Positions 1 to 64,000 of a DNA stretch of 64,000 nt are shown one piece after another. A model generated the notes under the pieces. That model made no database searches and was not told the origin of the DNA. It saw only the letters and a program-made list of their open reading frames with translations. Both the position numbers and the translations under genes were made by a program. This DNA comes from an uncultured Aliarcobacter sp. (GTDB taxonomy: Bacteria > Campylobacterota > Campylobacteria > Campylobacterales > Arcobacteraceae): contig CAXXLV010000002.1 in NCBI GenBank assembly GCA_963664305.2, positions 64,001 to 128,000 on the forward strand, given 5' to 3'. Positions within the stretch are counted from its first letter, which is position 1; every line of letters begins with the position of its first letter.

Positions 1-1500
1 ATAGAACAAAGAATTAAAAAACCAATAAGACTTGTTCAAACTTCAAGTTTTCATGAATCTTTAGAAGCAGCAAAAAATAAAAAATGTGATATTTTATCTT
101 CAGCAGTTTGGACTAAAGATAGAGAAGAATATTTAAGTTTTACAAAACCATATTTAAATGTTCCTTTAGTTCTTCTAACAAAAAGTGAGACATCATTTAT
201 AAACAATTTGAGTTCTTTAAAAAAGAAAAAAATATCAGTTATTGAAAATTATGCGATTATAAGAGAATTAGAAAAAAAATATAAAGATATAGAGTTTATT
301 CCTGTAAAAAATATTGATGAGGGAATTAAAAAGATTTTAGATGGTGAAACATTTGGTCACGTTGATGCGATTTCAACTTCGTGGTATAAAATTCAAACTA
401 AATATTTGAGTAAAATAGCAATTTCAGCAAAATTAGATGAGAGTATGGATGTTTCTATTGCTGTAAATCATGATGATAATATTTTATATGGAATATTACA
501 AAAAGCTGTTTTAAGTATAGATGAATTAGTTAAAAATGAGATGCTTAATAAATGGATTTTTACTGAACATAAAAAAGAGTTTGATTATTCAATTATTTGG
601 AAAATTTCATTAGGATTGTTATTGATTTTTATAGCAATTTTATATAGACAAAAGCTTTTGAAAAAGTTAAATGAACAATTACAAAATGCTGTAAATGACA
701 AAACAAAAGAATTAAAAGAGATAAATGTTCAGCTTGAAGATAGAATCAAAAAAGAGGTTGAAGAAAATCTAAAAAAAGATAGACTTTTATCTCAACAACA
801 AAAAATGGTTTCTATGGGACAAATGATAGAAAATATTGCTCATCAATGGAGACAACCATTATCTTTGATTACAACAAGTGCAAGTGGAATGAAATTAAAA
901 AAACAGATAAATGATTTAGATGATGAATTCTTTTATAAAACAGTTGATTCAATATTAAATACATCAAAATATTTATCAAATACAATAGATGATTTTAGAT
1001 ATTTTTTCAAACCTCAAAAAGATAAAGAAGATTTTTATTTAGAAAAATGTTGTAAAAAAACAATAGATTTATTAAGTGCAAATTTTGTAGAAAATAGAAT
1101 AAAAATTGTAGATAATATTGAAAATATCAAAATTTGTGGATATGAAACAGAGTTAATTCAAGTATTGATTAATATATTAAATAATGCAAAAGATGCTTTA
1201 TTAGGAATTGATGATGAAAGATTGATTTTTATAGATATTACTAAAGATAATGGAAAAGCAATTATTAAAATAAGAGATAATGCAGGTGGAATCGAACCTT
1301 CAATCATTGAAAAAGTTTTTGAACCATATTTTACAACTAAGCATCAACATCAAGGAACTGGTATTGGATTGTATATGTGTCAAGAAATAATCAATAAACA
1401 TATGGATGGATATATAGATATTTCAAATACTGAATTTAATCATATGGACAGAAATTATAAAGGAACTTTAGTTTTAATAGTAATAGATAGTATCTGCTAG
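1..1500 (+). CDS. Sensor histidine kinase with periplasmic substrate-binding domain (5'-partial)
   Basis: Frame is open from base 1; TM segment; H-box IENIAHQWRQPL, N-box NILNNAKDA, G-boxes DNAGGI and GTGIGLY. Confidence 0.9.
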   Translation: MEQRIKKPIRLVQTSSFHESLEAAKNKKCDILSSAVWTKDREEYLSFTKPYLNVPLVLLTKSETSFINNLSSLKKKKISVIENYAIIRELEKKYKDIEFIPVKNIDEGIKKILDGETFGHVDAISTSWYKIQTKYLSKIAISAKLDESMDVSIAVNHDDNILYGILQKAVLSIDELVKNEMLNKWIFTEHKKEFDYSIIWKISLGLLLIFIAILYRQKLLKKLNEQLQNAVNDKTKELKEINVQLEDRIKKEVEENLKKDRLLSQQQKMVSMGQMIENIAHQWRQPLSLITTSASGMKLKKQINDLDDEFFYKTVDSILNTSKYLSNTIDDFRYFFKPQKDKEDFYLEKCCKKTIDLLSANFVENRIKIVDNIENIKICGYETELIQVLINILNNAKDALLGIDDERLIFIDITKDNGKAIIKIRDNAGGIEPSIIEKVFEPYFTTKHQHQGTGIGLYMCQEIINKHMDGYIDISNTEFNHMDRNYKGTLVLIVIDSIC

Positions 1501-1563
1501 AATTTATTATTTTTCTAATTTTCTTTGGATATAATTTAATCAATTAAAATATAGGAAAACTAT

Positions 1564-2832
1564 TTGAATTGGTTAGATATAGATAAAACTCATGTATGGC
1601 ATCCTTATAACGCACTTCCTTCAAAAACAAAAATTCTTCCTGTAAAAAGAACAGATAAAACAACAATATTTTTAGAAACAGGTGAAGAATTAATTGATGG
1701 AATGAGCTCTTGGTGGAGTGCAATTCATGGATATAATAATCCAAAATTAAATGAAGCCTTAAAAAAGCAAGTCGATATTATGCCACATATTATGTTTGGT
1801 GGATTAGCACATGAACAAGCTTCACTTCTGTGTGAAAAATTAGTTAAATTAACTGGATTAAATTCTGTTTTTTTATGTGATAGTGGTTCTGTTTCAGTTG
1901 AAGTTGCACTAAAAACAGCAATTCTTTATCAAAAAGCAAAAAATCTAAATAAATATAAATTTTTAGCGTCAAAAAATGCATATCATGGTGATACTTTAGG
2001 TGCTATGAGTGTTTGTGACCCTGAAAACTCAATGCATTCAATCTATGGTTCATATTTAAGTGAACATATTTTTACAAAATCACCAGCTCTTGGATTTAAT
2101 ACTGATTGTTCAAAAGAGATAGAAGAATTAGAAAAAATATTTGAAAAACATCATAATGAAATTGCTGGATTTATTTTAGAACCAATCGTACAAGGTGCAG
2201 GAGGAATGAGAATTTATAATCCTACATATCTAAAAAAAGCAAGAGAACTTTGTTCTAAATATGACATTCTACTTATTTTAGATGAAATTGCAACTGGTTT
2301 TGGACATACTGGAAAAATGTTTGCTTTTGAGCATGCTAATATTAAACCAGATATTATAACTGTAGGAAAAGGTTTAACTGGTGGTTATATGACTATGGCT
2401 GCTATGATTACTTCAAAAGATGTGAGTGATACTATTTCTAATAGTGAAATCGGTGTATTAATGCATGGACCAACCTTTATGGCAAATCCATTGGCTTGTA
2501 GTGTAGCAAATGCAAGTATAGATTTACTTCTAAATTCTTCTTGGCAAAATAAAGTAAAAAGAATTGAAGAAATTTTTACAGAAGAGTTAGAAAAAATAAA
2601 AGGACATCCTTTAGTAAAAGATGTAAGAAATATTGGAGCTATTGGAGTAATAGAATTAAAAGATGATTGTTACGCTCAAGAAGTTCAAGATTTCTGTGTT
2701 AAAAATGGAGTTTGGTTAAGACCTTTTGGAAAGTTAGTTTATTCAATTGTTGCATATACTATAGAAGAAAAGGATTTAGTAAAAATAATAAGAACAATGT
2801 GTGAAGCAATAAAATCTATAAAGAAAAGTTAA
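1564..2832 (+). CDS. bioA: Adenosylmethionine-8-amino-7-oxononanoate transaminase
   Basis: HVWHPY, DGMSSWW, DEIATGFG, GKGLTGG, HGPTFMANPLAC motifs. Confidence 0.95.
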   Translation: MNWLDIDKTHVWHPYNALPSKTKILPVKRTDKTTIFLETGEELIDGMSSWWSAIHGYNNPKLNEALKKQVDIMPHIMFGGLAHEQASLLCEKLVKLTGLNSVFLCDSGSVSVEVALKTAILYQKAKNLNKYKFLASKNAYHGDTLGAMSVCDPENSMHSIYGSYLSEHIFTKSPALGFNTDCSKEIEELEKIFEKHHNEIAGFILEPIVQGAGGMRIYNPTYLKKARELCSKYDILLILDEIATGFGHTGKMFAFEHANIKPDIITVGKGLTGGYMTMAAMITSKDVSDTISNSEIGVLMHGPTFMANPLACSVANASIDLLLNSSWQNKVKRIEEIFTEELEKIKGHPLVKDVRNIGAIGVIELKDDCYAQEVQDFCVKNGVWLRPFGKLVYSIVAYTIEEKDLVKIIRTMCEAIKSIKKS

Positions 2833-3489
2833 ATGAAAAAAGATAATTTAAAAAAATTAGTAGCAAATTTGCCAAAACATCCAAATGTTTTAGGAAGACA
2901 TAGATTTTTTAATAGTGCTGTGTTAATTCCTCTTGTAAAAATTAAAGGTGAATATCATTTACTTTTTCAAAAAAGAGCTTCTCATATTAGACAAGGTGGC
3001 GATATTTGTTTTCCTGGTGGTGGTTTTGAAGAAGGTGTTGATAAAGATTTTAAAGATACAGCTTTAAGAGAGACTTTTGAAGAGTTAGGAATTGAAAAAA
3101 AAGATATAAAAATTTTAGGACAACTTGATACTTATGTAGCTCCAATTGGTGCAGTGATTGAATCATTTGTAGCAAGAGTTAAGAAAAAAGCATATAAAAA
3201 TATGAAAATTGACCATAATGAAGTTGAAAAAACTTTATTAATTCCTATTACTTTTTTTAAAGAAAATGAACCAGAAGAGTATACTTTAGCCCATGAAATT
3301 CAACCATATAAAGTTGATGAAAATGGAAATAAAGAGGTGTTCTTCCCTGTTGAAGAGTTAGGACTTCCTGATACTTATAAAAAACCTTGGGGAAATAAAA
3401 AACATAAAATTTGGGTTTATAAATATGATGGTGAAGTAATTTGGGGAATTACTTCAGTTTTAATAAAAGATGTAATAGATAAGTATTAA
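2833..3489 (+). CDS. NUDIX hydrolase, CoA pyrophosphatase-like
   Basis: SAVLIPL, ICFPGG, ALRETFEELG Nudix box, C-terminal IWGIT. Confidence 0.88.
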   Translation: MKKDNLKKLVANLPKHPNVLGRHRFFNSAVLIPLVKIKGEYHLLFQKRASHIRQGGDICFPGGGFEEGVDKDFKDTALRETFEELGIEKKDIKILGQLDTYVAPIGAVIESFVARVKKKAYKNMKIDHNEVEKTLLIPITFFKENEPEEYTLAHEIQPYKVDENGNKEVFFPVEELGLPDTYKKPWGNKKHKIWVYKYDGEVIWGITSVLIKDVIDKY

Positions 3490-3827
3490 ATAGTCATTAC
3501 AGCATAAGTTTCATCTTTTAAAGCTTTAGTTAAAAGCTCTCCTGTATGTGTGATTTCTATATTTAATTCATTTAAAATAGAAGTTGCATCATAATCTTCA
3601 ACGCAAACAATACAAGCACTCATTTTTACACCAGTTTTTTGGATTTTTAGAAGTTGTTCTTGGATATTTTTATTTTCTTTTGCAAGTTTTATAGATGGTC
3701 CCCAAAGCATTAAGTGAGCTGTTTGCCAATATCCTCTATCTAAAATAACTGAAGAATAAAGTAATGGAAATTTATTTGCAACTTCAATATCACCATTTGT
3801 CCAAACAATTAATAAATTATCTTTCAT
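3486..3827 (-). CDS. DsrE-like protein
   Basis: LWGPS motif and ACIVC cysteine pair, 113 aa. Confidence 0.65.
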   Translation of the reverse strand: MKDNLLIVWTNGDIEVANKFPLLYSSVILDRGYWQTAHLMLWGPSIKLAKENKNIQEQLLKIQKTGVKMSACIVCVEDYDATSILNELNIEITHTGELLTKALKDETYAVMTI

Positions 3828-3947
3828 ATTTTTCCCTATAATTAATTTTTTGAATTATATAATAATCATTATATTTTTTGTAAATAAGCTTTATGGCATG
3901 GTATGATATTATAATTTTTATAAAATAAAATTATATTAGGTAGTTAG

Positions 3948-4751
3948 ATGTTCGGATTTGAATTCTTATTTGCGTATGCTTTATTAGGTATAGTTGTTGG
4001 AATTGCAGCTGGTTTATTAGGAATTGGTGGTGGAGGAATAATAGTTCCTGTACTTACAACACTTTTTTTAGCACAAGGGATTTCTACTGAAAATGTTGTA
4101 CATCTTGCACTTGGGACTTCAATGGCTACGATAGTTATAACATCAATTTCTAGTTTAAGAGCTCATAATAAAAAAAATGGTGTTATTTGGGATGTGGTAA
4201 AAATGATGGCACCTGGAATTTTAATAGGAACATTTTTAGCAACATTTTTAGCTTCTGTTTTAAGTTCATTATTTTTAGCTGTTTTCTTTTCTATTTTTAT
4301 GGCATATGTTTCTATTCAAATGTTTTTAAATAAAAAGCCAAAACCTAGTAGAACTTTGTTCACTCCAATAATCCAATTTTTTTCCGCTTCAATAATAGGA
4401 GCAATTTCAGCCTTAGTTTCTATTGGTGGTGGATCACTTAGTGTTCCTTATTTATTGTGGCAAAATGTTGAGTTGAAAAAAGCAATAGGTACAAGTTCAG
4501 CTATTGGTTTACCAATAGCAATAAGTGGAACATTAGGTTATATGATAAATGGTTGGTCACATACAAATTTAGATAATTTGATGTTAGGTTATGTTTCTTT
4601 ACCAGCTTTTTTTATGGTTGCCTTTTTTAGTTTTTTAACTGCACCAATTGGTGTTAAATTGGTTCATATTTTACCTGTTGAAATTGTAAAAAAAGTTTTT
4701 GCTTGCTTATTAATGTTTTTAAGTATTAAAATGTTACTAACATTTATTTAA
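3948..4751 (+). CDS. Sulfite exporter TauE/SafE (TSUP) family membrane protein
   Basis: GLLGIGGGGIIVP and SIGGGSLSVP repeats, ALGTS/AIGTS, multiple TM segments. Confidence 0.9.
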   Translation: MFGFEFLFAYALLGIVVGIAAGLLGIGGGGIIVPVLTTLFLAQGISTENVVHLALGTSMATIVITSISSLRAHNKKNGVIWDVVKMMAPGILIGTFLATFLASVLSSLFLAVFFSIFMAYVSIQMFLNKKPKPSRTLFTPIIQFFSASIIGAISALVSIGGGSLSVPYLLWQNVELKKAIGTSSAIGLPIAISGTLGYMINGWSHTNLDNLMLGYVSLPAFFMVAFFSFLTAPIGVKLVHILPVEIVKKVFACLLMFLSIKMLLTFI

Positions 4752-4765
4752 AAAAAGAGAGAATT

Positions 4766-4843
4766 ATGAATAGAATATTATTAGAAGATATAGAGATCAA
4801 ACCTTCAAAAGTTGTTTGTATAGGAAGAAATTATATGGATCAC
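4766..4843 (+). pseudogene. 5' fragment (codons 1-26) of host FAH-family gene, interrupted by the island
   Basis: ATG at 4766 gives MNRILLEDIEIKPSKVVCIGRNYMDH; the K-x-x-C-I-G-R-N-Y-x-x-H motif is the FAH N-terminus; stop at 4850-4852 just inside the island. Confidence 0.9.
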
Positions 4844-4859
4844 ACCCATTAGTTAGATA
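4844..4859 (+). repeat. Left terminal inverted repeat of island
   Basis: acccattagttagata matches the reverse complement of 31144-31159 (acctattagttaaata) at 14/16. Confidence 0.8.
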
Positions 4860-4947
4860 CATAAAACTTACACTCATTAGTATAAATTTTATGTACAATA
4901 GTTGATTTACTATGATAATATAGGGAAAATTATTTTTAGGATTTCCT

Positions 4948-6366
4948 ATGTTAAAAAATTTTATTACAAATTTAGAAATTTACACTCCCACAATTAAATC
5001 AAATAATAATCTCCCAATAGCTAACGAAAATGGTGAGGTCATTTATTATAAAAAGATTGAAAATAATAATGATGAATCAAACATCTATTATGAATTTCCT
5101 TTTGTAGTTAAAAGTGATGGAACTCTTTGGTATGAAGCTAATATGTATTTATTATGGAAAATTGATAATAATCCTACAATTGATCCCCAAACATTAAAAA
5201 ATCACTCTTTTTCATTGCAAGATTATATTAATTTTTGCGAGAGAGAAAATATTGATTGGAGTGTTGCAAAAAAAATTACATCTAGACCTAATTGGAAATA
5301 TAGAAAATATTTAGATGAAAGACTATTAAATGGTGAAATATGTCCAAATACACTGAAAAAAATTATTAGTCCCAATACATCTTTTTATAATTATATGATA
5401 GATGTTAGAGGACATTCTTTTGATGTTAAATTATTTAATTTAATAAAATCAACTATTTTCAATAAGAATAAGTATGGAAGAATTTTTCTCAAGGATGTAA
5501 ATTGTTATGATATTAATCAAGTTAATATATCTGTGAATCGTTATGATGAAAGTATAATAGATGATGGTAAAAAATTAAAACCATTGACTTATAAAGAGCA
5601 GAGTATTTTGTTTAATACATTAAGCATTTTAAATAATTATGAAATGAAATTGATTTTTCTTTTTTCAGTTCTTACTGGAGCTAGAATTGAAACAGTTCTT
5701 ACATTACGCTTGAAACATTTTGTTAATAGTTTACCTATAAATTATTCTGAGAATGAAATTTTAAAATGGCAAAATAATCAAGAAAAGTTTGATTCTATTT
5801 CAAAATATTTTTTACCTGTAGGTCCAGGAACAGGTGTAGATACTAAAAAAGATAATAATTATGATTTAGTTTTGTCAAAAAGATTAAAAGAATTAATCAT
5901 TACGTATATAATTTCTAAAACAGCATTTAATCGTAGAAGTAAAGCAAAGCCTCAATCTAGTGAATTAGAACAATATGTATTTCTTTCAAATAGAAGTAAC
6001 CCTTATTTTATATCATCTACTGATATACATAGAAAAGAAAATAAAAATAAAAATAAACAAAAAGGGGGAACAATAAATACTTTTATTTGCAATACTTTAA
6101 AACCTAAATTAAAAGAATTAAATAGATTTTTTCCTTTTCATTTTCATAACTTGAGAGCAACTTTTGCAATGAATTATCTGATAATAAATCAACCATTAGT
6201 AGATAAAGGAATGATGACTCAACTTCAATTAGCTTTAAATTTACAAAAGTTAATGGGTCATAAAAAAATAACAAGCACCATGAAATATATTGATTATTAT
6301 AGTCTAACTAAAGATATAAATCAAGCTCATGACTTTCATGAAGAAAAACTTTTAAGTTGGTTATAA
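4948..6366 (+). CDS. Tyrosine recombinase (GinA-like)
   Basis: TGARIETVLTLR (R), HFHNLRATF (HxxR), LMGHKKITSTMKY (H, Y). Confidence 0.9.
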   Translation: MLKNFITNLEIYTPTIKSNNNLPIANENGEVIYYKKIENNNDESNIYYEFPFVVKSDGTLWYEANMYLLWKIDNNPTIDPQTLKNHSFSLQDYINFCERENIDWSVAKKITSRPNWKYRKYLDERLLNGEICPNTLKKIISPNTSFYNYMIDVRGHSFDVKLFNLIKSTIFNKNKYGRIFLKDVNCYDINQVNISVNRYDESIIDDGKKLKPLTYKEQSILFNTLSILNNYEMKLIFLFSVLTGARIETVLTLRLKHFVNSLPINYSENEILKWQNNQEKFDSISKYFLPVGPGTGVDTKKDNNYDLVLSKRLKELIITYIISKTAFNRRSKAKPQSSELEQYVFLSNRSNPYFISSTDIHRKENKNKNKQKGGTINTFICNTLKPKLKELNRFFPFHFHNLRATFAMNYLIINQPLVDKGMMTQLQLALNLQKLMGHKKITSTMKYIDYYSLTKDINQAHDFHEEKLLSWL

Positions 6367-6367
6367 A

Positions 6368-8332
6368 ATGAAGAATAAAAAATATTTTAATATAGAAAAT
6401 TTGACGGAAATTCACACATTATATATAAATTATGATGAGTTATTAAATATGATTATTGATGAAGAACGTAAAAATATTGATTATTCACGTATTGGATTAA
6501 TGTATAAAAAATTAAGAATCAATTTATCTCATATTATGTATAAAAAAGTTGTTAAAAAAACTTACGGTAATAAAGGGGCTAAATATTTTGTAGATTTAGA
6601 AACTTTAAATAGTAAAAATTCAAAAATAATTGATGATTTAATAAAAATGCTTTGTCAATATAACATATGTAATCCAATAAAAAATATTAATTCTATAAAG
6701 AATATTATAAATAGTGTACTATATTTTATTAATTGGATTAATGAACAATCCAAAGATTATCCTATTATATTGGATGAAGGAATTAATTGTTTTATAGAGT
6801 ATAAAATATATTTAAGAAGTTTAATTAAAAATAATTTAATTGTTTCTACTACTGCACATTTTAGAAGTGTATGGGCATTGAAATTATTAGAAATTTCAGT
6901 AAATGATAATGAAGGAATAATATCAAAAGATATCAATGTTATAAAAGGGAAGGAAATTAAAAATAATGATTTCTCAATCACTACGAAGTCTGAAAAAGAA
7001 TTTGAATATGTATTTGCTTTTTATTATAATTTTTTCAATCAAGTTAGTGATTTCTTACTTGAAAAAAGATCTTATCCCTATTCAATTTCATTACCAAGAG
7101 GTCCTGCAACCATAATTCCAAGTTTAAAAGCAAAAGTTATCCCTTCATATCAAGAATATGGTAATAATAATATTGCAATTGATCATTATGATGGTCATAT
7201 ATTAAATGATCATGAAATTGAATTAATAACATCTGAATTAAAAGGAAAAGAACGTTGGAATAAGAAAAGTAGTATTAAAGTTGCAAGGAATAAGCTATTA
7301 CTATTATTATCAGAAGTTAATGAACAATTTAATCATGAACATAGACTTTCCCTTTCCAAAAGAGCAATGGATGCCTGGTATATGATTATGCTTGCAATTA
7401 CTGGTACTAATGAATCTTCATTAGGTAAATTAAAGTGGAATAATAAGTTTTGTATTACAAGAGATGAATATAATTTTTTAGCTATAAAAAGTAGAGCTAA
7501 TAATAAAAAAGTTCTTTTCAAAATTAGAAAAGGATTTAAAAAAGCATTTGAAAAGTTTCTTAAATTACGTGAATTTGCTTTAAATGGTTATAGTTGTGAA
7601 TATTTATTTTTTGGTGGATATTCTGAAAATTCAAAAATTGTTCAAAATCAAATTGAGGGTTCTCGGGCAGCTGAAATTTATAAAACATTTCTATCTATAG
7701 ATAATAAACTACCCCGTATTTTATCAAGAGATTTTCGTAAAGATTATGGGAATGATTTTTATAAGACAAAGGGTTTAATTGTTGCTTCTGTTGCTCTACA
7801 ACATGATCTCAGTACACATTTACAGCATTATTCTGGTGAAACAAAAGAAGAAAAAGCAAAACAAATAGAAAATTTTTTTGCATCAGTACATACAACAGTT
7901 ACAAATGATATTAATAAAAATATTCAAAAAACTGCATCAGGAAATTGTGATTGTATAGAGGAATTAACACCTGAAATAATAATTGAACAAGATCTAGAAA
8001 TAGAACTTGAATGTATGGATCAAAAAAGTTGTTTGTGGTGTGTGCATTATAGAATTCATAATAATGAAGAAGATATTAGAAAATTGATGAGTATTAAGTA
8101 TATTGTTATAGAGATTTCTTTATCAAGGGCTGAAAATAAAGAACATTATAAAAAAGTTATAAATCCTTGGTTAAATCGTATTGAAATGATATGTAAAGAA
8201 ATGATTAGCTTAGATTCAAATTCAAAACTATTAATAAATAAAATATGGGAAGAAGTAAAATATGAAGGCAAGCTTACTCCATATTGGTTAAGATGGTTAG
8301 ATTTATTAGATGAGTTAGGAGTTTTAAAATGA
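6368..8332 (+). CDS. Degenerate tyrosine-recombinase-like protein (GinB-like)
   Basis: ITGTNES (first R absent), SRDFRK, LQH...HYS, C-terminal Cys cluster CxxxxxCLWCVHY; 1 bp gap after the first recombinase gene. Confidence 0.7.
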   Translation: MKNKKYFNIENLTEIHTLYINYDELLNMIIDEERKNIDYSRIGLMYKKLRINLSHIMYKKVVKKTYGNKGAKYFVDLETLNSKNSKIIDDLIKMLCQYNICNPIKNINSIKNIINSVLYFINWINEQSKDYPIILDEGINCFIEYKIYLRSLIKNNLIVSTTAHFRSVWALKLLEISVNDNEGIISKDINVIKGKEIKNNDFSITTKSEKEFEYVFAFYYNFFNQVSDFLLEKRSYPYSISLPRGPATIIPSLKAKVIPSYQEYGNNNIAIDHYDGHILNDHEIELITSELKGKERWNKKSSIKVARNKLLLLLSEVNEQFNHEHRLSLSKRAMDAWYMIMLAITGTNESSLGKLKWNNKFCITRDEYNFLAIKSRANNKKVLFKIRKGFKKAFEKFLKLREFALNGYSCEYLFFGGYSENSKIVQNQIEGSRAAEIYKTFLSIDNKLPRILSRDFRKDYGNDFYKTKGLIVASVALQHDLSTHLQHYSGETKEEKAKQIENFFASVHTTVTNDINKNIQKTASGNCDCIEELTPEIIIEQDLEIELECMDQKSCLWCVHYRIHNNEEDIRKLMSIKYIVIEISLSRAENKEHYKKVINPWLNRIEMICKEMISLDSNSKLLINKIWEEVKYEGKLTPYWLRWLDLLDELGVLK

Positions 8333-10357
8333 TTGTAGAAAATTATCCTTTTTATGATTTTGAAGATATTGAAGATTTAAGAAATCCTGATAAGTTATTT
8401 TCTGATTCATCAAAAAAATACATAGAACCTAAAGCGGATTTTGTAATTAGTAGAAACTCTTTAGGGGAAAAAATTTCTTCGTATGGAGATGATATTTGGG
8501 ATTTGACCCCCTTATTCAAGAAAAACTATAAATATTCATTTTGAAACGATTTTAGATGATGAACTAAAAAAAGAATCTAAACGTATTTTATTTATGTATT
8601 TATTTAAAACAGAAGGAAAAGGATCATCACATGTAAGTGGAGAAAGTTTAAATGGTGTTTATTTAATGGGAGTACGACCAATAATAGATTTTATTTTTCC
8701 TAAGAAATTCACACTTAAACAATTTTTTGAAAATGATAAATATATAAATGATTATTTAAAATATATAGAAAAAAATTGTTTATATATATGTATTCATTTT
8801 CAAATCATTTTGAATCTTTTAAATAAATTGAGAGTAGAACACAGTGGCATAAATTATAAAGAATCAAAAAATAATAATCAGAAATTAGCACAACTTATTA
8901 AAACTTATACTGATAATATGAATCAAACTGAAGTTATTCCAGTCGGAATTTATGTAAAAGCTGCACAAATGCGTTGGCAATATATTGAAGAAATAGAAAA
9001 AAATATTGGAAATATAGTTGGTTTTCTAAAAGAAATGATAGAAAATGAAAATTTTGCATATTCTACTAAAGGCTGCAAAATTGATAAAAATGGTAAAACA
9101 AAAAGATGGATACAAATAGAAAATTTTATTTCTTGGGGAGATGCTGTAAATAAGTATAATTTAAAAGATTTTTATGAAAAATATAATGTAGAATGTAGAC
9201 AACAAGTTCAAAAAATAATTAGATTGATTCAAGGTACATGTCGACATTTAATTCATATGTATACGGGGATGAGAGATAATGAGTGCAGAACTTTAGAAAG
9301 TGATTGTTTTCTTGAAGCAAATGATGAACTACCATGTAGAATACAAGGGATAGAGACCAAAATACATGGAAAATCTACAAAACAAGTATGGATTACGCAT
9401 TCTGAAATAAAAAGAGTAATTACTATTTTAAATCTTATAACTGAACCAATATATGAATTTTATACACCATACTTAACAAAAAAACCTTTAATTATTTCTC
9501 CTGGATTTTTATTAAATCAGAAAAGGAACAAATATTATGAATATCAAGCTTCAGTTGCACGAAGTCTTGGAAAACATAGTTTAAGTGAAATGAAATTAAA
9601 TAATGAACAAATTTCAGTTAAACAATCTCATATAGAAGATGAATTAATGGTGATTGATCCAATTCGTAATTGGACTAATCACAAATGGTTAAAAATTGGA
9701 AAAGCTTGGAATTTTACTTCTCATCAATATAGGAGAAGTTTAGCTGTGTATTCATTAGGAAGTGGTTTAGTTTCCATTTTTGCTTTAAAAGAACAATTTG
9801 GACATCTTTTATCAGATATGACAGAATACTATGGTAATGGATATTTAAAAGCAAAAAATATTTTAGGTATAGAAGATAAAGATCACATTGCAAATTATAT
9901 TAAACGTAATGCTATATATATTGAGGCTATGACTTTTACTAAGGAGGTACTATTATCTGATGAAATACTTTTTGGTGGGGGTGGGATTTTTTTTGATAAA
10001 TATCTAGTCGCAAAAACTCCTGAAGCAAAAAATGTAATTTTAAAAAATCTTTCATTAACAATAAAACAAGTTGAAAAAGGTGAATTACGTTGGCATTCCA
10101 CACCATTAGGTGGGTGTGTAACTTTAGATCCTTGTGATAAATATTTGATACCTACTTCTCTTTTTTCATGTATTAAATGTGAGTATTCTGTTCAAAAAAT
10201 TTCAAAAATTGAAAAAATCATAACATTACAAGAAAAATATATTAATGAGTTTGATATAAGAGATTTAAATTCTATAACACATAGAACAGAAGTTAAAAAA
10301 TTATCAGAATTAAAGAATTATTTAAATTTTTTAAAAGCAAAAGTAAAAATTAATTAA
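8329..10357 (+). pseudogene. Tyrosine recombinase (GinC-like), +1 frameshift in C5 run 8507-8511
   Basis: ORFs 8329-8544 and 8594-10357 fuse to 675 aa if one C is removed (WDLTPYSRKTINIHF...); YTGMRDNE, SHQYRRSLA, QFGH...TEYY motifs intact. Confidence 0.85.
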
Positions 10358-10368
10358 AGGAAAATTCT

Positions 10369-10725
10369 ATGTCAATTGAAGAAGAATATGAGGCTGCAAG
10401 ATTAAGAATTAAAAAAAATAAGCCACTAATAGTTCCAAAATTTACAAAAGTATCTTATGATTCAGTAGCTTTAGAAGCGGGAAAAAAAGAAGGTTCTATT
10501 AGAAAATCAAGATATCCAGAATTATATGAAAGAATTACAAAAGATAAAGAAGAGTATGAAACAAGTGAAGTAAATGAGTGTAAAGCTTTAAATAAAAGAT
10601 ATAGAAAAGATATTGAAGATTATAAAGTTAGATTGTCAGAAATGTATAATAGGGAGCTAATGTTATTAAAAAGATTAGAAGAATTGGAAAAGATTATTGA
10701 AAATTTTAATAAAAGAAATTTTTAA
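10369..10725 (+). CDS. Small HTH/coiled-coil accessory protein (GinD/TnpC-like)
   Basis: VSYDSVALEAGKKEGSIRKSRYPEL followed by a coiled coil; last gene of the recombinase operon; RBS aagga. Confidence 0.7.
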   Translation: MSIEEEYEAARLRIKKNKPLIVPKFTKVSYDSVALEAGKKEGSIRKSRYPELYERITKDKEEYETSEVNECKALNKRYRKDIEDYKVRLSEMYNRELMLLKRLEELEKIIENFNKRNF

Positions 10726-10777
10726 AATAGGTTTTTAAATAAACTTATTTTATTATAAAATAAAAAAGGTATAGAGC

Positions 10778-11398
10778 ATGAATTGTATAAATTTTAATAA
10801 TGAAAAGATCAATCCATCAAAAATAATATGTGTCGGAAGAAATTTTGTTGATCATATTACTGAATTGAACAATGAAATACCAGAAAATATGGTAATCTTT
10901 AATAAACCCAATTCTTCAATTTCTCAAGATCTATTTTATTTTTCTGAGGATACTCGATTTGAAGGAGAACTTTGCTTTTTAGTTGTAAATAAAAAAATAA
11001 CAGGTATAGGTTTTGGACTTGATTTAACTAAAGCAAATATACAAAATAAAATGAAAGAAAAGGGATTACCATGGGAAAGAGCAAAGTCGTTTAATGGTTC
11101 TGCTGTTTTTAGCAACTTCATTGAATTTGATGGTGATATGAAAAATTTAACATTTAAACTTTTTATAAATGAAAAACTTCAACAAGAAGGCAATTATGAA
11201 CTGATGATTTATAAACCTGAAATAATGGTTGAAGAAATTGAAACGTTTATGAGTATAGAAGATGGTGATATTATTATGAGTGGTACTCCTAAAGGAGTAG
11301 GAACTTATAAAGTTAATGATACCTTTAAATCTGTAATATATTATAAAGAAGAAATTTTAATAGAACATATTTGGGATGTAAAAAATAACAATAGTTAA
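10778..11398 (+). CDS. Island-borne full-length FAH-family protein (paralogue of the disrupted host gene)
   Basis: KIICVGRNFVDH, FNKPNSS, FEGEL, GLDLT, KGLPWERAKSF, GDIIMSGTPKGVG. Confidence 0.93.
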   Translation: MNCINFNNEKINPSKIICVGRNFVDHITELNNEIPENMVIFNKPNSSISQDLFYFSEDTRFEGELCFLVVNKKITGIGFGLDLTKANIQNKMKEKGLPWERAKSFNGSAVFSNFIEFDGDMKNLTFKLFINEKLQQEGNYELMIYKPEIMVEEIETFMSIEDGDIIMSGTPKGVGTYKVNDTFKSVIYYKEEILIEHIWDVKNNNS

Positions 11399-11484
11399 TT
11401 AGAAGTCATAAAATTACATTATTTAAATTAAACAGTTAATTAGAGTTTAATATTTTTTAAATAAAAGAAATTAGTCTATATTTT

Positions 11485-12590
11485 GAGACCGTTAAATATT
11501 CCGTGTCAAAGTAATTCTGATAGGAGAAATCCTATCACACATGAACTTAAATTTTAAGTTCACTATCCAGTCTACCCTCGAAAAATATTGCCAGTTGTGA
11601 AAGTGTTAAACTCCAATTCCATACTGGCATTGTCCATTTTTTCTCAGCATTTTTTATTCCCATAAAAAGCAATTTTAGCAAAGAATTATCATTTGGAAAT
11701 GCACCTTTAGTCTTAGTTAGTTTCCTAAATTGTCTATGTACTGATTCAATTAAATTTGTTGTATTTGTAAGATTTAATTTCTTGTGATTTTTATAGATAA
11801 AAAGATATGGCAAATTATTTCTAATACTACGATAAGCAGCTACAAGTTTTTTTGAGTAAAAAAATATTTTTGACTATCTGGATGAAGAGTAATTTCATTA
11901 AGGAAATCTTTATATTTGATATACCAAATATCTAATGCTTTTATAAATCTACTCTCATCACTATATTTCAATCTAGTCACAATTTTCTTTAACTCTTGGC
12001 TAGCTTCTAGTTTTAGATGTAATGTTATATATCTTTGAATAATACGTTTCTGGTAAAAATGACTCATTTGTACAGGATAATCTTTAAATACGTTAGATAC
12101 CCCTCTTTTACCATCTATTGTTACAGATAAAATTGTATATCCTAGATTCAATAGTTCTATTAATAAATATTTATAATCATCTAATCTTTCTGTTTGTATA
12201 TGTTTCCAAATTAGAATCTCATGGGGGGAAGGCTGTCCATAAAAACTAAAGTACCTAACTTATCTTTTCTTTTACTATAGAAGGTTGTATCACATATTAA
12301 ATTTACTGGTCTTGGATTATGTACTTTTTCAATAGGAAGATATTCTTTAATTTTATAATGAACCCATTGTATAGATTTATTATATTTATCTGCTAAGTTT
12401 TGTAAAGATTGTCTATGATAAACATATTCTTTGAAAAGATGATTTTCTAGTTTTTCTGGTCATCTTTTTGATTGAAATTTTTACCACAATTATTACATTG
12501 ATAACGTTGAATTTCTTTTCTTTTACCAATCTTTTTTGTGTTTTTAGATAAACATTTTGGACATATTTAAGTGTTTTTTTACAGACATCT
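11485..12590 (-). mobile_element. Decayed, chimeric IS256-family remnant
   Basis: IS256-like end gagaccgttaaatattccgtgtcaa at 11485; classical IS256 C-terminus [23 protein letters not shown]; upstream broken transposase with CPKC...YQCNNC zinc finger and DTTF / TIDGKRG DDE segments, several stops and frameshifts. Confidence 0.8.
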
Positions 12591-12737
12591 GTAAATAATC
12601 CTTTTTAACTAACGATAGTACCGAAGTTTACTTAACTTTTTAGACCCTTTTTTAATTAATCCTTTTTTTATATTAACAGGAATAGATAATTATCTATATA
12701 GATGAAATGCCATTTTAAATAATAAACAAAATTTAAT

Positions 12738-12974
12738 CTATTTAACTAATATTTCAATATCAACATCTAAAATTTTTGAAATTTTATATAAATGTTCAAG
12801 ATTAAAATGCTTTTTATTTTTATATAGTTCAGCTGCAGATACTAGACTTACAGATTTATAATTCATTTCATAACTTAATTGTAATTGAGTTATACCTTTT
12901 ACTTCTCTATATTTCTTGACATTTTTACCAATTTTTATATAAAACTCTTCAATTTCATTTTTGGAAAAATTCAT
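12738..12974 (-). CDS. XRE-family HTH regulator
   Basis: IGKNVKKYREVKGITQLQLS...NLEHLYKISKILDV. Confidence 0.85.
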   Translation of the reverse strand: MNFSKNEIEEFYIKIGKNVKKYREVKGITQLQLSYEMNYKSVSLVSAAELYKNKKHFNLEHLYKISKILDVDIEILVK

Positions 12975-12980
12975 TTAAAC

Positions 12981-13041
12981 CTACTATAGTAATTTATTTT
13001 AAGTTTATTTGTTATAGAATTTTTCTTCAAACTACTATAGT
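12981..13041. promoter_or_regulatory. Two copies of ctactatagt (palindromic core actatagt) between divergent genes; putative operators
   Basis: Identical 10-mers at 12981-12990 and 13032-13041. Confidence 0.55.
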
Positions 13042-13052
13042 GGGTTAAAAGA

Positions 13053-13667
13053 ATGGAAGAGATTTATAAAGCAGAATTTTTAGAAATACAATTAAAAATT
13101 TTAAAAGATACTATAAAAGATTTAGAAAAAATTTTATATTCCAATATACATAAAAATTCAAATACATATAAAGAACTTAAATTATATATTAATTCACTGA
13201 TTCAAGAAAAATATATTTATGAAAGAGAATTAAATTCCTCAAAAGAATTTTATTTAGAAAAATCAATTTCAACAATTAAAGTAAAGACTAAAATATTAGA
13301 TAATTTATTTAATATAAAAAAAACTTTTAAATGTCGTTCTATATCAGATACACTTGAACTACTTTTAGAGTTTTATATGGATGATAAATATTATGATCAA
13401 TTAAATGAAATTATGGAATGTGTTATTCCAAGTAAATTAGAAAGAAATTTAAATAAATCTTTTTTTTATATATGTAAATGTGAAAATATAGATTGTAAAG
13501 TAATTTACTTTATTGATGATGTAATAATTAAAAATGATACTAAATATTTAGACTTGAGAAAATTTAAATCATTTAAAAAATCAAATTTTGAAGAATATTT
13601 ATTTTCACCAAATCTTAATTTAGATGATTTGGATAATTTCTATAAAATACTTGCTGATTCATTTTGA
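13053..13667 (+). CDS. Hypothetical protein
   Basis: 204-aa ORF divergent from the XRE gene; no recognised family. Confidence 0.55.
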   Translation: MEEIYKAEFLEIQLKILKDTIKDLEKILYSNIHKNSNTYKELKLYINSLIQEKYIYERELNSSKEFYLEKSISTIKVKTKILDNLFNIKKTFKCRSISDTLELLLEFYMDDKYYDQLNEIMECVIPSKLERNLNKSFFYICKCENIDCKVIYFIDDVIIKNDTKYLDLRKFKSFKKSNFEEYLFSPNLNLDDLDNFYKILADSF

Positions 13668-13894
13668 TTTTATTTTGTTGACAATACAACATTCAATTAA
13701 AATGATTAAATATAATAAAATGAAGTGTTTTTTTATAAAAAACAAACTTTTTATTTTAATTAGATTTATAAGCTTATTTTTTTATTCCATAATCCCTTAA
13801 GGTTTGTTGAACTTTGCATTTTTTATTTTTTGAACACTTTTTGGAACATGGAAAATGCATTAATATAGTATATGTTATATATCCTAGAGGTTTT

Positions 13895-13941
13895 GGATAA
13901 AGCTGTTCAGAATTTTGTATCTTATTTCTTGTTGCCAGATC
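13895..13941 (+). repeat. 47-bp motif, copy 1 of 3 (others 29639-29685, 30887-30933)
   Basis: ggataaagctgttcagaattttgtat...ccagatc aligns without gaps to the other two copies. Confidence 0.6.
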
Positions 13942-14025
13942 ACAAATCTATATTTTATATATTTCAATTTAGTTCTCTTCAGCTGGTTCTACTTGAAATA
14001 ATTTTGGTATAAGTTCATTATACAT

Positions 14026-14317
14026 TATTTAAATTATTTCCTACATTTAAATTTAATGTATCATTTGCTCTTACATTTACACCTACAAAGTTTGCATCAT
14101 TTATCTCAATAATACTAATTTTCCTTTTGAAATATTTCATCAAATTTATTTTGATTATCTTTTATCAAAGTTCTAAATTCTGTATTATTTTCCAATTTAT
14201 TATAAACTTCTTGTTTTGACAAACCCATATTTTTTAGAATAATTATTTTCTCTTCTATTGTTCCATAATTATATTTGTACTTTTCTTCTTCTGACTGGAA
14301 AACTGATTTTTGTTGAA
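14026..14317. repeat. ~290-bp direct repeat of 21882-22173 (immunity-gene 3' end plus start of next stalk)
   Basis: Near-identical DNA at offset 7856. Confidence 0.9.
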
Positions 14318-14609
14318 AAATTACTTTTGAGTTATTTGATTCATTTTTATCAACATTCTTGAAATATTTAAACTGAAATTTAAATATAAAAATTAATAAT
14401 AAAAATTGAATAATAAAAAAAATTGTAAAAAACTTTTCATTATTAAAAAATTTTCTTTCAAAAATAAAAATTATTGCAGAAAAAATTACATAGAAAAAAA
14501 CTAATACATAAATATTTATTTGATACATTTTAGCTATATATGAAAATAAAGCTATTCCTATTAAAAATATAAATATCACTAACAAATAATAAAATATTTC
14601 TTTAATCAT
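14115..14609 (-). CDS. Putative immunity membrane protein (paralogue of 21971-22471)
   Basis: About 3 TM segments; C-terminus KYKYNYGTIEEKIIILKNMGLSK...FQKEN shared with paralogue; overlaps upstream tip stop. Confidence 0.65.
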   Translation of the reverse strand: MIKEIFYYLLVIFIFLIGIALFSYIAKMYQINIYVLVFFYVIFSAIIFIFERKFFNNEKFFTIFFIIQFLLLIFIFKFQFKYFKNVDKNESNNSKVIFQQKSVFQSEEEKYKYNYGTIEEKIIILKNMGLSKQEVYNKLENNTEFRTLIKDNQNKFDEIFQKEN

Positions 14610-14931
14610 TTGACAATACTCCTTCGATTATTTCTCTTGGCTTCTGTGTTGCAATTTGTTCAATAATAATTGGTGTTACAATTGTTCCAACTCTTTTTTT
14701 TATTTCAGAATCTATACTTGATAATTTTTCTTCAAATTTTAATCTTTTAGTATTACTAGTTAAATTTGGATTGTTAATTTGATTTAAAATTGTATTTCTC
14801 GCCGATATTCTTTCTTTTAATTCTTTTATACCATCATATTTTGTATCAGAAAAAGAACCTATTGTACTTGCAATCATTGTTTCATTTAAATTAATTTTTT
14901 CTAAATCTATCTTATTATAAATTTCACTCAA
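14602..14931 (-). pseudogene. Orphan toxin-tip fragment homologous to the tip of 22461-25004
   Basis: ERISARNTILNQI...KPREII versus DRVKARNTVQNQL...EPKEIV. Confidence 0.6.
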
Positions 14932-15188
14932 AGTTTCAGCAGGATTATTATTTTCTGTTCCTCTATCAGTTGCTTGATATTGGTTTTTTTGGGTAAAAAT
15001 ATTTCCATTTGTATTATATCAAATGCTCCACCTGCAAGCAAAGTATCTATCGCAAATCCCGAACTAGCATTTTAATAAACTCTTGAACTCTTACATCATT
15101 ATTATCTAAATTATCTAATTATATTTCTTTTAGAAGGTAACTTTTAAAACAATTTAACTGCCTATTTTTTCACTTTCTTTAACATTTA

Positions 15189-15485
15189 TTACTTCCCTTC
15201 AATTTTATTGTTTTGGAAGACTTCTTTTTCTTTGTCCGTTAATGGAATAAAAAGTTTCTGATCAAATTCCTGTTTAGGCATATTTTTTAAATTTGTTGCT
15301 TCTTCATATTTATCTACTATCCAATAAAGTGTAAAAACAACAATAAATCCAAATAATAAATTCTTTATATCTTTTTTTATTATAGAGAATACATATGATT
15401 TACTTTTCGTTTTGTTATATGATTGTATCCAAGTGTATAAATAAAAACCAATAATTAAAGACCATATAATAATTAATTTAATCAT
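15189..15485 (-). CDS. Putative immunity membrane protein
   Basis: Two TM segments; likely start MIKLIIIW at 15485, immediately after a tip-remnant stop. Confidence 0.55.
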   Translation of the reverse strand: MIKLIIIWSLIIGFYLYTWIQSYNKTKSKSYVFSIIKKDIKNLLFGFIVVFTLYWIVDKYEEATNLKNMPKQEFDQKLFIPLTDKEKEVFQNNKIEGK

Positions 15486-15486
15486 T

Positions 15487-15633
15487 TTATTTTTCTTCTT
15501 CGATGAAAATAAAGTTTGCACCTTCTGTTATACCATATGTTGCACCTTGAAATTTTATATGATTCCACTGATTTTGGATATGAGCATCAATTCTAGGTTA
15601 TGGTTTATCTATTTTTGATTGAGTTTGTGCCAT
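15487..15633 (-). pseudogene. Remnant toxin tip with internal stop
   Basis: AQTQSKIDKP*PRIDAHIQNQWNHIKFQG resembles ATAITKINKLDNRIDAHTNNIIDNVVTQG of 15911-17020. Confidence 0.55.
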
Positions 15634-15651
15634 TTTTTTTGTAATTTTGAA

Positions 15652-15924
15652 TTACTTTTTATTAAAAATATTCTTTATATTATCAAAAACAAATTTCTTA
15701 GAAGGTGGATAATTTAAAATAAAAGCAATTACTATTAGGATACAACTTAAAATCCATTTAGCATAATCGCTAAAATATATAGATATTAAACCTGTAATTC
15801 CACCTAATAAAACTATATATACGGAATATACTAGCCCTTCCTTAAGTCCATTTTTTCGACTAAAATAAATTATTCCTATGACTATTAATATAATTCCAAT
15901 TACAATATTACTATTCATTTTCAT
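15652..15924 (-). CDS. Putative immunity membrane protein
   Basis: About 3 TM segments in 90 aa; overlaps the end of the upstream cassette. Confidence 0.6.
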   Translation of the reverse strand: MKMNSNIVIGIILIVIGIIYFSRKNGLKEGLVYSVYIVLLGGITGLISIYFSDYAKWILSCILIVIAFILNYPPSKKFVFDNIKNIFNKK

Positions 15925-17977
15925 TTCCTACTTTTTTTTCATCTAATTCTTTCACAATAATTTTTCCTCCTGCTATCATTCCTTGTGTTACTACATTATC
16001 TATTATATTATTTGTATGTGCATCAATTCTATTATCCAACTTATTAATTTTTGTTATAGCTGTTGCTGTCTCTTTTTGTTTTTTCAAACTAACTATTGCT
16101 TTAGAAGAATTATATACACTTTTAGCAGCTCCTAAACCACTTGGTGCAACTGCACCAATAGCTGTCATCATTCCAACATCAAACCAATCAACTTCAACTT
16201 CATCGACATTTATATTTTTTGGTTGCCAACCTTTATCATTTAATTGACCAACAACTTGAGGTACTGTTTGCATTCCAAACTCTATACCTCCACCAACTGA
16301 CATACCTATTATAACTGGTATTACAAAAACTGGTAAATCATCCCCATTACTCTTATCCAAAGAAGCAAATTCGTTATTGTTATTTACCAACCAACTATTA
16401 TCTTTATTAAATATTGAAGGTTCTGTTGTAACTATTCCTGTATTATGATTATTAGTATCTGATAAGTAACTATTAAAGAGATTATTCAATATAAAACTCA
16501 TATCATTTACTGTATCTTGTGCTATTGCATTTTGATATTCATTGTGTACATCTCTATTTTGTGTTATATCTATACCATTTGCATTTTGTATTGCTCCTGC
16601 AAATTCCTGTCCAAGTGTATATATTGTATCTTTTGTTGAATCTTGATTTTTATCATTTGAATAAATTGTATCATTTTCAAGTGAGATATACCCTTTTACT
16701 TGTGTACTATTTACTCCTGTTTCATCTGTTGATATTACTTTTACACCATTTGCTAAAGAGTAACCTAATTCATTTTCTAAAGCTTTTAACATTTGGTTTG
16801 CATATATTTGTTTTTCTTCAAGTGATAAATTAGAATCTTGTAGTTTTTCAGCTAATTGAGGATTTTCCATTAAAAGTTTTTTATATGCGTTATATTGATC
16901 TACACTTTGTCCTGTTTGTTTAAAGAAATCTTGAATTCCTACATCATCCAATGTTGCTATTTTTTCAACTGTATCTATTATCTTTGAAGCTATTTTTGCA
17001 TCTTCTTTTATTTGATTCAATCCATTTACAGTTAAAATCTAGTATCTAAAGTTGCATCTACTTTTGTTCCTGTTGAGCTTGAATATAAATCTTTATTTAT
17101 ATTTTGTGTATCTGTATTTAATTTTGTTAAATCATCACTATTCTCTTTATCTTTTATAGTTATATTCCCTTGACCTAATGTTGCTAATGTTTTACTTACA
17201 TTTACATCTAATCCTGTTGATGAGTTATATCCTACTGAAGATATTCCACCTTGTTGTGGTTCTTCTTTTTGATTTACTATTTTTGTACTACTTAAATTAT
17301 AATTTAGATTTAAACCTAAACTTTGATTTGAAGAGAAAGAAGAGTTTGACAAGTTTGAAAAAGTTAAAGTATTTGTTGATAAATTTAGATTTTTATTATC
17401 TACAAAGTTTTCATTCTCATTATAATTTCCACTTGCTAACAAAGAACCTTTTAGATTAGTATTTTCACCAACATTTACATTTAGATTATTTGCAGTAACT
17501 GAACTCAACACTGTTTGTTTTGTTTGTGTTACTCCATTATTTACACTAAATCCTCCATTTACAGAACTTACTTTTCCTACATCTAAACTTGGTGTTCTAT
17601 TTGCTGCTGCTCCTGCACTTCCAAATCCTAGTCCTGCATTTACATTAAATCCTTTTGAATTTGAAGAATATTCATCTCTTAGGGATTCTATATTTAAATT
17701 ATTTCCTACATTTAAATTTAATGTATCATTTGCTCTTACATTTGCACCTACAAAGTTTGCATCATTTGAAACATTTATATTCATATTATTTGCTAATAAT
17801 TGTGAGTTGTTATTTATTATAGTATCACTTGAAGAATTACTTTTTCCATAACCCAACCCAGCGGTTCCACCACCACCTCCATACATTGTAAATGCTATAC
17901 TTCCATTTATATTTTCACTATCATTTGTATTTGAGTAATTATCTTGACTTGCTTTTACATTTAAGTTATTTGTATTT
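15911..17977 (-). pseudogene. Haemagglutinin-repeat C-terminal cassette, split by a 1-bp deletion near 17037
   Basis: ORFs 17032-17886 and 15911-17020 join as DTRLLTVNGLNQIKED if one base is restored, as in sibling copies; 17038-17977 is near-identical to 23925-24864. Confidence 0.85.
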
Positions 17978-18008
17978 TATTGATTTTAGATTCAGACTCA
18001 ATTTTTAT

Positions 18009-18452
18009 CTATTTCACTTTTAGATAATCATATTTATTTGGATTATTCAACAAATTTGGATTAATCTCTTTTGTGTAACTTTGAGGTTCTTTTTTTGGGA
18101 AACCTCCATTAATGTCTTTAATTATGAGGTATGTTAAGCCTAAAATTGATGCTATTAACATACATAATGATATTAACAATACAAATTTATTTTGTCCTTT
18201 TCCAAAGTTACATTTATTTTTCCACATTATGAACATTAATAATAATCGTCCCTCTGCAATTGATAAAAAAATTAATAATGCATATTTATATTCATTATTA
18301 AAATTAAAAATAATTATATATATAAAATAGTTTAAGATAAGGGAAGGTACTATACATAGTATGGAACCTATAAATAATTTAAAATTTTTATTAATATCTG
18401 TATAGTTCAAGATTAATCGTTCATACCACTTCCATAATTTACTTAGACTCAT
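18009..18452 (-). CDS. Putative immunity membrane protein
   Basis: About 3 TM segments; overlaps the end of 18439-19860. Confidence 0.6.
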   Translation of the reverse strand: MSLSKLWKWYERLILNYTDINKNFKLFIGSILCIVPSLILNYFIYIIIFNFNNEYKYALLIFLSIAEGRLLLMFIMWKNKCNFGKGQNKFVLLISLCMLIASILGLTYLIIKDINGGFPKKEPQSYTKEINPNLLNNPNKYDYLKVK

Positions 18453-19860
18453 ATTTTATATCTCCTACTTTTATAAGATTTAAATTTAATCCACTATTCT
18501 CTATTGTCCATATCGGTCTAGGTTTTATTATATTATTTCGATTAAATATTTTTATATCTTTTATATTATTATTTTCATAAGATGGTAAATCATTTGATAT
18601 ATTTACTATTTCATCACTATTTGCACTATCTCTTTGTATCTCCAATATTTTTGCATTTGTATTAAATGTATTTATACTTTGCACTAAATTATAATAACTT
18701 AATCCTGCTCCTAATTTTTGATATATTACTTTATTAGTTGGTAATCCCAATAATGCTGGAATATAAGTATTCTGTGCGGCACTAAAAGTATCATCATGTG
18801 TTTCATTTGAAATATTCCTAACCGTATCAACTCCCCAAGCAACACCTGAAACTATTGGACTTGGTACTAATCCAGCTGTTGTTAAGGCTGCACTATTAAA
18901 TACATTTGTATTTTGTTCTCCTAAACTTGAAGGTTGATATTGTGTATCTTCATAATTATTTACATCCATCATTCGAACTAATTTTCCTGTTTGCAAATCT
19001 ACATAATAGTTATTTTTTGCATCTTCTTGTATTTGTTGTTTTATTTCATTTATTACAAACAACACTTCATCTTTTATATTTTGATTTTCTGCTTTTTTTA
19101 ATACTTCATCTAATTTTTTCTGTCCATATTCATCAATCATAGCATTTTGAGTTAATTCATACAAATAATTTATATTTTCCAAAGAAAGATTTGAACTATT
19201 TTGAGCAAGAGCTTCTTTCAAATCATTCGCATTTTGTGTAAATAATAATGCTTTTTCTTCTATTGATAATTGTCTATCATCAATTCTTCCTTCACCACTA
19301 TTTAGCTTACTTGCATCTTGAAGATACAAACTTGTATTTGCTTTTAATGTATTTAAATCTTGATTTGTTACAACAATTTTATTCAATATAGGATTACTAT
19401 TTAATTGAACATTATTATACACGTAAGAAGAAAAATCTAATCCACTTGCTGAGTAATTACCAAATATATTCGCATATTCTTCTTGTAATTGTGTTGTATC
19501 TCTTAAGTAAGTTTCTCCTTGATTTTGTCTTACATGAGCTACTTCATGTCCTAAAGTGTTTGCAGAACTTAGAGCATTTTGATTTAGGATTTTATCAAGG
19601 TAGATATTTGAATTTATATTATCTTCATTTGTATATGTTGAACCATATTTATTTAATATCGCCATTTTTACTATATCTATATTTACTCCATAAGTACTTG
19701 CATATATTTGTGCATAATCATTTATTGCTGTATCTATTTGTGTTTGTGAATAATTAAATTGATTCTCTATAATATCTACAGTTTTTCCATCATTTTTTAG
19801 AGCTAGGGCTTTTTGTACATCTAAATCTATTGAAAATGGAGCTGTAACTGCCCTTTTCAA
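18439..19860 (-). CDS. Orphan C-terminal cassette (HExxH domain plus variable tip)
   Basis: DLDVQKALALK and LGHEVAHVRQ...EGRIDD shared with 22461-25004; 19277-19586 near-identical to 23233-23542; unique sequence after DD. Confidence 0.8.
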   Translation of the reverse strand: MKRAVTAPFSIDLDVQKALALKNDGKTVDIIENQFNYSQTQIDTAINDYAQIYASTYGVNIDIVKMAILNKYGSTYTNEDNINSNIYLDKILNQNALSSANTLGHEVAHVRQNQGETYLRDTTQLQEEYANIFGNYSASGLDFSSYVYNNVQLNSNPILNKIVVTNQDLNTLKANTSLYLQDASKLNSGEGRIDDRQLSIEEKALLFTQNANDLKEALAQNSSNLSLENINYLYELTQNAMIDEYGQKKLDEVLKKAENQNIKDEVLFVINEIKQQIQEDAKNNYYVDLQTGKLVRMMDVNNYEDTQYQPSSLGEQNTNVFNSAALTTAGLVPSPIVSGVAWGVDTVRNISNETHDDTFSAAQNTYIPALLGLPTNKVIYQKLGAGLSYYNLVQSINTFNTNAKILEIQRDSANSDEIVNISNDLPSYENNNIKDIKIFNRNNIIKPRPIWTIENSGLNLNLIKVGDIKYESK

Positions 19861-20111
19861 AAATTGTCATTTTTATTATTTCCCTTATCTTTTTTATAAC
19901 TTTTATAAATAGAAATACCTTGAACAATAGCTACTATAGAACCTCCAACAATAATTAATATCCCCATCATAATATTGGATATTTCATCTGTTCCCCATTT
20001 TGTATAAGAAGGGTCTAAAATTGTTACAATACCCATAAATATTGCAATAATAGCAGTTAAAAATGTACTATTAATTTTTGATAATAAACTATTTCTCATT
20101 ATTTTTCTCAT
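19857..20111 (-). CDS. Putative immunity membrane protein
   Basis: Two TM segments, 84 aa; overlaps the upstream cassette end. Confidence 0.6.
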   Translation of the reverse strand: MRKIMRNSLLSKINSTFLTAIIAIFMGIVTILDPSYTKWGTDEISNIMMGILIIVGGSIVAIVQGISIYKSYKKDKGNNKNDNF

Positions 20112-21999
20112 TTTCCATTAATTTATTATTCCCATATCCTAACCAGCCCCATTTAGATGTAGGTATTGTGTCAAAATTCTGCCCAGAATAAATATCATAG
20201 GAGTTGGCTATAGGTTTTGGAAGCCAACCAGTTGCTCCATATTCAACAATTGTCATTGCAGGTCTAATAGTTAAATTTCTAGCCCACTCTGGCATATTAT
20301 TATAAGCAGTTGAAATATCTTGTGATATATCATCTCTTTTTAAATAAACTGTACTTACATTATTTCCAAACTGATTAATCACTTCTCCTGATTTATTTAT
20401 TACTTTTATCATTGGTTGATTCATATTTTTATCTATTTCTCCTTCTATTTCTCTATGTATATCATTTTCATTTGTTGGTGTATTAAGATAACTTTGTATT
20501 GCTAATACAGCCGGGATTATTAAAAGAGGACTATCATCCCCACCAGACTTATCAAGTGAAGAAAATTGTACATTATTTCTATTTAGCAGATTATTACTAA
20601 TATTAAATACACTTGGTACTGATGTTACTATCCCTTGATTATGTGTATTTGTATCAGCTAAACTTCCACCAGTAATAATACTTAATGCTCCATTTGTATA
20701 AAAGGCTAAATCTTCTCCAAAGTTTGTTGCATATATATTTTGGTCTTTATCATTTGACACAAATATTTTATCTTGTTTATCCATATCATGACTTATTTCA
20801 TGTCCCAAAGATGCTATCAATTGTGTTGTCGAGTCATTATATTTATCATTTACATAACTAGTATTAGTTTTATCATCAAAGTATCCTTTTACTTGTGTAT
20901 TATTTACTCCTGTTTCATCTGTATAAATTAATTTTACATCATTTGACACATATCCTAATTCTTGCATTACTGTTAGGGCTAATTCTTTTAACATATTTTG
21001 TTTATCTGTTGGGTTTAAATCTGAGTTTTGTAATTGTTTAGCTAATTCTTCATCATTTGCTATTTTTGCTTTAACACCATTATATACATCTATATTTTTT
21101 TGAGTTTCACTAAAAAAATCAGTTAATCCTACTTTATCATTAGTTACTATTTGTTCTATTGCGTTTGTTATTGCCGTTGCTGTATTATAATCATCTTTTA
21201 TTTGATTCAATCCATTTACACTTAAAAGTCTTGTATCCAAGGTTGCATCTACTTTCGTTCCTGTTGAGCTTGAGTATAAATCTTTATTTATATTTTGTGT
21301 ATCTGTATTTAATTTTGTTAAATCATCACTATTCTCTTTATCTTTTATAGTTATATTCCCTTGACCTAATGTTGCTAATGTTTTACTTACATTTACATCT
21401 AATCCTGTTGATGAGTTATATCCTACTGAAGATATTCCACCTTGTTGTGGTTCTTCTTTTTGATTTACTATTTTTGTACTACTTAAATTATAATTTAGAT
21501 TTAAACCTAAACTTTGATTTGAAGAGAAAGAAGAGTTTGACAAGTTTGAAAAAGTTAAAGTATTTGTTGATAAATTTAGATTTTTATTATCTACAAAGTT
21601 TTCATTCTCATTATAATTTCCACTTGCTAACAAAGAACCTTTTAGATTAGTATTTTCACCAACATTTACATTTAGATTATTTGCAGTAAGAGAACTCAAC
21701 ACTGTTTGTTTTGTTTGTGTTACTCCATTATTTACACTAAATCCTCCATTTACAGAACTTACTTTTCCTACATCTAAACTTGGTGTTCTATTTGCTGCTG
21801 CTCCTGCACTTCCAAATCCTAGTCCTGCATTTACATTAGATCCTTTTGAATTTGAAGAATATTCATCTCTTAGGGATTCTATATTTAAATTATTTCCTAC
21901 ATTTAAATTTAATGTATCATTTGCTCTTACATTTGCACCTACAAAGTTTGCATCATTTATCTCAATAATACTAATTTTCCTTTTGAAATATTTCATCAA
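20089..21999 (-). CDS. Orphan haemagglutinin-repeat C-terminal cassette
   Basis: Stalk DANFVGANV...ATLDTRLL shared with siblings; LGHEISH; KSGGDD boundary; unique tip; true homology begins at about 21958. Confidence 0.82.
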   Translation of the reverse strand: MMKYFKRKISIIEINDANFVGANVRANDTLNLNVGNNLNIESLRDEYSSNSKGSNVNAGLGFGSAGAAANRTPSLDVGKVSSVNGGFSVNNGVTQTKQTVLSSLTANNLNVNVGENTNLKGSLLASGNYNENENFVDNKNLNLSTNTLTFSNLSNSSFSSNQSLGLNLNYNLSSTKIVNQKEEPQQGGISSVGYNSSTGLDVNVSKTLATLGQGNITIKDKENSDDLTKLNTDTQNINKDLYSSSTGTKVDATLDTRLLSVNGLNQIKDDYNTATAITNAIEQIVTNDKVGLTDFFSETQKNIDVYNGVKAKIANDEELAKQLQNSDLNPTDKQNMLKELALTVMQELGYVSNDVKLIYTDETGVNNTQVKGYFDDKTNTSYVNDKYNDSTTQLIASLGHEISHDMDKQDKIFVSNDKDQNIYATNFGEDLAFYTNGALSIITGGSLADTNTHNQGIVTSVPSVFNISNNLLNRNNVQFSSLDKSGGDDSPLLIIPAVLAIQSYLNTPTNENDIHREIEGEIDKNMNQPMIKVINKSGEVINQFGNNVSTVYLKRDDISQDISTAYNNMPEWARNLTIRPAMTIVEYGATGWLPKPIANSYDIYSGQNFDTIPTSKWGWLGYGNNKLMENEKNNEK

Positions 22000-22471
22000 A
22001 TTTATTTTGATTATCTTTTATCAAAGTTCTAAATTCTGTATTATTTTCTAACTTATTATAAACCTGTTGTTTTGACAAACCCATATTTTTTAGAATAATT
22101 ATTTTCTCTTCTATTGTTCCATAATTATATTTGTATTTTTGTTCTTCTGTTTGAAAAGCTGATTTTTGTTGAATGGTCACTTTTTCATTTATCGGTTGAC
22201 TATTCTTAGTGAATTCTGTATATAATGCATGTGATGCCACTATTAAAAACGCTCCTAAAAAAAAGTATTTATCTAAAAACTTTTGTAAAAAAATTTTTAA
22301 AATGAAAGATAAAAATATAAAAGTTAAGATATATATAAAAATTAATAAATATACATTATTTATAGCTATATTATCATAACTAATCAATGTTATTAAGGAA
22401 AAACTAAAACCTAAAAATATTGAGAATATACCCTTAAAAAAATCATTAATTTCATTCCAATTAATTTTCAT
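21971..22471 (-). CDS. Putative immunity membrane protein (paralogue of 14115-14609)
   Basis: About 3 TM segments plus shared C-terminal domain; overlaps the stop of 22461-25004. Confidence 0.65.
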   Translation of the reverse strand: MKINWNEINDFFKGIFSIFLGFSFSLITLISYDNIAINNVYLLIFIYILTFIFLSFILKIFLQKFLDKYFFLGAFLIVASHALYTEFTKNSQPINEKVTIQQKSAFQTEEQKYKYNYGTIEEKIIILKNMGLSKQQVYNKLENNTEFRTLIKDNQNKFDEIFQKEN

Positions 22472-25004
22472 TAGTATTTCCTTCAGGTAAGTTGTCTTGT
22501 ATTATTTCTTTCACTATTTCCTTTGGTTCAGTATTTAAAATTGTTTTAGTAACCTCAGGTATCAAAAGAATTTTTGTTTTATCAATAATTTGATTATCAA
22601 TTTTTTCTACTCTATTATTAAGTTTATTTTGCAAAGTAGGGCTTGTTGCTTTATCTAATTGATTTTGTACTGTATTCCTAGCTTTAACTCGGTCAATAAC
22701 ATTATTTACATTAGTTGATGTTTTTGTACCTGTTGAACCAATTCCCACAGATACAGCGGTTTGAGTCCAATCAATATTATCTACAATTTTTTTAATAGCC
22801 TCCGCTGGATTAGCTAGTAATTCTTGTCTTATTTGTTCATTATTAACCAATTGTGTAACAGTTTGGTTAAGTAAATCAGAACTAGCCGTAAATCCTGCAT
22901 TTTTAAGTGATAATTCCATACTCTTTTTAGTAATAGCTTCAGCAATATTTTTTACTACTTCTCTTCCACCTAAAGCAAGTTCACTAGCTTTTAAAGATAA
23001 TATCATATTATCCACTAACTTATTTGCGTCATCAACTTGTTGTTTTTGAGAAACATATATATTATCAAATTCTTCTTGACTTAATCCTCTTAAAGTACCA
23101 TCATTTATTACTTGTTTTAAAATTTCACTTTCTGTATTTCCTGTTTCTATCAATGCTTTTATTCTATCTTTTGCATTATCTGATTGTAAATCTTTTGTTC
23201 TATCCATATCTTGAAGCGTCCAGTAACTTTCGTCATCAATTCTTCCTTCACCACTATTTACCTTACTTGCATCTTGAAGATACAAACTTGTATTTGCTTT
23301 TAATGTATTTAAATCTTGATTTGTTACAACAATTTTATTCAATATAGGATTACTATTTAATTGAACATTATTATACACGTAAGAAGAAAAATCTAATCCA
23401 CTTGCTGAGTAATTACCAAATATATTCGCATATTCTTCTTGTAATTGTGTTGTATCTCTTAAGTAAGTTTCTCCTTGATTTTGTCTTACATGAGCTACTT
23501 CATGTCCTAGAGTGTTTGCAGAACTTAAAGCATTTTGATTTAAAATCTTATCTAAATATATATTTGAACTAGTACTATCTGCATTTGTATACGTTGAACC
23601 ATATTTTCCTAATAAAGCAACTTTTGCTGTTTCAATATTTATTCCATAAATATCTGCATAAATTTGAGCATAATCATTTACTGCATTGTCTATTTGTTCT
23701 TGAGAATAATTTTGTTGATTTTCCAAGATATTTATTGTTTGTCCATTATCTTTTAATGCTAGTGCTTTTTGTACATCTAAATCTTTTTGTACATCACCTA
23801 TATGATCAAATGTATCAGTAATTTTAAATGCATCAGAGGTTGCAACATCACCTATAGCTTGACCTAATCTTTTTGTTCTTTCTAAATCTTCTTTTATTTG
23901 CTTTCTACCATCTTCAGTTAAAAGTCTAGTATCTAATGTTGCATCTACTTTCGTTCCTGTTGAGCTTGAGTATAAATCTTTATTTATATTTTGTGTATCT
24001 GTATTTAATTTTGTTAAATCATCACTATTCTCTTTATCTTTTATAGTTATATTCCCTTGACCTAATGTTGCTAATGTTTTACTTACATTTACATCTAATC
24101 CTGTTGATGAGTTATATCCTACTGAAGATATTCCACCTTGTTGTGGTTCTTCTTTTTGATTTACTATTTTTGTACTACTTAAATTATAATTTAGATTTAA
24201 ACCTAAACTTTGATTTGAAGAGAAAGAAGAGTTTGACAAGTTTGAAAAAGTTAAAGTATTTGTTGATAAATTTAGATTTTTATTATCTACAAAGTTTTCA
24301 TTCTCATTATAATTTCCACTTGCTAACAAAGAACCTTTTAGATTAGTATTTTCACCAACATTTACATTTAGATTATTTGCAGTAACTGAACTCAACACTG
24401 TTTGTTTTGTTTGTGTTACTCCATTATTTACACTAAATCCTCCATTTACAGAACTTACTTTTCCTACATCTAAACTTGGTGTTCTATTTGCTGCTGCTCC
24501 TGCACTTCCAAATCCTAGTCCTGCATTTACATTAAATCCTTTTGAATTTGAAGAATATTCATCTCTTAGGGATTCTATATTTAAATTATTTCCTACATTT
24601 AAATTTAATGTATCATTTGCTCTTACATTTGCACCTACAAAGTTTGCATCATTTGAAACATTTATATTCATATTATTTGCTAATAATTGTGAGTTGTTAT
24701 TTATTATAGTATCACTTGAAGAATTACTTTTTCCATAACCCAACCCAGCGGTTCCACCACCACCTCCATACATTGTAAATGCTATACTTCCATTTATATT
24801 TTCACTATCATTTGTATTTGAGTAATTATCTTGACTTGCTTTTACATTTAAGTTATTTGTATTTATATATAAATTCTCATCTGCAACAACATTTGAACCT
24901 ACTATATTTGTATTTGTACTTAATTTTTCATCTGTATTTATATAAATATTTTTTGCATTTAGGTTTGACAATAGATTTTTATTTACTATTAGGTTTACAC
25001 TCAA
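22461..25004 (-). CDS. 5'-truncated haemagglutinin-repeat exoprotein (CdiA/TpsA-like C-terminal portion)
   Basis: Asn/Ser/Gly-rich beta-helix-like repeats (LNVNVGENTNLKGSLLASG), HEVAH motif, variable tip; no signal peptide or TPS domain seen. Confidence 0.82.
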   Translation of the reverse strand: MSVNLIVNKNLLSNLNAKNIYINTDEKLSTNTNIVGSNVVADENLYINTNNLNVKASQDNYSNTNDSENINGSIAFTMYGGGGGTAGLGYGKSNSSSDTIINNNSQLLANNMNINVSNDANFVGANVRANDTLNLNVGNNLNIESLRDEYSSNSKGFNVNAGLGFGSAGAAANRTPSLDVGKVSSVNGGFSVNNGVTQTKQTVLSSVTANNLNVNVGENTNLKGSLLASGNYNENENFVDNKNLNLSTNTLTFSNLSNSSFSSNQSLGLNLNYNLSSTKIVNQKEEPQQGGISSVGYNSSTGLDVNVSKTLATLGQGNITIKDKENSDDLTKLNTDTQNINKDLYSSSTGTKVDATLDTRLLTEDGRKQIKEDLERTKRLGQAIGDVATSDAFKITDTFDHIGDVQKDLDVQKALALKDNGQTINILENQQNYSQEQIDNAVNDYAQIYADIYGINIETAKVALLGKYGSTYTNADSTSSNIYLDKILNQNALSSANTLGHEVAHVRQNQGETYLRDTTQLQEEYANIFGNYSASGLDFSSYVYNNVQLNSNPILNKIVVTNQDLNTLKANTSLYLQDASKVNSGEGRIDDESYWTLQDMDRTKDLQSDNAKDRIKALIETGNTESEILKQVINDGTLRGLSQEEFDNIYVSQKQQVDDANKLVDNMILSLKASELALGGREVVKNIAEAITKKSMELSLKNAGFTASSDLLNQTVTQLVNNEQIRQELLANPAEAIKKIVDNIDWTQTAVSVGIGSTGTKTSTNVNNVIDRVKARNTVQNQLDKATSPTLQNKLNNRVEKIDNQIIDKTKILLIPEVTKTILNTEPKEIVKEIIQDNLPEGNTNEN

Positions 25005-25033
25005 TTTTTACCTCTACTTCTTGCTTTCATATG

Positions 25034-25059
25034 CGTTCCCAACGGGGACGTTGGGAACG
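25034..25059. repeat. GC-rich perfect hairpin, REP-like
   Basis: cgttcccaacg-ggga-cgttgggaacg: 11-bp stem, 4-nt loop. Confidence 0.75.
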
Positions 25060-25061
25060 AA

Positions 25062-25222
25062 AAAAAGTTTCCATTCTCATCATAGTTTCCACTTGCTATT
25101 ACTGAGCCTTTTAGGTGTGTATTATTTTCTACATTTACATTTATATCTTAGGCTTTGATATTTGCACCTTCTATTTTTCCATCATTAGATATATTTAGGT
25201 TTAATTTTTCTGATTGAACCAT
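25062..25222 (-). pseudogene. Divergent haemagglutinin-repeat fragment
   Basis: MVQSEKLNLNISNDGKIEGANIKA*DINVNVENNTHLKGSVIASGNYDENGNF, homologous to the stalk. Confidence 0.65.
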
Positions 25223-25244
25223 ATAGACCTATATTCCTTTTGTA

Positions 25245-25436
25245 TTATCTATGTTTTTCATAAAGTTCCGAAAGTGGTATTTGTTTTGTAGGTGAAGAAG
25301 AATCATAATAATACCCTTTTTGAGGAGTGAAATTTTCATTACCACAACCAATAATACAAGAATAATATTGTGGTTCAGATTCAACACAACCACTAAATAT
25401 TATTACTGTTAATAAAATTAATATTAAATTTTTCAT
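25245..25436 (-). CDS. Small lipoprotein
   Basis: Lipobox IFSGC after a hydrophobic signal. Confidence 0.6.
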   Translation of the reverse strand: MKNLILILLTVIIFSGCVESEPQYYSCIIGCGNENFTPQKGYYYDSSSPTKQIPLSELYEKHR

Positions 25437-25445
25437 ATTTTAAAT

Positions 25446-26147
25446 TTATTCATCCCAACCATCTTTTATATACAAACTATCAAGCATTCTTTTTGCTCTT
25501 TCTTGCAAGTCTTCATAAGTATAATCTTTTATTAAATCTAATGTCTCTTTGGGATAATCTATAGATTTGCTGTAAGTGAAAGTAATTACAACACCTTTAG
25601 CCATTGCTCTTTTTTTATTAAACTTATGACAATCATAAGTTTTAGATATTTCATTTTTTCTATTATCTTTTGTTTCTTTTACAATACAAATATAATTTTC
25701 TTTACCTTGTGTTTCATAATGAACATTAATATTTCCTTCTATATCATATTTTTTATTTATTCTATTTTTCATATTAGCTTTAAGATATGATTCATCTTTA
25801 TACTCTACTGCTCTCTCTTTATATTTATAAATAAATGTTGATACATAAATATGATATAAAATACCATGATTATCTAGATATACTCCCATATTTTTATTAT
25901 AAGAAGTTACACCTTCCCAACCATTCATTAAAGTAAAATCTTCCTCTTTTGCACTTGGCAAAGCAATAGTATAATCTGGCATATCAAACACATAATCTCT
26001 CATTGTCTCTACATTTGCTATTTTAAAATTACTTGGTGGTTTATTTCCACTTGAAGCTACAAATAGATTTTCTACAGTATTCTCTAAACTTTTTGGTGAA
26101 CATCCATTTAAGATAAAAACTATCATAAATAAAAAAATATATTTCAT
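25446..26147 (-). CDS. Lipoprotein, putative effector-immunity paralogue
   Basis: Lipobox LNGC; C-terminus YTYEDLQERAKRMLDSLYIKDGWDE shared with the upstream paralogue. Confidence 0.75.
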   Translation of the reverse strand: MKYIFLFMIVFILNGCSPKSLENTVENLFVASSGNKPPSNFKIANVETMRDYVFDMPDYTIALPSAKEEDFTLMNGWEGVTSYNKNMGVYLDNHGILYHIYVSTFIYKYKERAVEYKDESYLKANMKNRINKKYDIEGNINVHYETQGKENYICIVKETKDNRKNEISKTYDCHKFNKKRAMAKGVVITFTYSKSIDYPKETLDLIKDYTYEDLQERAKRMLDSLYIKDGWDE

Positions 26148-26823
26148 TATTCATCCCAACCATCTTTTATATACAAACTATCAAGCATTCTTTTTGCTCT
26201 TTCTTGCAAGTCTTCGTAAGTATATTCTTTTGCTATATTTGGATTATTTGATCTATTATATGTTAAATTAATCCCAACAATTTTTGCCTTTGTTCGTGTA
26301 GTGTTAAACGTATAACATCCAAATGAAATTTTTTCCTTATTTTGATAAATATCTCTATTTGTTACTCCTTCCTTAACCTCACAAATATAATTTTCTTTGC
26401 CATGTCTTTGCAGTGATATATTCTTATTTGGGTAATATTTATGATAACGATTGTTTAAATATACTAAGTCTTCATTTTCAACAGCCCTCTCTCTTCATAT
26501 TTATAAATAGATGATGTTACATGTATATGATAAACAATGGAATCTTTTAAGCCTAATACGATGGTCTTTCCATCTCTCATACTCATACCATCCCATCCTC
26601 CCATCTTTGTAAAATCAGATTCCTTTGCCAATGGCAAAGAAAAAGAGAAATCTTTTGTATTAAAAACATAATCTTTCATAGTTTGAAGATTAGCTACTCT
26701 AAAAGATTGAGGAGGTTCATTACCACTTAATGAAATCATCATGTTTTCTACAGTATTATCTAAATTTTTTGGAGAGCAACCATTAAAAGTAAAAACTAGT
26801 ATAAATAAAATTATATATCTCAT
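26147..26823 (-). pseudogene. Paralogous lipoprotein frameshifted at a (GA)4 repeat
   Basis: Lipobox FNGC; removing one GA unit at 26487-26494 gives YEERAVENED... open to IKDGWDE*, with a TAATG overlap at 26147. Confidence 0.8.
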
Positions 26824-27013
26824 CTTTACTCTTTTGTCGTATCTAAAACAGTTTGTTTATTTTGCTGTGTAGATTCAGGTAATAAATTCATATTGATAGT
26901 TATTTGACCTTTTTCATTAGTGAAATTATTTTTATAATACTCAATTCTTGAATGTTGTCAAACGAAGTGTAAAAATAGGCAATTAAATTTTTAAAAAAGT
27001 TACCTTCTGAAAC

Positions 27014-27274
27014 TTAAACCACCTCAGTTTTTTCTACCATTTTGATTGAAGATTTTGCTCCAAATTTATAAATATCTGAATTTAAGATTCCCTGATTTTT
27101 TATATCTTTACTAACTTCAATAAGTTTCATTTCATAAACTTTATTTTCTTCTATTCTTTCATTTTTCTTTTGCTCTTCAAAATCTTTAATATTTTTATTT
27201 ATAACATTTGTTGCTATATCTGCATATGAAAAATTTAAAATAGTAAGTAACAATAATAAATATTTCTTTTTCAT
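27014..27274 (-). CDS. Signal-peptide ORF, possibly a truncated TpsB/ShlB-type N-terminus
   Basis: Sec signal ending SYA followed by a charged helix; position at the head of the cassette locus; family is a guess. Confidence 0.35.
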   Translation of the reverse strand: MKKKYLLLLLTILNFSYADIATNVINKNIKDFEEQKKNERIEENKVYEMKLIEVSKDIKNQGILNSDIYKFGAKSSIKMVEKTEVV

Positions 27275-27590
27275 TATTTCTCTTGTTTTACTTTAGATGA
27301 AATTGTAAAGAAAAGTCGTCACATATCGTGTCACAATTATTATTTTTTTATAAAATAATTAAATTTGATTTTAAATCATTAGTTTATTATTAAAAATATC
27401 TTAATTTTACTATACAAGCTTTTAGAATAAGTAAGTATCAAATGAGACCTAAATAAAAGAAAGATCATTATTAATCTTATGCATTTTTCAATCTATTATA
27501 AATATATACGAAAATTTCTTATACATTTTTCATTTATTAAACGAAAAACTTGTTTTTTTATTATCGCATAAAATATTGATTTTTTAGAAT

Positions 27591-27694
27591 ATTAAATATT
27601 TATAGTACCGAAAAACAGATGTTTTAAATAATTTCTTTTATGAATGATAAAATAAGAGTAAATTTAATACATTTAAATATTTGAAATAGCGTAT
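27591..27694 (+). repeat. 104-bp inverted repeat, left copy
   Basis: Ungapped match to the reverse complement of 30615-30718, 13 mismatches by hand count. Confidence 0.88.
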
Positions 27695-27699
27695 TTATT

Positions 27700-28134
27700 T
27701 TAATTTTCTTCAACAATTATACAATTTGTTTTATAGTAATTCATATCTTCAATTAAAATATCAAATATATCATAAATATTTTTCATTCTTATATTTACAT
27801 AAAAATTTGATAAATTATCTGCATTATGGTTTAAATTTGGTTTGTTATTTGGTACATTACATATATTTTCTTCAAAGCTCCATATCGCATCTTTTATAGA
27901 CAACTTTGAAAGCTCATTTTTTATAGTTTTTAACTCATTTTTAAATTTTTCTAAATCTTCAAACTTTACACCATTTTTTTCATCATAATACAAATTATTC
28001 ATTACTATTGGAAATCTACTCCCCCATTTACTATTTTCCAATCTATAACAGATAGTTGAAAACCAAGAATATAATGTTTCAGAATAACCAAATTCCATCC
28101 AATCCGAATATATTTTAAACCCTACATTTTTCAT
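27700..28134 (-). CDS. Imm70-like immunity protein
   Basis: VGFKI...LYSWFSTICYRLENSKWGSRFPIVMNNLY resembles the Imm70 signature. Confidence 0.7.
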   Translation of the reverse strand: MKNVGFKIYSDWMEFGYSETLYSWFSTICYRLENSKWGSRFPIVMNNLYYDEKNGVKFEDLEKFKNELKTIKNELSKLSIKDAIWSFEENICNVPNNKPNLNHNADNLSNFYVNIRMKNIYDIFDILIEDMNYYKTNCIIVEEN

Positions 28135-28367
28135 TTATTTATCCTAATATTTGTCATACGAACAACATATTTTATTTGACAAAGCTCCAAAATAAAATAT
28201 TTTCTTATAATTTTGATGCCAATTTTTAAACTTCGTTTAACAACTGTATTTAAAATATCTGCTGTAGAACAAAACTTATCAATATAATTAGAAATCTCTA
28301 TATATTTATCATACTCTTCTTTACTACAAAAAGCTTTTGTACCAATTTGATATTCTTGTGTATCCAT
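28131..28367 (-). CDS. Hypothetical protein (possible toxin remnant)
   Basis: 78 aa; ATGA overlap with the Imm70-like gene. Confidence 0.35.
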   Translation of the reverse strand: MDTQEYQIGTKAFCSKEEYDKYIEISNYIDKFCSTADILNTVVKRSLKIGIKIIRKYFILELCQIKYVVRMTNIRINK

Positions 28368-28370
28368 GTT

Positions 28371-29405
28371 TTAGTCTTTTAATTTATTTTTAAAATTATT
28401 TAACTCTTCTTCATATCTCTGTTTTATTTTTGGATGAAAATACTCTAATATTTCTTTTGGTTCTTTTTCTAAATTTTTGCATTCTTGTAACATTAAAGTT
28501 AATTGATAAAGCCAAATACTCTTTTCAAATACATTTACTATATAATCATCTAGCATTTGTTTTTCTTTTGTTTTTAAGTTTTTTAGTTCTTTTATTTTTG
28601 TTAGTAATAATTTATATTTTTCATCATTACAATATATTTGTCTTTTTTGAAGATATTCTTTATATGTAATAAATTTTAAAAAAAATAAAATTTCGTCATG
28701 AAGTGCTACAAGATTATTTTTATCTTGTTTATTTGCCAAAGGTAAGTATTTATCTCTAAATTGCTTATAATAAATATATATCTCATTTAAATCTTGTGTA
28801 TACCTATTTGAAACAAAAAATTCTTTGCTTAATAAACCTACTGTTTTATCATATTCATTTACTAAATCACTCATGAATTCAAATTTATAGTTTGTTACTC
28901 TTGGTACATCATAATTAAAATCATTTATTGCTAATCTTTTTATTTTATCAACTATTTCTTCATAATGTTTTTTATATTCTTCTTTTGTTAAAGTTGTTTT
29001 ATATGCCATTGACATATCATAATCATCTGGTATTTCTCCTATTCCATATATCCCTCTATAAAGTATCACATACCAATATACATCTTCTGCTGATGTTTCT
29101 GGAAGCAATGATTTTCCTTTTTCATACTCTTCATTCATCTTAGTTAATAATGGTCTCATCAAAAAATTATCATAATCTACAAAATTATGTATATGTGAAA
29201 TGTAATTTCTATATTCCATTGCTTTTATAAAATGTTCTGTTGCTTGTGGATTTGGAGATTTATCTAAGGGAAATTCATTTTTTGAGATTAAAGTTACATT
29301 TACTACATATTGAAAAGCATAACTAAGAGGAATTGACAATACTAAAATTAACATTACATATCTAAATTTTAATTTTTTAAATAATTCTCTAAACAAAAAA
29401 TTCAC
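28371..29405 (-). CDS. Hypothetical membrane-anchored helical protein
   Basis: 344 aa, single N-terminal TM segment, RBS aagga before a GTG start. Confidence 0.65.
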   Translation of the reverse strand: MNFLFRELFKKLKFRYVMLILVLSIPLSYAFQYVVNVTLISKNEFPLDKSPNPQATEHFIKAMEYRNYISHIHNFVDYDNFLMRPLLTKMNEEYEKGKSLLPETSAEDVYWYVILYRGIYGIGEIPDDYDMSMAYKTTLTKEEYKKHYEEIVDKIKRLAINDFNYDVPRVTNYKFEFMSDLVNEYDKTVGLLSKEFFVSNRYTQDLNEIYIYYKQFRDKYLPLANKQDKNNLVALHDEILFFLKFITYKEYLQKRQIYCNDEKYKLLLTKIKELKNLKTKEKQMLDDYIVNVFEKSIWLYQLTLMLQECKNLEKEPKEILEYFHPKIKQRYEEELNNFKNKLKD

Positions 29406-29638
29406 TTATTTCCTTTTAATTCAACTATGAATTTAAGATGAAATAATATTATCAAATAAAAAACTCACAAATTACTCTTTTTATAATTCAGAAATTAAAT
29501 TATAATTTTTTATTTAAAATTAATCTTATGTATTTTCAATCATTTATAAATATATACGAAAACTTGATATGATTTATCAACACTAAATAGGACAAAAAAT
29601 AAGTTATCAAAATGCTTGTTTCACAACCTGTAGATTGA

Positions 29639-29685
29639 GGAAGAAGCTGTTCAAAATTTTATGTTATATTTAGGGGAACCAGAAT
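29639..29685 (+). repeat. 47-bp motif, copy 2 of 3
   Basis: ggaagaagctgttcaaaattttatgt...ccagaat. Confidence 0.55.
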
Positions 29686-29792
29686 ATTCATATCAGTTAG
29701 TATTTTTTACACTTCCAACAAATTTAAAATCATTTTTTATAAAAAATTTATAATTCATTATCAGTTTAAAGTATCTTTTGTCTTTTTTAGTA

Positions 29793-30356
29793 TTATCTTT
29801 TCCTGGTAATATATTTAGCATGCTGATTAAAAGATTTTAATAATTTTATATCTTTTTGTTTTAGTATATATGGTTTAAGTCTATCAATACCAAAATATTT
29901 AATAAGTAACATTAATCTTTTTTCATCCCAATTAAAAAGTATAATACTGATAAAATTTGGAATCTCATAAACATGACCATTTTCTACACTATAAAATAGT
30001 TCATTACCAAATACTTCTTTATCTAAAATTATTTGTTTTTGTTTTGTTTGTATAATCGGTTTTAGATATATATTCTCATTATTGGCATTTTTATTATTTG
30101 AAGTTCTTTTTTTTTGTTCATTAAATTCAAATCCATCTAAAAATTCTAAAAATTGGTCTTCTTTTTTTAATTTTATTAAAATTTGAACAAAATTCTCAAA
30201 TGAAATTTTTCCTGTTTGTTCAAAACTTTTATAAGTAGCATATTTAATTTCTATAAAATCTGAGAACTCTTCTTGCGTTAAATCTAAAGCAATTCGTTCT
30301 GCTCGTATTTTCTTACTTGCTAATTTTAAAATTTTAAGTGTAGTATTTAAAATCAT
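29793..30356 (-). CDS. XRE-family HTH protein with C-terminal extension
   Basis: KIRAERIALDLTQEEFS...YATYKSFEQTGKISFENF. Confidence 0.8.
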   Translation of the reverse strand: MILNTTLKILKLASKKIRAERIALDLTQEEFSDFIEIKYATYKSFEQTGKISFENFVQILIKLKKEDQFLEFLDGFEFNEQKKRTSNNKNANNENIYLKPIIQTKQKQIILDKEVFGNELFYSVENGHVYEIPNFISIILFNWDEKRLMLLIKYFGIDRLKPYILKQKDIKLLKSFNQHAKYITRKR

Positions 30357-30614
30357 ATTTAAAACCTTATTTTTTTATTATAATTGCTATTACTATGTCA
30401 ATTATATATTAAATATATTATTTTATTTATTTAATTGATATTATTTTATCAATTATAATTAATTCATAAGTTAAATATTTTATTTCCATTAATAATATGT
30501 ATATATTTATATATTTAAGTATTATCATTTTAATAATTGGGCTACACTAAATTATACTCAGAAATAAATATTTCTCTTAAATGAACTATATAATTGGTAA
30601 AAATTAATAAAAAG

Positions 30615-30718
30615 ATATGCTATCTCAAATATTTAAATATATGAGAATTACTTTTCTTTTATCATTCATAAAAGAAATTATTTTTAACATCTGTTTTTCA
30701 GCACTGTAAATATTTAAT
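30615..30718 (-). repeat. 104-bp inverted repeat, right copy
   Basis: See 27591-27694. Confidence 0.88.
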
Positions 30719-30886
30719 CTGATTACATTAAGTAGGACATAAAAAAATGATGGACAAATTGGTACAAATATGAGTTTAATATACGAAAGTTTAATAAACT
30801 GTTCTTTTGGGAGAATGTTCAAAAATTCAACTCTTTTTGAGAAAAACTTTTTGTTAGCAAAAATTGCTCAAAAAGTAAGAATTTAG

Positions 30887-30933
30887 GGAAGAAACTGCTC
30901 AGAGTTTTATATACTGGTTAACGTTGACAGATC
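30887..30933 (+). repeat. 47-bp motif, copy 3 of 3
   Basis: ggaagaaactgctcagagttttatat...acagatc. Confidence 0.6.
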
Positions 30934-31040
30934 AGGTTTTGTAATAATGATCAAATTAATTGGAATATATTTCAAATATTATTTGACAATATTGTTTTTT
31001 TTTGTTAGGATAAATGAACCTTAAATTATCGTAGTTTTAA

Positions 31041-31143
31041 AATGTACATTTTATATTAATAATTTGCACATTTTTAGATAAATTAATGTACATTTATAAA
31101 AATTTTTAAATTTGATTTTATCGGGTTTATGAAATGTACATTT
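31041..31143. repeat. Subterminal tgtaca-core repeats at the right end of the island
   Basis: tgtaca/tgcaca cores at 31043, 31065 and 31087 (22-bp period) and at 31135. Confidence 0.7.
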
Positions 31144-31159
31144 TATTTAACTAATAGGT
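31144..31159 (-). repeat. Right terminal inverted repeat of island
   Basis: tatttaactaataggt; 14/16 match to the left end. Confidence 0.8.
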
Positions 31160-31167
31160 AATGTCTT

Positions 31168-31704
31168 ATTGCAGAACTTAACAATGAAGTTCCAGAAGAT
31201 ATGGTGTTTTTTATAAAACCAAATTCTGCAATTTCAGATAAATTAAATTTCCCACAAAATCAAAATTCTTGTCATTATGAAGCGGAAATTTCTTTTTTAA
31301 TTGAAGATGATAAAATCACTGGTGTTGGATTTGGTTTGGATTTGACATTAAGAGAAGTACAAAGTAAATTAAAAGAAAAAGGACTTCCTTGGGAAAGAGC
31401 AAAAGCATTTGATGGTTCAGCTGTTTTTTCTAAATTTGTAAGTTTTGCAGATGAAATTTCTAAATTAGGAATAGAGCTTTATATAAATGGAGAACTAAAA
31501 CAAAAAGGTGATTACTCTTTGATGATAAATAAACCAATCGATATTATAAAAGAGGCAAAAACTTTTTTAAGCTTTGAAGATGGAGATATTCTAATGAGTG
31601 GAACTCCAAAGGGAGTAGGGGCATTTAAAAAAGGTGATATTTTTCTTGGAAAGATACTTTTTGATGATAAAATTATATTAGAGCAAGAGTTTAAAGTCTT
31701 TTAG
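31168..31704 (+). pseudogene. 3' part of the interrupted host FAH-family gene
   Basis: IAELNNEVPEDMVFFIKPNS...HYEAEI...GLDLT...SGTPKGVG; in-frame stop upstream at 31159; continues the 4766-4843 fragment. Confidence 0.9.
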
Positions 31705-31761
31705 AAAAAATATTTTTTTATGTTATAATATTTCATTTTAACTTTTAAAGAAAGGCTTAAA

Positions 31762-34700
31762 ATGAAATATATAATTTTTTTACTTCTCTTTGTTTCGGTG
31801 CTTTTCTCTAATGTTGAAAAAAATAATAATTTAATATTTACAAAAGAAGAGTTAGACTGGATAAAAAATAATCCTAAAATAAAAGTTGGTATTGATACCA
31901 ATTGGCCTCCATTTGATTACATAGATATCACAGGACAACATCAAGGTATTTCTTCTGAATATTTGAATTTAGTTTCAAAATATACTGGTTTAAAATTTGA
32001 TGTTTATTCTGATGCTTGGGTAAATGTTTTAGAAAAAATAAAAAATAAAGAGCTTGATTTATTGGCTTGTGCTGCACAAACTCCTGATAGAGAAAAATAC
32101 TTAAATTTTACAAAACCTTATTTGAATGTTGAAGTTGTTGTTGTAGGAAGAAAAGATTTAAAACTAAATAATTTTGATGAAATAAAAAATTATACAGTAG
32201 CTGTTCAAAAAAATAATTATATACATGAAGACTTATCTAGAAAATTTCCAAATATTAAATTTTATTTTGTTAAATCAAATGAAGAGGCTTTTAAAGCTGT
32301 ATCTTTTGGAAAAGCAGATTTTTATTTAGGTAATTTAGCTGTTGTTACATATTTTATAGAAAAAGATTTATTAACAAATTTGGAAATAAAAATGAAATCA
32401 GATTTTGAAAGTGCAAAATTGTCAGTTGCAGTTTTAAAAGAAAAAAATATTTTATTTGATATCTTTCAAAAAGTTATTGATAATGTAAGTGAAGAAGAAA
32501 AAAACAAAATCAATAGAAAATGGATATTTGAAGAGAACTCAAAAGAACAACTTATAAATTTTTCTAAAGAAGAATTAGAGTGGTTAAAACAAAATCCCGT
32601 GATTTATTTAGCAGGTGATCCAAAGTGGCCACCATTTTCTTTTTATGAAGATGGAAAATATGTAGGAATAATTCCAGATATGTTGAATTTATTGAGAGAA
32701 ATAAGTGGAATTAATTTTCAACATATAAATACAAATAGTTGGGAAGAGTCTGTAAAGTTACTAAAAGATGAAAAAGTAAAAATTCTTGATGCTGTAACTA
32801 TTACTCCAAAGATGTCAAAAATGGTTGAATATACTTCAAAATATTTTTCTTCACAAATCGTAATTATTGGAAAGAAAAATAATGAAACATATATAAGTTC
32901 ACTTAAAGATATTGAAAATATGGATAAAAAAGCATTAGGTTTGGTTGAAGGAAATTTTATAACTGAAATGATAAAAAGAGATAATCCTGACTTAGAGATA
33001 TTTGGAACTTTTAGAGATATTCCTGAAGGTTTAAAAGCATTATCAAGTGGAATGATAGACTATTTTGTTTTGGATGTTCCTACATTTGACTATTATAGTA
33101 AAGCATATAGTTTAAGCAATTTAAAAATTGTTGGAATTACTGGATATAACACAGAATATAGATTTGGGATTGATAAAAACTCTTTAATTTTAGTTTCAAT
33201 TATGAATAAAATATTGAAATATATTCCTCAAGATAGAAAAGATGAGATTTATAGAAAGTGGATAAGAATTGATAATAGTAAAAATATAGATTATGAATTG
33301 ATTTGGAAAATATTAGCTGTTTTTGTGGTGATTTTTGGACTTATATTTTATTGGAATAGAAAGTTACAAACAGAGATAAATGAAAAAGAAAAAGTTCAAA
33401 AAGAGTTAGAAGAAGAAAAAACTCATATAAAAGCTTTAAACGAAGAGTTAGAAAAAGCAAAAGAGGTAGCTGAAAATATTGCAAAACAAAAAAGTGAATT
33501 TTTAGCAAATATGAGTCATGAAATAAGAACTCCTATGAATTCAGTTATTGGATTTACAGAAATTTTGGATAAGGAGATAAAAAATCCTCTACATAAAGAG
33601 TATTTGAGTTCTATAAAAAAGGGTGGAAATTCTCTTTTGAGAATAATAAACGACATTTTAGATTTATCAAAAATAGAAGCTGGAAAATTAGAAATAAAAA
33701 ATGAGTCTTTAAATCCTACAAATTTATTTTTAGAAATAGAGTCTATTTTTCATTCTAAAATTATTAGTAAAAATATAACTTTTATTTTAGATATAGATAA
33801 AAATATACCTAAATATATAATAATTGATGGAGTAAGAATACGACAAGTTTTATTTAATTTAATCGGAAATGCAATAAAGTTTACAGAAAAAGGTCAAATA
33901 AAAGTAAAAGTTGAAAATCTATATAAAGATAATACAAAAAGTAAGATAGATTTGGTTTTTAGTGTTGAAGATACAGGTATTGGAATAGATGAAAAGAATT
34001 TAAAATCAATTTTTAACGCTTTTGAACAATCATCAAATCATGATGTTGCAAAATATGGAGGAACAGGTTTAGGTCTTGCCATTTGTGCAAAACTTGTTCA
34101 GATGATGAATGGAGAAATAAGTGTTTCAAGTCAAAAAAATAGAGGTTCAGTTTTTAAAGTAATATTAAAAGATATTCCAGTTAGCTCTATTGAAGAGGAG
34201 ATTGTAAGTAGTAAAATATCTTCTTCAAATATAGTTTTTGAAAAATCACAAATTTTGGTTGTTGATGATGTTGAAGAGAATAGAAATTTAGTAAAGGCAA
34301 GTTTAAAAGATTTTGATATAAATTTAATAATGGCTCAAAATGGTCAAGAAGCTTTAGCTAAACTAAAAAATGTAAATGTTGATTTAATACTTATGGATTT
34401 AAGAATGCCAGTAATGGATGGATATGAAGCTGCAACTATAATCAAAAAAGATGAAAGATTAAAAAATATTCCTTTGATTGCATTAACAGCATCTGTAATG
34501 GGAAAAGATTTAGAAAAAGTAGAAAAATATGGATTTGATGGATATTTGAGAAAACCAGTTATTTTAGATGATTTGATAGAAGAATTAGGTAAATATTTAA
34601 AATATTACTTTTTAGATAATGATATTATTGAAAAAGATAAAAATGAGATTTTAGATATTGATAAATTAAAACTTGTAATACAAAAATTAGAAAATGGGCT

Positions 34701-34926
34701 AAAAGAAGAGTGGTTAAGTATAAAAGACGGAGGAGATTTTTCTTTAATTGAAGAGTTTGCTCAGAAATTAAATCAATTATCAATAGAAAAAGATATTTAT
34801 ATACTAAAAGATTATTCAAATGAGTTATTAAAAAATATTGAAGCTTTTGATATTGAAAAAGTTGATTATTTAATGAATAGTTATATGGAATTAATAAACA
34901 ATTTAAAGGTAAAACTTGGAAACTGA
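31762..34926 (+). CDS. Hybrid sensor histidine kinase (two SBP domains, HisKA, HATPase, receiver)
   Basis: FLANMSHEIRTPMN, GGTGLGLAI, DLILMDLRMPVMDG. Confidence 0.93.
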   Translation: MKYIIFLLLFVSVLFSNVEKNNNLIFTKEELDWIKNNPKIKVGIDTNWPPFDYIDITGQHQGISSEYLNLVSKYTGLKFDVYSDAWVNVLEKIKNKELDLLACAAQTPDREKYLNFTKPYLNVEVVVVGRKDLKLNNFDEIKNYTVAVQKNNYIHEDLSRKFPNIKFYFVKSNEEAFKAVSFGKADFYLGNLAVVTYFIEKDLLTNLEIKMKSDFESAKLSVAVLKEKNILFDIFQKVIDNVSEEEKNKINRKWIFEENSKEQLINFSKEELEWLKQNPVIYLAGDPKWPPFSFYEDGKYVGIIPDMLNLLREISGINFQHINTNSWEESVKLLKDEKVKILDAVTITPKMSKMVEYTSKYFSSQIVIIGKKNNETYISSLKDIENMDKKALGLVEGNFITEMIKRDNPDLEIFGTFRDIPEGLKALSSGMIDYFVLDVPTFDYYSKAYSLSNLKIVGITGYNTEYRFGIDKNSLILVSIMNKILKYIPQDRKDEIYRKWIRIDNSKNIDYELIWKILAVFVVIFGLIFYWNRKLQTEINEKEKVQKELEEEKTHIKALNEELEKAKEVAENIAKQKSEFLANMSHEIRTPMNSVIGFTEILDKEIKNPLHKEYLSSIKKGGNSLLRIINDILDLSKIEAGKLEIKNESLNPTNLFLEIESIFHSKIISKNITFILDIDKNIPKYIIIDGVRIRQVLFNLIGNAIKFTEKGQIKVKVENLYKDNTKSKIDLVFSVEDTGIGIDEKNLKSIFNAFEQSSNHDVAKYGGTGLGLAICAKLVQMMNGEISVSSQKNRGSVFKVILKDIPVSSIEEEIVSSKISSSNIVFEKSQILVVDDVEENRNLVKASLKDFDINLIMAQNGQEALAKLKNVNVDLILMDLRMPVMDGYEAATIIKKDERLKNIPLIALTASVMGKDLEKVEKYGFDGYLRKPVILDDLIEELGKYLKYYFLDNDIIEKDKNEILDIDKLKLVIQKLENGLKEEWLSIKDGGDFSLIEEFAQKLNQLSIEKDIYILKDYSNELLKNIEAFDIEKVDYLMNSYMELINNLKVKLGN

Positions 34927-35320
34927 AAGTAAAATATTAATAGTTGATGATATTCCTAAAAATATCCAAATGGCAATGAATATTTTAAAAAATGAAGGTT
35001 ATAAAATGTTCTATGCAAAAAGTGGAGAAATGGCACTAAAACTTATAAATGAACACAATTTTGATTTAATATTATTAGATATTATGATGCCTGATATGAA
35101 TGGATTTGATGTTTGTGCAAAACTAAAAAATGATGAAAGAACTAAAAATATTCCAATAATTTTTTTATCTGGGAAAGATTCTTCTTCTGATATAGAACAA
35201 GCTTATGAAAGTGGTGGAATTGATTATGTTGTTAAACCTTTTATTAGAATTGAATTAATAACAAAAGCAAATTCTTATGTAAGATTAAAGCAATTAGAAG
35301 ACAAGTTTGCTAGTTTATAA
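34916..35320 (+). CDS. Single-domain response regulator
   Basis: ILIVDD, LLDIMMPDMNG, DYVVKPF. Confidence 0.92.
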   Translation: METESKILIVDDIPKNIQMAMNILKNEGYKMFYAKSGEMALKLINEHNFDLILLDIMMPDMNGFDVCAKLKNDERTKNIPIIFLSGKDSSSDIEQAYESGGIDYVVKPFIRIELITKANSYVRLKQLEDKFASL

Positions 35321-35330
35321 AGGCTAAATT

Positions 35331-36473
35331 ATGCAGAAAAAATATGATAACAAGATTTTATTGGTTGATGATGATTTAAAGAATTTACAAGTTGCAATGA
35401 GTATTCTAAGAGATTATAATGTAATTTATGCTCAAAGTGGAGAAAAGGCTTTAGAATTATTAGAAAAAAATCAATTTGATTTAATTTTACTTGATGTTGT
35501 AATGCCTACAATGGATGGATATTATGTTTGTTCTAAAATTAAATCAAATGAAAAAACAAAAAAAATACCAGTAATTTTTTTAACAGTAAAAGATGATGAA
35601 AAAGATATAGTAAAAGGTTTTGAATTAGGTGCAGTTGATTATATAACAAAACCATTTTATAGTGAAGTATTGTTAAAAAGGGTAGAAGTTCATTTGAAAT
35701 TGGCAGCTGTCATGAAAGAATTAGAACTTGTAAATGAAAATCTAAATGAGAAAGTAAAAAATCAAGTTGAAGAATTAAGAGAAAAAGATAAGATTATAGT
35801 TCAACATTCAAAGATTAATGCAATGGCATCTATTATTGATGTTATTTCTTTACAATGGAAAGAACCAGTTGATAAAATCAAATTATATTTACAATCTTTA
35901 GATTTTAAGTTTTCAAATATACAAGAGTATAAATCAGATGAAACTTTTAAAAAAACTCTTGATGAGGTTAAGAAATTAGATGAAATTATGGGAGATTTTC
36001 ATAAGTTTTTTAATAATCAAAAAAATAAAGAAGAGGTTAATATAAAAGTATCTTTAGACAATGCAATTTTTTTATTAAAAGATGAATTGAATGAATTAAA
36101 TATAAAGTTAAGTATAAAAGGCGACAATTTAATCTCCTTAAATATTGTATTTGAAGAGATAAAACATATTTTTAGTAAACTAATTTCTAAATCAATAGAA
36201 AATTTTAAACTATCTAAATTATCAATAGAAAAAACTATAGATATATCTTTTCAAAATATTGAGAACTCTGTTTATATAATTTATGAAGATAACACAAATA
36301 ATTGTGATGATAATATGATTAAAAAATTTTTTGAATCGCCTAACTTATTTAAATATGATAATTTTGATTTAGGGTTTTATTTAGTAAAAGTTTTTGTTGA
36401 AAAAAATTTTGGTCTATTAAATATAGAAAAAATAGAAAATGGAATAAAATACACTATTAGATTTGATAGATAA
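35331..36473 (+). CDS. Response regulator fused to a degenerate kinase-like domain
   Basis: Intact receiver domain; H-box position reads VISLQWKEP. Confidence 0.85.
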   Translation: MQKKYDNKILLVDDDLKNLQVAMSILRDYNVIYAQSGEKALELLEKNQFDLILLDVVMPTMDGYYVCSKIKSNEKTKKIPVIFLTVKDDEKDIVKGFELGAVDYITKPFYSEVLLKRVEVHLKLAAVMKELELVNENLNEKVKNQVEELREKDKIIVQHSKINAMASIIDVISLQWKEPVDKIKLYLQSLDFKFSNIQEYKSDETFKKTLDEVKKLDEIMGDFHKFFNNQKNKEEVNIKVSLDNAIFLLKDELNELNIKLSIKGDNLISLNIVFEEIKHIFSKLISKSIENFKLSKLSIEKTIDISFQNIENSVYIIYEDNTNNCDDNMIKKFFESPNLFKYDNFDLGFYLVKVFVEKNFGLLNIEKIENGIKYTIRFDR

Positions 36474-36487
36474 AAGGAAAATATATA

Positions 36488-36850
36488 ATGAAATATAATG
36501 AATTAACAGATGAAGAAAAATATGTTATAGAAAATAAAGGAACAGAATATCCATTTACTGGGAAATATAATGATTTTTATGAAGAAGGAATTTTTACTTG
36601 TAAAAAATGTGATGCACCTTTATATAAATCAAGTGATAAATTTAAATCAGGTTGTGGATGGCCAAGTTTTGATGATGAAATAAAAGATGCAGTAAAAAGA
36701 ATTCCTGATAAAGATGGAAGAAGAATTGAAATAGTTTGTGCTTCTTGCGGAGGACATTTAGGTCATGTTTTTGAAGGTGAAGGTTTTACTGCAAAAAATA
36801 CAAGACATTGTGTAAACTCAATCTCTTTAAATTTCAAAAAGGCTGAATAA
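36488..36850 (+). CDS. msrB: Methionine-R-sulfoxide reductase
   Basis: GCGWPSF, GHLGHVF, RHCVNS. Confidence 0.95.
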   Translation: MKYNELTDEEKYVIENKGTEYPFTGKYNDFYEEGIFTCKKCDAPLYKSSDKFKSGCGWPSFDDEIKDAVKRIPDKDGRRIEIVCASCGGHLGHVFEGEGFTAKNTRHCVNSISLNFKKAE

Positions 36851-37344
36851 TGGAAAATCAAAATTTAAAAAAAGCATACTTTGCAGCTGGATGTTTTTGG
36901 GGAGTTGAATATCACTTTAAAAAATGTAAAGGTGTAATTAGTGCAATTTCAGGATATATGGGAGGGAATATTCCAAATCCTAGTTATGAAATGGTATGTA
37001 CAGGATTTACAGGACATTTAGAAGCAGTTGAAGTAACTTATGATGAAAATATTGTAAGTTTTGAAGAATTGACAAAACTATTTTTTGAAATACATGATTT
37101 TACTCAAGTAAATGGGCAAGGTCCTGATATTGGAAGTCAATATTTATCTGCTATATTTTATGTTGATACTGAGCAAAAAGATATAAGTGAAAAACTGATT
37201 TGTGAGTTAGAAAATAAAGGATTTAAAGTGGCTACTTCTCTTTATCCTTATGTGCCTTTTTATGAAGCGGAATTATATCACCAAGATTATTATGAAAGAC
37301 ACCAAAAGGTGCCTTATTGTCATAAGTATAGAAAGATTTTTTAG
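36850..37344 (+). CDS. msrA: Methionine-S-sulfoxide reductase
   Basis: AAGCFWGVE, GHLEAVEV, AELYHQDY. Confidence 0.95.
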   Translation: MENQNLKKAYFAAGCFWGVEYHFKKCKGVISAISGYMGGNIPNPSYEMVCTGFTGHLEAVEVTYDENIVSFEELTKLFFEIHDFTQVNGQGPDIGSQYLSAIFYVDTEQKDISEKLICELENKGFKVATSLYPYVPFYEAELYHQDYYERHQKVPYCHKYRKIF

Positions 37345-37679
37345 ATAGTACCTAAAATATAATAGATTGGTCTATTATCTAATTTTTGAAGTTTTACATT
37401 GTATTTATTTGCCCAGTGTGAAACTTCATTGTGGAATTCTTCTAAAATTTCCTCAGAATCATTTTCATCACATTTAATTTTTAAATAGTTTGATTTATTT
37501 GATAAACCAACATAGGCATTCATTTTTTTCAAATGGTCATTTAATGTTAAAATATGTTTTGCAAATTTATCAAAATCTATTGTTGATTCAATCATTTTCT
37601 CCGCTTGTTTTAATGAAGCTTCACTTTTTGAATAACCTAATTGAGATAATATTACTTCTGCTGATACATCTAATTGCAT
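37341..37679 (-). CDS. Conserved hypothetical protein
   Basis: 112-aa ORF with aagga RBS. Confidence 0.7.
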   Translation of the reverse strand: MQLDVSAEVILSQLGYSKSEASLKQAEKMIESTIDFDKFAKHILTLNDHLKKMNAYVGLSNKSNYLKIKCDENDSEEILEEFHNEVSHWANKYNVKLQKLDNRPIYYILGTI

Positions 37680-37817
37680 TTCATTCCTTAATTTTTAATT
37701 TTATATTATCAAATTTAGTTTTAATTATGATTAAAATTAAATGCTAAGAAATTATTTTTTGTCTATTTATTAAAGTTTTTATATGTTTTTTTGTAAGATA
37801 AAATAAAAAGGTTTTTT

Positions 37818-38132
37818 ATGTCAATACTATTAGAAATGAGTATGTTTCCAACTGATAAAAGTGAAAGTAAAAGTAAAGAAGTTTCAGAAGTTATAAAAAT
37901 AATAAGAGAAAGTGGGGTATCTTACCAACTTACAGCAATGGCAACAATTATTGAAACAAATACTTTAAAAGAGGCTTTAGAATTAGTTGAAAAATGTTAT
38001 TTAAGATTAGAAAAATTGGGTTGTAATCGAGTTTATTCAACACTCAAATTTGATATTAGAAAAGGTCATGAAAATAGATTAAAAACAAAAATTGAATCAG
38101 TTGAAAAATATATAGGAGAGGTTTCAAAATAG
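37818..38132 (+). CDS. Thiamine-binding (MTH1187/YkoF-like) protein
   Basis: EMSMFP...SGVSYQLTAMATIIE...RVYSTLKFDIR. Confidence 0.8.
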   Translation: MSILLEMSMFPTDKSESKSKEVSEVIKIIRESGVSYQLTAMATIIETNTLKEALELVEKCYLRLEKLGCNRVYSTLKFDIRKGHENRLKTKIESVEKYIGEVSK

Positions 38133-38133
38133 T

Positions 38134-38706
38134 CTAAAAAAGACTTTTTTGAACACCAATATTTTCTTCCCCTAAAGCTTTTAATTTAAAACTAATTCGA
38201 TGAATATCGCTTCTTCCAAATTTTTTAATCGCTTCAATATGAGCTTTTGTTCCATATCCTTTATGTTTATGAAAATCATAATTTGGATAAAGTGATGAAA
38301 TTTCATCCATAAATCTATCTCTACTTACTTTTGCCAAAATTGAAGCTGCACTAACTTCTTTTATTGTTGCATCTGCTTTTATTTTGTGTTGTAGAGTAGA
38401 AATACCAAAAGAAGTATTCCCATCCATTAAAAATTCTTCACAAAACTCATTTAAATTTTCCATGATTTCTAAAATTGAATTTTTTAGACAAAAACTTATA
38501 CCTTTTTCATCTATCAAATTTGCATTTGAAAAGACTATATGATACTTTGATTTTTCAATAATCTCTTCATATAATTTTTCTCTTTTCTTTTCACTTAGAA
38601 CTTTTGAGTCATTTAATCCTTTTATATCTTCTAATAAAATAGCACCAGCTACAACTAAAGGTCCTGCAATTGGCCCACGTCCTGCTTCATCAATACCACA
38701 TAACAT
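38134..38706 (-). CDS. rnhB: Ribonuclease HII
   Basis: GIDEAGRGP, DSKVL, SAASILAKVSRD, KGYGT. Confidence 0.95.
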   Translation of the reverse strand: MLCGIDEAGRGPIAGPLVVAGAILLEDIKGLNDSKVLSEKKREKLYEEIIEKSKYHIVFSNANLIDEKGISFCLKNSILEIMENLNEFCEEFLMDGNTSFGISTLQHKIKADATIKEVSAASILAKVSRDRFMDEISSLYPNYDFHKHKGYGTKAHIEAIKKFGRSDIHRISFKLKALGEENIGVQKSLF

Positions 38707-38792
38707 ACAAAATCCTTATAATTATTAATTTATTATAACATTTATAAAAAAAACTATATAATGTATAAAATATTATATTATTTGGAAATAAA

Positions 38793-39895
38793 ATGAAAAA
38801 GAACTTTATTTTGATTATTATTTTAGTTCTTATTTCCTCAATCTTCTTTTATATTTTCTTTTATAAAAAAGAAGAAGTTATAAAAATCGGATTTGTTGGA
38901 GCATTAACTGCAAAATATTCTGTTTTGGGAAATGCTATGATGAATGGAATAGTTTTAGCTTTTGAAGAGGAAGATTTTCGAGTTAATGGCAAAAAAGTTG
39001 AGCTTATTTTTAAAGATGATAAAAAAGATATTGAATTAAATAAAAAAATTGTAAATGATTTTATAAATCAGGGAATAAAAATAGTCATAGGTAACGTAAC
39101 AAGTAGTATGACTAAAATATCAATGTCTATTATAAATCAACATTCTGATATGTTTTTAATTTCTGCTGCTTCTGCAAGTAATGAATTTTCTGGTATAGAC
39201 GACCAGTTTTTTAGAGTTCATGTTGCAAATAATGAACAAAGATTTTCAAGTTTTGTAGATTATATAAATGATTTAGGCTTTAAAAAAATTTATGGAATTT
39301 ATGATCCAGGAAATATAACTTACACAAAAGATTATTTGGAAAATTTTGAAAAAACTTATATAAATAAGGGTGGAGAAAAATTTATTCAATACTCAAAAAG
39401 TGATGATTTAGATTATTTAGTTCAAGATATAAAAGAAAAAAATCCTGATTTATTATTGATTTGTGCAAATTCAGTTGATGGTGCGAGAATTGTACAATAT
39501 TTAAGAATAAATGGTATTTCAACTCAAATTGCTTCATCTGAATGGGCAATGACTTCAACTTTTATTGAAAATAGTGGTAAATATAGTGAAGGAATAATTT
39601 TTAATATTGACTATGATGTAAATGCAAAAAATGAAAAATTTTTAAAATTTGTTAATAATTTTGAAAATAAATACAATATTTTCCCTTCAATGTATGCTGC
39701 AAAAGGTTATGAGTTAGCAAAAATTATAATAGAACTTTTAAAAATAGGAGAAGAGACAGAACTTAAAAAAATATTTTATTAAAAAAAGAGTTTGAAGGAC
39801 TTCAAAATACAATAATTTTTGATAGATTTGGAGATGTTGTAAGAGATTTTAATACCTTTAAAATTATTGATGGAAAGTTTGAGAAAATAAAATGA
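38793..39895 (+). pseudogene. Branched-chain-amino-acid-type periplasmic binding protein, frameshifted in A7 run 39765-39771
   Basis: IKIGFVGALT, IVIGNVTSS; adding one A gives KKNILLKKEFEGLQNTIIFDRFGDV...EKIK* ending in an ATGA overlap with the next gene. Confidence 0.8.
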
Positions 39896-42042
39896 AAAGT
39901 GAAAAAAGTTTAAAAAAGGATATATTAAGTATATTGATATATTTTTCAATTTTTATTACTGTAATCATAAGTTTTATCTCATTAATAAATTTTTATTATT
40001 CAAAATTAACTATCGTTGAACATAATCAAAAACAGCTTTTATATCATATTGAATCAGAAGTAAATAAATATTTATCAAAAATATATGATTTATCTATTTA
40101 TTTAAAAGAAAATTATAAAGATACAAATAATAGTGTTTTAAAAAGTATTGTCGATACAAATAAAAATATTTCATCAATTTTAATTTTAGATGAGAATGGA
40201 ATTATAAAAGATTTTTATGCCACAACAAATTTAAATATTTATAAAGAATTTGACTATTCAAAACAAGAATATTATTCAAAATTTAAAAAAGATAAAAAAG
40301 ATTATTGGTCAAATGTTTTTTTATCTACAATTGATGATGAACCTTCAATCTCATATACTTTTAGAATGGATAATAAAGTTGTGGTTTTTGTAATAAAACT
40401 GACTGAAATCGCTGAATTTATTTCAAGATTTAAAACTCAAAATAATATTCACATGAGTAAAATATTTGATAAAAATGGAACTTTAATTTTAAATCCAAAT
40501 AATCCTGATTTAGTTTTACAAAGATTTAATGAAAATAGAAATGAAGTATTTACTAAATTGATTAATAAACTACCACCTTATAGCTTTACAATTTTTTATT
40601 CAAAGTTATTAGATGAAAATTTATATGGAACTTATACAACGATTGAAAAAACAGGTTGGAAAATCGTAATTAGTGAAAGTTATGATTCTATTTTAAAATC
40701 ATTAAATGGAATAGTTTTTATCATGTTTTTTGGCATGGTTTTATTTATTTCTTTAGCTATTATATTGTCTTTAAGAATTTCTAGAAGAGTTTTTAAATCT
40801 TTTGATGAGTTACAAAAAACAACTACAAGTATTGCAAATGGAAATTATAATATTTCTACAAATAACTCTTATTATAGTGAATTTAATATCTTATTAAATA
40901 GTTTTAATAAGATGAAAATAGAAATTGATAAAAGAGAAGAATCTTTAGAATCATCACTAAATAGTTTTAAAGTTTTATTTAATTCGACAATGGAAATTAT
41001 GATAATTCATGATAGAGGAATTTGCGTTGATGCAAATAATGTAGCAGTTAAATTTTTTCATTTGAAAAGTAAAGAAGAATTAATTGGAAAAAATCTTTTA
41101 GAATTTGTTGATGAAACTTATAAAGAACTATTAATAAAAAACTATAGAAAAAATACAACTCCTTATGAATTTGATGTAATTATAGATAATCAAAAATATA
41201 CTTGTTTAGGGCAAGGTAAATTTATCCATTTAGATAAAAAAATTTTCAAACTATCAACATTGATTGATATAACAGAGTTAAAAGATAAAGATAAATTACT
41301 TGCAAACCAATCAAAAATGGCTGCAATGGGAGAGATGATAGGAAATATTGCTCATCAATGGAGACAACCTTTAAGTCTAATAAGTACTTGTGCTAGTGGG
41401 ATAAAACTAGAAAAAGAGTATGGAGAAATGAGTAATGAAAGATTATTTGAATCTTTAGATTTGATAGTTGAAAATACTCAATATCTTTCAAAAACAATAG
41501 ATGATTTTAGAAATTATTTTAAAGCAGATAAAAGTCTTGAAGATTTTTGTGTTAATGATGGAATTGAAAAAGTTTTAAAACTTTTAAAATCTAGTTTGGA
41601 TAGTTATAATATAGAAGTTAGTACAACTTATGAAAATGATTTGAAAATAAATGCTTATCCAAATGAATTTTTACAGGTCATAATAAATATTATAAATAAT
41701 TCAAAAGATGCATTAATTAATCAAGATGTTAATAAAAGATTTATAAATATTAAAACTTATAAAAAAAGTGAAAATTGTTTTATAGAAATATCTGATAATG
41801 GAGGAGGAATTGATGAATCAATTATTTCAAAAGTTTTTGAACCATATTTTACTACAAAGCATCAATCTCAAGGAACAGGAATAGGCCTTTATATGTCACA
41901 TCAAATTATTGTTGAACATATGAAAGGTGATATTTTTGTGAAAAATATAGAATTTTCAAAGTTTGAAAATAGATATAAAGGGTGCACTATAACTTTAGTA
42001 ATTCCAAACAATGAAAAAATTACTTTAGATTTTCATATATAA
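39892..42042 (+). CDS. Sensor histidine kinase (Cache-HAMP-PAS-HisKA-HATPase)
   Basis: Two TM segments; IGNIAHQWRQPL, DNGGGI, GTGIGLY. Confidence 0.92.
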   Translation: MKSEKSLKKDILSILIYFSIFITVIISFISLINFYYSKLTIVEHNQKQLLYHIESEVNKYLSKIYDLSIYLKENYKDTNNSVLKSIVDTNKNISSILILDENGIIKDFYATTNLNIYKEFDYSKQEYYSKFKKDKKDYWSNVFLSTIDDEPSISYTFRMDNKVVVFVIKLTEIAEFISRFKTQNNIHMSKIFDKNGTLILNPNNPDLVLQRFNENRNEVFTKLINKLPPYSFTIFYSKLLDENLYGTYTTIEKTGWKIVISESYDSILKSLNGIVFIMFFGMVLFISLAIILSLRISRRVFKSFDELQKTTTSIANGNYNISTNNSYYSEFNILLNSFNKMKIEIDKREESLESSLNSFKVLFNSTMEIMIIHDRGICVDANNVAVKFFHLKSKEELIGKNLLEFVDETYKELLIKNYRKNTTPYEFDVIIDNQKYTCLGQGKFIHLDKKIFKLSTLIDITELKDKDKLLANQSKMAAMGEMIGNIAHQWRQPLSLISTCASGIKLEKEYGEMSNERLFESLDLIVENTQYLSKTIDDFRNYFKADKSLEDFCVNDGIEKVLKLLKSSLDSYNIEVSTTYENDLKINAYPNEFLQVIINIINNSKDALINQDVNKRFINIKTYKKSENCFIEISDNGGGIDESIISKVFEPYFTTKHQSQGTGIGLYMSHQIIVEHMKGDIFVKNIEFSKFENRYKGCTITLVIPNNEKITLDFHI

Positions 42043-42072
42043 CTTGACATTATATGACTCAAGTGCTATAAT
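42043..42072 (+). promoter_or_regulatory. Sigma70 promoter of clpB overlapped by a HAIR-like (HspR) operator
   Basis: TTGACA 42044-42049, 17 bp spacer, TGcTATAAT ending 42072; CTTGACA-N7-ACTCAAG at 42043-42063. Confidence 0.8.
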
Positions 42073-42076
42073 TTTA

Positions 42077-42103
42077 TTAGCAATTAAATAATAGGAGTGC
42101 TAA
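42077..42103 (+). promoter_or_regulatory. CIRCE element (HrcA operator)
   Basis: TTAGCAATT-N9-GAGTGCTAA versus consensus TTAGCACTC-N9-GAGTGCTAA; abuts the ATG and overlaps the RBS. Confidence 0.85.
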
Positions 42104-44683
42104 ATGAGTAATAATATTTTTGAAAAAATGACAAATCAAATGCATGAAACAATAGATTCAAGTGTTGCACTTGCTCTACATAATAAAAATCAAGAAGTAG
42201 AAATAGTTCATCTACTTTGGGCTTTATTAACTAACACTAATTCTGTATTAAATCAATTATTAAATAAAATGAATGTTAATAAAGCAGCAATTGAACTTGA
42301 AGCAAAATCAAACGCACAAAAACTTCCAAGTGTTAGTAGCGTTACAAAAGAGAATATAAAATTATCAAGAAATTTACTTACAAGTATACAAAAAGCTGAA
42401 GGATTAATGGCAAGTAATGGTGATAAATTTATAGCTATTGATACTTGGTTAATCTCAAATTTTGATTCTCAAGTAATGAAAGATATTTTAGGAAAATATA
42501 TAGATTTAAGAGAAGCAAAAAAAGAGCTTGAAGCTATGCGTGCTGGAAAAACTATTGAGAGTAATAGTGCAGATGATAATCTTGAAGCTTTAAATAAATA
42601 TGGAATAGATTTAAATAAAAAAGCTATTGATGGTGAACTTGACCCAGTAATTGGAAGAGATGAACAAATTAATAGAATGATGCAAATTTTAATAAGAAAA
42701 ACAAAAAATAATCCAATTTTATTAGGAGAACCTGGAACTGGAAAAACTGCAATTGCAGAAGGTTTAGCTCAAAGAATAGTAAACAAAGATGTACCAACAA
42801 GTTTACTTAATAAAAGAGTTGTAAGTCTTGATATGAGTGCACTAATTGCTGGTGCTAAATATAGAGGAGAGTTTGAAGATAGATTAAAATCTGTTATTGA
42901 TGAGGTTAAAAAAGCTGGAAATATAATTTTATTTATTGATGAAATTCATACAATCATTGGTGCAGGTGCTAGTGAAGGAAGTATGGATGCTGCAAATATC
43001 TTAAAACCAAGTCTTGCAAGAGGTGAATTACATACAATTGGTGCAACAACATTAAAAGAGTATAGAAAATATTTTGAAAAAGATGCAGCAATGCAAAGAA
43101 GATTTCAACCTGTAAAAGTTGATGAACCAACAGTAAATGAAGCTTTACAAATTTTAAGAGGTATAAAAGAGAAACTTGAAACTCATCATAATGTAACTAT
43201 AAATGATAGTGCATTAGTTGCAGCTGCAAAATTATCAAATAGATATATTACTGATAGATTTTTACCAGATAAAGCAATTGATTTAATTGATGAAGCTGCA
43301 GCTGAATTAAAAATGCAAATAGAATCAGAACCAACAGCACTTTCTACAATTAAAAGAGAGATTCAAACATTAAATGTTGAAAAAGAAGCTCTTAAAATGG
43401 AAAAAAATAAAAAGAATGAAGAAAGAGTTGAGCAAATTGAAAAAGAACTTGCAAATAAAAATGAAGAGAAACAAAACCTTGAAGCAAGATTTGAAAATGA
43501 AAAACAAACATTTAATGCAACAAGTGAATTAAAAATAAGAATTGATGAATTAAAAACAAAAGCAAATATTGCAAAACGTGAATCAAAATTTGAAGAAGCA
43601 GCAAAAATAGAGTATGGTGAAATTCCAGCACTTGAAGCAAAAATTAAAGAAAATGCTGAAAAATGGGAACAAATGCAAAAAGAAGGAACACTTCTTAGAA
43701 ATTCAGTTGATGAAGAAGCAATTGCAAGTATAGTTTCAAGATGGACAGGAATTCCAGTTAATAAAATGATGGATAGTGAAAAACAAAAAGTTTTAATGGT
43801 TGAAGATGTTCTTAAAAAAGATGTAATAGGACAAGATGAAGCAATTAAAGCAATTAGTAGAGCTATAAAAAGAAATAAAGCAGGGTTAAGTGAAACTTCG
43901 CGACCAATTGGTTCATTCTTATTTTTAGGACCAACTGGAGTTGGAAAAACAGAAAGTGCAAAAACTTTAGCTAAGTTTTTATTCGATGATGCAAAATCAC
44001 TTATTAGATTTGATATGAGTGAATATATGGAAAAACACGCAGTTTCAAGACTTGTTGGAGCTGCACCTGGTTATGTTGGATATGAAGAGGGTGGTCAATT
44101 AACTGAAGCAGTTAGAAGAAAACCTTATAGTGTTATTTTATTTGATGAGGTTGAAAAAGCACATCCAGACGTATTTAATATACTTTTACAAGTTTTAGAT
44201 GATGGAAGATTAACTGACAATAAAGGTGTTACAGTTGATTTTAAAAATACAATTATTATTTTGACTTCAAATATTGGAAGTGCAAGAATAATTGAAATTA
44301 GTGATAAAGAAGAAAGAAGAAAAGCTGTTTTAGATGAATTAAAAATGCATTTTAGACCAGAGTTTTTAAATAGACTTGATGATATTGTTATTTTTGAACA
44401 ATTAAATCTAAATGCAATTACAAATATTGTTGATATTTTATTTAATAATATTAAGAAAAAAGTTGAAGAAAAAGATATAAATATTTCATTAACACAAAAT
44501 GCAAAAGAGTATATTGCAAAAATTGGATTTGACCCAGTATATGGTGCAAGACCGCTAAAAAGAGCTATCTATGAAATAGTTGAAGATAAATTAGCAGATT
44601 TAATTTTAGAAGATAAAATAGGTGAGGGAAGTAGTATAGAATTTGATGTTCAAAATGATGAAGTAATTGTTAATATTGCCTAA
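42104..44683 (+). CDS. clpB: Chaperone ClpB
   Basis: Two AAA modules ([16 protein letters not shown]), middle coiled coil, 859 aa. Confidence 0.96.
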
Positions 44684-44748
44684 AGAATATTTAAGTAAAA
44701 TTTAACTATAATCCACAACTTATTTAGTGAATATAGAGGAAATCTAAG

Positions 44749-44883
44749 ATGAAAAGAACGTATCAACCACATAATACTCCTAGAAAAAGAACTCACGGGT
44801 TCAGAGTAAGAATGGCTACTAAAAACGGTAGAAAAGTAATTAATGCAAGAAGAGCTAAAGGTAGAAAAAGATTAGCTGTTTAA
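44749..44883 (+). CDS. rpmH: 50S ribosomal protein L34 (not in ORF track)
   Basis: [44 protein letters not shown]. Confidence 0.97.
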
Positions 44884-45206
44884 GCAAAGACCACAGACTT
44901 AATAGTCCAAAAGACTTCAACAGACTATATAAAAGCGGCAAGAGATGGCATACTGCCAGCTTTGTCGCTTTTTTTAGTTCTAGCCCTACATTAAAAGCTG
45001 CTTTTGTTACTTCAAAAAAAGTTGGAAATGCAGTAAATAGAAATAAAGCAAGACGAAGAATGCGTGCTTTATTTGCTTCATATGAAAAACAATTATTAGT
45101 TGGTAACTATATATTTGTTGCAAAAATAACCTTACATGAAAAAAATTATTTAGAATTAAAAAAAGATTTTGATTTCGCATTAAAAAGATTAGAAGTTTTA
45201 AAATGA
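44871..45206 (+). CDS. rnpA: RNase P protein component (not in ORF track; probable ATT start)
   Basis: [19 protein letters not shown] (RNR motif); located between rpmH and yidD. Confidence 0.9.
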
Positions 45207-45550
45207 AATTTATTTTTAAATATTTGATAAGATTTTATCAAAAATATTTAACGATTTTATCTTTTGGATCATGTAGATATTATCCAACTTGTTCCCAATA
45301 TGCATTATGGCAGTTGGATAATAATACTTTTTTTAAGGCGTTTTATTTTACAATATTGCGCATATTAAAATGTAATCAACTTTTTGATGGTGGATTTGAT
45401 TATCCAATAGTAAAGTTGAGAGCAAATCAAAATATCAATTATAAAAAAATCAAAATAGTATATTGGTATATTCCATTGGAAAATGGAAAGTATTTAGTAG
45501 TAAAAAATCGGGAGTGGAAAAAGAAGAATGAACAACATGAATCAAAATAA
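45203..45550 (+). CDS. yidD: Membrane protein insertion efficiency factor
   Basis: CRYYPTCSQYA, RILKCN. Confidence 0.92.
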   Translation: MKFIFKYLIRFYQKYLTILSFGSCRYYPTCSQYALWQLDNNTFFKAFYFTILRILKCNQLFDGGFDYPIVKLRANQNINYKKIKIVYWYIPLENGKYLVVKNREWKKKNEQHESK

Positions 45551-47150
45551 TGGTATGCAAAAACGAATGTTAATTATGACATTACTTGTTTTTGTATTTT
45601 TTATAGCGTATGAGTTTTTAGTTTTAAAACCACAGCAAGAAGCAAAAGCTGCAAAAGCAAAACAAGAGCAAGCGCAAAAACAAAATGCTGCACCTGATGT
45701 AAATACAACTGCAACTCAAATGGTTGCAACAGATGTAAATGGAAATCCAGTTGATATGTCTAAATCAGTTCAGGCATTATCATCAAAAGCAATTGCAAGT
45801 AATGAAATTATTTCTGTAGTTAAAACAGCAAAAAGTGTTATTGAAATTGATAATTTAGGAAGAGTTGCACAAGTAACTTTACTTGAAGAGAAATATAAAG
45901 ATGAAAATGGAAATCAAATAAAATTATTTGAATCAAATCAATTAAGACCTTTAGAAGTTAGATTTGCTGATACAAACATCAATACAGAAGCATTTAAAGT
46001 TAGTGTAACTGCTAGTTCATCAAATGTTGATGCATCTACAAGTGCTCAAGAGTTAGTATTAACTCAAAACTTAGGTGATACAGTTTTAACTAAGAAATTT
46101 ACTGTTTATCCAGATGGACATTATGATTTAACAATTAATTCAACAAATGAAAAACAGTTTTTTATTACAAATGGTTTTAGACCAAATGTTTTAGCTGATA
46201 TGTATGCTGTTCATGGTTTTATTGCTAAATTAAATGATAATACATTAAAAACTATTGAAGATGGTGATTTAGATAAAAATGAAACAATTGTTGGTTCAAA
46301 ATTTTTATCTAATTTTGATAGATATTATGCAACTGTAATTTACAATTTTGATAAATCATTAAGTTTAAGTTTAATGCCAGATGCTTCTTCAAATCCACAA
46401 GCTTTCGTTCATGCAGGAAATAATATCTCTTTTTCTGGTTATATTGGACCAAAAAATCATAGAGATTTAGAAGCATTAAATCCTGAATTAATTGATGTTA
46501 TTGATTATGGTTGGTTTACATTTATTGCAAAACCAATGTTTATGTTATTACAATTTATTCAAGGTTATGTAGGTAACTGGGGATGGACAATTGTTATTTT
46601 AACTATTTTAATCAAATTAGTTCTATATCCTTTATCATATAAAGGTATGGTTTCTATGCAAAAATTAAAAGATTTAGCTCCAAAAATGAAAGAAATTCAA
46701 GCTAAATATAAAGATGATAAACAAAAACAATCAATGCATATGATGGAACTTTATAAAAAACATGGTGCAAACCCAATGGGTGGATGTTTACCATTAATTT
46801 TACAAATTCCAGTATTCTTCGCAATTTATAGAGTTTTATTAAATGCAATCGAATTAAAAGGCGCTCCTTGGATGTTATGGGTTCACGATTTAGCAGAAAT
46901 GGATCCATATTTTGTTTTACCTATTTTAATGGGTGCAACAATGTATTTACAACAAAAAATTACACCAAATACAATGCAAGATGAAATGCAAAAGAAAATT
47001 TTCCAATTCTTACCAGTTGTGTTCACATTCTTCTTCTTATGGTTCCCAGCAGGTCTTACATTATATTGGTTTATAAATAATCTATTTACTATTGGTCAAC
47101 AATATTATATAAATAGCGTATTTGAAAGAAAAAGAGCTGAAAAAGCATAG
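45528..47150 (+). CDS. yidC: Membrane protein insertase
   Basis: DYGWFTFIAKP, GNWGWTI, NPMGGCLP, FPAGLTLYW. Confidence 0.96.
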   Translation: MNNMNQNNGMQKRMLIMTLLVFVFFIAYEFLVLKPQQEAKAAKAKQEQAQKQNAAPDVNTTATQMVATDVNGNPVDMSKSVQALSSKAIASNEIISVVKTAKSVIEIDNLGRVAQVTLLEEKYKDENGNQIKLFESNQLRPLEVRFADTNINTEAFKVSVTASSSNVDASTSAQELVLTQNLGDTVLTKKFTVYPDGHYDLTINSTNEKQFFITNGFRPNVLADMYAVHGFIAKLNDNTLKTIEDGDLDKNETIVGSKFLSNFDRYYATVIYNFDKSLSLSLMPDASSNPQAFVHAGNNISFSGYIGPKNHRDLEALNPELIDVIDYGWFTFIAKPMFMLLQFIQGYVGNWGWTIVILTILIKLVLYPLSYKGMVSMQKLKDLAPKMKEIQAKYKDDKQKQSMHMMELYKKHGANPMGGCLPLILQIPVFFAIYRVLLNAIELKGAPWMLWVHDLAEMDPYFVLPILMGATMYLQQKITPNTMQDEMQKKIFQFLPVVFTFFFLWFPAGLTLYWFINNLFTIGQQYYINSVFERKRAEKA

Positions 47151-47158
47151 GAAAACTC

Positions 47159-48025
47159 ATGAAAAAGTTTGAAGCAAATTGTTTAGAAAAAGTTTATGAA
47201 TTAGCGACAGCAGATTTTAACTGTTCTATTACAGAATTAGAAATTGAAGTTATCCAACAACCAAGTAAAGGTTTTCTTGGTTTTGGAAAAAAGAATGCGA
47301 TTATTCAAGCATGTTTTAAAAATAGTTGTAAAACTTATGTTCAAGAACCAAAAACTTTTAAAAATAAAGATGTAAGAATAGAAGAAATTTCTCAAAGAAT
47401 TGAAAATTCGAATAAAGAAGTTCCTTCTACTCCATCTGATAAAAAAGAACCTTTATCTAAAGTTCCAAAAGTTGAATCAAAAGACAAAATTTTTGACAAT
47501 TTTTATAATGAAGAATCTTCACAAACTGAAATGTCAAAAATTGTAATTAAAAAAGATAAAGAAAAAATTTTAGAAGAAGTAAAAGAAGGAATAAATCTTT
47601 TATTTGATAACACATGTTATAAAATTGAAGATATTAATGTTGAATTTTATGATGATGAGACTTTATACATAGAGTTTTTAGGTGAAGATTCTGCATTATT
47701 AATTGGTAAAGAAGGTTATAGATATAAAGCATTATCTTATATTTTATTTAATTGGATAAATGAAAAATATGGTCTTATGTTAAGATTAGAAGTTGCAGAA
47801 TTTTTGAAAAATCAAGAAGATGCGATTCATGCTTATTTAGAACCGATTATTGAAATAATCAAAGAAAAAGGCACTTTTAAAACTAAACCACTTGATGGTA
47901 TTTTAGTTCACATTGCTTTAAAAAGATTAAGAGAAGAGTTCCCTGACAAATATGTTGCAGTAAAAACAAATGTTAGAGGTGATAAATATGTACTTGTAAA
48001 TGAGTACAGAGCAAGAGAAATTTAA
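47159..48025 (+). CDS. jag: Jag/KhpB RNA-binding protein
   Basis: EVIQQPSKGFLGFGKK, LLIGKEG; conserved position. Confidence 0.85.
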   Translation: MKKFEANCLEKVYELATADFNCSITELEIEVIQQPSKGFLGFGKKNAIIQACFKNSCKTYVQEPKTFKNKDVRIEEISQRIENSNKEVPSTPSDKKEPLSKVPKVESKDKIFDNFYNEESSQTEMSKIVIKKDKEKILEEVKEGINLLFDNTCYKIEDINVEFYDDETLYIEFLGEDSALLIGKEGYRYKALSYILFNWINEKYGLMLRLEVAEFLKNQEDAIHAYLEPIIEIIKEKGTFKTKPLDGILVHIALKRLREEFPDKYVAVKTNVRGDKYVLVNEYRAREI

Positions 48026-48027
48026 TC

Positions 48028-49368
48028 TTGTTTGATGATGCTACAATTGTTGCAATAGCAACGGCAAATGGAATAGGTTCTATTTCAATTGTAAGGATTT
48101 CAGGAGCAAATGCTCTTGCAATCGCTTCTAAAATCTCAAAAAAAACAACTTTCCAACCAAGACTTGCAACACTTTCATATCTTTATGATACAAATAATGA
48201 AATTATTGATGAAGCTTTAGTTTTATATTTTAAAGCACCATTTTCTTTTACTGGAGAAGATGTTGTAGAGTTTCAATGTCATGGTGGAGTTGCAATTGCA
48301 AATATGATAGTTGATGAAGTTTTAAAACATGGAGCTAGACTTGCAAATCCAGGTGAATTTTCTAAAAGAGCATTTTTTAATAATAAAATTGATTTAACAA
48401 AAGCAGAAGCTATATCAAAAATTATTGAAGCAAGAAGTGCTGATGCAGTTAAATTACTTGCACGACAACTAAAAGGTGAATTAACAAATTTCGTAAATGA
48501 AATAAGAGAAGATTTACTTTTTATGTTAGCTTATACAGAAGTTTCTATTGATTATGCTGAAGAAGATTTACCTACAGATATTTATGAACAAATAGAAAAT
48601 AAAATGCAAAAGATAATTCTAAAATTATCAAATACATTAGAAGCTAGTCGTAGACGTGAAGGAATGATTGAAGGTTTTAAAGTTGCAATTATTGGTAAAC
48701 CAAATGTTGGAAAATCTTCACTTTTAAATAAACTTTTAAACTATGATAGAGCTATTATAAGTGATATTGCAGGAACAACTAGAGATACTATTGAAGAGTC
48801 GGTTAGAATTGGTACACATATTATCAAAATAGTTGATACTGCTGGTATTAGAAATGCAAGTGATGTGATTGAAAAAATAGGAATTGAAAAATCTATTCAA
48901 ACTATAAATGAAGCTGATATTGTAATTGCATTATTTGATAATAGTAAAATTTGTGATGATGAAGATAAAAAAATATTAGAATTGATAAATGAAAATTCAG
49001 ATAAAGAGATAATTAAAGTTTTAAATAAAACTGATTTAGAAAACAAGTTTTCAAAATCAAATCTTGATGATTTTATTGAACTTTCAACAAAAGAGGATAT
49101 TAATCCATTAATAAAAAGAGTTGAAAATATTTTAGACTCAAATACACATAGTGATGAAATGACATTAATTTCAAAACGACAAGTATCATCAGTTGAAAAT
49201 ACATTGTATAATATCAATTTAGCAAAAGAGCCATTATCAAGTGGTGAGTTAGAGTTTTTTGCACACTTTATAACAGAAGCATTAGAAAATATTTCATCAA
49301 TAACAAGACCTTATGAAAATGATGAAATGTTGGATGTTATGTTTGGTGAATTTTGTTTAGGTAAATAG
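48028..49368 (+). CDS. mnmE: tRNA modification GTPase
   Basis: SFTGEDVVE, GKPNVGKSS, DTAG, FCLGK. Confidence 0.96.
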   Translation: MFDDATIVAIATANGIGSISIVRISGANALAIASKISKKTTFQPRLATLSYLYDTNNEIIDEALVLYFKAPFSFTGEDVVEFQCHGGVAIANMIVDEVLKHGARLANPGEFSKRAFFNNKIDLTKAEAISKIIEARSADAVKLLARQLKGELTNFVNEIREDLLFMLAYTEVSIDYAEEDLPTDIYEQIENKMQKIILKLSNTLEASRRREGMIEGFKVAIIGKPNVGKSSLLNKLLNYDRAIISDIAGTTRDTIEESVRIGTHIIKIVDTAGIRNASDVIEKIGIEKSIQTINEADIVIALFDNSKICDDEDKKILELINENSDKEIIKVLNKTDLENKFSKSNLDDFIELSTKEDINPLIKRVENILDSNTHSDEMTLISKRQVSSVENTLYNINLAKEPLSSGELEFFAHFITEALENISSITRPYENDEMLDVMFGEFCLGK

Positions 49369-49386
49369 TTAATTTAGAGGTCAAAT

Positions 49387-49794
49387 ATGAAACAATTTTT
49401 TGTTTTTATGATGTTTAGTTTTTCATTATTGTTTGCAGACCAATGGGATGGCTTTTTTAAAGAGAGTGGATTCCCAAGAAAAGTAATTGATGATGGAAGT
49501 GTTGTTAAAGGGAAAATTTATCAAGCAAAGGTTACTTACCAGATTTCCAATAATGATGGAATAAAAGGTAATTTTGAAAATAATGATACAGCAAAAGTTA
49601 CAGTTACTAATGAAAAAGGAAAAGTTCTTTCAACTAATAAATTTATGAATGCAACAGAACTTAGAACTTGGGCTAGACAAAATTTTACTGAAATTTTTTC
49701 TTCAATTCTTGGTGATTCAGAGTTAAATAAAGAGAAAATTACTGAATTAACTAAATTAGCTTCTTTAGTTCTTTTAAATAAGAATTTAGACTAA
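49387..49794 (+). CDS. Hypothetical secreted protein
   Basis: Signal peptide, gaggt RBS. Confidence 0.65.
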   Translation: MKQFFVFMMFSFSLLFADQWDGFFKESGFPRKVIDDGSVVKGKIYQAKVTYQISNNDGIKGNFENNDTAKVTVTNEKGKVLSTNKFMNATELRTWARQNFTEIFSSILGDSELNKEKITELTKLASLVLLNKNLD

Positions 49795-49824
49795 ATAACA
49801 AAATCTAAAAGGATTTTGTTATTT
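49793..49824. terminator. Bidirectional hairpin between convergent genes
   Basis: aaataacaaaatc-taaaag-gattttgttattt. Confidence 0.6.
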
Positions 49825-50302
49825 AAAGAGGTTTTTCATAACTTACTAGTTTTGCATTTTCTTTAGAAATATCAATCCAACTATTACAATCAAAATGTAT
49901 CTCCATAATTCCACCCATTTGGAATTTTTCTTTAAACCCAACTAATGTAACAGCTAAGGCAGTTAATGATGGATTATGACCAACTAATAACATAGAATCA
50001 ACTGTATCAAATGTATAAGAAATAGTTTCAAGTAACTCATTTACAAATGCCATATATAAAACTTCATTTAACATTATAGTTTTATTATAATTTAGTGCTT
50101 TTGCAAATATCTCTGCTGTATTTCTTGTTCTTTTTGCTGGACTTGCTACTATTAAATCAACTTTAGGATTTTTTTTAGCAAAATTTTCTGCGATTGTTTT
50201 TGCTTCAAGGATTCCTTCTTCAGATAATTCTCTATCATAATCATCTTGATTTAAATCTTCATCTTCTTTTTTTGTATGTCTTACAATGTAAAGTTTTTTC
50301 AT
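49823..50302 (-). CDS. SixA-like histidine phosphatase
   Basis: LYIVRH, SPAKRTRNTA, LLVGHNP. Confidence 0.88.
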   Translation of the reverse strand: MKKLYIVRHTKKEDEDLNQDDYDRELSEEGILEAKTIAENFAKKNPKVDLIVASPAKRTRNTAEIFAKALNYNKTIMLNEVLYMAFVNELLETISYTFDTVDSMLLVGHNPSLTALAVTLVGFKEKFQMGGIMEIHFDCNSWIDISKENAKLVSYEKPL

Positions 50303-50429
50303 ATACCTACTCTAGATTTAAAAATTATATTTGATTTTAAATAATTTAAGCTTTTTTTCTTATAAAAAATTTAATATATAGATATTATAGCTACAAATTT
50401 GTATAATAAAAAAAATTAAGGATACTATT

Positions 50430-51344
50430 TTGGGATATGATTTAAATAAAAAGTTAGTAATAGCCATTTCTTCAAGAGCTTTATTCAATTTAGAAGATGA
50501 AAATAAAATATTTGAAGAAAAAGGTTTAGATGAATATTATAAATATCAAATAGAAAATGAAGATGTATTACCAAAAAAAGGAACAGGTTTTAGATTAGTT
50601 AAAAACCTATTGAGAATTAATGAAGATTTTCCTGATGATAAACAAGTAGAAGTTATTATCATGTCAAGAAATAATTCTGCAACAAGTCTTAGAATTACAA
50701 AATCTATTGAAAAATATAAACTTGATATTGCAAGGTCAGCTTGGAGTGGGGGAAGTGATATTTCTAAATATTTAAAACCATTTAAAGTTGATTTGTTTCT
50801 TTCAGCAAATGAACAAGATGTTCAAGAAGCAATAAATGAAGGAATAGCAGCAGCTAGAATTTTACCTTATGAAAACGATGAAGATGAATTTTCAACTCAA
50901 GTAAAAATCGCTTTTGATGGTGATGCAGTTTTATTTTCAGAGGAGTCAGAAATTATTTATAAAACACAAGGATTAAATGCATTTTTAGAATATGAAAAAC
51001 AAAATGCCTCTAATCCTATGAAAAGTGGACCATTTGCTCAGTTATTGAGTGTTATTTCAAATATTCAAGCAAAATATCATGAAGAACAAACACCAATCAG
51101 AACTGCACTTATAACAGCAAGAAATTCGCCTGCACATGAAAGGGTAATAAGAACTCTTTCACAATGGGGAGTTAGACTTGATGAAGCTTTCTTTTTAGGT
51201 GGAGTTGATAAATATGAAGTTGTAAAAGCTTTTGGAGCAGATATCTTTTTTGATGACCAAGATGTACATTTGGAAAATACATCAAAAATTGCACCAAGTG
51301 CTAAAGTACCATACAAAAAAGAGTCAATTTTAAATAACATTTAG
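50430..51344 (+). CDS. 5'-nucleotidase (cytosolic HAD type)
   Basis: [34 protein letters not shown]. Confidence 0.9.
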
Positions 51345-51399
51345 TTTAATTTTTATTAACCAAAATCTGTTAGAATCACAAAAATTTAAGGAGGATAAA

Positions 51400-52260
51400 A
51401 TGGAACAAATTAAAACAGTTTTTTTACTTACATTTTTAACCGTATTATTTGTGTTTATAGGTTATTCATTTGGTGGAACAAATGGAATGTTAATAGCATT
51501 TTTAATGGCAGGTGGTATGAACTTTTATGCTTATTATTATTCGGACCAACAAGTGTTAAAACATTATGATGCTACACCTTTAGATGATGTTAGACATCCA
51601 GTTTATAGAATTACACAAAAATTAACACAAAAAGCTGGTCTTCCTATGCCAAAAGTTTATTTAATACCTGACCATACTCCAAATGCATTTGCAACGGGAA
51701 GAAACCATGAACATGCAGCTGTAGCAGTTACTATGGGATTATATGAGATGTTAAATGAAGAAGAATTAGAAGGTGTAATTGCACATGAATTATCACATAT
51801 AAAACATTACGATATTTTAATTGGAACAATAGCAGCTGTATTTGCAGGAGCAATTGCGATGATTGCAAATATGATGCAATTTGGAGCAATGTTTAGTAAT
51901 AGTAATGATAGACAAAATTCAAATCCAATTATGATGATTGTAATGGCTATTTTACTTCCAATAGCTGCTTCAATTATACAAATGACAGTTAGTAGAAGTA
52001 GAGAGTTTATGGCTGATGAAGGAGCTGCACGAATGACTGGAAATCCAGGAGGACTTCAAAGTGCTTTAGCAAAACTTGAAAATTATGCAAGAAGTGGACA
52101 TCAAATACATAATGCAACTGAACAAACTGCTCATATGTTTATAATAAATCCATTTTCAGGATTAAAATCAAATATTGGAAATTTATTTAGAACTCACCCT
52201 ACAACTGAAGATAGAATAGCAAGGCTTGAAGAATTAAAATTTGAGTTAAAAAGAAGATAA
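51400..52260 (+). CDS. htpX: Zinc metalloprotease HtpX
   Basis: [26 protein letters not shown]. Confidence 0.93.
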
Positions 52261-52262
52261 AT

Positions 52263-52295
52263 AAAAAAGCAACCCTTGACCAAAGAGTTGCTTTT
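52263..52295. terminator. Bidirectional intrinsic terminator
   Basis: aaaagcaac...gttgctttt between convergent genes. Confidence 0.65.
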
Positions 52296-52332
52296 ATTCT
52301 CGAATTATAATCAAAAAAAATTAAATCATTCT

Positions 52333-53091
52333 TTAATTAAGAAGTTCTGGACGATATTCAAAATGCATGGTGTCATAGTGATACCATCTACCTCCCCAAA
52401 TAAATCCATATTTCTCAAAGATTTCAACAATTTCAAGAGGTATTTTATTTTTATATGAAAGATTGTTTTTATCTTTATCCCAAAGCCAATAATGTGAATC
52501 TTTTACATTCAAATCAATTGCAATTCCAAAACTATGAACACTTAATCTATTTGTTTCACTAATTTTTCTCCAATTAAAAGCTCCACTTGGATTTTTGGCA
52601 AAAGATTTTATATTATTTGGAAGTTGCTCAATTTCATTTGATATAGATTCTAGTTTTTTATCTATATCATTTATTTTACTAACCCATAATGTTTTTTTTG
52701 AACTTTTTGGTAACCATATAATTTTTACTAGATTTTGTTTTACTTCTTTTTGATTTGAGCCATACATTTTTTTAAAAAATGGTTCATATCTAATTCTTCC
52801 TGCATCTTCATTTTTTGAAGCTATATAATTTTTATTTTCAGATAATTTTATATATGGAATATCTAGTTGATTTTTTAATGATGGATTGTTTAGTTTTTCT
52901 TTAAAATTTTTATTTTCAATTTTATCATCAAATAACATTTGTTCATTATCATTCCAGATTAAGTGATTATTTGAACTTTCTTTTATAAAATTAGGATAAG
53001 CTTGAACAAATTTATTAGCGTTATTTGCTAATAAATTTGAAGAAAGAATAATTAGAAAAGAGAATTTATTTATTATAGACTTTTTTAACAT
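52333..53091 (-). CDS. M15-family peptidoglycan peptidase
   Basis: [24 protein letters not shown]; likely start MLKKS with a signal peptide. Confidence 0.85.
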
Positions 53092-54142
53092 TTTCCATTT
53101 TTGATGACATATTAAGTAATACCATATCTGCAAGAACTAATGCCATCATAGATTCAGCAACAATACTTCCCCGTACAGCAACACAAGGGTCATGTCTTCC
53201 TTTTAGTTTACATTCTACTTCATTATCATGAATATCAATTGTTTCTTGTTCTATAAAAATTGAGGGAGTTGCTTTGAAATAGACTTTTACATTTATATCA
53301 TCGCCATTTGAAATACCACCAAGAATTCCACCACTGTGATTTGTTTTAAATCCAGATTTTCTTATTTGGTCATTATTGTCATAACCTTTTACTCTTGAAG
53401 AAAGTGCTCCATCTCCAATTTCAACAGCTTTTACTGCATTTATTCCCATCATTGCATTTGCAATTTGAGAATCAAGTTTAAAATAAAGTGGTTCACCAAG
53501 ACCAATTGGTGCATTTTTTACATTTATAAGAGCAACTCCACCAACGCTATTGTGTGAATTTTTAGCTTCTAAAATAGCATTTTTTTGAGCTTCTTCAACA
53601 CTTTTATCTAAAGCAAATATTTCAGAATTAGAAACATTTTCAAAATCAAAAGTTGAAGCTTGAATTCCATCTATTTCACAAATTCCACTTTTGATATCTA
53701 TATTTAACTCTTTTAAAAGAAGTTTTGCAATTGCACCAGCAGCAACTCTAGCAGCTGTTTCTCTAGCACTACTTCTTCCTCCCCCTCTATAATCTCTTGT
53801 TCCATATTTATTAAAATAAGTAAAATCTGCATGTCCTGGACGGAATAAATCTTTTACATTTGAATAATCACTACTTTTTTGATTTTCATTAAAAATTACC
53901 ATAGAAATAGGAGTTCCAGTAGTTATCCCTTCAAAAACTCCACTTAAAATTTCTACAACATCACCTTCTTTTCTAGCGGTTGCAAATTTATTTTGACCAG
54001 GTTTTCTTCTATCCATTTCACTTTGGATAAATTCTTCATCTATTTTAATCCCAGCAGGAACTCCATCAACTATACATCCAAGAGCTTTTCCATGAGATTC
54101 ACCAAAAGTTGTAAACCTAAATCTATGACCAAATGTATTCAT
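53066..54142 (-). CDS. aroC: Chorismate synthase
   Basis: GESHG, RPGHAD, RSSARET, GRHDPC. Confidence 0.97.
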
Positions 54143-54147
54143 ATTGG

Positions 54148-54822
54148 TTATTCTCCTTTTAGTTTTTCAATAGCGATTTTAGCTGCTGCTTGTTGAGCTA
54201 GTTTTTTACTTTTCCCACTAGCATAACCATAATTTGTTCCATCAATCCAAATTGATACTTCAAACTCTTTTTTGTGGTCTGGTCCATAAGAACCTTCGAT
54301 TTTATATTCTGGAATTGAAGCAAATTTAGCTTGAGTTATTTCTTGAAGAGCTGTTTTATAATCACTAAATAATACATCAAGATTAATTTTGTCATAAGAT
54401 TTTTCTAATAATCTTAAAATAATAGGTTTTAAAGTATTTAATCCTGATTCTAAATAAATTGCACCCATAATAGCTTCAAAGGCATCTGATAAAATAGAAG
54501 CTTTTGTTCTTCCTTTATTTCTCTCTTCAGCTGTTGAAATGAAAATATAATCACCTAATCTTATTTCATTTGCAAGTCTAGTAAATCCAGTTTCATTTAC
54601 TAAACTAGCTCTTATTTTAGATAGTTCACCTTCATTTGATTTTGGGAATTTTAAATATAAATATTCTCCAACAATTAAATTTAAAACTGCATCGCCTAAA
54701 AACTCTAAACGTTCATTATTGTAAGGTTTTTTGTAACTTTTATGGGTAAGTGCTTCGATTATCAGATTTTTATTTTTAAACTGATAATCCAAACACTTTT
54801 CCAATTTCGAATAATCACTCAT
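54148..54822 (-). CDS. rnc: Ribonuclease III
   Basis: [12 protein letters not shown], dsRNA-binding domain. Confidence 0.97.
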
Positions 54823-54906
54823 TTGTGTCCTTTATTAAAATTTATGGAAGTATAGCACATCTTTTATTATGTTATATCTAGTTATTTTTTTATTTTAAAT
54901 CTTTTT

Positions 54907-55956
54907 TTATTGTAAAGATTGATAAGGTTCATAAAAAGATTTTGTTAAATGATGTTTTACATTAAAAGTTAGTATATTATGACAATGTGGACATCTTGTA
55001 TCAAACACAGGATGAGAGTGTTTACATGAACTACAAATAAATTCAAAATCTAATGTTGCATTAATTTTATGCTCATGTCTATTTATAAGCATCAAAATAT
55101 CTAAATCAAAATTATGACTATGTTCTAAGTTTTTTAAATAACCTTTTGCATTATAAACTTCTGATAAAAAAGAGTTATCAAGAACTTTATTAAAATCAAT
55201 ATCATCAAAATTTAAATACCAAACTATATCAATGAATTTTGAACAATCAAACTCTTTTATATGTTCCCAAAAAAATGGTTTATTAAATTGAATTAAAAAA
55301 CCTACAAAAATTCTTTCTATTATTTTATGTTCTTTAAAAATTTCATATAAAAGTTCAGTTCTTCTTTCAAATGATAAAATTGAATCATTTAAAATAATTA
55401 ATGAATCTAAATATATTTTATCAATTTTCATATCTAAATCTAATTCTTCTAAGCAAGAAGCAATCTCTTTTGCTTTTTTGAAGTCTTTTAGTTTTTCACT
55501 TACAAGTAATAGATATTTTAGTGCATTTTTATTGTGTGGAGAAAATTTTAGGATTCTTAAAAAAATCTCTTTTGATCTTTGTAAAAAACCACCTTTAAAA
55601 TAAGTAGTTCCTAAAAGTTCTAATAATTCTTCTTTTTTTACTCTATCATTTACATGTTCTAGTAGAGTTAAATATACGGAAATAGCTTTATTATAATCAC
55701 CTTTATGTAAAAAAGATGACGCTAAAAGTAAAATTGAATCAAAAGGAAGATTATAAGTTTTATAAAGATGAACATAATCTTCTTCTTTTAATTTTCCTAG
55801 TTCAAATCTTAAAGAGAGTTTTCTATAATCTTTTCTTGCATTTCTTTCTTTATAGATACCGTAAGAATATGTTATAAATGATATTATAAAAATTAGAGCA
55901 ACAATAATTATTATTCCAAGTAAAGGGTCCCTATACTCTAAAACTATATTATCCAC
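54907..55956 (-). CDS. TPR protein with C-terminal rubredoxin-like motif (LapB-like)
   Basis: N-terminal TM segment, TPR-like helices, CSSC...CPHC; likely GTG start at 55956. Confidence 0.75.
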   Translation of the reverse strand: MDNIVLEYRDPLLGIIIIVALIFIISFITYSYGIYKERNARKDYRKLSLRFELGKLKEEDYVHLYKTYNLPFDSILLLASSFLHKGDYNKAISVYLTLLEHVNDRVKKEELLELLGTTYFKGGFLQRSKEIFLRILKFSPHNKNALKYLLLVSEKLKDFKKAKEIASCLEELDLDMKIDKIYLDSLIILNDSILSFERRTELLYEIFKEHKIIERIFVGFLIQFNKPFFWEHIKEFDCSKFIDIVWYLNFDDIDFNKVLDNSFLSEVYNAKGYLKNLEHSHNFDLDILMLINRHEHKINATLDFEFICSSCKHSHPVFDTRCPHCHNILTFNVKHHLTKSFYEPYQSLQ

Positions 55957-56043
55957 AAATAAAACCTTTAGTAATTGTTTTAAAAAGTAGTGCATGTTAG
56001 CATAAAAGTTCATATAAACGAATAAAAGTGTATAATCCTTTTT

Positions 56044-57678
56044 ATGATAAAAAAAGAGTCAATAGAAAATTTAAAAAACCATCTTGATGTTGTAGATGTA
56101 ATTTCTCAATTTATAGAGTTAAAAAAATCTGGAGCAAATTTTAAGGCATGTTGTCCTTTTCATGGAGAAAGTACTCCATCTTTTGTAGTTAGCCCAGCAA
56201 AACAAATATATCATTGTTTTGGATGTGGGGCAGGTGGTGACTCTATAAAATTTGTAATGGAATATGAAAAAACAACATATCCTGAAACAATAGAAAAATT
56301 AGCTTCAATGTACAATTTTTCATTGGATTATGAAAATACAACTGAAAAAAAACAAGATATAAGAATTTTAGAAGAAGTAAATAAATTCTATCAAAAACTT
56401 TTTGTAAGTAATTCTGTAGTAAAAGAGTATATAAAAGATAGAGGAATTTCAGATTTTTCTATTGAAAAGTTTGAAATAGGATATGCTCCTGTTTCTCTTG
56501 ATACAATAAATTTTTTAAAATCAAACCATTTTAATTTAACAGAAGCTATAGAATTAGGTGTTATTGATACAGGAACAAATGGACTTTATTCAAGATTTAT
56601 AGAAAGAATTACTTTTCCTATTTATTCAATAAATGGAAAACTTGTAGGTTTTGGTGGAAGAACAATAACTGGACACAATGCAAAATATGTAAATTCGCCA
56701 CAAACTAAATTTTTCAATAAATCAAGACTTTTATACGGTTATCATTTAGCAAAAGAAAAAATTTATAAAAATAAACAAATAATTGTTTGTGAAGGTTATT
56801 TAGATGTAATAATGCTTCATCAAGCAGGATTTAACTCAGCAGTTGCAACACTTGGAACTGCACTTACAACAGAACACTTACCATTATTAAGACGGGGAGA
56901 ACCAAAAGTAATACTTGCCTATGATGGAGATAAAGCTGGACTTGCAGCAGCTTTTAAAGCATCTGTGATGTTAAGTCAAAGTGAATTTGAAGGTGGAGTT
57001 GTAATTTTTAGTGATGGTCAAGACCCAGCTGATATGGTAAAAGGGAAAAAGATTGAAGAATTAAATAAAATCTTTTCAAATCCTATACCATTTATTCCTT
57101 ATGCAATTGATTATATTGTCTCAAAATATGATATAAATGAACCTAGTCAAAAACAAAAAGCGCTTAATGAAGCAAATGATTATTTAAAAAGTTTAAGTTT
57201 ATTAAATCAAGATGAATATAAAAGATATTTAGCTCAAAAATTGAATGTTAGAGAAAATTTGGTAAAAATTAGTTCAGATAAACAAAGAATTAATGAAGTA
57301 AATTTATCAAAAATAGATATTGCCGAACTTTGTATAATAAAATCAATACTTGAAAAACCAAAAAGATTAGATTCAGTTTTAGATATAGTTGATATTTCAA
57401 TGTTTGAATTTCATAAAAATGAATTTGAATTAGTTTTAACAGATATAGAAAATCCATCTTTAAATTCGATTATTTTAAATGAAAAACTTGAAAATTATGA
57501 TGATGAAAGATTAAATCAAGAACTTTTAACTTTAGTTTACAAATTTTATACAAATAAACTAACTGCAATATCTTATGATAAGAGTTTAGATTTTAAACAA
57601 AAAGCAAATCTAATTAGAAAAATCAAGGATAATATTTATCAATTAAAACAAGGAAAACTTGTAAGTTATAATCTATAA
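56044..57678 (+). CDS. dnaG: DNA primase
   Basis: CPFH...HCFGC, KYVNSP, EGYLD, YDGDKAG. Confidence 0.97.
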   Translation: MIKKESIENLKNHLDVVDVISQFIELKKSGANFKACCPFHGESTPSFVVSPAKQIYHCFGCGAGGDSIKFVMEYEKTTYPETIEKLASMYNFSLDYENTTEKKQDIRILEEVNKFYQKLFVSNSVVKEYIKDRGISDFSIEKFEIGYAPVSLDTINFLKSNHFNLTEAIELGVIDTGTNGLYSRFIERITFPIYSINGKLVGFGGRTITGHNAKYVNSPQTKFFNKSRLLYGYHLAKEKIYKNKQIIVCEGYLDVIMLHQAGFNSAVATLGTALTTEHLPLLRRGEPKVILAYDGDKAGLAAAFKASVMLSQSEFEGGVVIFSDGQDPADMVKGKKIEELNKIFSNPIPFIPYAIDYIVSKYDINEPSQKQKALNEANDYLKSLSLLNQDEYKRYLAQKLNVRENLVKISSDKQRINEVNLSKIDIAELCIIKSILEKPKRLDSVLDIVDISMFEFHKNEFELVLTDIENPSLNSIILNEKLENYDDERLNQELLTLVYKFYTNKLTAISYDKSLDFKQKANLIRKIKDNIYQLKQGKLVSYNL

Positions 57679-57761
57679 AAATTAATTTCTAAAATTTATT
57701 TTATTAGTAGTTTATTTTTTGTAGAATTCCAAAAAAGTTATTTAAACTTAAGGAAAATCCA

Positions 57762-58145
57762 ATGAAATTTATTGAAAGTGATAATTTACCTTTAGCAATA
57801 GGTCCTTATTCTCCTGCTGTAAAAGTAAATGGTATGATTTATACATCTGCACAAGTTCCAGTAACTTTAGATGGTACGATGATAGAAAGAGATATAAAAA
57901 TACAAACTAGACAAGTATTGTCAAATCTTAGAACACTTTTAGAAGATGCTGATAGTGGACTAGAAAAAGTTGTTAAAGTATCAGTTTATTTAGAAAATAT
58001 TGAAGATTTTGGTGTAGTTAATGTTTTATTTGCAGAAGCGTTTGGGGATCATAAACCTGCTCGTACAACAATTTCTGTAAAAGGATTACCAAAAAATGCA
58101 CTAATAATGGTTGATGCAATAGCATTAGCAAATGATTATCATTAA
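57762..58145 (+). CDS. RidA family enamine deaminase
   Basis: AIGPYSPA, KPART, LPKNAL. Confidence 0.88.
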   Translation: MKFIESDNLPLAIGPYSPAVKVNGMIYTSAQVPVTLDGTMIERDIKIQTRQVLSNLRTLLEDADSGLEKVVKVSVYLENIEDFGVVNVLFAEAFGDHKPARTTISVKGLPKNALIMVDAIALANDYH

Positions 58146-58261
58146 AATAATAGACTTAAAGAAAGTTTAAACTAAATTAAGATACTATTCCGGTTCGAAA
58201 AATAGAGTTAGTATGAAAAAGTATCGACTTATGCATATAGAATTGAATTAGAGGAAAAAAG

Positions 58262-58579
58262 ATGTACGCAATTATCAAGTGTGGTGGAAAACAGTATAAA
58301 GTTTCTGAGGGAGATATCTTAGACGTAGATTATACTGGTAAAGCTGCTAAAGAAACTTTAGAAATTACTGATGTTTTAGCTGTAAACAACGGTGAGTTAA
58401 AAACTGGTGATGCAGTTGCAAACGCAAAAGTTGAAGCAGTTGTAGTATTAGATGGTACTGGTGTAAATAGAGCTAGAAAAGTAATCATTTACAAAAAAAG
58501 AAGAAGAAAAGATTCTAAGTTAAAAAGAGGTTTTAGAAAAAGCTTCACAAAAATTAGAATTACAAAAATCGCTGCATAA
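58262..58579 (+). CDS. rplU: 50S ribosomal protein L21
   Basis: MYAIIKCGGKQYKV. Confidence 0.97.
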   Translation: MYAIIKCGGKQYKVSEGDILDVDYTGKAAKETLEITDVLAVNNGELKTGDAVANAKVEAVVVLDGTGVNRARKVIIYKKRRRKDSKLKRGFRKSFTKIRITKIAA

Positions 58580-58606
58580 GCATAACAAAAGTTAAGGAGA
58601 ACAATT

Positions 58607-58864
58607 ATGGCTCACAAAAAAGGTCAGGGAAGTACACAGAATAATAGAGACTCAGCTGGTAGAAGACTTGGTGTTAAAAAGTTTGGTGGTGAAGTTGTAA
58701 GAGCTGGAAATATTATCATTAGACAAAGAGGTACAAAAGTACATTTAGGTCAAAATGTTGGTATGGGTAAAGATCATACAATTTATTCTTTAATTGACGG
58801 TGTTGTTAAATTTGAAATTAAAGATAAAAAAAGAAAAAAAGTTTCAGTTTACGCAGCATCGTAA
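58607..58864 (+). CDS. rpmA: 50S ribosomal protein L27
   Basis: [16 protein letters not shown]. Confidence 0.97.
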
Positions 58865-58887
58865 TTCTGAATACAATTAGTTTCTTT

Positions 58888-58922
58888 AAAGGGTGTATGG
58901 CTTTTGCCTACACCCTTTTTTT
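58888..58922 (+). terminator. Intrinsic terminator after rpmA
   Basis: aaagggtgta(t)ggc-tttt-gcctacaccc followed by a T run. Confidence 0.85.
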
Positions 58923-59011
58923 ATTTAAAAATTAACATAACTAATTAAAAGTTAACAGTGAAATAAGATTTTACTTTTAGTTTTTAATTATTTATTAAAA
59001 GGAAAGTTATT

Positions 59012-60103
59012 ATGTTTATAGATAGCGCTAGATTTTCAGTTACATCTGGAAAGGGTGGACAGGGATGTGCAGCTTTTAGACGAGAAAAATTTGTTGTTAA
59101 AGGTGGACCTGATGGTGGAGATGGAGGAAGAGGTGGAGATGTTTATTTTCTAGTAGACAATAACACTGATACTTTATCAAATTATAAAGGAAGAAAATTC
59201 TTTAAAGCTGAAAATGGAAAACAAGGTTTAGGTGGAAGTATGACTGGAAAGTCAGGTGAAGCACTTGTTTTAATTGTACCTCCAGGAACTCAAGTAATTG
59301 ATGATGAAACAAATGAAGTTATTTTTGATTTATTAGAAGTTGGAAAAAAAGTTTTATTTTTAGAAGGTGGAAAAGGTGGATTAGGAAATGTTCACTTTAA
59401 AAATTCAAGAAATCAAAGACCTACTTATTTTCAACCAGGACTTCCAGGAACAACTAGAAAAATTAGATTAGAATTAAAACTTATTGCTGATGTTGGACTT
59501 GTTGGTTATCCAAATGTTGGAAAATCAACTCTTATTTCTGTAACTTCAAATGCAACTCCTGAAATTGCAAATTATGAATTTACTACTTTAACTCCAAAAC
59601 TTGGTGTTGTTGAAGTTGGTGATTATAACTCTTTTGTAATGGCTGATATTCCAGGAATTATTGATGGAGCTAGTGAAGGAAGAGGTTTAGGTTTAGAATT
59701 TTTAAAACATATTGAAAGAACTAAAACATTACTTTTTGTAATTGATGTTGCAAATTATAGAACAATGATTGACCAATATAAAGTTTTAAAAGAAGAGGTT
59801 GCAAAATTTTCAAATGAATTATCAAAAAGAAATTTTGCGATAGTTTTAAGTAAAATAGATGGATATTTTGGTGAAGATTTAGAATCAGATATCAAAAACT
59901 TTATAAAAGAGATTGGATTAGAAATAAGTAATTCAAATGAGTTTAAATTTGAAAGTGATTATCCATATTTTATTCAAGATTTAATTTATTCAAGATTTGA
60001 CAATAGTAAGCCATATTTTGTTTTACCTATTTCTTCTTTAACAAAATTAAATGTTAAACAATTAGGATTTGCTTTATATAATTTATTGGAACAAGATAAA
60101 TGA
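59012..60103 (+). CDS. obgE: GTPase ObgE
   Basis: [30 protein letters not shown]. Confidence 0.96.
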
Positions 60104-60870
60104 AAAGATTAGTAATAAAAGTTGGTACTGCTGTTTTAACTCAAGATGGTCAATTAGCTCTTGAGAGAATGGACAATTTAGTAAATTTAATTGCAAAATT
60201 AAAAAATGAAAAAAATCTTGAAGTTATTTTAGTATCTTCTGGTGCTGTTGGTGCTGGATATACTTCTTTAAAACTTGATAAAAAAATAGTTGCTAATAAA
60301 CAAGCATTAGCTGCAATTGGACAACCGTTATTACTTAAAAATTATAAAAAAAGATTTAAAGCTCATGATATAACTTGTGCACAAATGCTTTTTATTGCAG
60401 ATGATTTTGATTCAAGAAAAAGATCAAAAAATGCACAAAATGTAATGGAAATTTTACTTGAAAATAATATTCTTCCAATTATAAATGAAAATGATGTAAT
60501 TGCTACTGATGAGTTGGTTTTTGGAGATAATGACCAATTAGCTGCTCATGTAGCTTATTATTTTAAAGCAGATATGTTAGCAATTTTATCAGATATCGAT
60601 GGATATTATAATAAAAATCCAAGAGAATTTTCTGATGCTGTTTTACAAAAAAATGTTTATGAAATAAAAGATGAAGAGTTAGAAATGAAGCATAGTGCAA
60701 ATTCAGAATTTGCAACAGGTGGAATTGTAACAAAACTTAAAGCTGCAAATTTTTTAATGCAAAGAGGAATTCCAATGTATCTTACATCTGGATTTGATTT
60801 AAAAAATGCTTATGATTTTTTAGTTGATGGAAATCATAATAGCGGAACAATTTTCCAAACAAAAAAATAA
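60100..60870 (+). CDS. proB: Glutamate 5-kinase (no PUA domain)
   Basis: VIKVGT, VSSGAV, INEND, GDNDQL, TGGIVTK. Confidence 0.95.
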
Positions 60871-60883
60871 AAAAGGATAGTTT

Positions 60884-61804
60884 TTGAGTAAAAGAATTCT
60901 ATTTATGGGAACACCAGATTATGCTACAACAATATTTAAAGAGTTAATAAATAGCAAATATGAAGTGATAGGATTATTTACTCAACCTGATAAACCAGTT
61001 GGGCGAAAACAAGTTTTAACTCCACCTCATATAAAACAATATTGTTTAGATGAAAATCTAAATCTTCCAATTTTTCAACCTTTAAAATTAAGAGGAAATG
61101 AAGAAGCTAAAAAACAGATAGAAGATTTAAAACCTGATTTTATTATTGTTGCTGCTTATGGACAAATTTTACCAAAAGAGATTTTAGATATTGCTCCATG
61201 TATTAATCTTCATGCGTCTTTATTACCAAAATATAGAGGAGCTAGTCCTATTCAAGAATCACTTTTAAATGATGATTATTTTACTGGTGTTACTTCAATG
61301 CTTATGGAAGAAGGACTTGATAGTGGGGATATTTTAGGGTTACAATATTTAAAAATTACTTCAAATATGGAAGTAGCCGAAGCTTTTGAAAAATTATCAA
61401 TTATTGCAGCAAATTTAACAATAACAACTTTGGATAATTTTGAAAATATTAAACCTATAAAACAAAATGAGTCAGAAGTTAGCTTTTGTAAAAAAATAAA
61501 AAAAGATGATGGATTAGTAAATTTCTTAGATGCAAAAAAATTGTATTTAAAATATAAAGCATACTCCTATTGGCCAGGAGTTTTTTTAGAAACAGAGCTG
61601 AAATTAAAAGATATTGAATTAGTTGAAGAAAACTCAATAAATAAAGAGGGAGAAATTCTAGAAATCTCTAAAGAGTTTATAGTTGTTGGATGTAAAAACG
61701 GAAGTTTAAAAATAAAAACTTTACAAGCACCTTCAAAGAAAGCTATTAGTTCTGTAGATTATATTAGAGGTCAAAGATTTGAAGTAGGAGATATCCTAAT
61801 ATAA
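60884..61804 (+). CDS. fmt: Methionyl-tRNA formyltransferase
   Basis: FMGTPDY, QPDKPVGR, INLHASLLPKYRGASP. Confidence 0.96.
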   Translation: MSKRILFMGTPDYATTIFKELINSKYEVIGLFTQPDKPVGRKQVLTPPHIKQYCLDENLNLPIFQPLKLRGNEEAKKQIEDLKPDFIIVAAYGQILPKEILDIAPCINLHASLLPKYRGASPIQESLLNDDYFTGVTSMLMEEGLDSGDILGLQYLKITSNMEVAEAFEKLSIIAANLTITTLDNFENIKPIKQNESEVSFCKKIKKDDGLVNFLDAKKLYLKYKAYSYWPGVFLETELKLKDIELVEENSINKEGEILEISKEFIVVGCKNGSLKIKTLQAPSKKAISSVDYIRGQRFEVGDILI

Positions 61805-61818
61805 ATTTAGCGTAAAAG

Positions 61819-62712
61819 TTACGCTAAATATGTTGTATACATTGTTATTGTAAATAGACTCAATAAAACACCTAATACAAGAGAATTTATTGCAATTTTT
61901 TCATCTAATCCACCCTTAATAGCTAAAACTGTAGCCATTGTCATTGGAGGCATTGCAACTTCAATAATTGTTACTTTTACCCAAGTTTGATCTATTCCAT
62001 AGAAGTATTTAAATCCAATTAATATTATTATTGGAACAACAATCATTTTTAGAATCATTGCAACAGAAACTATATGTAATCTAGCAAAAATATTTTTTAA
62101 TTCTAACTTCATACCAATAGCAATCATAGCAAGTGGTACTAATGTTGAACCAAGTGTTTGAGTAGTTAATAATAAAAAGTTTGGTATTTCAAAATTTTTA
62201 GCAATTAATGTAACAAAAAACATAATTTGTGGTGGAAATAAGAAAATAGATTTTGAAATAGATTTCACACTATTTTTTTTACCATTTCCCCAAGTAATTA
62301 TAAACATACCAACTGAAACTAAAAGTAAAAATGAACCAAAAATATCATAAATCAAACCATATACAATATAATCTTGTCCATAAAATGCATCTATATATGA
62401 AAATCCTATAAATGAGGTATTTCCAAAAGTTGCCATAATCATAAATGTAGCAAAATATGTTCTATTTAATCTCATTAATTTACCTACAAGATATGCTAAT
62501 GTAAGGTTAAATAAAATGAAACATATAAACATTAAAATTAATCCAATAATTCTTTGGTCAATAATTAAAGGATAAATTTTTGAAAAAACAATAGATGGAA
62601 GTGAAAAGTAAATGATAAATTCAATTAACTGTTTTGAATTATCATGAAAAAATACTTTAAACATATATCCTAATGCTAAATATATAGCAATAGGTAAAAC
62701 TGGATCTAACAT
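61819..62712 (-). CDS. AEC (auxin efflux carrier) family transporter
   Basis: FGNTSFIG, PLAMIAIG, AMPP; about 10 TM segments. Confidence 0.85.
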   Translation of the reverse strand: MLDPVLPIAIYLALGYMFKVFFHDNSKQLIEFIIYFSLPSIVFSKIYPLIIDQRIIGLILMFICFILFNLTLAYLVGKLMRLNRTYFATFMIMATFGNTSFIGFSYIDAFYGQDYIVYGLIYDIFGSFLLLVSVGMFIITWGNGKKNSVKSISKSIFLFPPQIMFFVTLIAKNFEIPNFLLLTTQTLGSTLVPLAMIAIGMKLELKNIFARLHIVSVAMILKMIVVPIIILIGFKYFYGIDQTWVKVTIIEVAMPPMTMATVLAIKGGLDEKIAINSLVLGVLLSLFTITMYTTYLA

Positions 62713-62783
62713 AACAACTAATACCTTTTTTCGAAAGATTATAATTAATAAAATCTTCTATTTTAATTATGTATAATCGAAAA

Positions 62784-63419
62784 ATGAAAATTATAAGATT
62801 AAATGAAGTTAACTCAACTCACACATATTTAAAAGAGTACATAAAAACTAATGGTTATATTGAACCATTGTGTATTGTAACAGATTATCAAACAGATGGA
62901 ATTGGAAGTAGAGGTAATTCATGGAGTGGGAAAAAAGGTAACCTTTTTTTTTCTTTTGTTTTTTCAATAAACGAATTACCAGAAGATTTACCTTTACAAA
63001 CAATTTCAATTTATGTTTCATATATATTAAAATCAATTTTAAGAGATTTGGGTTCTAATATATGGATTAAATGGCCTAATGATTTTTATATAAATAATAA
63101 AAAAATTGGTGGAACAATTACTAATATGTCTAAAGATTTAGTTTATTGTGGAATAGGTTTAAATTTAGTAGAAGTAGAAGAAGAATTTGGAAAACTCGAT
63201 ATAAATGTTGATGTTGATAAATTGTTACAAAATTATTTTTTTAAGTTAGAAAAAAAGATTTCATGGAAGCAAATTTTTAGTGATTTTAAGATAGAATTTC
63301 AACTTAGCAAAAAGTTCCAAACGACCATAGATAATCAAAAAGTTTCTTTAGAAAATGCGATATTAAATGAAGATGGTTCAATACAAGTAAACGATAAAAA
63401 GGTATTTAGTTTAAGATGA
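62784..63419 (+). CDS. birA: Biotin-protein ligase
   Basis: VNSTH, QTDGIGSRG, IKWPND, KKIGG. Confidence 0.9.
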   Translation: MKIIRLNEVNSTHTYLKEYIKTNGYIEPLCIVTDYQTDGIGSRGNSWSGKKGNLFFSFVFSINELPEDLPLQTISIYVSYILKSILRDLGSNIWIKWPNDFYINNKKIGGTITNMSKDLVYCGIGLNLVEVEEEFGKLDINVDVDKLLQNYFFKLEKKISWKQIFSDFKIEFQLSKKFQTTIDNQKVSLENAILNEDGSIQVNDKKVFSLR

Positions 63420-64000
63420 CAGAGATAATTTCAATAGCAAATCAAAAAGGTGGAGTAGGTAAAACTACTACGGCTGTAAATTTAAGCGCAGCACTTGCCT
63501 TAGAAGGTAAAAAAGTCTTATTAATTGATGCAGATCCTCAAGCAAATGCAACTACTTCGTTGGGATTTCATAGAGATACTTACGAATATAACATTTATCA
63601 TGTAATGTTAGGAACAAAAGAATTAAGTGAAATTATTTTAGATTCAGAAATTGAGAATTTAAAAGTTGCACCTTCAAATATTGGACTTGTTGGGATAGAA
63701 AAAGAGTTTTATAAAAATACTAAAGAAAGAGAATTAGTATTAAAAAGAAAAATAGATCCAGTAAAAAAAGATTTTGATTATATTATCATCGATTCACCTC
63801 CAGCACTTGGACCAATAACAATAAATACTTTAAGTGCTTCATCATCAGTATTAATTCCTATTCAATGTGAGTTTTTCGCTTTAGAAGGTTTAGCACAATT
63901 ATTAAATACAATTAAATTAGTTAAACAAACAATAAATCAATCTTTACAAATTAGAGGTTTTTTACCTACAATGTATAGTGCACAAAATAATCTTTCAAAA
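63416..64000 (+). CDS. parA: Chromosome partitioning ATPase (3'-partial)
   Basis: IANQKGGVGKTTT, DADPQAN, IDSPP, PIQCEFFALEG. Confidence 0.93.
   Translation, partial: MTEIISIANQKGGVGKTTTAVNLSAALALEGKKVLLIDADPQANATTSLGFHRDTYEYNIYHVMLGTKELSEIILDSEIENLKVAPSNIGLVGIEKEFYKNTKERELVLKRKIDPVKKDFDYIIIDSPPALGPITINTLSASSSVLIPIQCEFFALEGLAQLLNTIKLVKQTINQSLQIRGFLPTMYSAQNNLSK

Follow-up and report, generated by a model that had tools for sequence, protein, structure and literature searches.

An SE-type integrative element splits an FAH-family gene in Aliarcobacter and carries a foreign, full-length FAH gene

Introduction

Integrative elements that enter icd, prfC or dusA provide just the gene end that was displaced, fused on from a partial duplicate in attP. 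Integrative elements of the strand-biased circularizing type (SEs) recombine attL with attR to give a circle from one strand and leave no empty site behind. In the published model, they have imperfect terminal inverted repeats of 13–19 bp, a 6-bp spacer in the joined form and a split attB that is retained, and a 2023 survey places them only in Gammaproteobacteria (PMC10214605). SE-6283 of Vibrio is inserted in bcp and has a bcp homologue just behind srap (VYA_19790 and VYA_19800; PMC9345347). In the related element Tn552-II the target homologue is tgl, which contains att copies that its authors take to be left over from an ancestral form, and which they propose to rescue the disrupted target (PMC12486829). 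For both bcp and tgl, the accessible parts of the two reports present rescue by the spare copy as a proposal only (PMC9345347, PMC12486829). GInts insert at gene ends and have outward promoters; their published description, in its accessible portion, reports no spare copies (PMC5385486). Here we describe an SE-type element in an uncultured Aliarcobacter sp. that lies within an FAH-family gene and carries a second, complete gene of that family.

Results

We analyzed a window of 64,000 nucleotides (assembly GCA_963664305.2, contig CAXXLV010000002.1, positions 64,001 to 128,000), in which an FAH-family gene of the host is interrupted at position 4842|31167 (Table 1). The exact junction was obtained from a sister species whose locus L024 is an empty site, where positions 1423–1499 correspond to 4766–4842 of the window and 1500–1833 to 31167–31500, with a 96% match on both pieces. 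Because the 5′ and 3′ pieces are contiguous in L024, the insert can be delimited to 4843–31166 (26,324 bp); the host sequence is exactly contiguous there and target duplication is absent. A preliminary description had the host gene cut after codon 26 and resuming 26.3 kb further on, and named an empty-site strain with a contiguous gene as a check; L024 bears out the cut and provides such an empty site. The insertion point is located in DNA coding for the conserved GRNY-x-DH motif of the enzyme. The 3′ piece retains a PF01557 match (E 2.6e-25) and is 92–94% identical to its nearest orthologues in the genus. A whole-genome search returned two FAH matches, both at the island locus. Among 43 other genomes of the genus, 22 contain a single FAH orthologue each (identity to the host piece 73–94%), copies of the island type are absent from all, and 21, some of them incomplete, have no FAH match. 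Given these 21 genomes, the host may be able to do without the gene and to lose it at little cost.

Table 1. Positions of the split host gene, the island and its contents in the window
Feature	Position	Strand	Remarks
Host FAH, 5′ piece	4766..4842	+	26 codons, MNRILLEDIEIKPSKVVCIGRNYMDH, then TH and a stop, two codons into the island
GGATCA, putative central 6 bp of target (attL)	4837..4842	+	abuts left terminal repeat
Left terminal repeat, CACCCATTAGTTAGATA	4843..4859	+	motif C-like; inverted match to right repeat
intA, tyrosine recombinase, 472 aa	4948..6366	+	weak PF00589 match; catalytic residues; SE homology
tfp, recombinase-fold protein, 654 aa	6368..8332	+	without first catalytic arginine
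intB, large tyrosine recombinase	8329..10357	+	+1 frameshift in this assembly
srap, small auxiliary protein, 118 aa	10369..10725	+	fourth gene, conserved in all relatives
Full-length FAH-family gene (spare copy), 206 aa	10778..11398	+	PF01557 E 2.7e-26
Mutator/IS256-family transposase remnants	11547..12151	-	PF00872 E 3e-07 on 11547-11813
Cargo region	14115..25004	-	three truncated filamentous-haemagglutinin-repeat (CdiA-like) C-terminal cassettes
CdiA-like cassettes	17032-17886, 20089-21999, 22461-25004	-	PF13332 E 6.5e-16, 8.9e-09, 5.3e-25
Imm70 immunity-protein family gene	27700..28134	-	PF15601 E 3.8e-25
ATGTACAT repeats, three, near right end	31042..31141	.	starts 31042, 31086, 31134
Right terminal repeat	31144..31160	-	motif C′-like; inverted match to left repeat
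ATGTCT, 6-nt spacer	31161..31166	+	between right repeat and host DNA
Host FAH, 3′ piece	31167..31704	+	178 codons, frame still open; begins IAELNNE (31167/31168)

The island is bounded by imperfect inverted repeats of 17 bp, the left one matching the reverse complement of 31144–31160 at 14 of 17 positions (15 of 20). The maf and endA elements described below have the motif type of the left repeat at their ends next to intA. Under the published SE model (PMC10214605), GGATCA would represent the central 6 bp of the target. The spacer ATGTCT has no counterpart in the empty site, and the right repeat thus lies 6 nt from the junction. By the SE/Tn554 model, this spacer would be the footprint of the previous site; it is unlike the GGATCA of the FAH target, and the last donor site therefore may not have been an FAH gene. 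One ATGTACAA is present near the left end, at 4891, and in the maf and endA elements related ATGGACA repeats occur at either end. We consider the ATGTACAT and ATGTACAA repeats candidate recombinase binding sites.

Four recombination genes occupy the left end of the island in the order intA-tfp-intB-srap (ORFs 4948–10725), an order shared by all nine relatives in the family, three gammaproteobacterial loci and every sufficiently long metagenome locus. In our alignments, IntA residues R246, K300, H400, R403, H438 and Y447 are invariant in 12 relatives, and the corresponding catalytic residues of IntB are R315, H465, R468 and Y500/501. Tfp has an invariant asparagine (N348) at the position of the IntB arginine and S453 at the position of the histidine. 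Judged from these alignments, IntA and IntB are predicted to carry the full tyrosine-recombinase catalytic set, and Tfp to have the fold without it. The Tfp relatives P0123–P0125 are 71%, 57% and 45% identical. The intB of this assembly has its frameshift within a short run of one nucleotide near 8506–8511, giving a 71-amino acid ORF (8329–8544) followed by a second in frame 2 (∼8507–10357). IntB is a single ORF of 636–675 amino acids in 9/9 relatives, the 95% identical protein P0131 (675 amino acids) is uninterrupted through the frameshift point, and two metagenome contigs that span the region have 1 nt fewer here than the window. With intB frameshifted in this assembly, this copy of the island may no longer be able to move. 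The three-recombinase island of the preliminary description is thus corrected on two points: only two of the three large proteins have the full catalytic set (the middle one is without the first arginine), and the third gene is broken in this assembly.

The island is an SE-type integrative element, kin of Tn554 and GInts. All four window proteins are collinear with an SE on the plasmid NZ_CP046903.1 in tblastn searches (IntA E 1e-37, Tfp 6e-33, IntB 7e-37, and a barely detectable Srap at 0.03), with identities of 25–27% including the main IntB match (IntA 27%, Tfp 25%). Tfp and Srap of that SE have been placed at 180960–182894 and 184936–185406 (supplement to PMC10214605), and the window IntB matches 183491–184810, between the two. 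The plasmid holds both a GInt and an SE, and IntB matched it in one place, within the SE and not within the GInt (GinC 139719–141782). Like SEs, the island has intA-tfp-intB-srap at one end, imperfect terminal inverted repeats and a 6-bp spacer, and is without target duplication. Like SE-6283, it sits in a coding gene with a target homologue directly behind srap; it differs in its host, a member of the Campylobacterota, and in its target/copy pair, FAH instead of bcp. With Tn552-II it shares a target homologue right after the recombination genes, followed by cargo, and a short att carried to the right end. Unlike the island, Tn552-II is a Firmicutes element with three genes and no tfp, a YolD-like target and a 7-bp att, and its tgl has an exact att copy; the island FAH has none (the spacer is ATGTCT, and the copy reads TGATCA at the matching place). 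The Tn554 family has tnpA, tnpB and tnpC without tfp, whereas the 654-amino acid tfp lies between the recombinase genes of the island; its 6-nt spacer, carried along, would fit the 6–7-bp att of that family. The island resembles the GInts in having three recombinase-like genes and a small fourth at one end, variable cargo, an AT-rich far end and site-specific insertion (PMC5385486). We considered and rejected its identification as a GInt: the non-catalytic protein is the third in GInts (GinC) and the second in the island, whose third has the motif.

The complete FAH gene starts 52 nt past the end of srap and encodes a protein 53% identical to the broken host FAH, so that the intact but diverged gene of the preliminary description is found as it was reported. 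Both proteins have the FAA_hydrolase domain of the FAH superfamily (PF01557) in its short, YcgM-like form, and in the island protein the domain covers the full length. The best NCBIfam match, PRK10691, scores 116 bits, under its cut-off of 201, and a specific enzyme name is therefore unjustified. Of the 68 columns with a conservation of 95% or more among 137 other FAHs, the island protein retains 65, which fits purifying selection. In a tree, it forms a clade with the database proteins P0002 (93% identical) and P0003 (81%; SH-aLRT 99), and this cluster is nested in FAHs from outside Aliarcobacter, apart from the clade of the genus (support 100). The expectation that island copies would group on their own is thus confirmed, and the island FAH is a xenologue from another Campylobacterota lineage. 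P0002 and the IntB relative P0131 share one Aliarcobacter butzleri record. A promoter scan performed no better than chance (64 found versus 58.4 expected from shuffles) and returned no terminator-like site between srap and FAH.

Recombination genes and FAH copy form one conserved block in close relatives. Isolates X3 and X4 each have a single contig that begins with the same FAH 5′ piece and extends across the four genes and the FAH copy at ∼5% divergence (X4, 4766–11396; X3, 4766–10891 and 10864–11396), and both depart from the window at 11396, right after the FAH stop, into the same dissimilar sequence. Spare-FAH-bearing elements found so far are ∼95% identical in DNA and could all be a single element of recent origin, not a family of long standing.

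We found the SE-type operon in 10/184 Arcobacteraceae genomes and in none of 361 sampled genomes from other families of the order. The nine family relatives are all inserted elsewhere and none carries FAH, nor do any of 80 metagenome loci. The preliminary description had proposed that core genes plus surrogate are conserved in an FAH-targeting family; this holds for the X3/X4 block and fails for the nine distant relatives. These give the outcome it had named as contrary to that proposal, homologues at other loci without FAH, yet four of the nine bear a spare copy of their own target. In G038, maf is split and a whole maf overlaps the srap stop; in G172, G171 and G094, endA is split and a whole endA is placed ahead of intA, after the left repeat; G170 provides the empty site for endA. 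In Acinetobacter (G545), an unnamed gene of 170 amino acids is split, and a whole copy follows srap on the opposite strand. These parallel maf, endA and 170-amino acid-gene elements are only 24–31% identical in Tfp. A spare target copy is not universal, and many relatives are without one: none accompanies the elements beside ligB (G017, G024), within Tn3 tnpA (G073, G027), at the hrpB 3′ end (L052, L053) or in radC (L155). Among the 24 metagenome loci with both flanks, a single one (L124) has a homologue pair across the boundary, and this consists of two near-full-length ABC ATPases, with no split gene.

The cargo comprises CdiA-like cassettes, each followed by small membrane-protein ORFs, and repeated protein segments are visible. 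We interpret the cassettes as a putative orphan toxin/immunity array. The stretch with the transposase remnants reaches a very high, multi-copy depth in two metagenomes.

Discussion

The SE-type island has split a host FAH gene and carries a foreign FAH gene, which most likely replaces the lost function; we put the probability of this reading at roughly 65%. The element has inserted site-specifically at the DNA coding for GRNY-x-DH and thereby destroyed the host gene, the foreign gene behind srap is the sole intact FAH gene left in the genome, and by replacing the lost function it would make landing in a conserved coding site cost the host little. The copy would be expressed and would complement the broken gene, and complementation would be why it is kept. 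The integrators of icd, prfC and dusA likewise keep the function of a conserved target; the island differs in bringing a whole separate gene.

The copy might instead be an unselected by-product of element growth, for example an earlier target swallowed by outward slippage of an element end. The att copies within tgl, in the view of the Tn552-II authors ancestral remnants (PMC12486829), would fit such a history, as does the position of the copies, which always abut the core, after srap for FAH, maf and the Acinetobacter gene and before intA for endA. The copies are however complete genes with their own starts and not fusions at an element end, neither their side of the core nor their strand is fixed (the Acinetobacter copy is opposite), visual inspection showed no terminal-repeat-like sequence where the island FAH corresponds to the target, and the retained conserved columns speak for purifying selection. 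We therefore regard this origin as improbable.

Still less probable is that the FAH gene is ordinary cargo, captured once by chance, and that its likeness to the target is meaningless. The very variable cargo of these elements, the IS remnant directly behind the copy and the lack of FAH in the family relatives and metagenome loci would all be expected of a chance capture. Against it, the genome has no FAH match besides the split gene and the one in the island that splits it, and this coincidence is repeated for maf, endA and the 170-amino acid gene, and in print for bcp and tgl. Six lineages already point to elements that split a gene and carry its homologue beyond random cargo, and in X3 and X4 the copy is kept beside the core genes where the remaining cargo differs.

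That the copy serves the element rather than the host, in target choice or in immunity to a second insertion, is very unlikely: differences near the target, which according to the preliminary description could avoid self-targeting, had favored it, but around the insertion point copy and target share 32/40 nt (gene-wide mean 26.1) with an identical 9-nt core (GATCATATT), the maf and endA pairs share 31/40 and 26/40, and the distance of the island copy from the element ends is 6 kb on one side and 20 kb on the other. No special immunity divergence is visible, the copy being more, not less, target-like at this point. To our knowledge, FAH, Maf and endonuclease I are enzymes without a role in recombination.

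The preliminary description knew of no account of the arrangement in Campylobacterota; for other bacteria it is already in print, for bcp in SE-6283 (PMC9345347) and for tgl in Tn552-II (PMC12486829), and carriage of a target homologue is thus known from related elements of Vibrio and Staphylococcus. We found no literature report of a target-copy-bearing element in Campylobacterota. New are SE-type elements in this phylum, FAH as a target/copy pair, and the recurrence of the target-copy logic for maf, for endA and for the unnamed gene of Acinetobacter. The range of SEs is thereby extended to a second phylum and to the Arcobacteraceae, which include the emerging pathogen A. butzleri. Four further target/copy pairs turn two isolated published remarks, on bcp and tgl, into a pattern, which makes cost-free insertion by gene replacement testable and suggests a possible way for mobile elements to exchange a host's housekeeping genes for foreign ones.

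Across phyla, the SE/Tn554 superfamily may even have evolved the carriage of a whole spare target copy repeatedly, as a general strategy, a tentative proposal to which we give somewhat less than even odds. If it is true, non-conjugative elements would home into the DNA of invariant catalytic motifs in conserved genes, such as GRNY-x-DH in FAH, EWEH in endonuclease I and a C-terminal motif in Maf, and so have landing sites that are common to many hosts and hard to mutate away. They would follow the logic of inteins and homing introns, with the cost met by gene replacement and not by splicing, and in the long run native genes would give way to the spare copies, by which xenologues of housekeeping enzymes would spread.

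The host FAH gene is split by an SE-type element

The preliminary description held that a host FAH-family gene is split by an island carrying an intact but diverged FAH gene, and an empty site and a genome-wide search both bear this out. In a sister species (genome G002, locus L024) the two FAH pieces lie side by side: L024 1423-1499 corresponds to window positions 4766-4842 and L024 1500-1833 to 31167-31500, each at 96% identity. The insert therefore spans 4843-31166 (26,324 bp), and by comparison with the empty site no host base was duplicated and none was lost. A six-frame search of the whole 2.78-Mb genome returned only the host and island genes as FAH matches (53% mutual identity), so that the strain's only intact FAH gene sits inside the island that broke the native one. 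This arrangement is far beyond chance.

Split FAH gene and island genes in the window, and spare copies (an element's own whole copy of its target gene) in other elements
Genome	Feature	Position in window	Remarks
Window	Host FAH 5' piece, codons 1-26	4766-4842	Stop two codons further on
Window	Island ORFs of 472, 654, 71+587 and 118 aa	4948-10725	
Window	Island FAH gene, 206 aa	10778-11398	52-nt gap after fourth ORF; PF01557, E 2.7e-26
Window	Host FAH 3' piece, 178 codons	from 31167/31168	Reading frame still open
G038	Target maf; whole maf (181 aa)		4-nt overlap with srap stop
G172, G171, G094 (two genera)	Target endA (endonuclease I); whole endA		Between left terminal repeat and intA
Acinetobacter G545	Target a 170-aa gene; whole copy		Directly after srap, other strand

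Three recombinase-like genes together with a small gene suggested a GInt (ginABCD island, PMC5385486), a reading ruled out by gene order. In alignments with relatives, R246, K300, H400, R403, H438 and Y447 are invariant in the first protein (IntA), the third (IntB) has R315, K344, H465, R468 and Y500/501, and the second (Tfp) carries an invariant asparagine at the place of the first arginine. Catalytic residues in the first and third proteins, and the missing first arginine in the second, define the order intA-tfp-intB-srap that SEs (strand-biased circularizing integrative elements) have; the defective protein is thus the second, whereas in GInts it is the third. The GInt reading is also ruled out by plasmid NZ_CP046903.1, which holds both element types: an SE is listed with Tfp at 180960-182894 and Srap at 184936-185406, and a separate GInt at 139719-142215 (supplement of PMC10214605). 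Window IntB matches this plasmid at 183491-184810 and has no match in its GInt, and all four window proteins are collinear with its SE (E 1e-37, 6e-33, 7e-37 and 0.03).

The island ends are 17-bp imperfect inverted repeats (14/17 matching), the right one set back from the junction by 6 nt (ATGTCT); SEs are recognised by such an arrangement of repeat and spacer. Of the ATGTACAT repeats, one lies close to the left end and three lie close to the right, and the FAH, maf and endA elements have a (T/C)ACnnnTTAGTT motif in common at their left ends. The spacer ATGTCT is unlike the FAH target GGATCA. These data show that an SE-type element sits in the FAH gene.

Directly upstream of the broken FAH gene lies a TauE/SafE-family gene (window 3948-4751), which has no match upstream of FAH in L024 and is absent from this position in two isolate runs (X3 and X4), where 938 nt are skipped and 62 other nucleotides lie between.

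The island FAH gene is foreign and forms a block with the core genes

Among the 43 other genomes of the genus, 22 have one FAH orthologue each (73-94% identical to the host 3' piece), 21, some of them incomplete, gave no FAH match, and none has a second, island-like copy. The closest of 7,511 database hits to the island FAH are P0002 from A. butzleri (93% identical) and the Logan protein P0003 (81%); the next proteins, from Sulfurimonas, Sulfurovum and other Arcobacteraceae, do not exceed 70%. An FAH tree was built from 81 rows: the island copy, the host 3' piece, 19 genus ORFs and the best 60 of 120 listed hits, leaving out three genus loci whose ORF the filter missed. In it the island copy, P0002 and P0003 group in a single clade (SH-aLRT 99) embedded among non-Aliarcobacter proteins, and the 20 genus orthologues fall together in another (support 100), which sits on a long branch. 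The island FAH retains 65 of the 68 columns that are ≥95% conserved in 137 other sequences, the three changes being conservative.

We compared Logan contigs of X3 and X4 with window 3500-14000. In both runs one contig extends from the upstream gene across this FAH 5' piece and the left junction into the four core genes, all present, and on to the FAH copy, with 342 differences and 11 gaps to the window over 4766-11396 in X4. Both depart from the window at 11396, two bases before the FAH stop codon ends, with the same unlike continuation. At ∼5% divergence, core genes, FAH and insertion site are thus in common, and the cargo behind FAH is different. The A. butzleri IntB P0131 and FAH P0002 come from one record with a longest contig of 182,830 bp, which fits core genes and FAH forming one block. 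Relatives with 71, 57 and 45% Tfp identity are confined to short Logan contigs, as are the 81% FAH and the core-gene relatives at 45-76%, and two metagenome runs (X1 and X2) yielded only short, low-depth contigs over the core genes. Our comparisons show that the FAH gene of the island is foreign and well conserved, and that it belongs to a block common to close relatives.

State of the window element and its cargo

The third gene is a single ORF of 636-675 aa in all nine Arcobacteraceae relatives. P0131 (95% identical, 675 aa) continues without a break at the point of the frame change, and over this stretch the window is 1 nt longer than either of two near-identical metagenome contigs. The window intB is thus frameshifted by +1 within a short homopolymer run (near 8506-8511), possibly through a genuine inactivating mutation, possibly through an error in the assembly. 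A promoter and terminator scan of 4700-11700 performed no better than shuffles.

The cargo comprises IS256-family remnants, three cut-short haemagglutinin-repeat (CdiA-like) cassettes, the small ORFs that follow them, an Imm70 gene and HTH regulators; Pfam detected no resistance gene in it. Over the IS256-family transposase remnants (11573-12625) summed depth is about 200-570 in X1 and 600-3,600 in X2, with many variants and indels, which points to a widespread multi-copy insertion sequence. The three haemagglutinin-repeat ORFs (17032-25004) have long near-identical N-terminal segments and different C-termini, small ORFs for membrane proteins come after each of them, and an identical 93-aa antisense ORF occurs three times in the region (17178, 21369 and 24065).

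Distant relatives and spare copies of other targets

The operon is found in 10 of 184 Arcobacteraceae genomes, including that of the window, at 27-37% Tfp identity; an order-level search of 361 genomes outside the family, a sample only, gave no match. A scan of genome contigs with the Tfp alignment returned only 8 loci, all through one peptide pattern and all at 36% identity or less. Homologous elements at unrelated loci and without the FAH copy had been named in the preliminary description as evidence against its proposal, and such elements exist: none of the nine Arcobacteraceae relatives has FAH within the 14-15 kb examined. Among 80 metagenome loci (of 143 hits) core gene order is identical in every locus long enough to show it, and none of the 80 contains FAH.

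Other elements carry whole copies of other targets. In G038, 11.6 kb separate the two pieces of host maf (residues 1-151 and 148-178), its flanks join up directly in the relative L077, and each of the 43 other genus genomes has a single maf. The G172, G171 and G094 elements interrupt host endA near residue 88, with contiguous flanks in G170, and the metagenome locus L144 has the same layout. In G545 the host gene lies in two pieces (residues 14-104 and 96-169) separated by about 17.6 kb. In the Poseidonibacter element (L020; G171:C87:9490-10230) the endA spare copy has an in-frame TAG and covers profile positions 3-180 of 235 only; it may be decaying.

No spare copy accompanies the two relatives next to ligB, which is single and intact there, the two that lie within a Tn3 transposase gene, or L052 (Enterovibrio) and L053 (Halopseudomonas) at the hrpB 3' end. 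The radC gene is the classic target of Tn554, and a minimal four-gene element without spare copy lies between radC halves on a 7,064-bp metagenome contig (L155; RadC profile positions 2-50 upstream and 45-121 after srap). A resolvase behind srap in G133 was rejected as a spare copy: a second resolvase (54% identical) lies intact elsewhere, and no split target was seen. A self-similarity screen of the 24 metagenome loci with both flanks gave a homologue pair across the boundary in L124 alone, and this was ruled out as a split target, the pair being two near-full-length ABC ATPase paralogues. As the screen is blind to short fragments (such as the 26-codon piece in the window) and to far ends >10 kb away, its spare-copy count is a lower bound.

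Recurring with maf, endA and the 170-aa gene yet missing from many elements, the spare copy is recurrent but lineage-specific. Of the proposal that core genes plus FAH constitute a conserved core, the association at ∼5% divergence in X3 and X4 stands, but the spare copy lies outside the universal core.

Several of these loci have further features. The elements of L052 and L053, directly after hrpB, are ∼24% identical to window Tfp. In one sub-lineage (L015, L019, L126, L130, L133 and L140), which sits inside Tn3-family transposase genes and is common among metagenome loci, intA is directly preceded by a gene for a YhcG-like PDDEXK nuclease. Just behind srap on the opposite strand lies a type IV pilin gene in three metagenome loci (L167, L185 and L190) and a calcineurin-like phosphoesterase gene in L013/L047 and L119, both beside ligB, and in L124, with an ABC ATPase frame upstream instead. 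In a Sulfurovaceae MAG (L049), a cut-down tfp-intB remnant is flanked on both sides by a two-gene insertion sequence, the two copies being inverted and 100% identical.

Self-targeting and role of the spare copy

Each spare copy was aligned with a natural whole orthologue of its target and the 40 nt around the insertion point were scored. The FAH copy is alike at 32/40 nt (mean 26.1; 96% of windows at or below), the maf copy at 31/40, above its gene average, and the endA copy at 26/40 (mean 21.0). The suggestion that the copy has diverged to avoid self-targeting thus finds no support in FAH, nor in maf or endA, these 40 nt being more similar than the gene average rather than specially diverged. 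The similarity arises because insertion points fall in DNA encoding conserved motifs. The few differences near the target might block insertion into the copy.

We infer that the island FAH copy would replace the function lost when the native gene was split, and that this replacement would be the reason it is kept. Whole target genes lie beside the core genes on either side of the core. The accessible parts of the literature on SE elements, on SE-6283 with bcp (PMC9345347) and on A. butzleri genomic islands with tyrosine recombinases contain nothing on Campylobacterota, and the term "Target-gene-like" is confined to a single publication. Taken together, our findings are two modest extensions of a known kind: a new phylum for SE-type elements, and evidence that the spare-copy trick recurs.

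Follow-up and report, generated by a model that had tools for sequence, protein, structure and literature searches.

A putative headless tail of a TPS (TpsA/CdiA-type) locus, with orphan tips and candidate immunity genes, on an integrase island of an uncultured Aliarcobacter sp.

The window, i.e. the whole 64,000-nt stretch of DNA analysed here, carries at positions 14026-25222 an array that we read, with a probability of about 0.7, as the headless tail of a TPS (TpsA/CdiA, 'HecA'-type) locus, consisting of orphan tips and candidate immunity genes on an integrase island. This reading of a decapitated TPS/CDI orphan array is based on full-length operons of congeners that share its stalk, on the absence of a matching head from this genome, and on the insertion of the island. 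As to the predicted role, the array is best read as a bank of immunity genes or as a store of cassettes that could be used after transfer.

Layout and repeats of the array

Every ORF in 14026-25222 lies on the minus strand (Table 1). The initial annotation had described an array of cassettes, each composed of an exoprotein C-terminal fragment and a small membrane gene, and the repeats and the ORF layout confirmed this. Its count of at least six units held only in part, because there are five true pairs (A847+I166, B636+I84, C473+I147, D314/E375+I90 and F138+I164) and six are reached only when the solitary I110 is counted; two stalk stubs complete the array. That the units are C-terminal orphans of a polymorphic toxin of TpsA/CdiA type, and that a small membrane gene is linked to each, was likewise supported, both by full-length relatives in congeners and by PF13332 Fil_haemagg_2 matches in the 847-aa ORF (E 5e-25), the 636-aa ORF (9e-9) and the 284/314-aa ORF (6.5e-16).

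Table 1. Coordinates of the island, the array and associated features in the window
Feature	Position	Strand	Remarks
Genomic island carrying the array, 26.3 kb	4843..31173	.	inserted in 5' part of FAA-hydrolase gene
Island integrase, tyrosine-recombinase-like	4948..6366	+	adjoins left junction; phrog_1 E 5e-16
Stub of next cassette (stalk start)	14026..14143	-	array truncated here
I164, candidate immunity gene of cassette 5	14115..14609	-	I166 paralogue
F138, tip remnant of cassette 5	14602..15018	-	terminal tip domain alone remains
I110, solitary small membrane gene	15189..15521	-	no preceding tip ORF
I90, candidate immunity gene of cassette 4	15652..15924	-	ORF and hydrophobicity scan
Cassette 4	15911..17976	-	stalk D314 (17032-17976) + tip E375 (15911-17038)
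I147, candidate immunity gene of cassette 3	18009..18452	-	three membrane segments
C473, tip ORF of cassette 3	18439..19860	-	without stalk, begins within HExxH middle domain
I84, candidate immunity gene of cassette 2	19857..20111	-	two membrane segments
B636, tip ORF of cassette 2	20089..21999	-	partial stalk + diverged HExxH (HEISH) middle + distinct tip
I166, candidate immunity gene of cassette 1	21971..22471	-	ATG overlaps A847 end by 11 nt
A847, tip ORF of cassette 1	22461..25004	-	stalk + middle domain + tip
G+C-rich hairpin, REP-like	25034..25059	.	perfect 11-bp stem, between stalk remnant and cassette 1
Degenerate stalk fragment	25064..25222	-	upstream array end, interrupted by stop
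Solitary Imm70-family immunity gene	27700..28134	-	PF15601 E 3.8e-25; upstream of array, within island

A847 comprises a stalk (23921-25004), an HExxH middle domain (~23205-23920) and a helical terminal tip (~22464-22907). The tip frames lack an ATG and their first candidate starts are TTG, which in A847 is the earliest start possible. The partial stalk of B636 is the equivalent of A847 residues 118-361, while the middle part of C473 is 86% identical to A847 residues 408-592 and its tip is unique. In cassette 4 a one-base frame break lies exactly at the stalk/tip junction of D314/E375, and the middle region of E375, with a degenerate HExxH, is 42% identical to that of B636. F138 shares its family with the A847 and E375 tips, to which it is 27-31% identical.

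All six small genes have intact frames, ATG starts and 2-4 hydrophobic segments in a Kyte-Doolittle scan, and in 5/5 pairs the small gene starts 8-23 nt before its tip ORF ends. I166 combines a membrane-spanning N-terminal half with ~70 soluble C-terminal aa; compared with it, I164 has a diverged membrane half and an almost identical tail. For dN/dS, the substitution counts are too small to be informative (I164, 13 non-synonymous and 1 synonymous; F tip, 9 and 6). A promoter scan of the array gave no excess over chance. At the upstream end, 25064-25146 is 80% identical to stalk 17404-17486 and the degenerate fragment matches congener TpsA by tblastn (e.g. G003 residues 2537-2563) and is what remains of another cassette. 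The sole other genome copy of the hairpin lies at C2:1293865, beside a 177-aa ORF which we take to resemble a REP-associated tyrosine transposase.

The stalk repeats and the block of ~310 bp claimed earlier were both recovered by nucleotide self-comparison of the window. The Fil_haemagg_2 stalk unit of 944 nt occurs three times, as direct repeats at 17034-17977, 21225-21958 and 23921-24864; numbered by cassette, copies 1 and 4 differ at 4/944 positions and copies 1 and 2 at 6/734. The 14026-14122 stub is 99% identical to 21882-21978, a match that extends at 95% identity over 14026-14325 and 21882-22181, and the second block of 310 nt (19277-19586 and 23233-23542) differs at 3/310 positions. 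Given this length and identity, a chance origin is impossible.

Whether the assembly itself created the repeats was checked in two short-read runs, X1 and X2, each containing 95-98% of the stretch; both probably derive from the source sample and are thus not independent. Short-read contigs end at the repeats and none bridges them, and no contig in either run spans the unique pieces to give their order. However, in both runs the stalk contig was about three times as deep as the unique pieces (28.3 against 7-11.4 in X1, 17.3 against 4-6.6 in X2), consistent with about three stalk copies. The stalk copies can also be told apart by a few fixed differences and by their in-frame flanks, and equivalent arrays are present in congeners and in one MAG. 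An assembly artefact is therefore extremely unlikely.

Full-length relatives and the search for a head

Stalk protein matches were found in 22 of the 184 family genomes, the present genome (G000) counted. In three congeners, G003, G007 and G016, the stalk (69-78% amino-acid identity) lies within open frames of 3039, 2201 and 2250 aa which also hold a TPS domain. This main gene is directly preceded by an ORF of 543-545 aa and followed by shorter stalk-bearing orphans; the upstream ORF of G003 (545 aa), the one scanned of the three, is ShlB + POTRA_2 (E 5e-81). None of the deployed terminal tips of these three main genes matches the tips or immunity genes of the array, so that these main genes provide no attacker for the candidate immunity genes, a point against an immunity role.

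As had been noted from the sequence, the island holds no TPS domain or ShlB-type gene, according to a domain scan. Genome-wide there are one TPS-domain gene (861 aa, C2:745495-748080) and one ShlB-type gene, both at C2:743-748 kb, 660 kb from the array, and neither resembles the stalk or the tips in nucleotide or protein sequence. Searched with the stalk DNA and with each of the six tip proteins, the genome gives matches in the array and, outside it, only in a small orphan at 805 kb; there, the C473 tip end and I147 have a second copy (G000:C2:805363-806032, 82% identity over 700 nt). The N-terminal ~1,500-2,300 residues of the full-length proteins of the three congeners have no match in this genome, and their TpsB proteins match only the ShlB-type gene at C2:743-748 kb (22-24% identity). 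These searches covered the genome outside a masked 8 kb (C1:80001-88000) flanked by housekeeping genes.

The initial annotation had also suggested that the cassettes re-arm a tpsA/cdiA elsewhere in the genome, i.e. that they form a silent library acting by homologous recombination on a full-length gene of the same cell. Such re-arming is established for orphans beside their main gene, as described in the accessible text of PMC3848433 and PMC4927057, and repeats of 944 nt are a long enough recombination substrate. But the stalk search finds no full-length gene, the only TPS-domain gene is unlike the stalk in DNA and protein, its ShlB-type partner is equally unrelated, and the congener heads match nothing. 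The proposal is already contradicted for the assembled genome, and we consider it highly improbable.

Tips and small genes stay linked elsewhere. In G016, two orphans with B636-type terminal tips (71% and 63% identity) are followed by I84-type genes (70% and 52%). On MAG contig L026, a 92% identical F138-type tip ORF precedes a 93% identical I164-type ORF, and the junction equivalent to the 14026 stub leads there into a 679-aa cassette that is complete. B636 has the same start point as its counterpart on L026, and both overlap the preceding immunity gene. A sludge-metagenome contig (1,295 nt, 10 mismatches) links 23233 with 19276 through the 310-nt block, so that the C473 tip lies there behind a stalk-bearing piece. 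It is a natural recombinant across the shared block.

The island and the predicted role of the cassettes

That the array sits on a mobile island was borne out by the integrase and by an empty site in all three congeners fetched (G010, G038 and G011), where 4842 and 31167-31180 meet to within a few bases and the FAA-hydrolase gene is uninterrupted (216 codons in G010). The integrase reached E 9.6e-5 against Pfam Phage_integrase, below the family cut-off. No second island copy was found, the closest integrases being 35-40% identical and present in 9 of the 183 other family genomes, and a plasmid search gave no match. Fragments of a Mutator-family transposase occur nearby, at 11547-12151.

Export of the tips from this cell is not possible, as they lack a signal peptide and a TPS secretion domain, have no proper start codons and are left without a cognate TpsB. 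The candidate immunity genes, predicted to be inner-membrane proteins, may be the part still able to act. Because delivery genes are absent from the genome, they are most likely a shield against the toxins of neighbours, and would guard against these tips when neighbouring strains with the complete system deliver them. Such an immunity bank, which the initial annotation gave as the alternative to re-arming, would fit the anatomy. This presumes that the tips are toxic, probably with a membrane target, and that the small genes are expressed and confer immunity. The near-identical stalk and middle blocks may keep the cassettes recombining among themselves, and after island transfer or transformation a full-length gene of some other strain might become their recombination partner.

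The last step could even be the whole purpose, with the island acting as a transferable store that re-arms the full-length genes of other strains and the present host a mere carrier. The integrase-bearing insertion with its empty site in three congeners, the largely open tip frames, the near-identical stalk copies and the recombinant in another sample all agree with this, and Neisseria, in the accessible text of PMC3848433, imports tpsC DNA, which recombines into tpsA wherever a short stretch is identical. However, a stalk merely 69-78% identical to the congeners' main genes at the amino-acid level is a poor substrate for homologous recombination across species, and neither a second island nor a plasmid match was found. 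We thus regard such a shuttle as possible but unlikely.

Somewhat less probable still is that the array is the debris of a decayed CDI locus without present function, heading for deletion. The truncated stub at 14026, the degenerate 25064-25222 fragment, the frame break in cassette 4, the stalk-less cassette 3, the tip-only cassette 5 and the Mutator-family fragments would fit such decay, but none of the six small genes is damaged or lacks a proper start, and the tip/immunity pairs stay together in other genomes. Moreover, the 847-, 636- and 473-codon tip frames are open although stops arise easily in an AT-rich genome (25% G+C), with one frame break among five cassettes. Such frames are more than a pure immunity bank requires, which suggests recent head loss or selection on the tips themselves.

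The pairs might instead be toxin-antitoxin-like addiction modules that act within the cell and stabilise the island, with tips translated from internal starts, as the shared start point of B636 and its L026 counterpart could indicate. CDI modules are reported, in the accessible part of PMC4927057, to stabilise carrier islands, though via cell contact. Since that stabilisation acts by cell-to-cell delivery and requires the missing head, and the tip frames offer TTG rather than ATG starts, this alternative is very unlikely.

A headless array with an immunity role is, by analogy, a known kind of arrangement. As far as the accessible text goes, the TPS islands of Neisseria meningitidis (Arenas et al. 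2013, PMC3848433) similarly contain serial 5'-truncated tpsA copies interspersed with small immunity ORFs and long near-identical stalk stretches (99% over about 1.4 kb in Neisseria). Similar tips always precede similar small ORFs, recombination can take place at any identity stretch, and the tpsC cassettes and IORFs behave like cdiA-CT/cdiI orphans. Unlike the array, those cassettes trail tpsB-tpsA in the same island, whereas none with the array's stalk is present here; the sequences are unrelated past the haemagglutinin repeat class, and the zincin-like middle domain is the array's.

The orphans of E. coli, Yersinia and Dickeya, in the accessible text of Poole et al. 2011 (PMC3150448) and Ruhe et al. 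2016 (PMC4927057), are also startless tips followed by an immunity gene, in tandem and in main-gene orientation, near transposase/integrase genes and with homology kept upstream of the variable part. These cdiA-CT/cdiI modules lack start signals and are functional pairs, for which both immunity retention and later deployment from a silent reserve have been proposed. The array differs in having no VENN, much longer homology blocks and no delivery genes. Immunity without a weapon, on acquired DNA, is described, in the available portions of the reports, for acquired interbacterial defence clusters of Bacteroidales (bioRxiv 10.1101/471110) and for an S. Typhi islet (PMC9086364) with an orphan CdiI in a genome without cdi genes. 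Both are presumed protective against neighbours; they hold immunity only (against T6SS toxins, and as a single CdiI), whereas the array keeps long tip frames.

The congener relatives of the stalk resemble hecA/hecB of Arcobacter butzleri (Miller et al. 2007, PMC2147049) in combining a filamentous-haemagglutinin-family protein with a ShlB/HecB-type partner, whereas the present genome holds tails only. The accessible text of that paper treats hecA as a virulence marker, and a literature search for Arcobacter and contact-dependent growth inhibition found, in the text available, no account of hecA as a CDI/polymorphic toxin with orphans.

Boundary, middle domain and tips

The full cassette is layered as Fil_haemagg_2 stalk, ~240-aa HExxH middle domain and variable terminal tip. 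The stalk ends in '...VDATLDTRLL'. The cassettes contain neither a VENN motif nor a PT-VENN Pfam match, and the boundary there is '...DATLDTRLL'. This LDTRLL boundary in place of the VENN of other systems is one of the smaller new points of the array; the conserved middle domain is another.

The middle domain has 20 database homologues, among them P0006, which is the window's own C473 ORF. In these homologues G, E and Y are invariant and both H nearly so, and some of them terminate in TNT, ADP-ribosyltransferase or WHH/colicin-DNase Pfam domains. No Pfam family scored above its cut-off for the middle domain. The top structural matches of its AlphaFold model (pLDDT 90) are zinc peptidases, namely PprI/IrrE (Z 6.6), CapP (6.3), SPRTN (5.5) and HtpX (5.1), all below Z 8 and thus below the level safe for a fold call. 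It is probably a zincin-like pre-toxin domain, for which we infer a role as processing or releasing peptidase.

A further new point is the unnamed helical tip family, of which a search of 1.84 billion proteins returned 29 representatives at E<=1e-3. In proteins far longer than the domain, the match always sits at the C-terminus or close to it. The family is also present on Rhs proteins, as RHS features were seen in 6 of the 13 members scanned.

Organization, copy number and relatives of the array

When the ORF chain and the repeats were re-read on the minus strand, both the coordinates and the description of the array in the initial annotation proved correct. Its count of six units holds for five pairs of a tip and a small gene, while the sixth is a small gene alone (I110), with no tip. 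In the table below, A847, B636, C473, D314/E375 and F138 are the tip ORFs of cassettes 1-5 (the number gives the amino acids), and I166, I84, I147, I90 and I164 are the candidate immunity genes of the same cassettes.

Elements of the tip/immunity array in window coordinates
Element	Content	Position	Strand	Remark
0	degenerate stalk piece	25222-25064	minus	broken by a stop; followed by a hairpin, 25059-25034
Cassette 1	A847 + I166	25004-22461; 22471-21971	minus	
Cassette 2	B636 + I84	21999-20089; 20111-19857	minus	
Cassette 3	C473 + I147	19860-18439; 18452-18009	minus	
Cassette 4	D314, E375, I90, then solitary I110	17976-17032; 17038-15911; 15924-15652; 15521-15189	minus	
Cassette 5	F138 + I164	15018-14602; 14609-14115	minus	
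6	further stalk stub	14143-14026	minus	

D314 and E375 form a single cassette, with a one-base frame break right at the junction between the stalk (the Fil_haemagg_2 repeat segment) and the tip (the variable C-terminal part). Among the three long copies of the stalk there are 4 differences in 944 positions and 6 in 734; the second shared block has 3 in 310. PF13332 (Fil_haemagg_2) scored 88.9, 59.4 and 36.1 bits against a Pfam gathering cut-off of 22. The tip frames lack an ATG, TTG being the earliest possible start in all of them.

An assembly artefact was considered with the help of two sequencing runs, X1 and X2, in which 95-98% of the stretch is present; both are probably from the source sample and hence not independent. 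Their short-read contigs stop at the repeats and none bridges them, so it is the deposited assembly, in two contigs, that gives the order of the array pieces. The depth of the stalk contig was 28.3 in X1 (unique pieces, 7-11.4) and 17.3 in X2 (unique pieces, 4-6.6), ratios that fit about three copies. Moreover, an artefact is unlikely because equivalent arrays exist in other genomes.

The stalk protein (A847 residues 1-361) gave matches in 22 of 184 family genomes, the genome under study (G000) included. In G003, G007 and G016, all of the same genus, very long frames (3039, 2201 and 2250 aa; stalk identity 78%, 72% and 69% aa, respectively) have the stalk match close to their end and also contain the TPS domain PF05860. 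An ORF of 543-545 aa stands immediately upstream of this frame in each of them, and that of G003, the one of the three that was scanned, is ShlB plus POTRA_2 (E 5e-81). Downstream there are shorter frames with the stalk, plus small ORFs. Such an order of genes is that of a polymorphic toxin of the two-partner-secretion type with orphan cassettes, and the array fragments show homology (69-78% aa) to the C-terminal portion of a full-length TpsA that bears a TPS domain. In a fourth complete genome, G181, a TPS-domain frame was found 8.6 kb upstream of the stalk copies.

The array is trimmed at both ends and recombined internally. On the MAG contig L026, which has an F-type tip (92%) and an I164-type gene (93%), a complete 679-aa cassette comes next, beyond the junction seen at 14026-14143; as that array continues past the same junction, the G000 array is cut off at 14026. 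At the opposite end, 25064-25146 matches the stalk position normally downstream of the A847 start and is therefore what is left of a further cassette. In a sludge metagenome, a contig of 1,295 nt (10 mismatches) links 23233 to 19276, exactly as recombination across the shared 310-nt block would do, and its junction puts the C473 tip after a stalk-bearing piece.

A hairpin with a perfect, G+C-rich 11-bp stem at 25034-25059, between the stalk remnant and cassette 1, may mark an array-trimming event. Its sole other copy in G000 (C2:1293865) is beside a 177-aa ORF at 1293282-1293815, which resembles a REP-associated tyrosine transposase. A promoter and terminator scan of 13500-26000 was uninformative (100 promoter-like sites vs 98 +/- 9.6 in shuffles; 1 terminator-like site vs 1.9). 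No RNA run was found among 23 listed sequencing runs.

The island and the search for a cognate head

The array had been described as lying on a mobile island. In the congeners G010 and G038, only about 690 bp separate the TauE-like gene (window 3948-4751) from the sensor kinase of 1054 aa (31762-34926), and in the aligned empty sites of the three genomes fetched (G010, G038 and G011) window 4842 abuts 31167-31180. The G010 interval is an intact FAA-hydrolase gene of 216 codons. This gene is split in G000, with its first ~39 codons at about 4766-4842 and the remainder at 31201-31704. The insertion spans 4843-31173 (26.3 kb) and has an integrase at its start (4948-6366; phrog_1 E 5e-16). Because empty sites in three congeners and an integrase-bearing insertion at the FAA-hydrolase gene were both seen, the description as a mobile island is correct.

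An intact FAA-hydrolase paralogue (51% aa) is carried at 10778-11398, ~6 kb inside the left end, and the other cargo includes Mutator-family transposase fragments, two HTH genes, an Imm70 gene and lipoprotein genes. Two neighbouring ORF fragments of the Mutator family (one with PF00872, E 3e-7) lie at 11547-12151, near the low-coordinate end of the array. The ORFs of 654, 587 and 118 aa that follow the integrase (6368-10725) match no family, the 587-aa one having a faint phrog_1 match (E 0.006); together with the integrase they may form a multi-recombinase integration module. An imperfect inverted repeat was recognized by eye at the island ends: CCYATTAGTTARATA.

The integrase protein has matches in 9 of 183 other family genomes, and because these reach only 35-40% identity the island is not traceable elsewhere. 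A megablast search of the whole array against the plasmid collection gave no match. Since the locus of G007 and G016 adjoins RNase HII and ClpB, which lie at 38.1 and 42.1 kb of the window, a local inversion of the ancestral locus was also considered, but the island insertion explains the array position better.

G000 (2.78 Mb, two contigs, 99.96% complete) holds a single TPS-domain match and a single ShlB match, adjacent to each other at C2:743.8-748.1 kb and ~660 kb from the array. PF05860 is absent from the window, its sole match in the genome being at 747 kb. The earlier statement that the island contains no N-terminal secretion domain or intact TpsB holds. The 861-aa TPS-domain protein showed no similarity to the stalk or the tips. 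Searches of G000 with the DNA of the stalk and with each of the six tip proteins returned the array alone, except for a small second orphan at 805 kb, and the full-length proteins and TpsB of G003, G007 and G016 matched the array plus, at 22-24% identity, the distant TpsB at C2. In the assembled genome, where 8 kb with housekeeping flanks (C1:80001-88000) are masked, a search with the stalk repeat found no full-length tpsA/tpsB with this stalk, no cognate head (the N-terminal TPS-domain part of TpsA) or TpsB was found, and the array is not downstream of any cdiBA/tpsBA pair. Because the stalk, the tips and the congener heads match no TPS gene of G000, the idea that the cassettes re-arm a resident tpsA/cdiA is not supported. 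This sole TpsA (861 aa) and TpsB (562 aa) pair (G000:C2:739937-750738) has neighbours that look like sensor-kinase and response-regulator genes, and it bears no relation to the array.

Stalk boundary, middle domain and terminal tips

In known orphan CdiA/TpsA-CT modules, the boundary between conserved stalk and variable tip is marked by VENN, or by (E/Q)LYN in other classes. In all copies of the array and in the congeners the stalk ends with ...YSSSTGTKVDATLDTRLL, after which the similarity falls off, and neither a VENN motif nor a PT-VENN Pfam match was detected. The abrupt boundary at ...VDATLDTRLL, and not at VENN, therefore places the system in a different boundary class.

A middle domain of ~240 aa is 86% identical between A847 and C473, diverged in B636, and degenerate in its motif in E375 of cassette 4. 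Twenty database homologues were obtained, including the C473 ORF of the window itself (P0006), P0003 (source name Aliarcobacter skirrowii) and one Sedimenticola protein, and some of them end in TNT (PF14021), Pertussis_S1/Enterotoxin_a, or WHH plus Colicin-DNase. Across 23 aligned sequences the domain carries HExxH plus conserved downstream residues: G152, E154 and Y177 occur in all of them, while H153, H157 and E175 are present in at least 90%. Its AlphaFold model reached a pLDDT of 90. Foldseek with this model returned none at E<=0.001; the best structural matches are weak, and all are zinc peptidases (PprI/IrrE, Z 6.6; CapP, 6.3; an M. tuberculosis IrrE-like regulator, 5.8; SPRTN, 5.5; HtpX, 5.1). 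Matches to PF13699 (eCIS_core/PVC-metallopeptidase; E 0.024 and 0.045; 15.3 and 14.4 bits vs 22) and M91 (E 0.043) stayed below the Pfam cut-off. We infer that the middle domain is probably an in-built processing peptidase. In Table 1 of Zhang et al. 2012 (PMC3482391), HINT is given as a processing protease for T5SS toxins, apparently the only one.

A C-terminal domain of ~110 aa is common to the A847, E375 and F138 tips (27-31% identity). A search of 1.84 billion proteins with its profile retrieved 29 representatives (E<=1e-3), and in every protein that greatly exceeds the domain in length the match is at or near the C-terminus. Of the 13 representatives scanned, 6 have RHS repeat, RHS core or YD-shell features; such sharing between TpsA and Rhs carriers marks out a polymorphic toxin domain. 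The domain has no Pfam family. Its AlphaFold model is all-helical and, at a pLDDT of 65, too weak for a fold search. The B636 and C473 tips are distinct and belong to no named family; a PDB sequence search at E<=1 gave 0 matches for B636 and 10 for C473 (best E 0.13), none credible. As leads only, ESM Atlas placed A847 residues 600-847 with unnamed clusters at 0.89-0.90 and, at 0.87-0.88, with those of PT-VENN and PT-TG. Neither NCBIfam nor PADLOC yielded a credible family for the tips, the small genes or the island genes.

Candidate immunity genes and the role of the array

The six small membrane genes match no family. Each has 2-4 hydrophobic segments in a Kyte-Doolittle scan, and they start with ATG (five) or GTG (one). 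In 5/5 pairs the small gene begins before the tip frame has ended, with an overlap of 8-23 nt. Tip and small gene also co-vary, at 92% and 93% on L026 and at 71% and 70%, and 63% and 52%, in G016. Position, overlap and co-conservation with matching tips on L026 and in G016 thus argue for these small genes as candidate immunity genes. The soluble tails of I166 and I164 are nearly the same and their membrane halves have diverged, and the corresponding tips are only 27% identical; if the two are immunity proteins, specificity would lie in the membrane half. This suggests tips that may act on the membrane, an idea drawn from the membrane nature of the small genes. Complex prediction for the A847 tip with I166 gave no answer (score 0.00).

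Between I164 (14115-14609) and L026:10874-11368 there are 13 non-synonymous changes and 1 synonymous change, which point toward diversifying selection on the immunity gene, in a count too small to call. The counts were likewise too small for dN/dS to be interpreted.

Two further groups of island genes are of the immunity type or might be. Window 27700-28134 is Imm70 (PF15601; 88.6 bits vs a cut-off of 26.7), an assignment that applies to this neighbour gene only, and no recognisable toxin precedes it. Imm70 is paired with Tox-REase-10 in the relevant part of Zhang et al. 2012 (PMC3482391). Just upstream of the array, 25245-26823 holds lipoprotein-like ORFs of 63 aa and 233 aa and a truncated 119-aa duplicate, which may be immunity genes against periplasm-acting tips; an ORF downstream of the G003 orphan array shares 91% identity with the one of 233 aa.

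Immunity-type genes are found here on acquired mobile DNA, with the cognate weapon absent from the assembled G000. The cell would be unable to export the array tips, and its usable remainder would be the six candidate membrane immunity genes, Imm70 and the upstream lipoprotein genes, all gained with the island. With them the carrier would be shielded from kin that use the same tips as weapons. In the congeners G003, G007 and G016 a search for an attacker with matching deployed tips found none, and the tip frames are in better shape than a pure immunity bank needs, a point against the shield reading. Homology in the stalk and middle domain would keep the cassettes shuffling, and would also permit their entry into a full-length gene of another strain. 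The array could be a mobile "ammunition and armour" module, not debris: the integrase island would move stalk-tagged tips and immunity genes between Arcobacter-like strains, protect its carriers at once and re-arm recipients that own a compatible full-length haemagglutinin gene, with the zincin-like domain as a self-releasing peptidase, a type so far unlisted among type V secreted toxins. We hold this full reading to be a speculative one, with a probability of roughly 15%.

As far as the excerpts of the respective papers go, the closest systems are the Neisseria tpsC/IORF cassettes (PMC3848433), the orphan cdiA-CT/cdiI modules (PMC3150448, PMC4927057), and weaponless immunity in the Bacteroidales AID clusters and the S. 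Typhi islet (PMC9086364 for S. Typhi). Three elements are modestly new: the LDTRLL class of boundary, a zincin-like pre-toxin domain within a T5SS toxin, and a helical tip family that has no name. Of these, the HExxH domain and the helical tips, the latter shared with Rhs proteins, are candidates for biochemistry, neither having a curated family. A complete genome with tips and immunity genes only, at a defined insertion site, helps to separate orphans kept for immunity from orphans kept as a reserve.

In the excerpts retrieved by a limited literature search, Arcobacter combined with contact-dependent growth inhibition surfaced only microbial-fuel-cell work. The haemagglutinin genes hecA/hecB are handled as virulence markers in the Arcobacter-like clade in the part of PMC2147049 consulted. 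As this locus and its full-length relatives have the layout of an interbacterial polymorphic toxin with orphans, the presence or absence of hecA/hecB needs another reading.

The second orphan of G000 (C2:805363-806032) comprises the 3' end of the C473 tip frame (81 codons, 96% aa) and a paralogue of I147 whose membrane core has diverged. It adjoins a resolvase-like gene and two ORFs that, by eye, resemble SMI1/KNR4-type immunity proteins.

Follow-up and report, generated by a model that had tools for sequence, protein, structure and literature searches.

Orphan toxin cassettes

The window (the whole 64,000-nucleotide stretch that we analysed, from an uncultured Aliarcobacter sp.) contains, at 14.1-25.3 kb, an array of orphan cdiA-like cassettes and their immunity genes. 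All of the features described here are on the minus strand. Four open reading frames are orphan cassettes, truncated at the 5' end, of a polymorphic toxin of the two-partner-secretion (TpsA/CdiA-like) class: A847 (847 amino acids; 22461-25004), B636 (636 amino acids; 20089-21999), C473 (473 amino acids; 18439-19860), and E369 (369 amino acids; 15911-17020). These frames and their DD and HExxH motifs are as an earlier note on this DNA had described them. A fifth frame, D284 (284 amino acids; 17032-17886), belongs to the E369 cassette, of which it is the 5' half, split off by a frameshift. The cassettes are built from an FHA-2 repeat of variable length, a pre-toxin domain of about 230 amino acids, and a polymorphic tip, and a small membrane ORF comes after.

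In A847, residues 1-360 (23925-25004) are FHA-2-type haemagglutinin repeats (Fil_haemagg_2, E = 5.3e-25) that end in DATLDTRLL. This part is 100% identical to D284 and 99% identical to B636. B636 begins with a remnant of the repeat (residues 1-257; 21229-21999; Fil_haemagg_2, E = 8.9e-09), which is 99% identical to D284. D284 itself is the repeat part of the fourth cassette and corresponds to A847 residues 78-360; a 1-nt frameshift relative to B636 makes it terminate at DATLDTRF-stop (comparing the frames at 17886 and 17020).

The N-terminal TPS/stalk part and the cdiB partner are both missing from the array. A847 has neither a TPS domain nor a credible start codon: it begins directly after stop codons, and upstream of it are further stops and FHA fragments. 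The 5' junction of the array (24975-25250) includes an FHA fragment interrupted by in-frame stop codons. It also has a conserved junction sequence at 24975-25012 and, at 25035-25058, a REP-like hairpin rich in GC. We also found the remnant of a further module (14115-14931). It consists of a 109-amino-acid ORF (14602-14931) similar to the end of tip 1 (28% identical to A847 residues 732-837) and a 164-amino-acid membrane ORF (14115-14609), whose translated C-terminal half is nearly the same as that of the 166-amino-acid ORF described below. There is no full-length recipient gene in this genome, and its sole TPS/ShlB pair lies about 680 kb from the array and is unrelated to the cassettes. Secretion of anything from the window cassettes is not likely, and this genome probably cannot deploy the toxin parts; the immunity ORFs may still be protective.

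Tips and candidate immunity genes

Tip 1 (A847 residues 592-847 plus the stop; 22461-23231) diverges from C473 at 23233. It has no match in Pfam, and the same tip is found in P0007, P0036, and P0055, after a boundary spelled differently in each. A 166-amino-acid membrane ORF (21971-22471) overlaps its end. This ORF has no match in Pfam either; its position and its hydrophobic N-terminal half make it a candidate immunity gene. Tip 2 (B636 residues 490-636 plus the stop; 20089-20532) starts with a hydrophobic stretch and has 72% identity to an orphan's tip in another genome, G077. Its candidate immunity gene, an 84-amino-acid membrane ORF (19857-20111), is 70% identical to the ORF 3' of the same tip in G077, so this pair is conserved together. 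Tip 3 (C473 residues 196-473 plus the stop; 18439-19275) starts with RQLSIEEK, has nothing over the cut-off in Pfam, and is also found directly after the boundary in P0006; the 147-amino-acid membrane ORF that follows (18009-18452) is its candidate immunity gene, judging by position and hydrophobicity. Tip 4 (E369 residues 229-369 plus the stop; 15911-16336) has a hydrophobic, glycine-rich start. By position, its candidate immunity gene is a 90-amino-acid membrane ORF (15652-15924), with a weak match to LiaF-TM (E = 8e-4, below the Pfam cut-off).

A pre-toxin domain of two types

The domain between the Fil_haemagg_2 repeats and the tip matches no Pfam or NCBIfam family above the cut-off, and our literature search found no published description of it. 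It comes in two types. The A type is found in A847 (residues 361-591; 23232-23924) and, truncated at its 5' end, in C473 (residues 1-195; 19276-19860). The B type, for which we collected 17 homologues, is found in B636 (residues 258-489; 20533-21228) and, in a degenerate form, in E369 (residues 1-228; 16337-17020). A847 has HEVAH at residues 501-505 (23490-23504), EEYA at 23427-23438, and the boundary motif RIDD at 23232-23243 (DD at residues 590-591). C473 has HEVAH at residues 105-109 (19534-19548) and RIDD at 19276-19287 (DD at 194-195). B636 has HEISH at residues 400-404 (20788-20802) and GGDD at 20533-20544 (DD at 488-489). E369 has QEFAG in place of HExxH at residues 138-142 (16595-16609) and NGDD at 16337-16348 (DD at 227-228). 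These positions agree with the spacing of 85-90 amino acids from HExxH to DD that had been claimed.

The two types share about 20% identity, are collinear in hhalign, have the same predicted topology, and occur within one locus both here and in a congeneric genome, which bears out the proposal of two stalk sub-lineages. Full-length relatives (2245-4085 amino acids) are found in Campylobacterota and some Gammaproteobacteria, with the order TPS, FHA repeats, pre-toxin domain, and known toxin tip. Among nine long homologues, eight have the TPS domain and all nine have Fil_haemagg_2; their tips include LHH and EndoU. Other family members carry TNT, Ntox15, Colicin_D, GHH, WHH, Ntox43, or Colicin-DNase tips. 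In G077, tpsB is followed by a 2245-amino-acid tpsA with the pre-toxin domain at its end and then by orphans of both types.

The HExxH motif is present in 41 of 42 aligned A-type homologues (H501 in 41, E502 in all 42, and H505 in 41). Q510 (40/42), E523 (38/42), Y525 (41/42), and a histidine in the N-terminal arm, H401 (40/41), are also conserved. In the B type, HExxH is present in 16 of 17 rows of the alignment (A3), and the sole exception is E369, a frameshifted copy. The B type has asparagine at the position of E523, which is the presumed third zinc ligand, so the B-type metal site, if any, differs.

Is the domain catalytic at all? It could instead be a scaffold, that is, a module for folding or translocation and a homology arm, with metal for stability only and with a protease of the host or the target releasing the tip. 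The missing glutamate ligand in the B type would fit this, as would E369, which has lost HExxH yet retains an open tip and an immunity ORF, and the weakness of all the fold matches (see below). But HExxH persists even between lineages with as little as about 20-30% identity, and the general-base glutamate, which is invariant, would be dispensable in a metal site with a purely structural role. Also, the motif is degenerate in just one copy, a frameshifted pseudogene. We consider a scaffold quite unlikely.

Predicted fold

AlphaFold2 gave a confident model for the A type (pLDDT 93.3, pTM 0.91) and a similar one for the B type (pLDDT 84.7, pTM 0.85), with the elements in the same order. The predicted topology is three N-terminal helices, a three-stranded sheet, the HExxH helix, a glutamate-bearing helix, and a short strand with the boundary residues. 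The sheet and the last two helices form, in the model, a minimal gluzincin core. The boundary residues 588-592 (model residues 228-232) are in a strand and disorder is predicted from model residue 235; the other strands are all in the zincin sheet.

The earlier note had proposed comparing the HExxH region with zincins and DUF4157. Every lead we have, each of them weak, is zincin-like. A profile search of the PDB aligned M4 peptidases over HExxH...NExxSD (E = 0.38); the top Foldseek matches were CapP, IrrE, abylysin, AsaP1, Spartan, and HtpX; and the top BFVD matches were SprT-like and IrrE-like. Among 36 members of the family, sub-threshold Pfam matches were to SprT-like (7), eCIS_core (6), M91 (3), M78 (3), and DUF6782 (3). 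Together these leads point to minimal zincins (IrrE/CapP, SprT/Wss1, HtpX, and M4). Minimal zincins such as IrrE/PprI, CapP, ImmA (M78), SprT/Spartan/Wss1, and HtpX cleave proteins other than themselves, in the cytoplasm or the membrane. Their matches to the window domain are all below significance; in contrast to them, the window domain is distinguished by an N-terminal arm of three helices and belongs to a family of secreted effectors.

Specific kinship to DUF4157 (PF13699, now "eCIS_core") is not supported. Both are small zincins (by prediction for the window domain) with HExxH, a nearby glutamine, and a downstream glutamate, N-terminal to tips. However, the eCIS_core matches score only 14-16.5 bits, below the cut-off of 22 (best E = 0.0099), and hhalign against three genuine DUF4157 domains aligned just 19 columns, with a probability of 0.8%. 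Also, the conserved glutamine is at H+5 instead of H+3, the spacing from HExxH to the glutamate is shorter, and DUF4157 lies at the N-terminus of non-T5SS cargo, whereas the window domain follows FHA repeats.

The nearest named ESM Atlas cluster carries Tox-MPTase4 (score 0.84, a lead only), which raises the idea that the HExxH domain is itself the toxin and the downstream regions are accessory. We view this as highly improbable: the domain is constant and the downstream regions are polymorphic, they hold recognised toxin domains (LHH, EndoU, TNT, Colicin_D, and others), and the immunity-like ORFs vary with the tip and not with the pre-toxin domain.

A conserved boundary before the tips

The identity between A847 and C473 had been reported to end at 23233/19277, and base-by-base comparison gives exactly that: this is the last common base, in the middle of the second Asp codon. 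A single mismatch occurs over the preceding 68 nt, and then 15 of 19 positions differ. In 30-nt windows, identity is 73-83% over 23776-23537, 93-100% over 23536-23237, and 37% in the window starting at 23236/19280. B636 is about 100% identical to D284/E369 across the FHA repeats (21911-21250 / 17720-17060) and 45-73% identical across the pre-toxin region; identity to E369 is at most 42% from 20521/16325, just beyond the DD codons (20533-20538 / 16337-16342). At the protein level, this second break is blunter because hydrophobic stretches open both tips.

Across the 42 homologues, conservation collapses at the site that had been claimed: the mean pairwise BLOSUM score per column is positive through residues 590-591 and about 0 afterwards. 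Near-identical pre-toxin domains are joined to unrelated tips directly after the dipeptide in P0003/P0004/P0059, P0002/P0006, P0050/P0053, and P0083/P0085. Identity also breaks there in the G077 orphans (o3/P0072 and o2/o4) and in two Vibrio orphans. The pattern is far beyond chance and is seen again in unrelated pairs from other genomes. The boundary is a position-conserved delimiter of polymorphic tips, and tip exchange also uses the FHA-2 repeat and the constant pre-toxin sequence as homology arms.

The suggestion that DD replaces VENN as the delimiter thus stands for the position, and PT-VENN was not detected in the cassettes or in nine full-length homologues, but the spelling varies. In the A type, the -2 position is D or E in 37 of 40 sequences and the next residue is Y (16), F (11), D (5), H (3), N (3), P (1), or L (1). 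B-type boundaries are GDD (12), GED (3), GDN (1), or none (1), with an acidic residue at -2 in 16 of 17, and a Vibrio locus has GEN. In the alignments, the family motif of the A type is [VIML]-[DE]-[YFDHN] and that of the B type is G-[DE]-[DN]; DD is a local spelling only. The start R-x-L-x3-E-x3-[IL] is common to about half of the A-type tips (R at +1 in 20/33), so in those proteins the domain may extend functionally a few residues beyond the boundary.

Proposed function

PT-VENN (PF04829) occupies the same slot, between FHA-2 repeats and a polymorphic CdiA-CT, and is likewise a joint for the exchange of orphan tips, with orphans that begin inside or upstream of the pre-toxin domain. But there was no match to PT-VENN (domain search) or to HINT in the window cassettes or the nine full-length homologues, and our domain has about 230 residues with an HExxH...E zincin core. 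Its end motif, an aliphatic-acidic-aromatic/acidic triplet, differs from VENN and from the other published pre-toxin motifs, which are (E/Q)LYN, WVHN, TENN, LYVT, DAMV, NEALV, and LPEN. BIL/HINT modules work by cyclisation of Asn or Cys and have no metal site, so they differ from the window domain in both fold and chemistry, although both lie directly before a CdiA-CT-type tip. (In Pseudomonas CdiA of the WVHN class, PMC9086364 describes BIL/HINT as a recognisable autoproteolytic module directly before the CdiA-CT.)

We propose, at about an even chance of being right, that the pre-toxin domain is a cis-acting, zinc-dependent metallopeptidase that releases the tip and stands in for PT-VENN. In a full-length effector, the C-terminal region would reach the target cell first, and the zinc-dependent peptidase activity of the pre-toxin domain would then cleave its own chain at the boundary or within a few residues of it. 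Self-cleavage would thus do the job ascribed to PT-VENN or BIL/HINT in other CdiA classes. PT-VENN is thought to mediate tip release, according to the relevant passages of PMC9086364 and PMC9424206; the latter describes a precise cut after VENN as required for CdiA-CT and the pre-toxin domain as the presumed processing agent. As PMC3482391 describes them, PVC/eCIS toxins have a zincin N-terminal to polymorphic tips, interpreted as a releasing peptidase, and DUF4157 is proposed to free the tips by autoproteolysis. (The asparagine in place of E523 in the B type and the absence of TPS from the window cassettes count against a releasing peptidase.)

Alternatively, an active zincin could act in trans, on a component of the target envelope or on another effector molecule, and so help the tip to cross; the boundary would then be a domain edge and a recombination joint. 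The conserved catalytic motif and the zincin leads suit this, and the closest neighbours in structure (IrrE, CapP, Spartan, and Wss1) all act in trans on other proteins. The variable boundary dipeptide is unusual for a strict cleavage site and suits a joint better, which also counts against self-cleavage. Nevertheless, we think a substrate in trans unlikely: the tip invariably follows the domain directly, the domain's last conserved residues are predicted to form a strand packed on the domain with disorder straight after, the -2 residue is acidic in nearly all sequences of both types, and, as described in PMC3482391, releasing peptidases occupy the same position in other classes of polymorphic toxins.

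An array of orphan cassettes

The window contains four cassettes, made up of five minus-strand ORFs (named here by their length in amino acids), in a region with a G+C content of ~25%. A small and strongly hydrophobic ORF lies behind each cassette: 166 amino acids after A847 (22461-25004), 84 after B636 (20089-21999), 147 after C473 (18439-19860), and 90 after the B636-like cassette formed by D284 (17032-17886) and E369 (15911-17020). D284 and E369 are split by a 1-nt frameshift directly past ...DATLDTR. An additional cassette remnant is found at 14115-14931. Fil_haemagg_2 matches A847 (E = 5.3e-25), B636 (E = 8.9e-09), and D284 (E = 6.5e-16), and the FHA repeats of these three ORFs are 99-100% identical to each other as far as ...DATLDTRLL. 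The repeats are joined to a variable tip by a pre-toxin domain of ~230 amino acids with an HExxH motif, which comes in two types (A type, as in A847 and C473, and B type, as in B636 and E369).

FHA repeats, a conserved joint, a polymorphic tip, a small ORF behind it, and orphan modules are all features of CdiA-like systems. But a Pfam scan found no TPS domain in any of the window's cassettes, and no CdiB/ShlB-type transporter gene adjoins them. Since both are missing, the window is best filed as a set of orphans of a CdiA/CdiB-type polymorphic toxin system, with no complete effector. We found no believable start codon in A847, B636, or D284, and 5' of A847 there are just stop-containing FHA fragments and a GC-rich hairpin. 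The genome's sole TPS domain (C2:747226-747978) is inside an unrelated 861-aa ORF, and its sole ShlB match (C2:743956-744855) is ~680 kb from the window. A847 has no match at this distant pair, which suggests that the array has no recipient gene in the assembly (minus 8,000 bases).

A congeneric genome (G077) has a ShlB/POTRA transporter gene, then a 2245-aa TPS/FHA gene, small ORFs, and at least four orphans, whose A- or B-type domains are cut at varying 5' points. The 2245-aa gene ends in a B-type domain (...LDKSNGDD) that is followed by a tip. A locus in Vibrio sp. HA2012 has the same layout. In how it works, the system is comparable to a CdiA/CdiB polymorphic toxin that has orphan modules. 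One of the orphan tips from the congeneric genome is 72% identical to the tip of B636, and the 80-aa ORF downstream of it is 70% identical to the window's 84-aa ORF. Judging from these similarities, the B636 tip and the 84-aa ORF seem to behave as expected of a toxin-immunity pair.

The pre-toxin domain and its relatives

We compared residues 365-600 of A847 to 1.84 billion representative proteins with phmmer. There were only 68 hits at E ≤ 0.001 (29 of them at E ≤ 1e-30), and 58 of the 68 have HExxH. The other ten are five fragments that stop short of the motif and five weak or repetitive hits. (A 5975-aa protein without HExxH, P0022, matches the domain's helical arm, query positions 50-132, at 47 separate places. 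That helical hairpin may be its repeat unit.)

The named A-type relatives, from a related-locus search that was seeded with 20 closer rows, are from Campylobacterales, Sulfurimonas, Nitratifractor, and Arcobacter MAGs, Vibrio sp. HA2012, an Ectothiorhodospiraceae MAG, and a Moraxellaceae MAG. The B-type relatives carry the names Arcobacter and Aliarcobacter butzleri. Hits to the A-type query came from 6 of the 151 genomes in the window's taxonomic family and covered 4 of its 22 genera, which is a sporadic distribution.

Nine long hits (2501-4085 amino acids) were scanned against Pfam. Fil_haemagg_2 is present in all nine, and a TPS domain at the N terminus of eight. PT-VENN, DUF637, and HINT are absent from all of them, and no Pfam family covers the stretch from the last FHA repeat to the tip; nor does any NCBIfam model cover the domain. 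Two known tips, LHH and EndoU, scored over the cut-off in the long proteins. Among 36 shorter members, we found TNT in two, and Ntox15, Colicin_D, Tox-GHH, WHH, LHH, Ntox43, Colicin-DNase, and Scabin-like tips in one each. That the domain upstream of these tips is itself a toxin strikes us as very improbable.

An alignment of 42 sequences (39 phmmer hits plus A847, B636, and E369, each extending at least 130 residues ahead of HExxH and 170 beyond it) shows that the domain starts directly past ...DTRLL and is conserved along its whole length. In the A847 numbering, the near-invariant residues are H401 (40/41), H501 (41/42), E502 (42/42), H505 (41/42), Q510 (40/42), E523 (38/42), Y525 (41/42), and N571 (42/42). 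In the B type, HExxH is present in 16 of 17 rows and E523 is replaced by Asn. The exception is E369, whose motif has decayed to QEFAG, as the earlier note had seen.

That note had also proposed two sub-lineages of the stalk, and this is borne out. The two types share only ~20% identity, but their profiles align collinearly and the predicted topologies match. (The profile-profile score owes part of its value to the common FHA flank.) The A and B types are neighbors both in the window and in the congeneric genome.

A conserved boundary with a variable spelling

A847 and C473 are 73-83% identical at the DNA level over 23776-23537 and 93-100% identical over 23536-23237. After this, the identity collapses: the last shared base (23233 in A847 and 19277 in C473) is within the second Asp codon, exactly where the first reading of the sequence had put it, and there are mismatches at 15 of the 19 positions that follow. 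B636 and D284/E369 are ~100% identical in the FHA repeats, 45-73% identical over the next ~700 nt, and unalignable just beyond the DD codons. At the protein level their break is softer because hydrophobic stretches open both tips. The spacing of 85-90 residues between HExxH and DD holds in all copies.

The break is also seen across the family. In the 42-sequence alignment, the mean pairwise BLOSUM score per column is positive up to residues 589-591 (the boundary DD of A847 is 590-591) and about zero beyond. We then counted the residues at the boundary in the 40 A-type rows, and left out the two B-type rows because they are misaligned there. Position -3 is V, I, M, or L in 38 of the 40 rows. 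Position -2 is acidic or Asn (D in 27, E in 10, and N in 3), and position -1 varies (Y in 16, F in 11, D in 5, H in 3, N in 3, P in 1, and L in 1). In the 17-row B-type alignment, the domain ends in GDD (12 rows), GED (3), or GDN (1), and the end is missing from one row. The earlier note took DD to be the delimiter. The position is indeed conserved, but from the A-type counts, DD is the spelling of just one subclade rather than the motif.

Independent pairs of proteins show the same edge. An ungapped breakpoint scan gave 171 pairs, which were mostly intra-domain loop indels, and we used only the cases that are nearly identical upstream. In four sets of homologs (P0003/P0004/P0059, P0002/P0006, P0050/P0053, and P0083/P0085), the domains are nearly identical, the tips are unrelated, and the break is just after the dipeptide. 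Orphans of the congeneric genome also break at this dipeptide, and two orphans from Vibrio sp. HA2012 have ...DKSKGEN in common and diverge beyond it. Conversely, a tip of the A847 type is found behind three distinct domain endings (IDD, LED, and VDF).

A complication at the edge is that the residue directly past the boundary is R in 20 of 33 A-type rows. About half of the A-type tips start with R-x-L-x3-E-x3-[IL], whichever toxin domain comes next. We interpret this start as an N-terminal module that the tips have in common, perhaps one for entry or translocation.

The domain is predicted to be zincin-like

We modeled residues 361-600 of A847 with AF2 from 36 aligned sequences (pLDDT 93.3, pTM 0.91). 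In the numbering of the model, helices are predicted at 4-29, 35-68, and 75-93, followed by strands at 97-103, 109-113, and 120-125, a helix at 132-149 that includes HExxH (141-145), a helix at 159-185 that bears E163 (E523 of A847), and a helix at 202-223. The boundary itself (R588-E592) is modeled as a strand at 228-232, and the chain is disordered from 235 onwards. The B-type model (pLDDT 84.7) has its elements in the same order, with a two-residue bridge at GD. The A-type model has the arrangement that is expected of gluzincins, with HExxH on one helix and a Glu on the next.

Several comparisons lead to zincins. Against sequence profiles from the PDB, the domain matched M4 peptidases across HExxH...NExxSD (E = 0.38). 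With Foldseek, the first-ranked structures were CapP, IrrE, a peptidyl-Lys peptidase, abylysin, AsaP1, and Spartan (best E = 0.046), and the BFVD matches were SprT-like and IrrE-like proteins. The sub-threshold Pfam matches among 36 members were to SprT-like, eCIS_core, M91, M78, and DUF6782; these include SprT-like (PF10263) in seven (best E = 3.7e-4) and Peptidase_M78 (PF06114) in three (best E = 0.031; the first member scored 13.1 bits, with a cut-off of 22). The ESM Atlas had nothing at ≥ 0.9. The fold and profile leads agree with each other but none is significant.

A specific kinship with DUF4157, which the earlier note had named for comparison, was not supported. Scores for DUF4157/PVC-metallopeptidase/eCIS_core (PF13699) were 14.3-16.5 bits, below the gathering cut-off of 22, and at E ≤ 1 the family matched 6 of the 36 members (best E = 0.0099). 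With hhalign, 40 domain sequences aligned to three DUF4157 domains from another genome (a very shallow profile) over 19 columns, with a probability of 0.8% and E = 0.072.

Comparison with known pre-toxin domains

PT-VENN (PF04829) did not match the cassettes at E ≤ 0.1 or the nine full-length homologs at E ≤ 0.01. Also, the VENN end motif was not found, and the domain's own end motif is different. (A genome-wide search for PT-VENN was uninformative because the family was silent in every control genome as well.) Overall, these results set the domain apart from PT-VENN, DUF637, and HINT and, as far as tested, from DUF4157.

According to three papers, CdiA tips gain entry to the target cytoplasm only if they are cut exactly where the pre-toxin domain ends, and this domain is presumed to make the cut (PMC9424206); in some Pseudomonas CdiA proteins, BIL/HINT modules perform the release (PMC9086364); and a zincin that is N-terminal to polymorphic PVC/eCIS tips was proposed to be the releasing peptidase (PMC3482391). 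HINT is the sole protease that the 2012 classification gives for T5SS (PMC3482391), and the eight end motifs in the 2022 review do not include this domain's motif (PMC9086364). Full-text searches, with most subscription journals outside their coverage, turned up no account of CDI in Arcobacter and none of T5SS/CdiA proteins with a zincin/HExxH pre-toxin domain. A caveat is that the supplementary tables of the 2012 classification may list zincin pre-toxin architectures.

A candidate peptidase that releases the tip

The first reading of the sequence suggested that a metallopeptidase might release the tip at or near DD. By analogy and position, we consider it an even call that the domain is a cis-acting zinc peptidase that would cut at or near the boundary strand. 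First, the catalytic motif is retained in full across a deep divergence. Second, the sole decayed copy is in a pseudogene. Third, the model shows the boundary as a strand, and the zincin sheet is the one sheet that the domain has. In zincins, this sheet binds the substrate. We count two observations as weak points for cleavage in cis: the boundary dipeptide is variable, and the B type does not have the Glu ligand. Of the alternatives, a protease that acts in trans seems unlikely to us, and a non-catalytic scaffold quite improbable.

If the domain does cut itself, the conserved acidic residue of the boundary strand may serve as a latency switch that acts on the metal up to the arrival of the C-terminal region in the target periplasm. 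More broadly, and tentatively, we propose a CdiA-like clade in Campylobacterota and some Gammaproteobacteria in which PT-VENN was swapped for a zinc endopeptidase that cuts itself at its docked C-terminal strand.

The step that releases CdiA-CT tips in the target cell is still unsettled. A CdiA-like class with a metalloprotease motif in its pre-toxin domain would give a handle on release, via point mutants, chelators, and mapping of the new N-terminus. If cleavage in cis is correct, this would be the first CDI class whose toxin-release catalyst is an identifiable and mutable enzyme. The domain family and its end motif are also additions to the list that is used in finding polymorphic toxins and orphan tips, and large genes of the Arcobacter group that were named for haemagglutinin repeats can be re-read as interbacterial toxin delivery systems.

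Candidate immunity genes and the flanks of the array

The candidate immunity ORFs are all small membrane proteins. Two of them, at 21971-22471 (166 aa) and 14115-14609 (164 aa), both on the minus strand, have nearly identical C-terminal halves and different, membrane-spanning N-terminal halves. A motif resembling the one in these ORFs (...LS.EE...) is also seen in two tips, that of a homolog (P0055) and that of A847, where it is close to the beginning. The B-type tips (those of 20089-20532 and 15911-16336 and of the orphans in the congeneric genome) begin with hydrophobic, Gly-rich stretches. Together with the membrane immunity ORFs, this suggests membrane-acting toxins, similar to the ionophoric CdiA-CT family (PMC11630599).

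At the 5' junction of the array (24975-25250, minus strand), an FHA fragment full of stop codons is separated from the start of A847 by a GC-rich hairpin (25035-25058), in which a perfect inverted repeat of 10 bp flanks a loop of 4 nt. It is not a terminator, as the T-run is on the wrong side on both strands. The hairpin's sole other copy in the genome (G000:C2:1293851-1293874; ~4851-4874 of locus L036) abuts a 177-aa ORF and truncates a 140-aa ORF. From family motifs and by eye, we take the 177-aa ORF to be an IS200/RAYT-like transposase. With this neighbor, and with a terminator ruled out, the hairpin appears to be a REP-like element. It may mark the site where an ancestral full-length gene was cut. 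The ~38 nt of junction sequence at 24975-25012 are conserved at the 5' ends of two orphans from another genome (~5920-6110 and ~2055-2245 of locus L032).

The ~20-kb minus-strand block with the cassettes is bracketed by two FAA_hydrolase paralogs on the plus strand (10778-11398 and 31201-31704), of which the second looks shorter at the N terminus. They are paralogs with 52% identity and not a target duplication. A 144-aa ORF (27700-28134, minus strand), which is surrounded by small lipoprotein-like ORFs and lies upstream of the array, matches Immunity protein 70 (PF15601; E = 3.8e-25). Other polymorphic toxin systems thus seem to have immunity genes in the island too.
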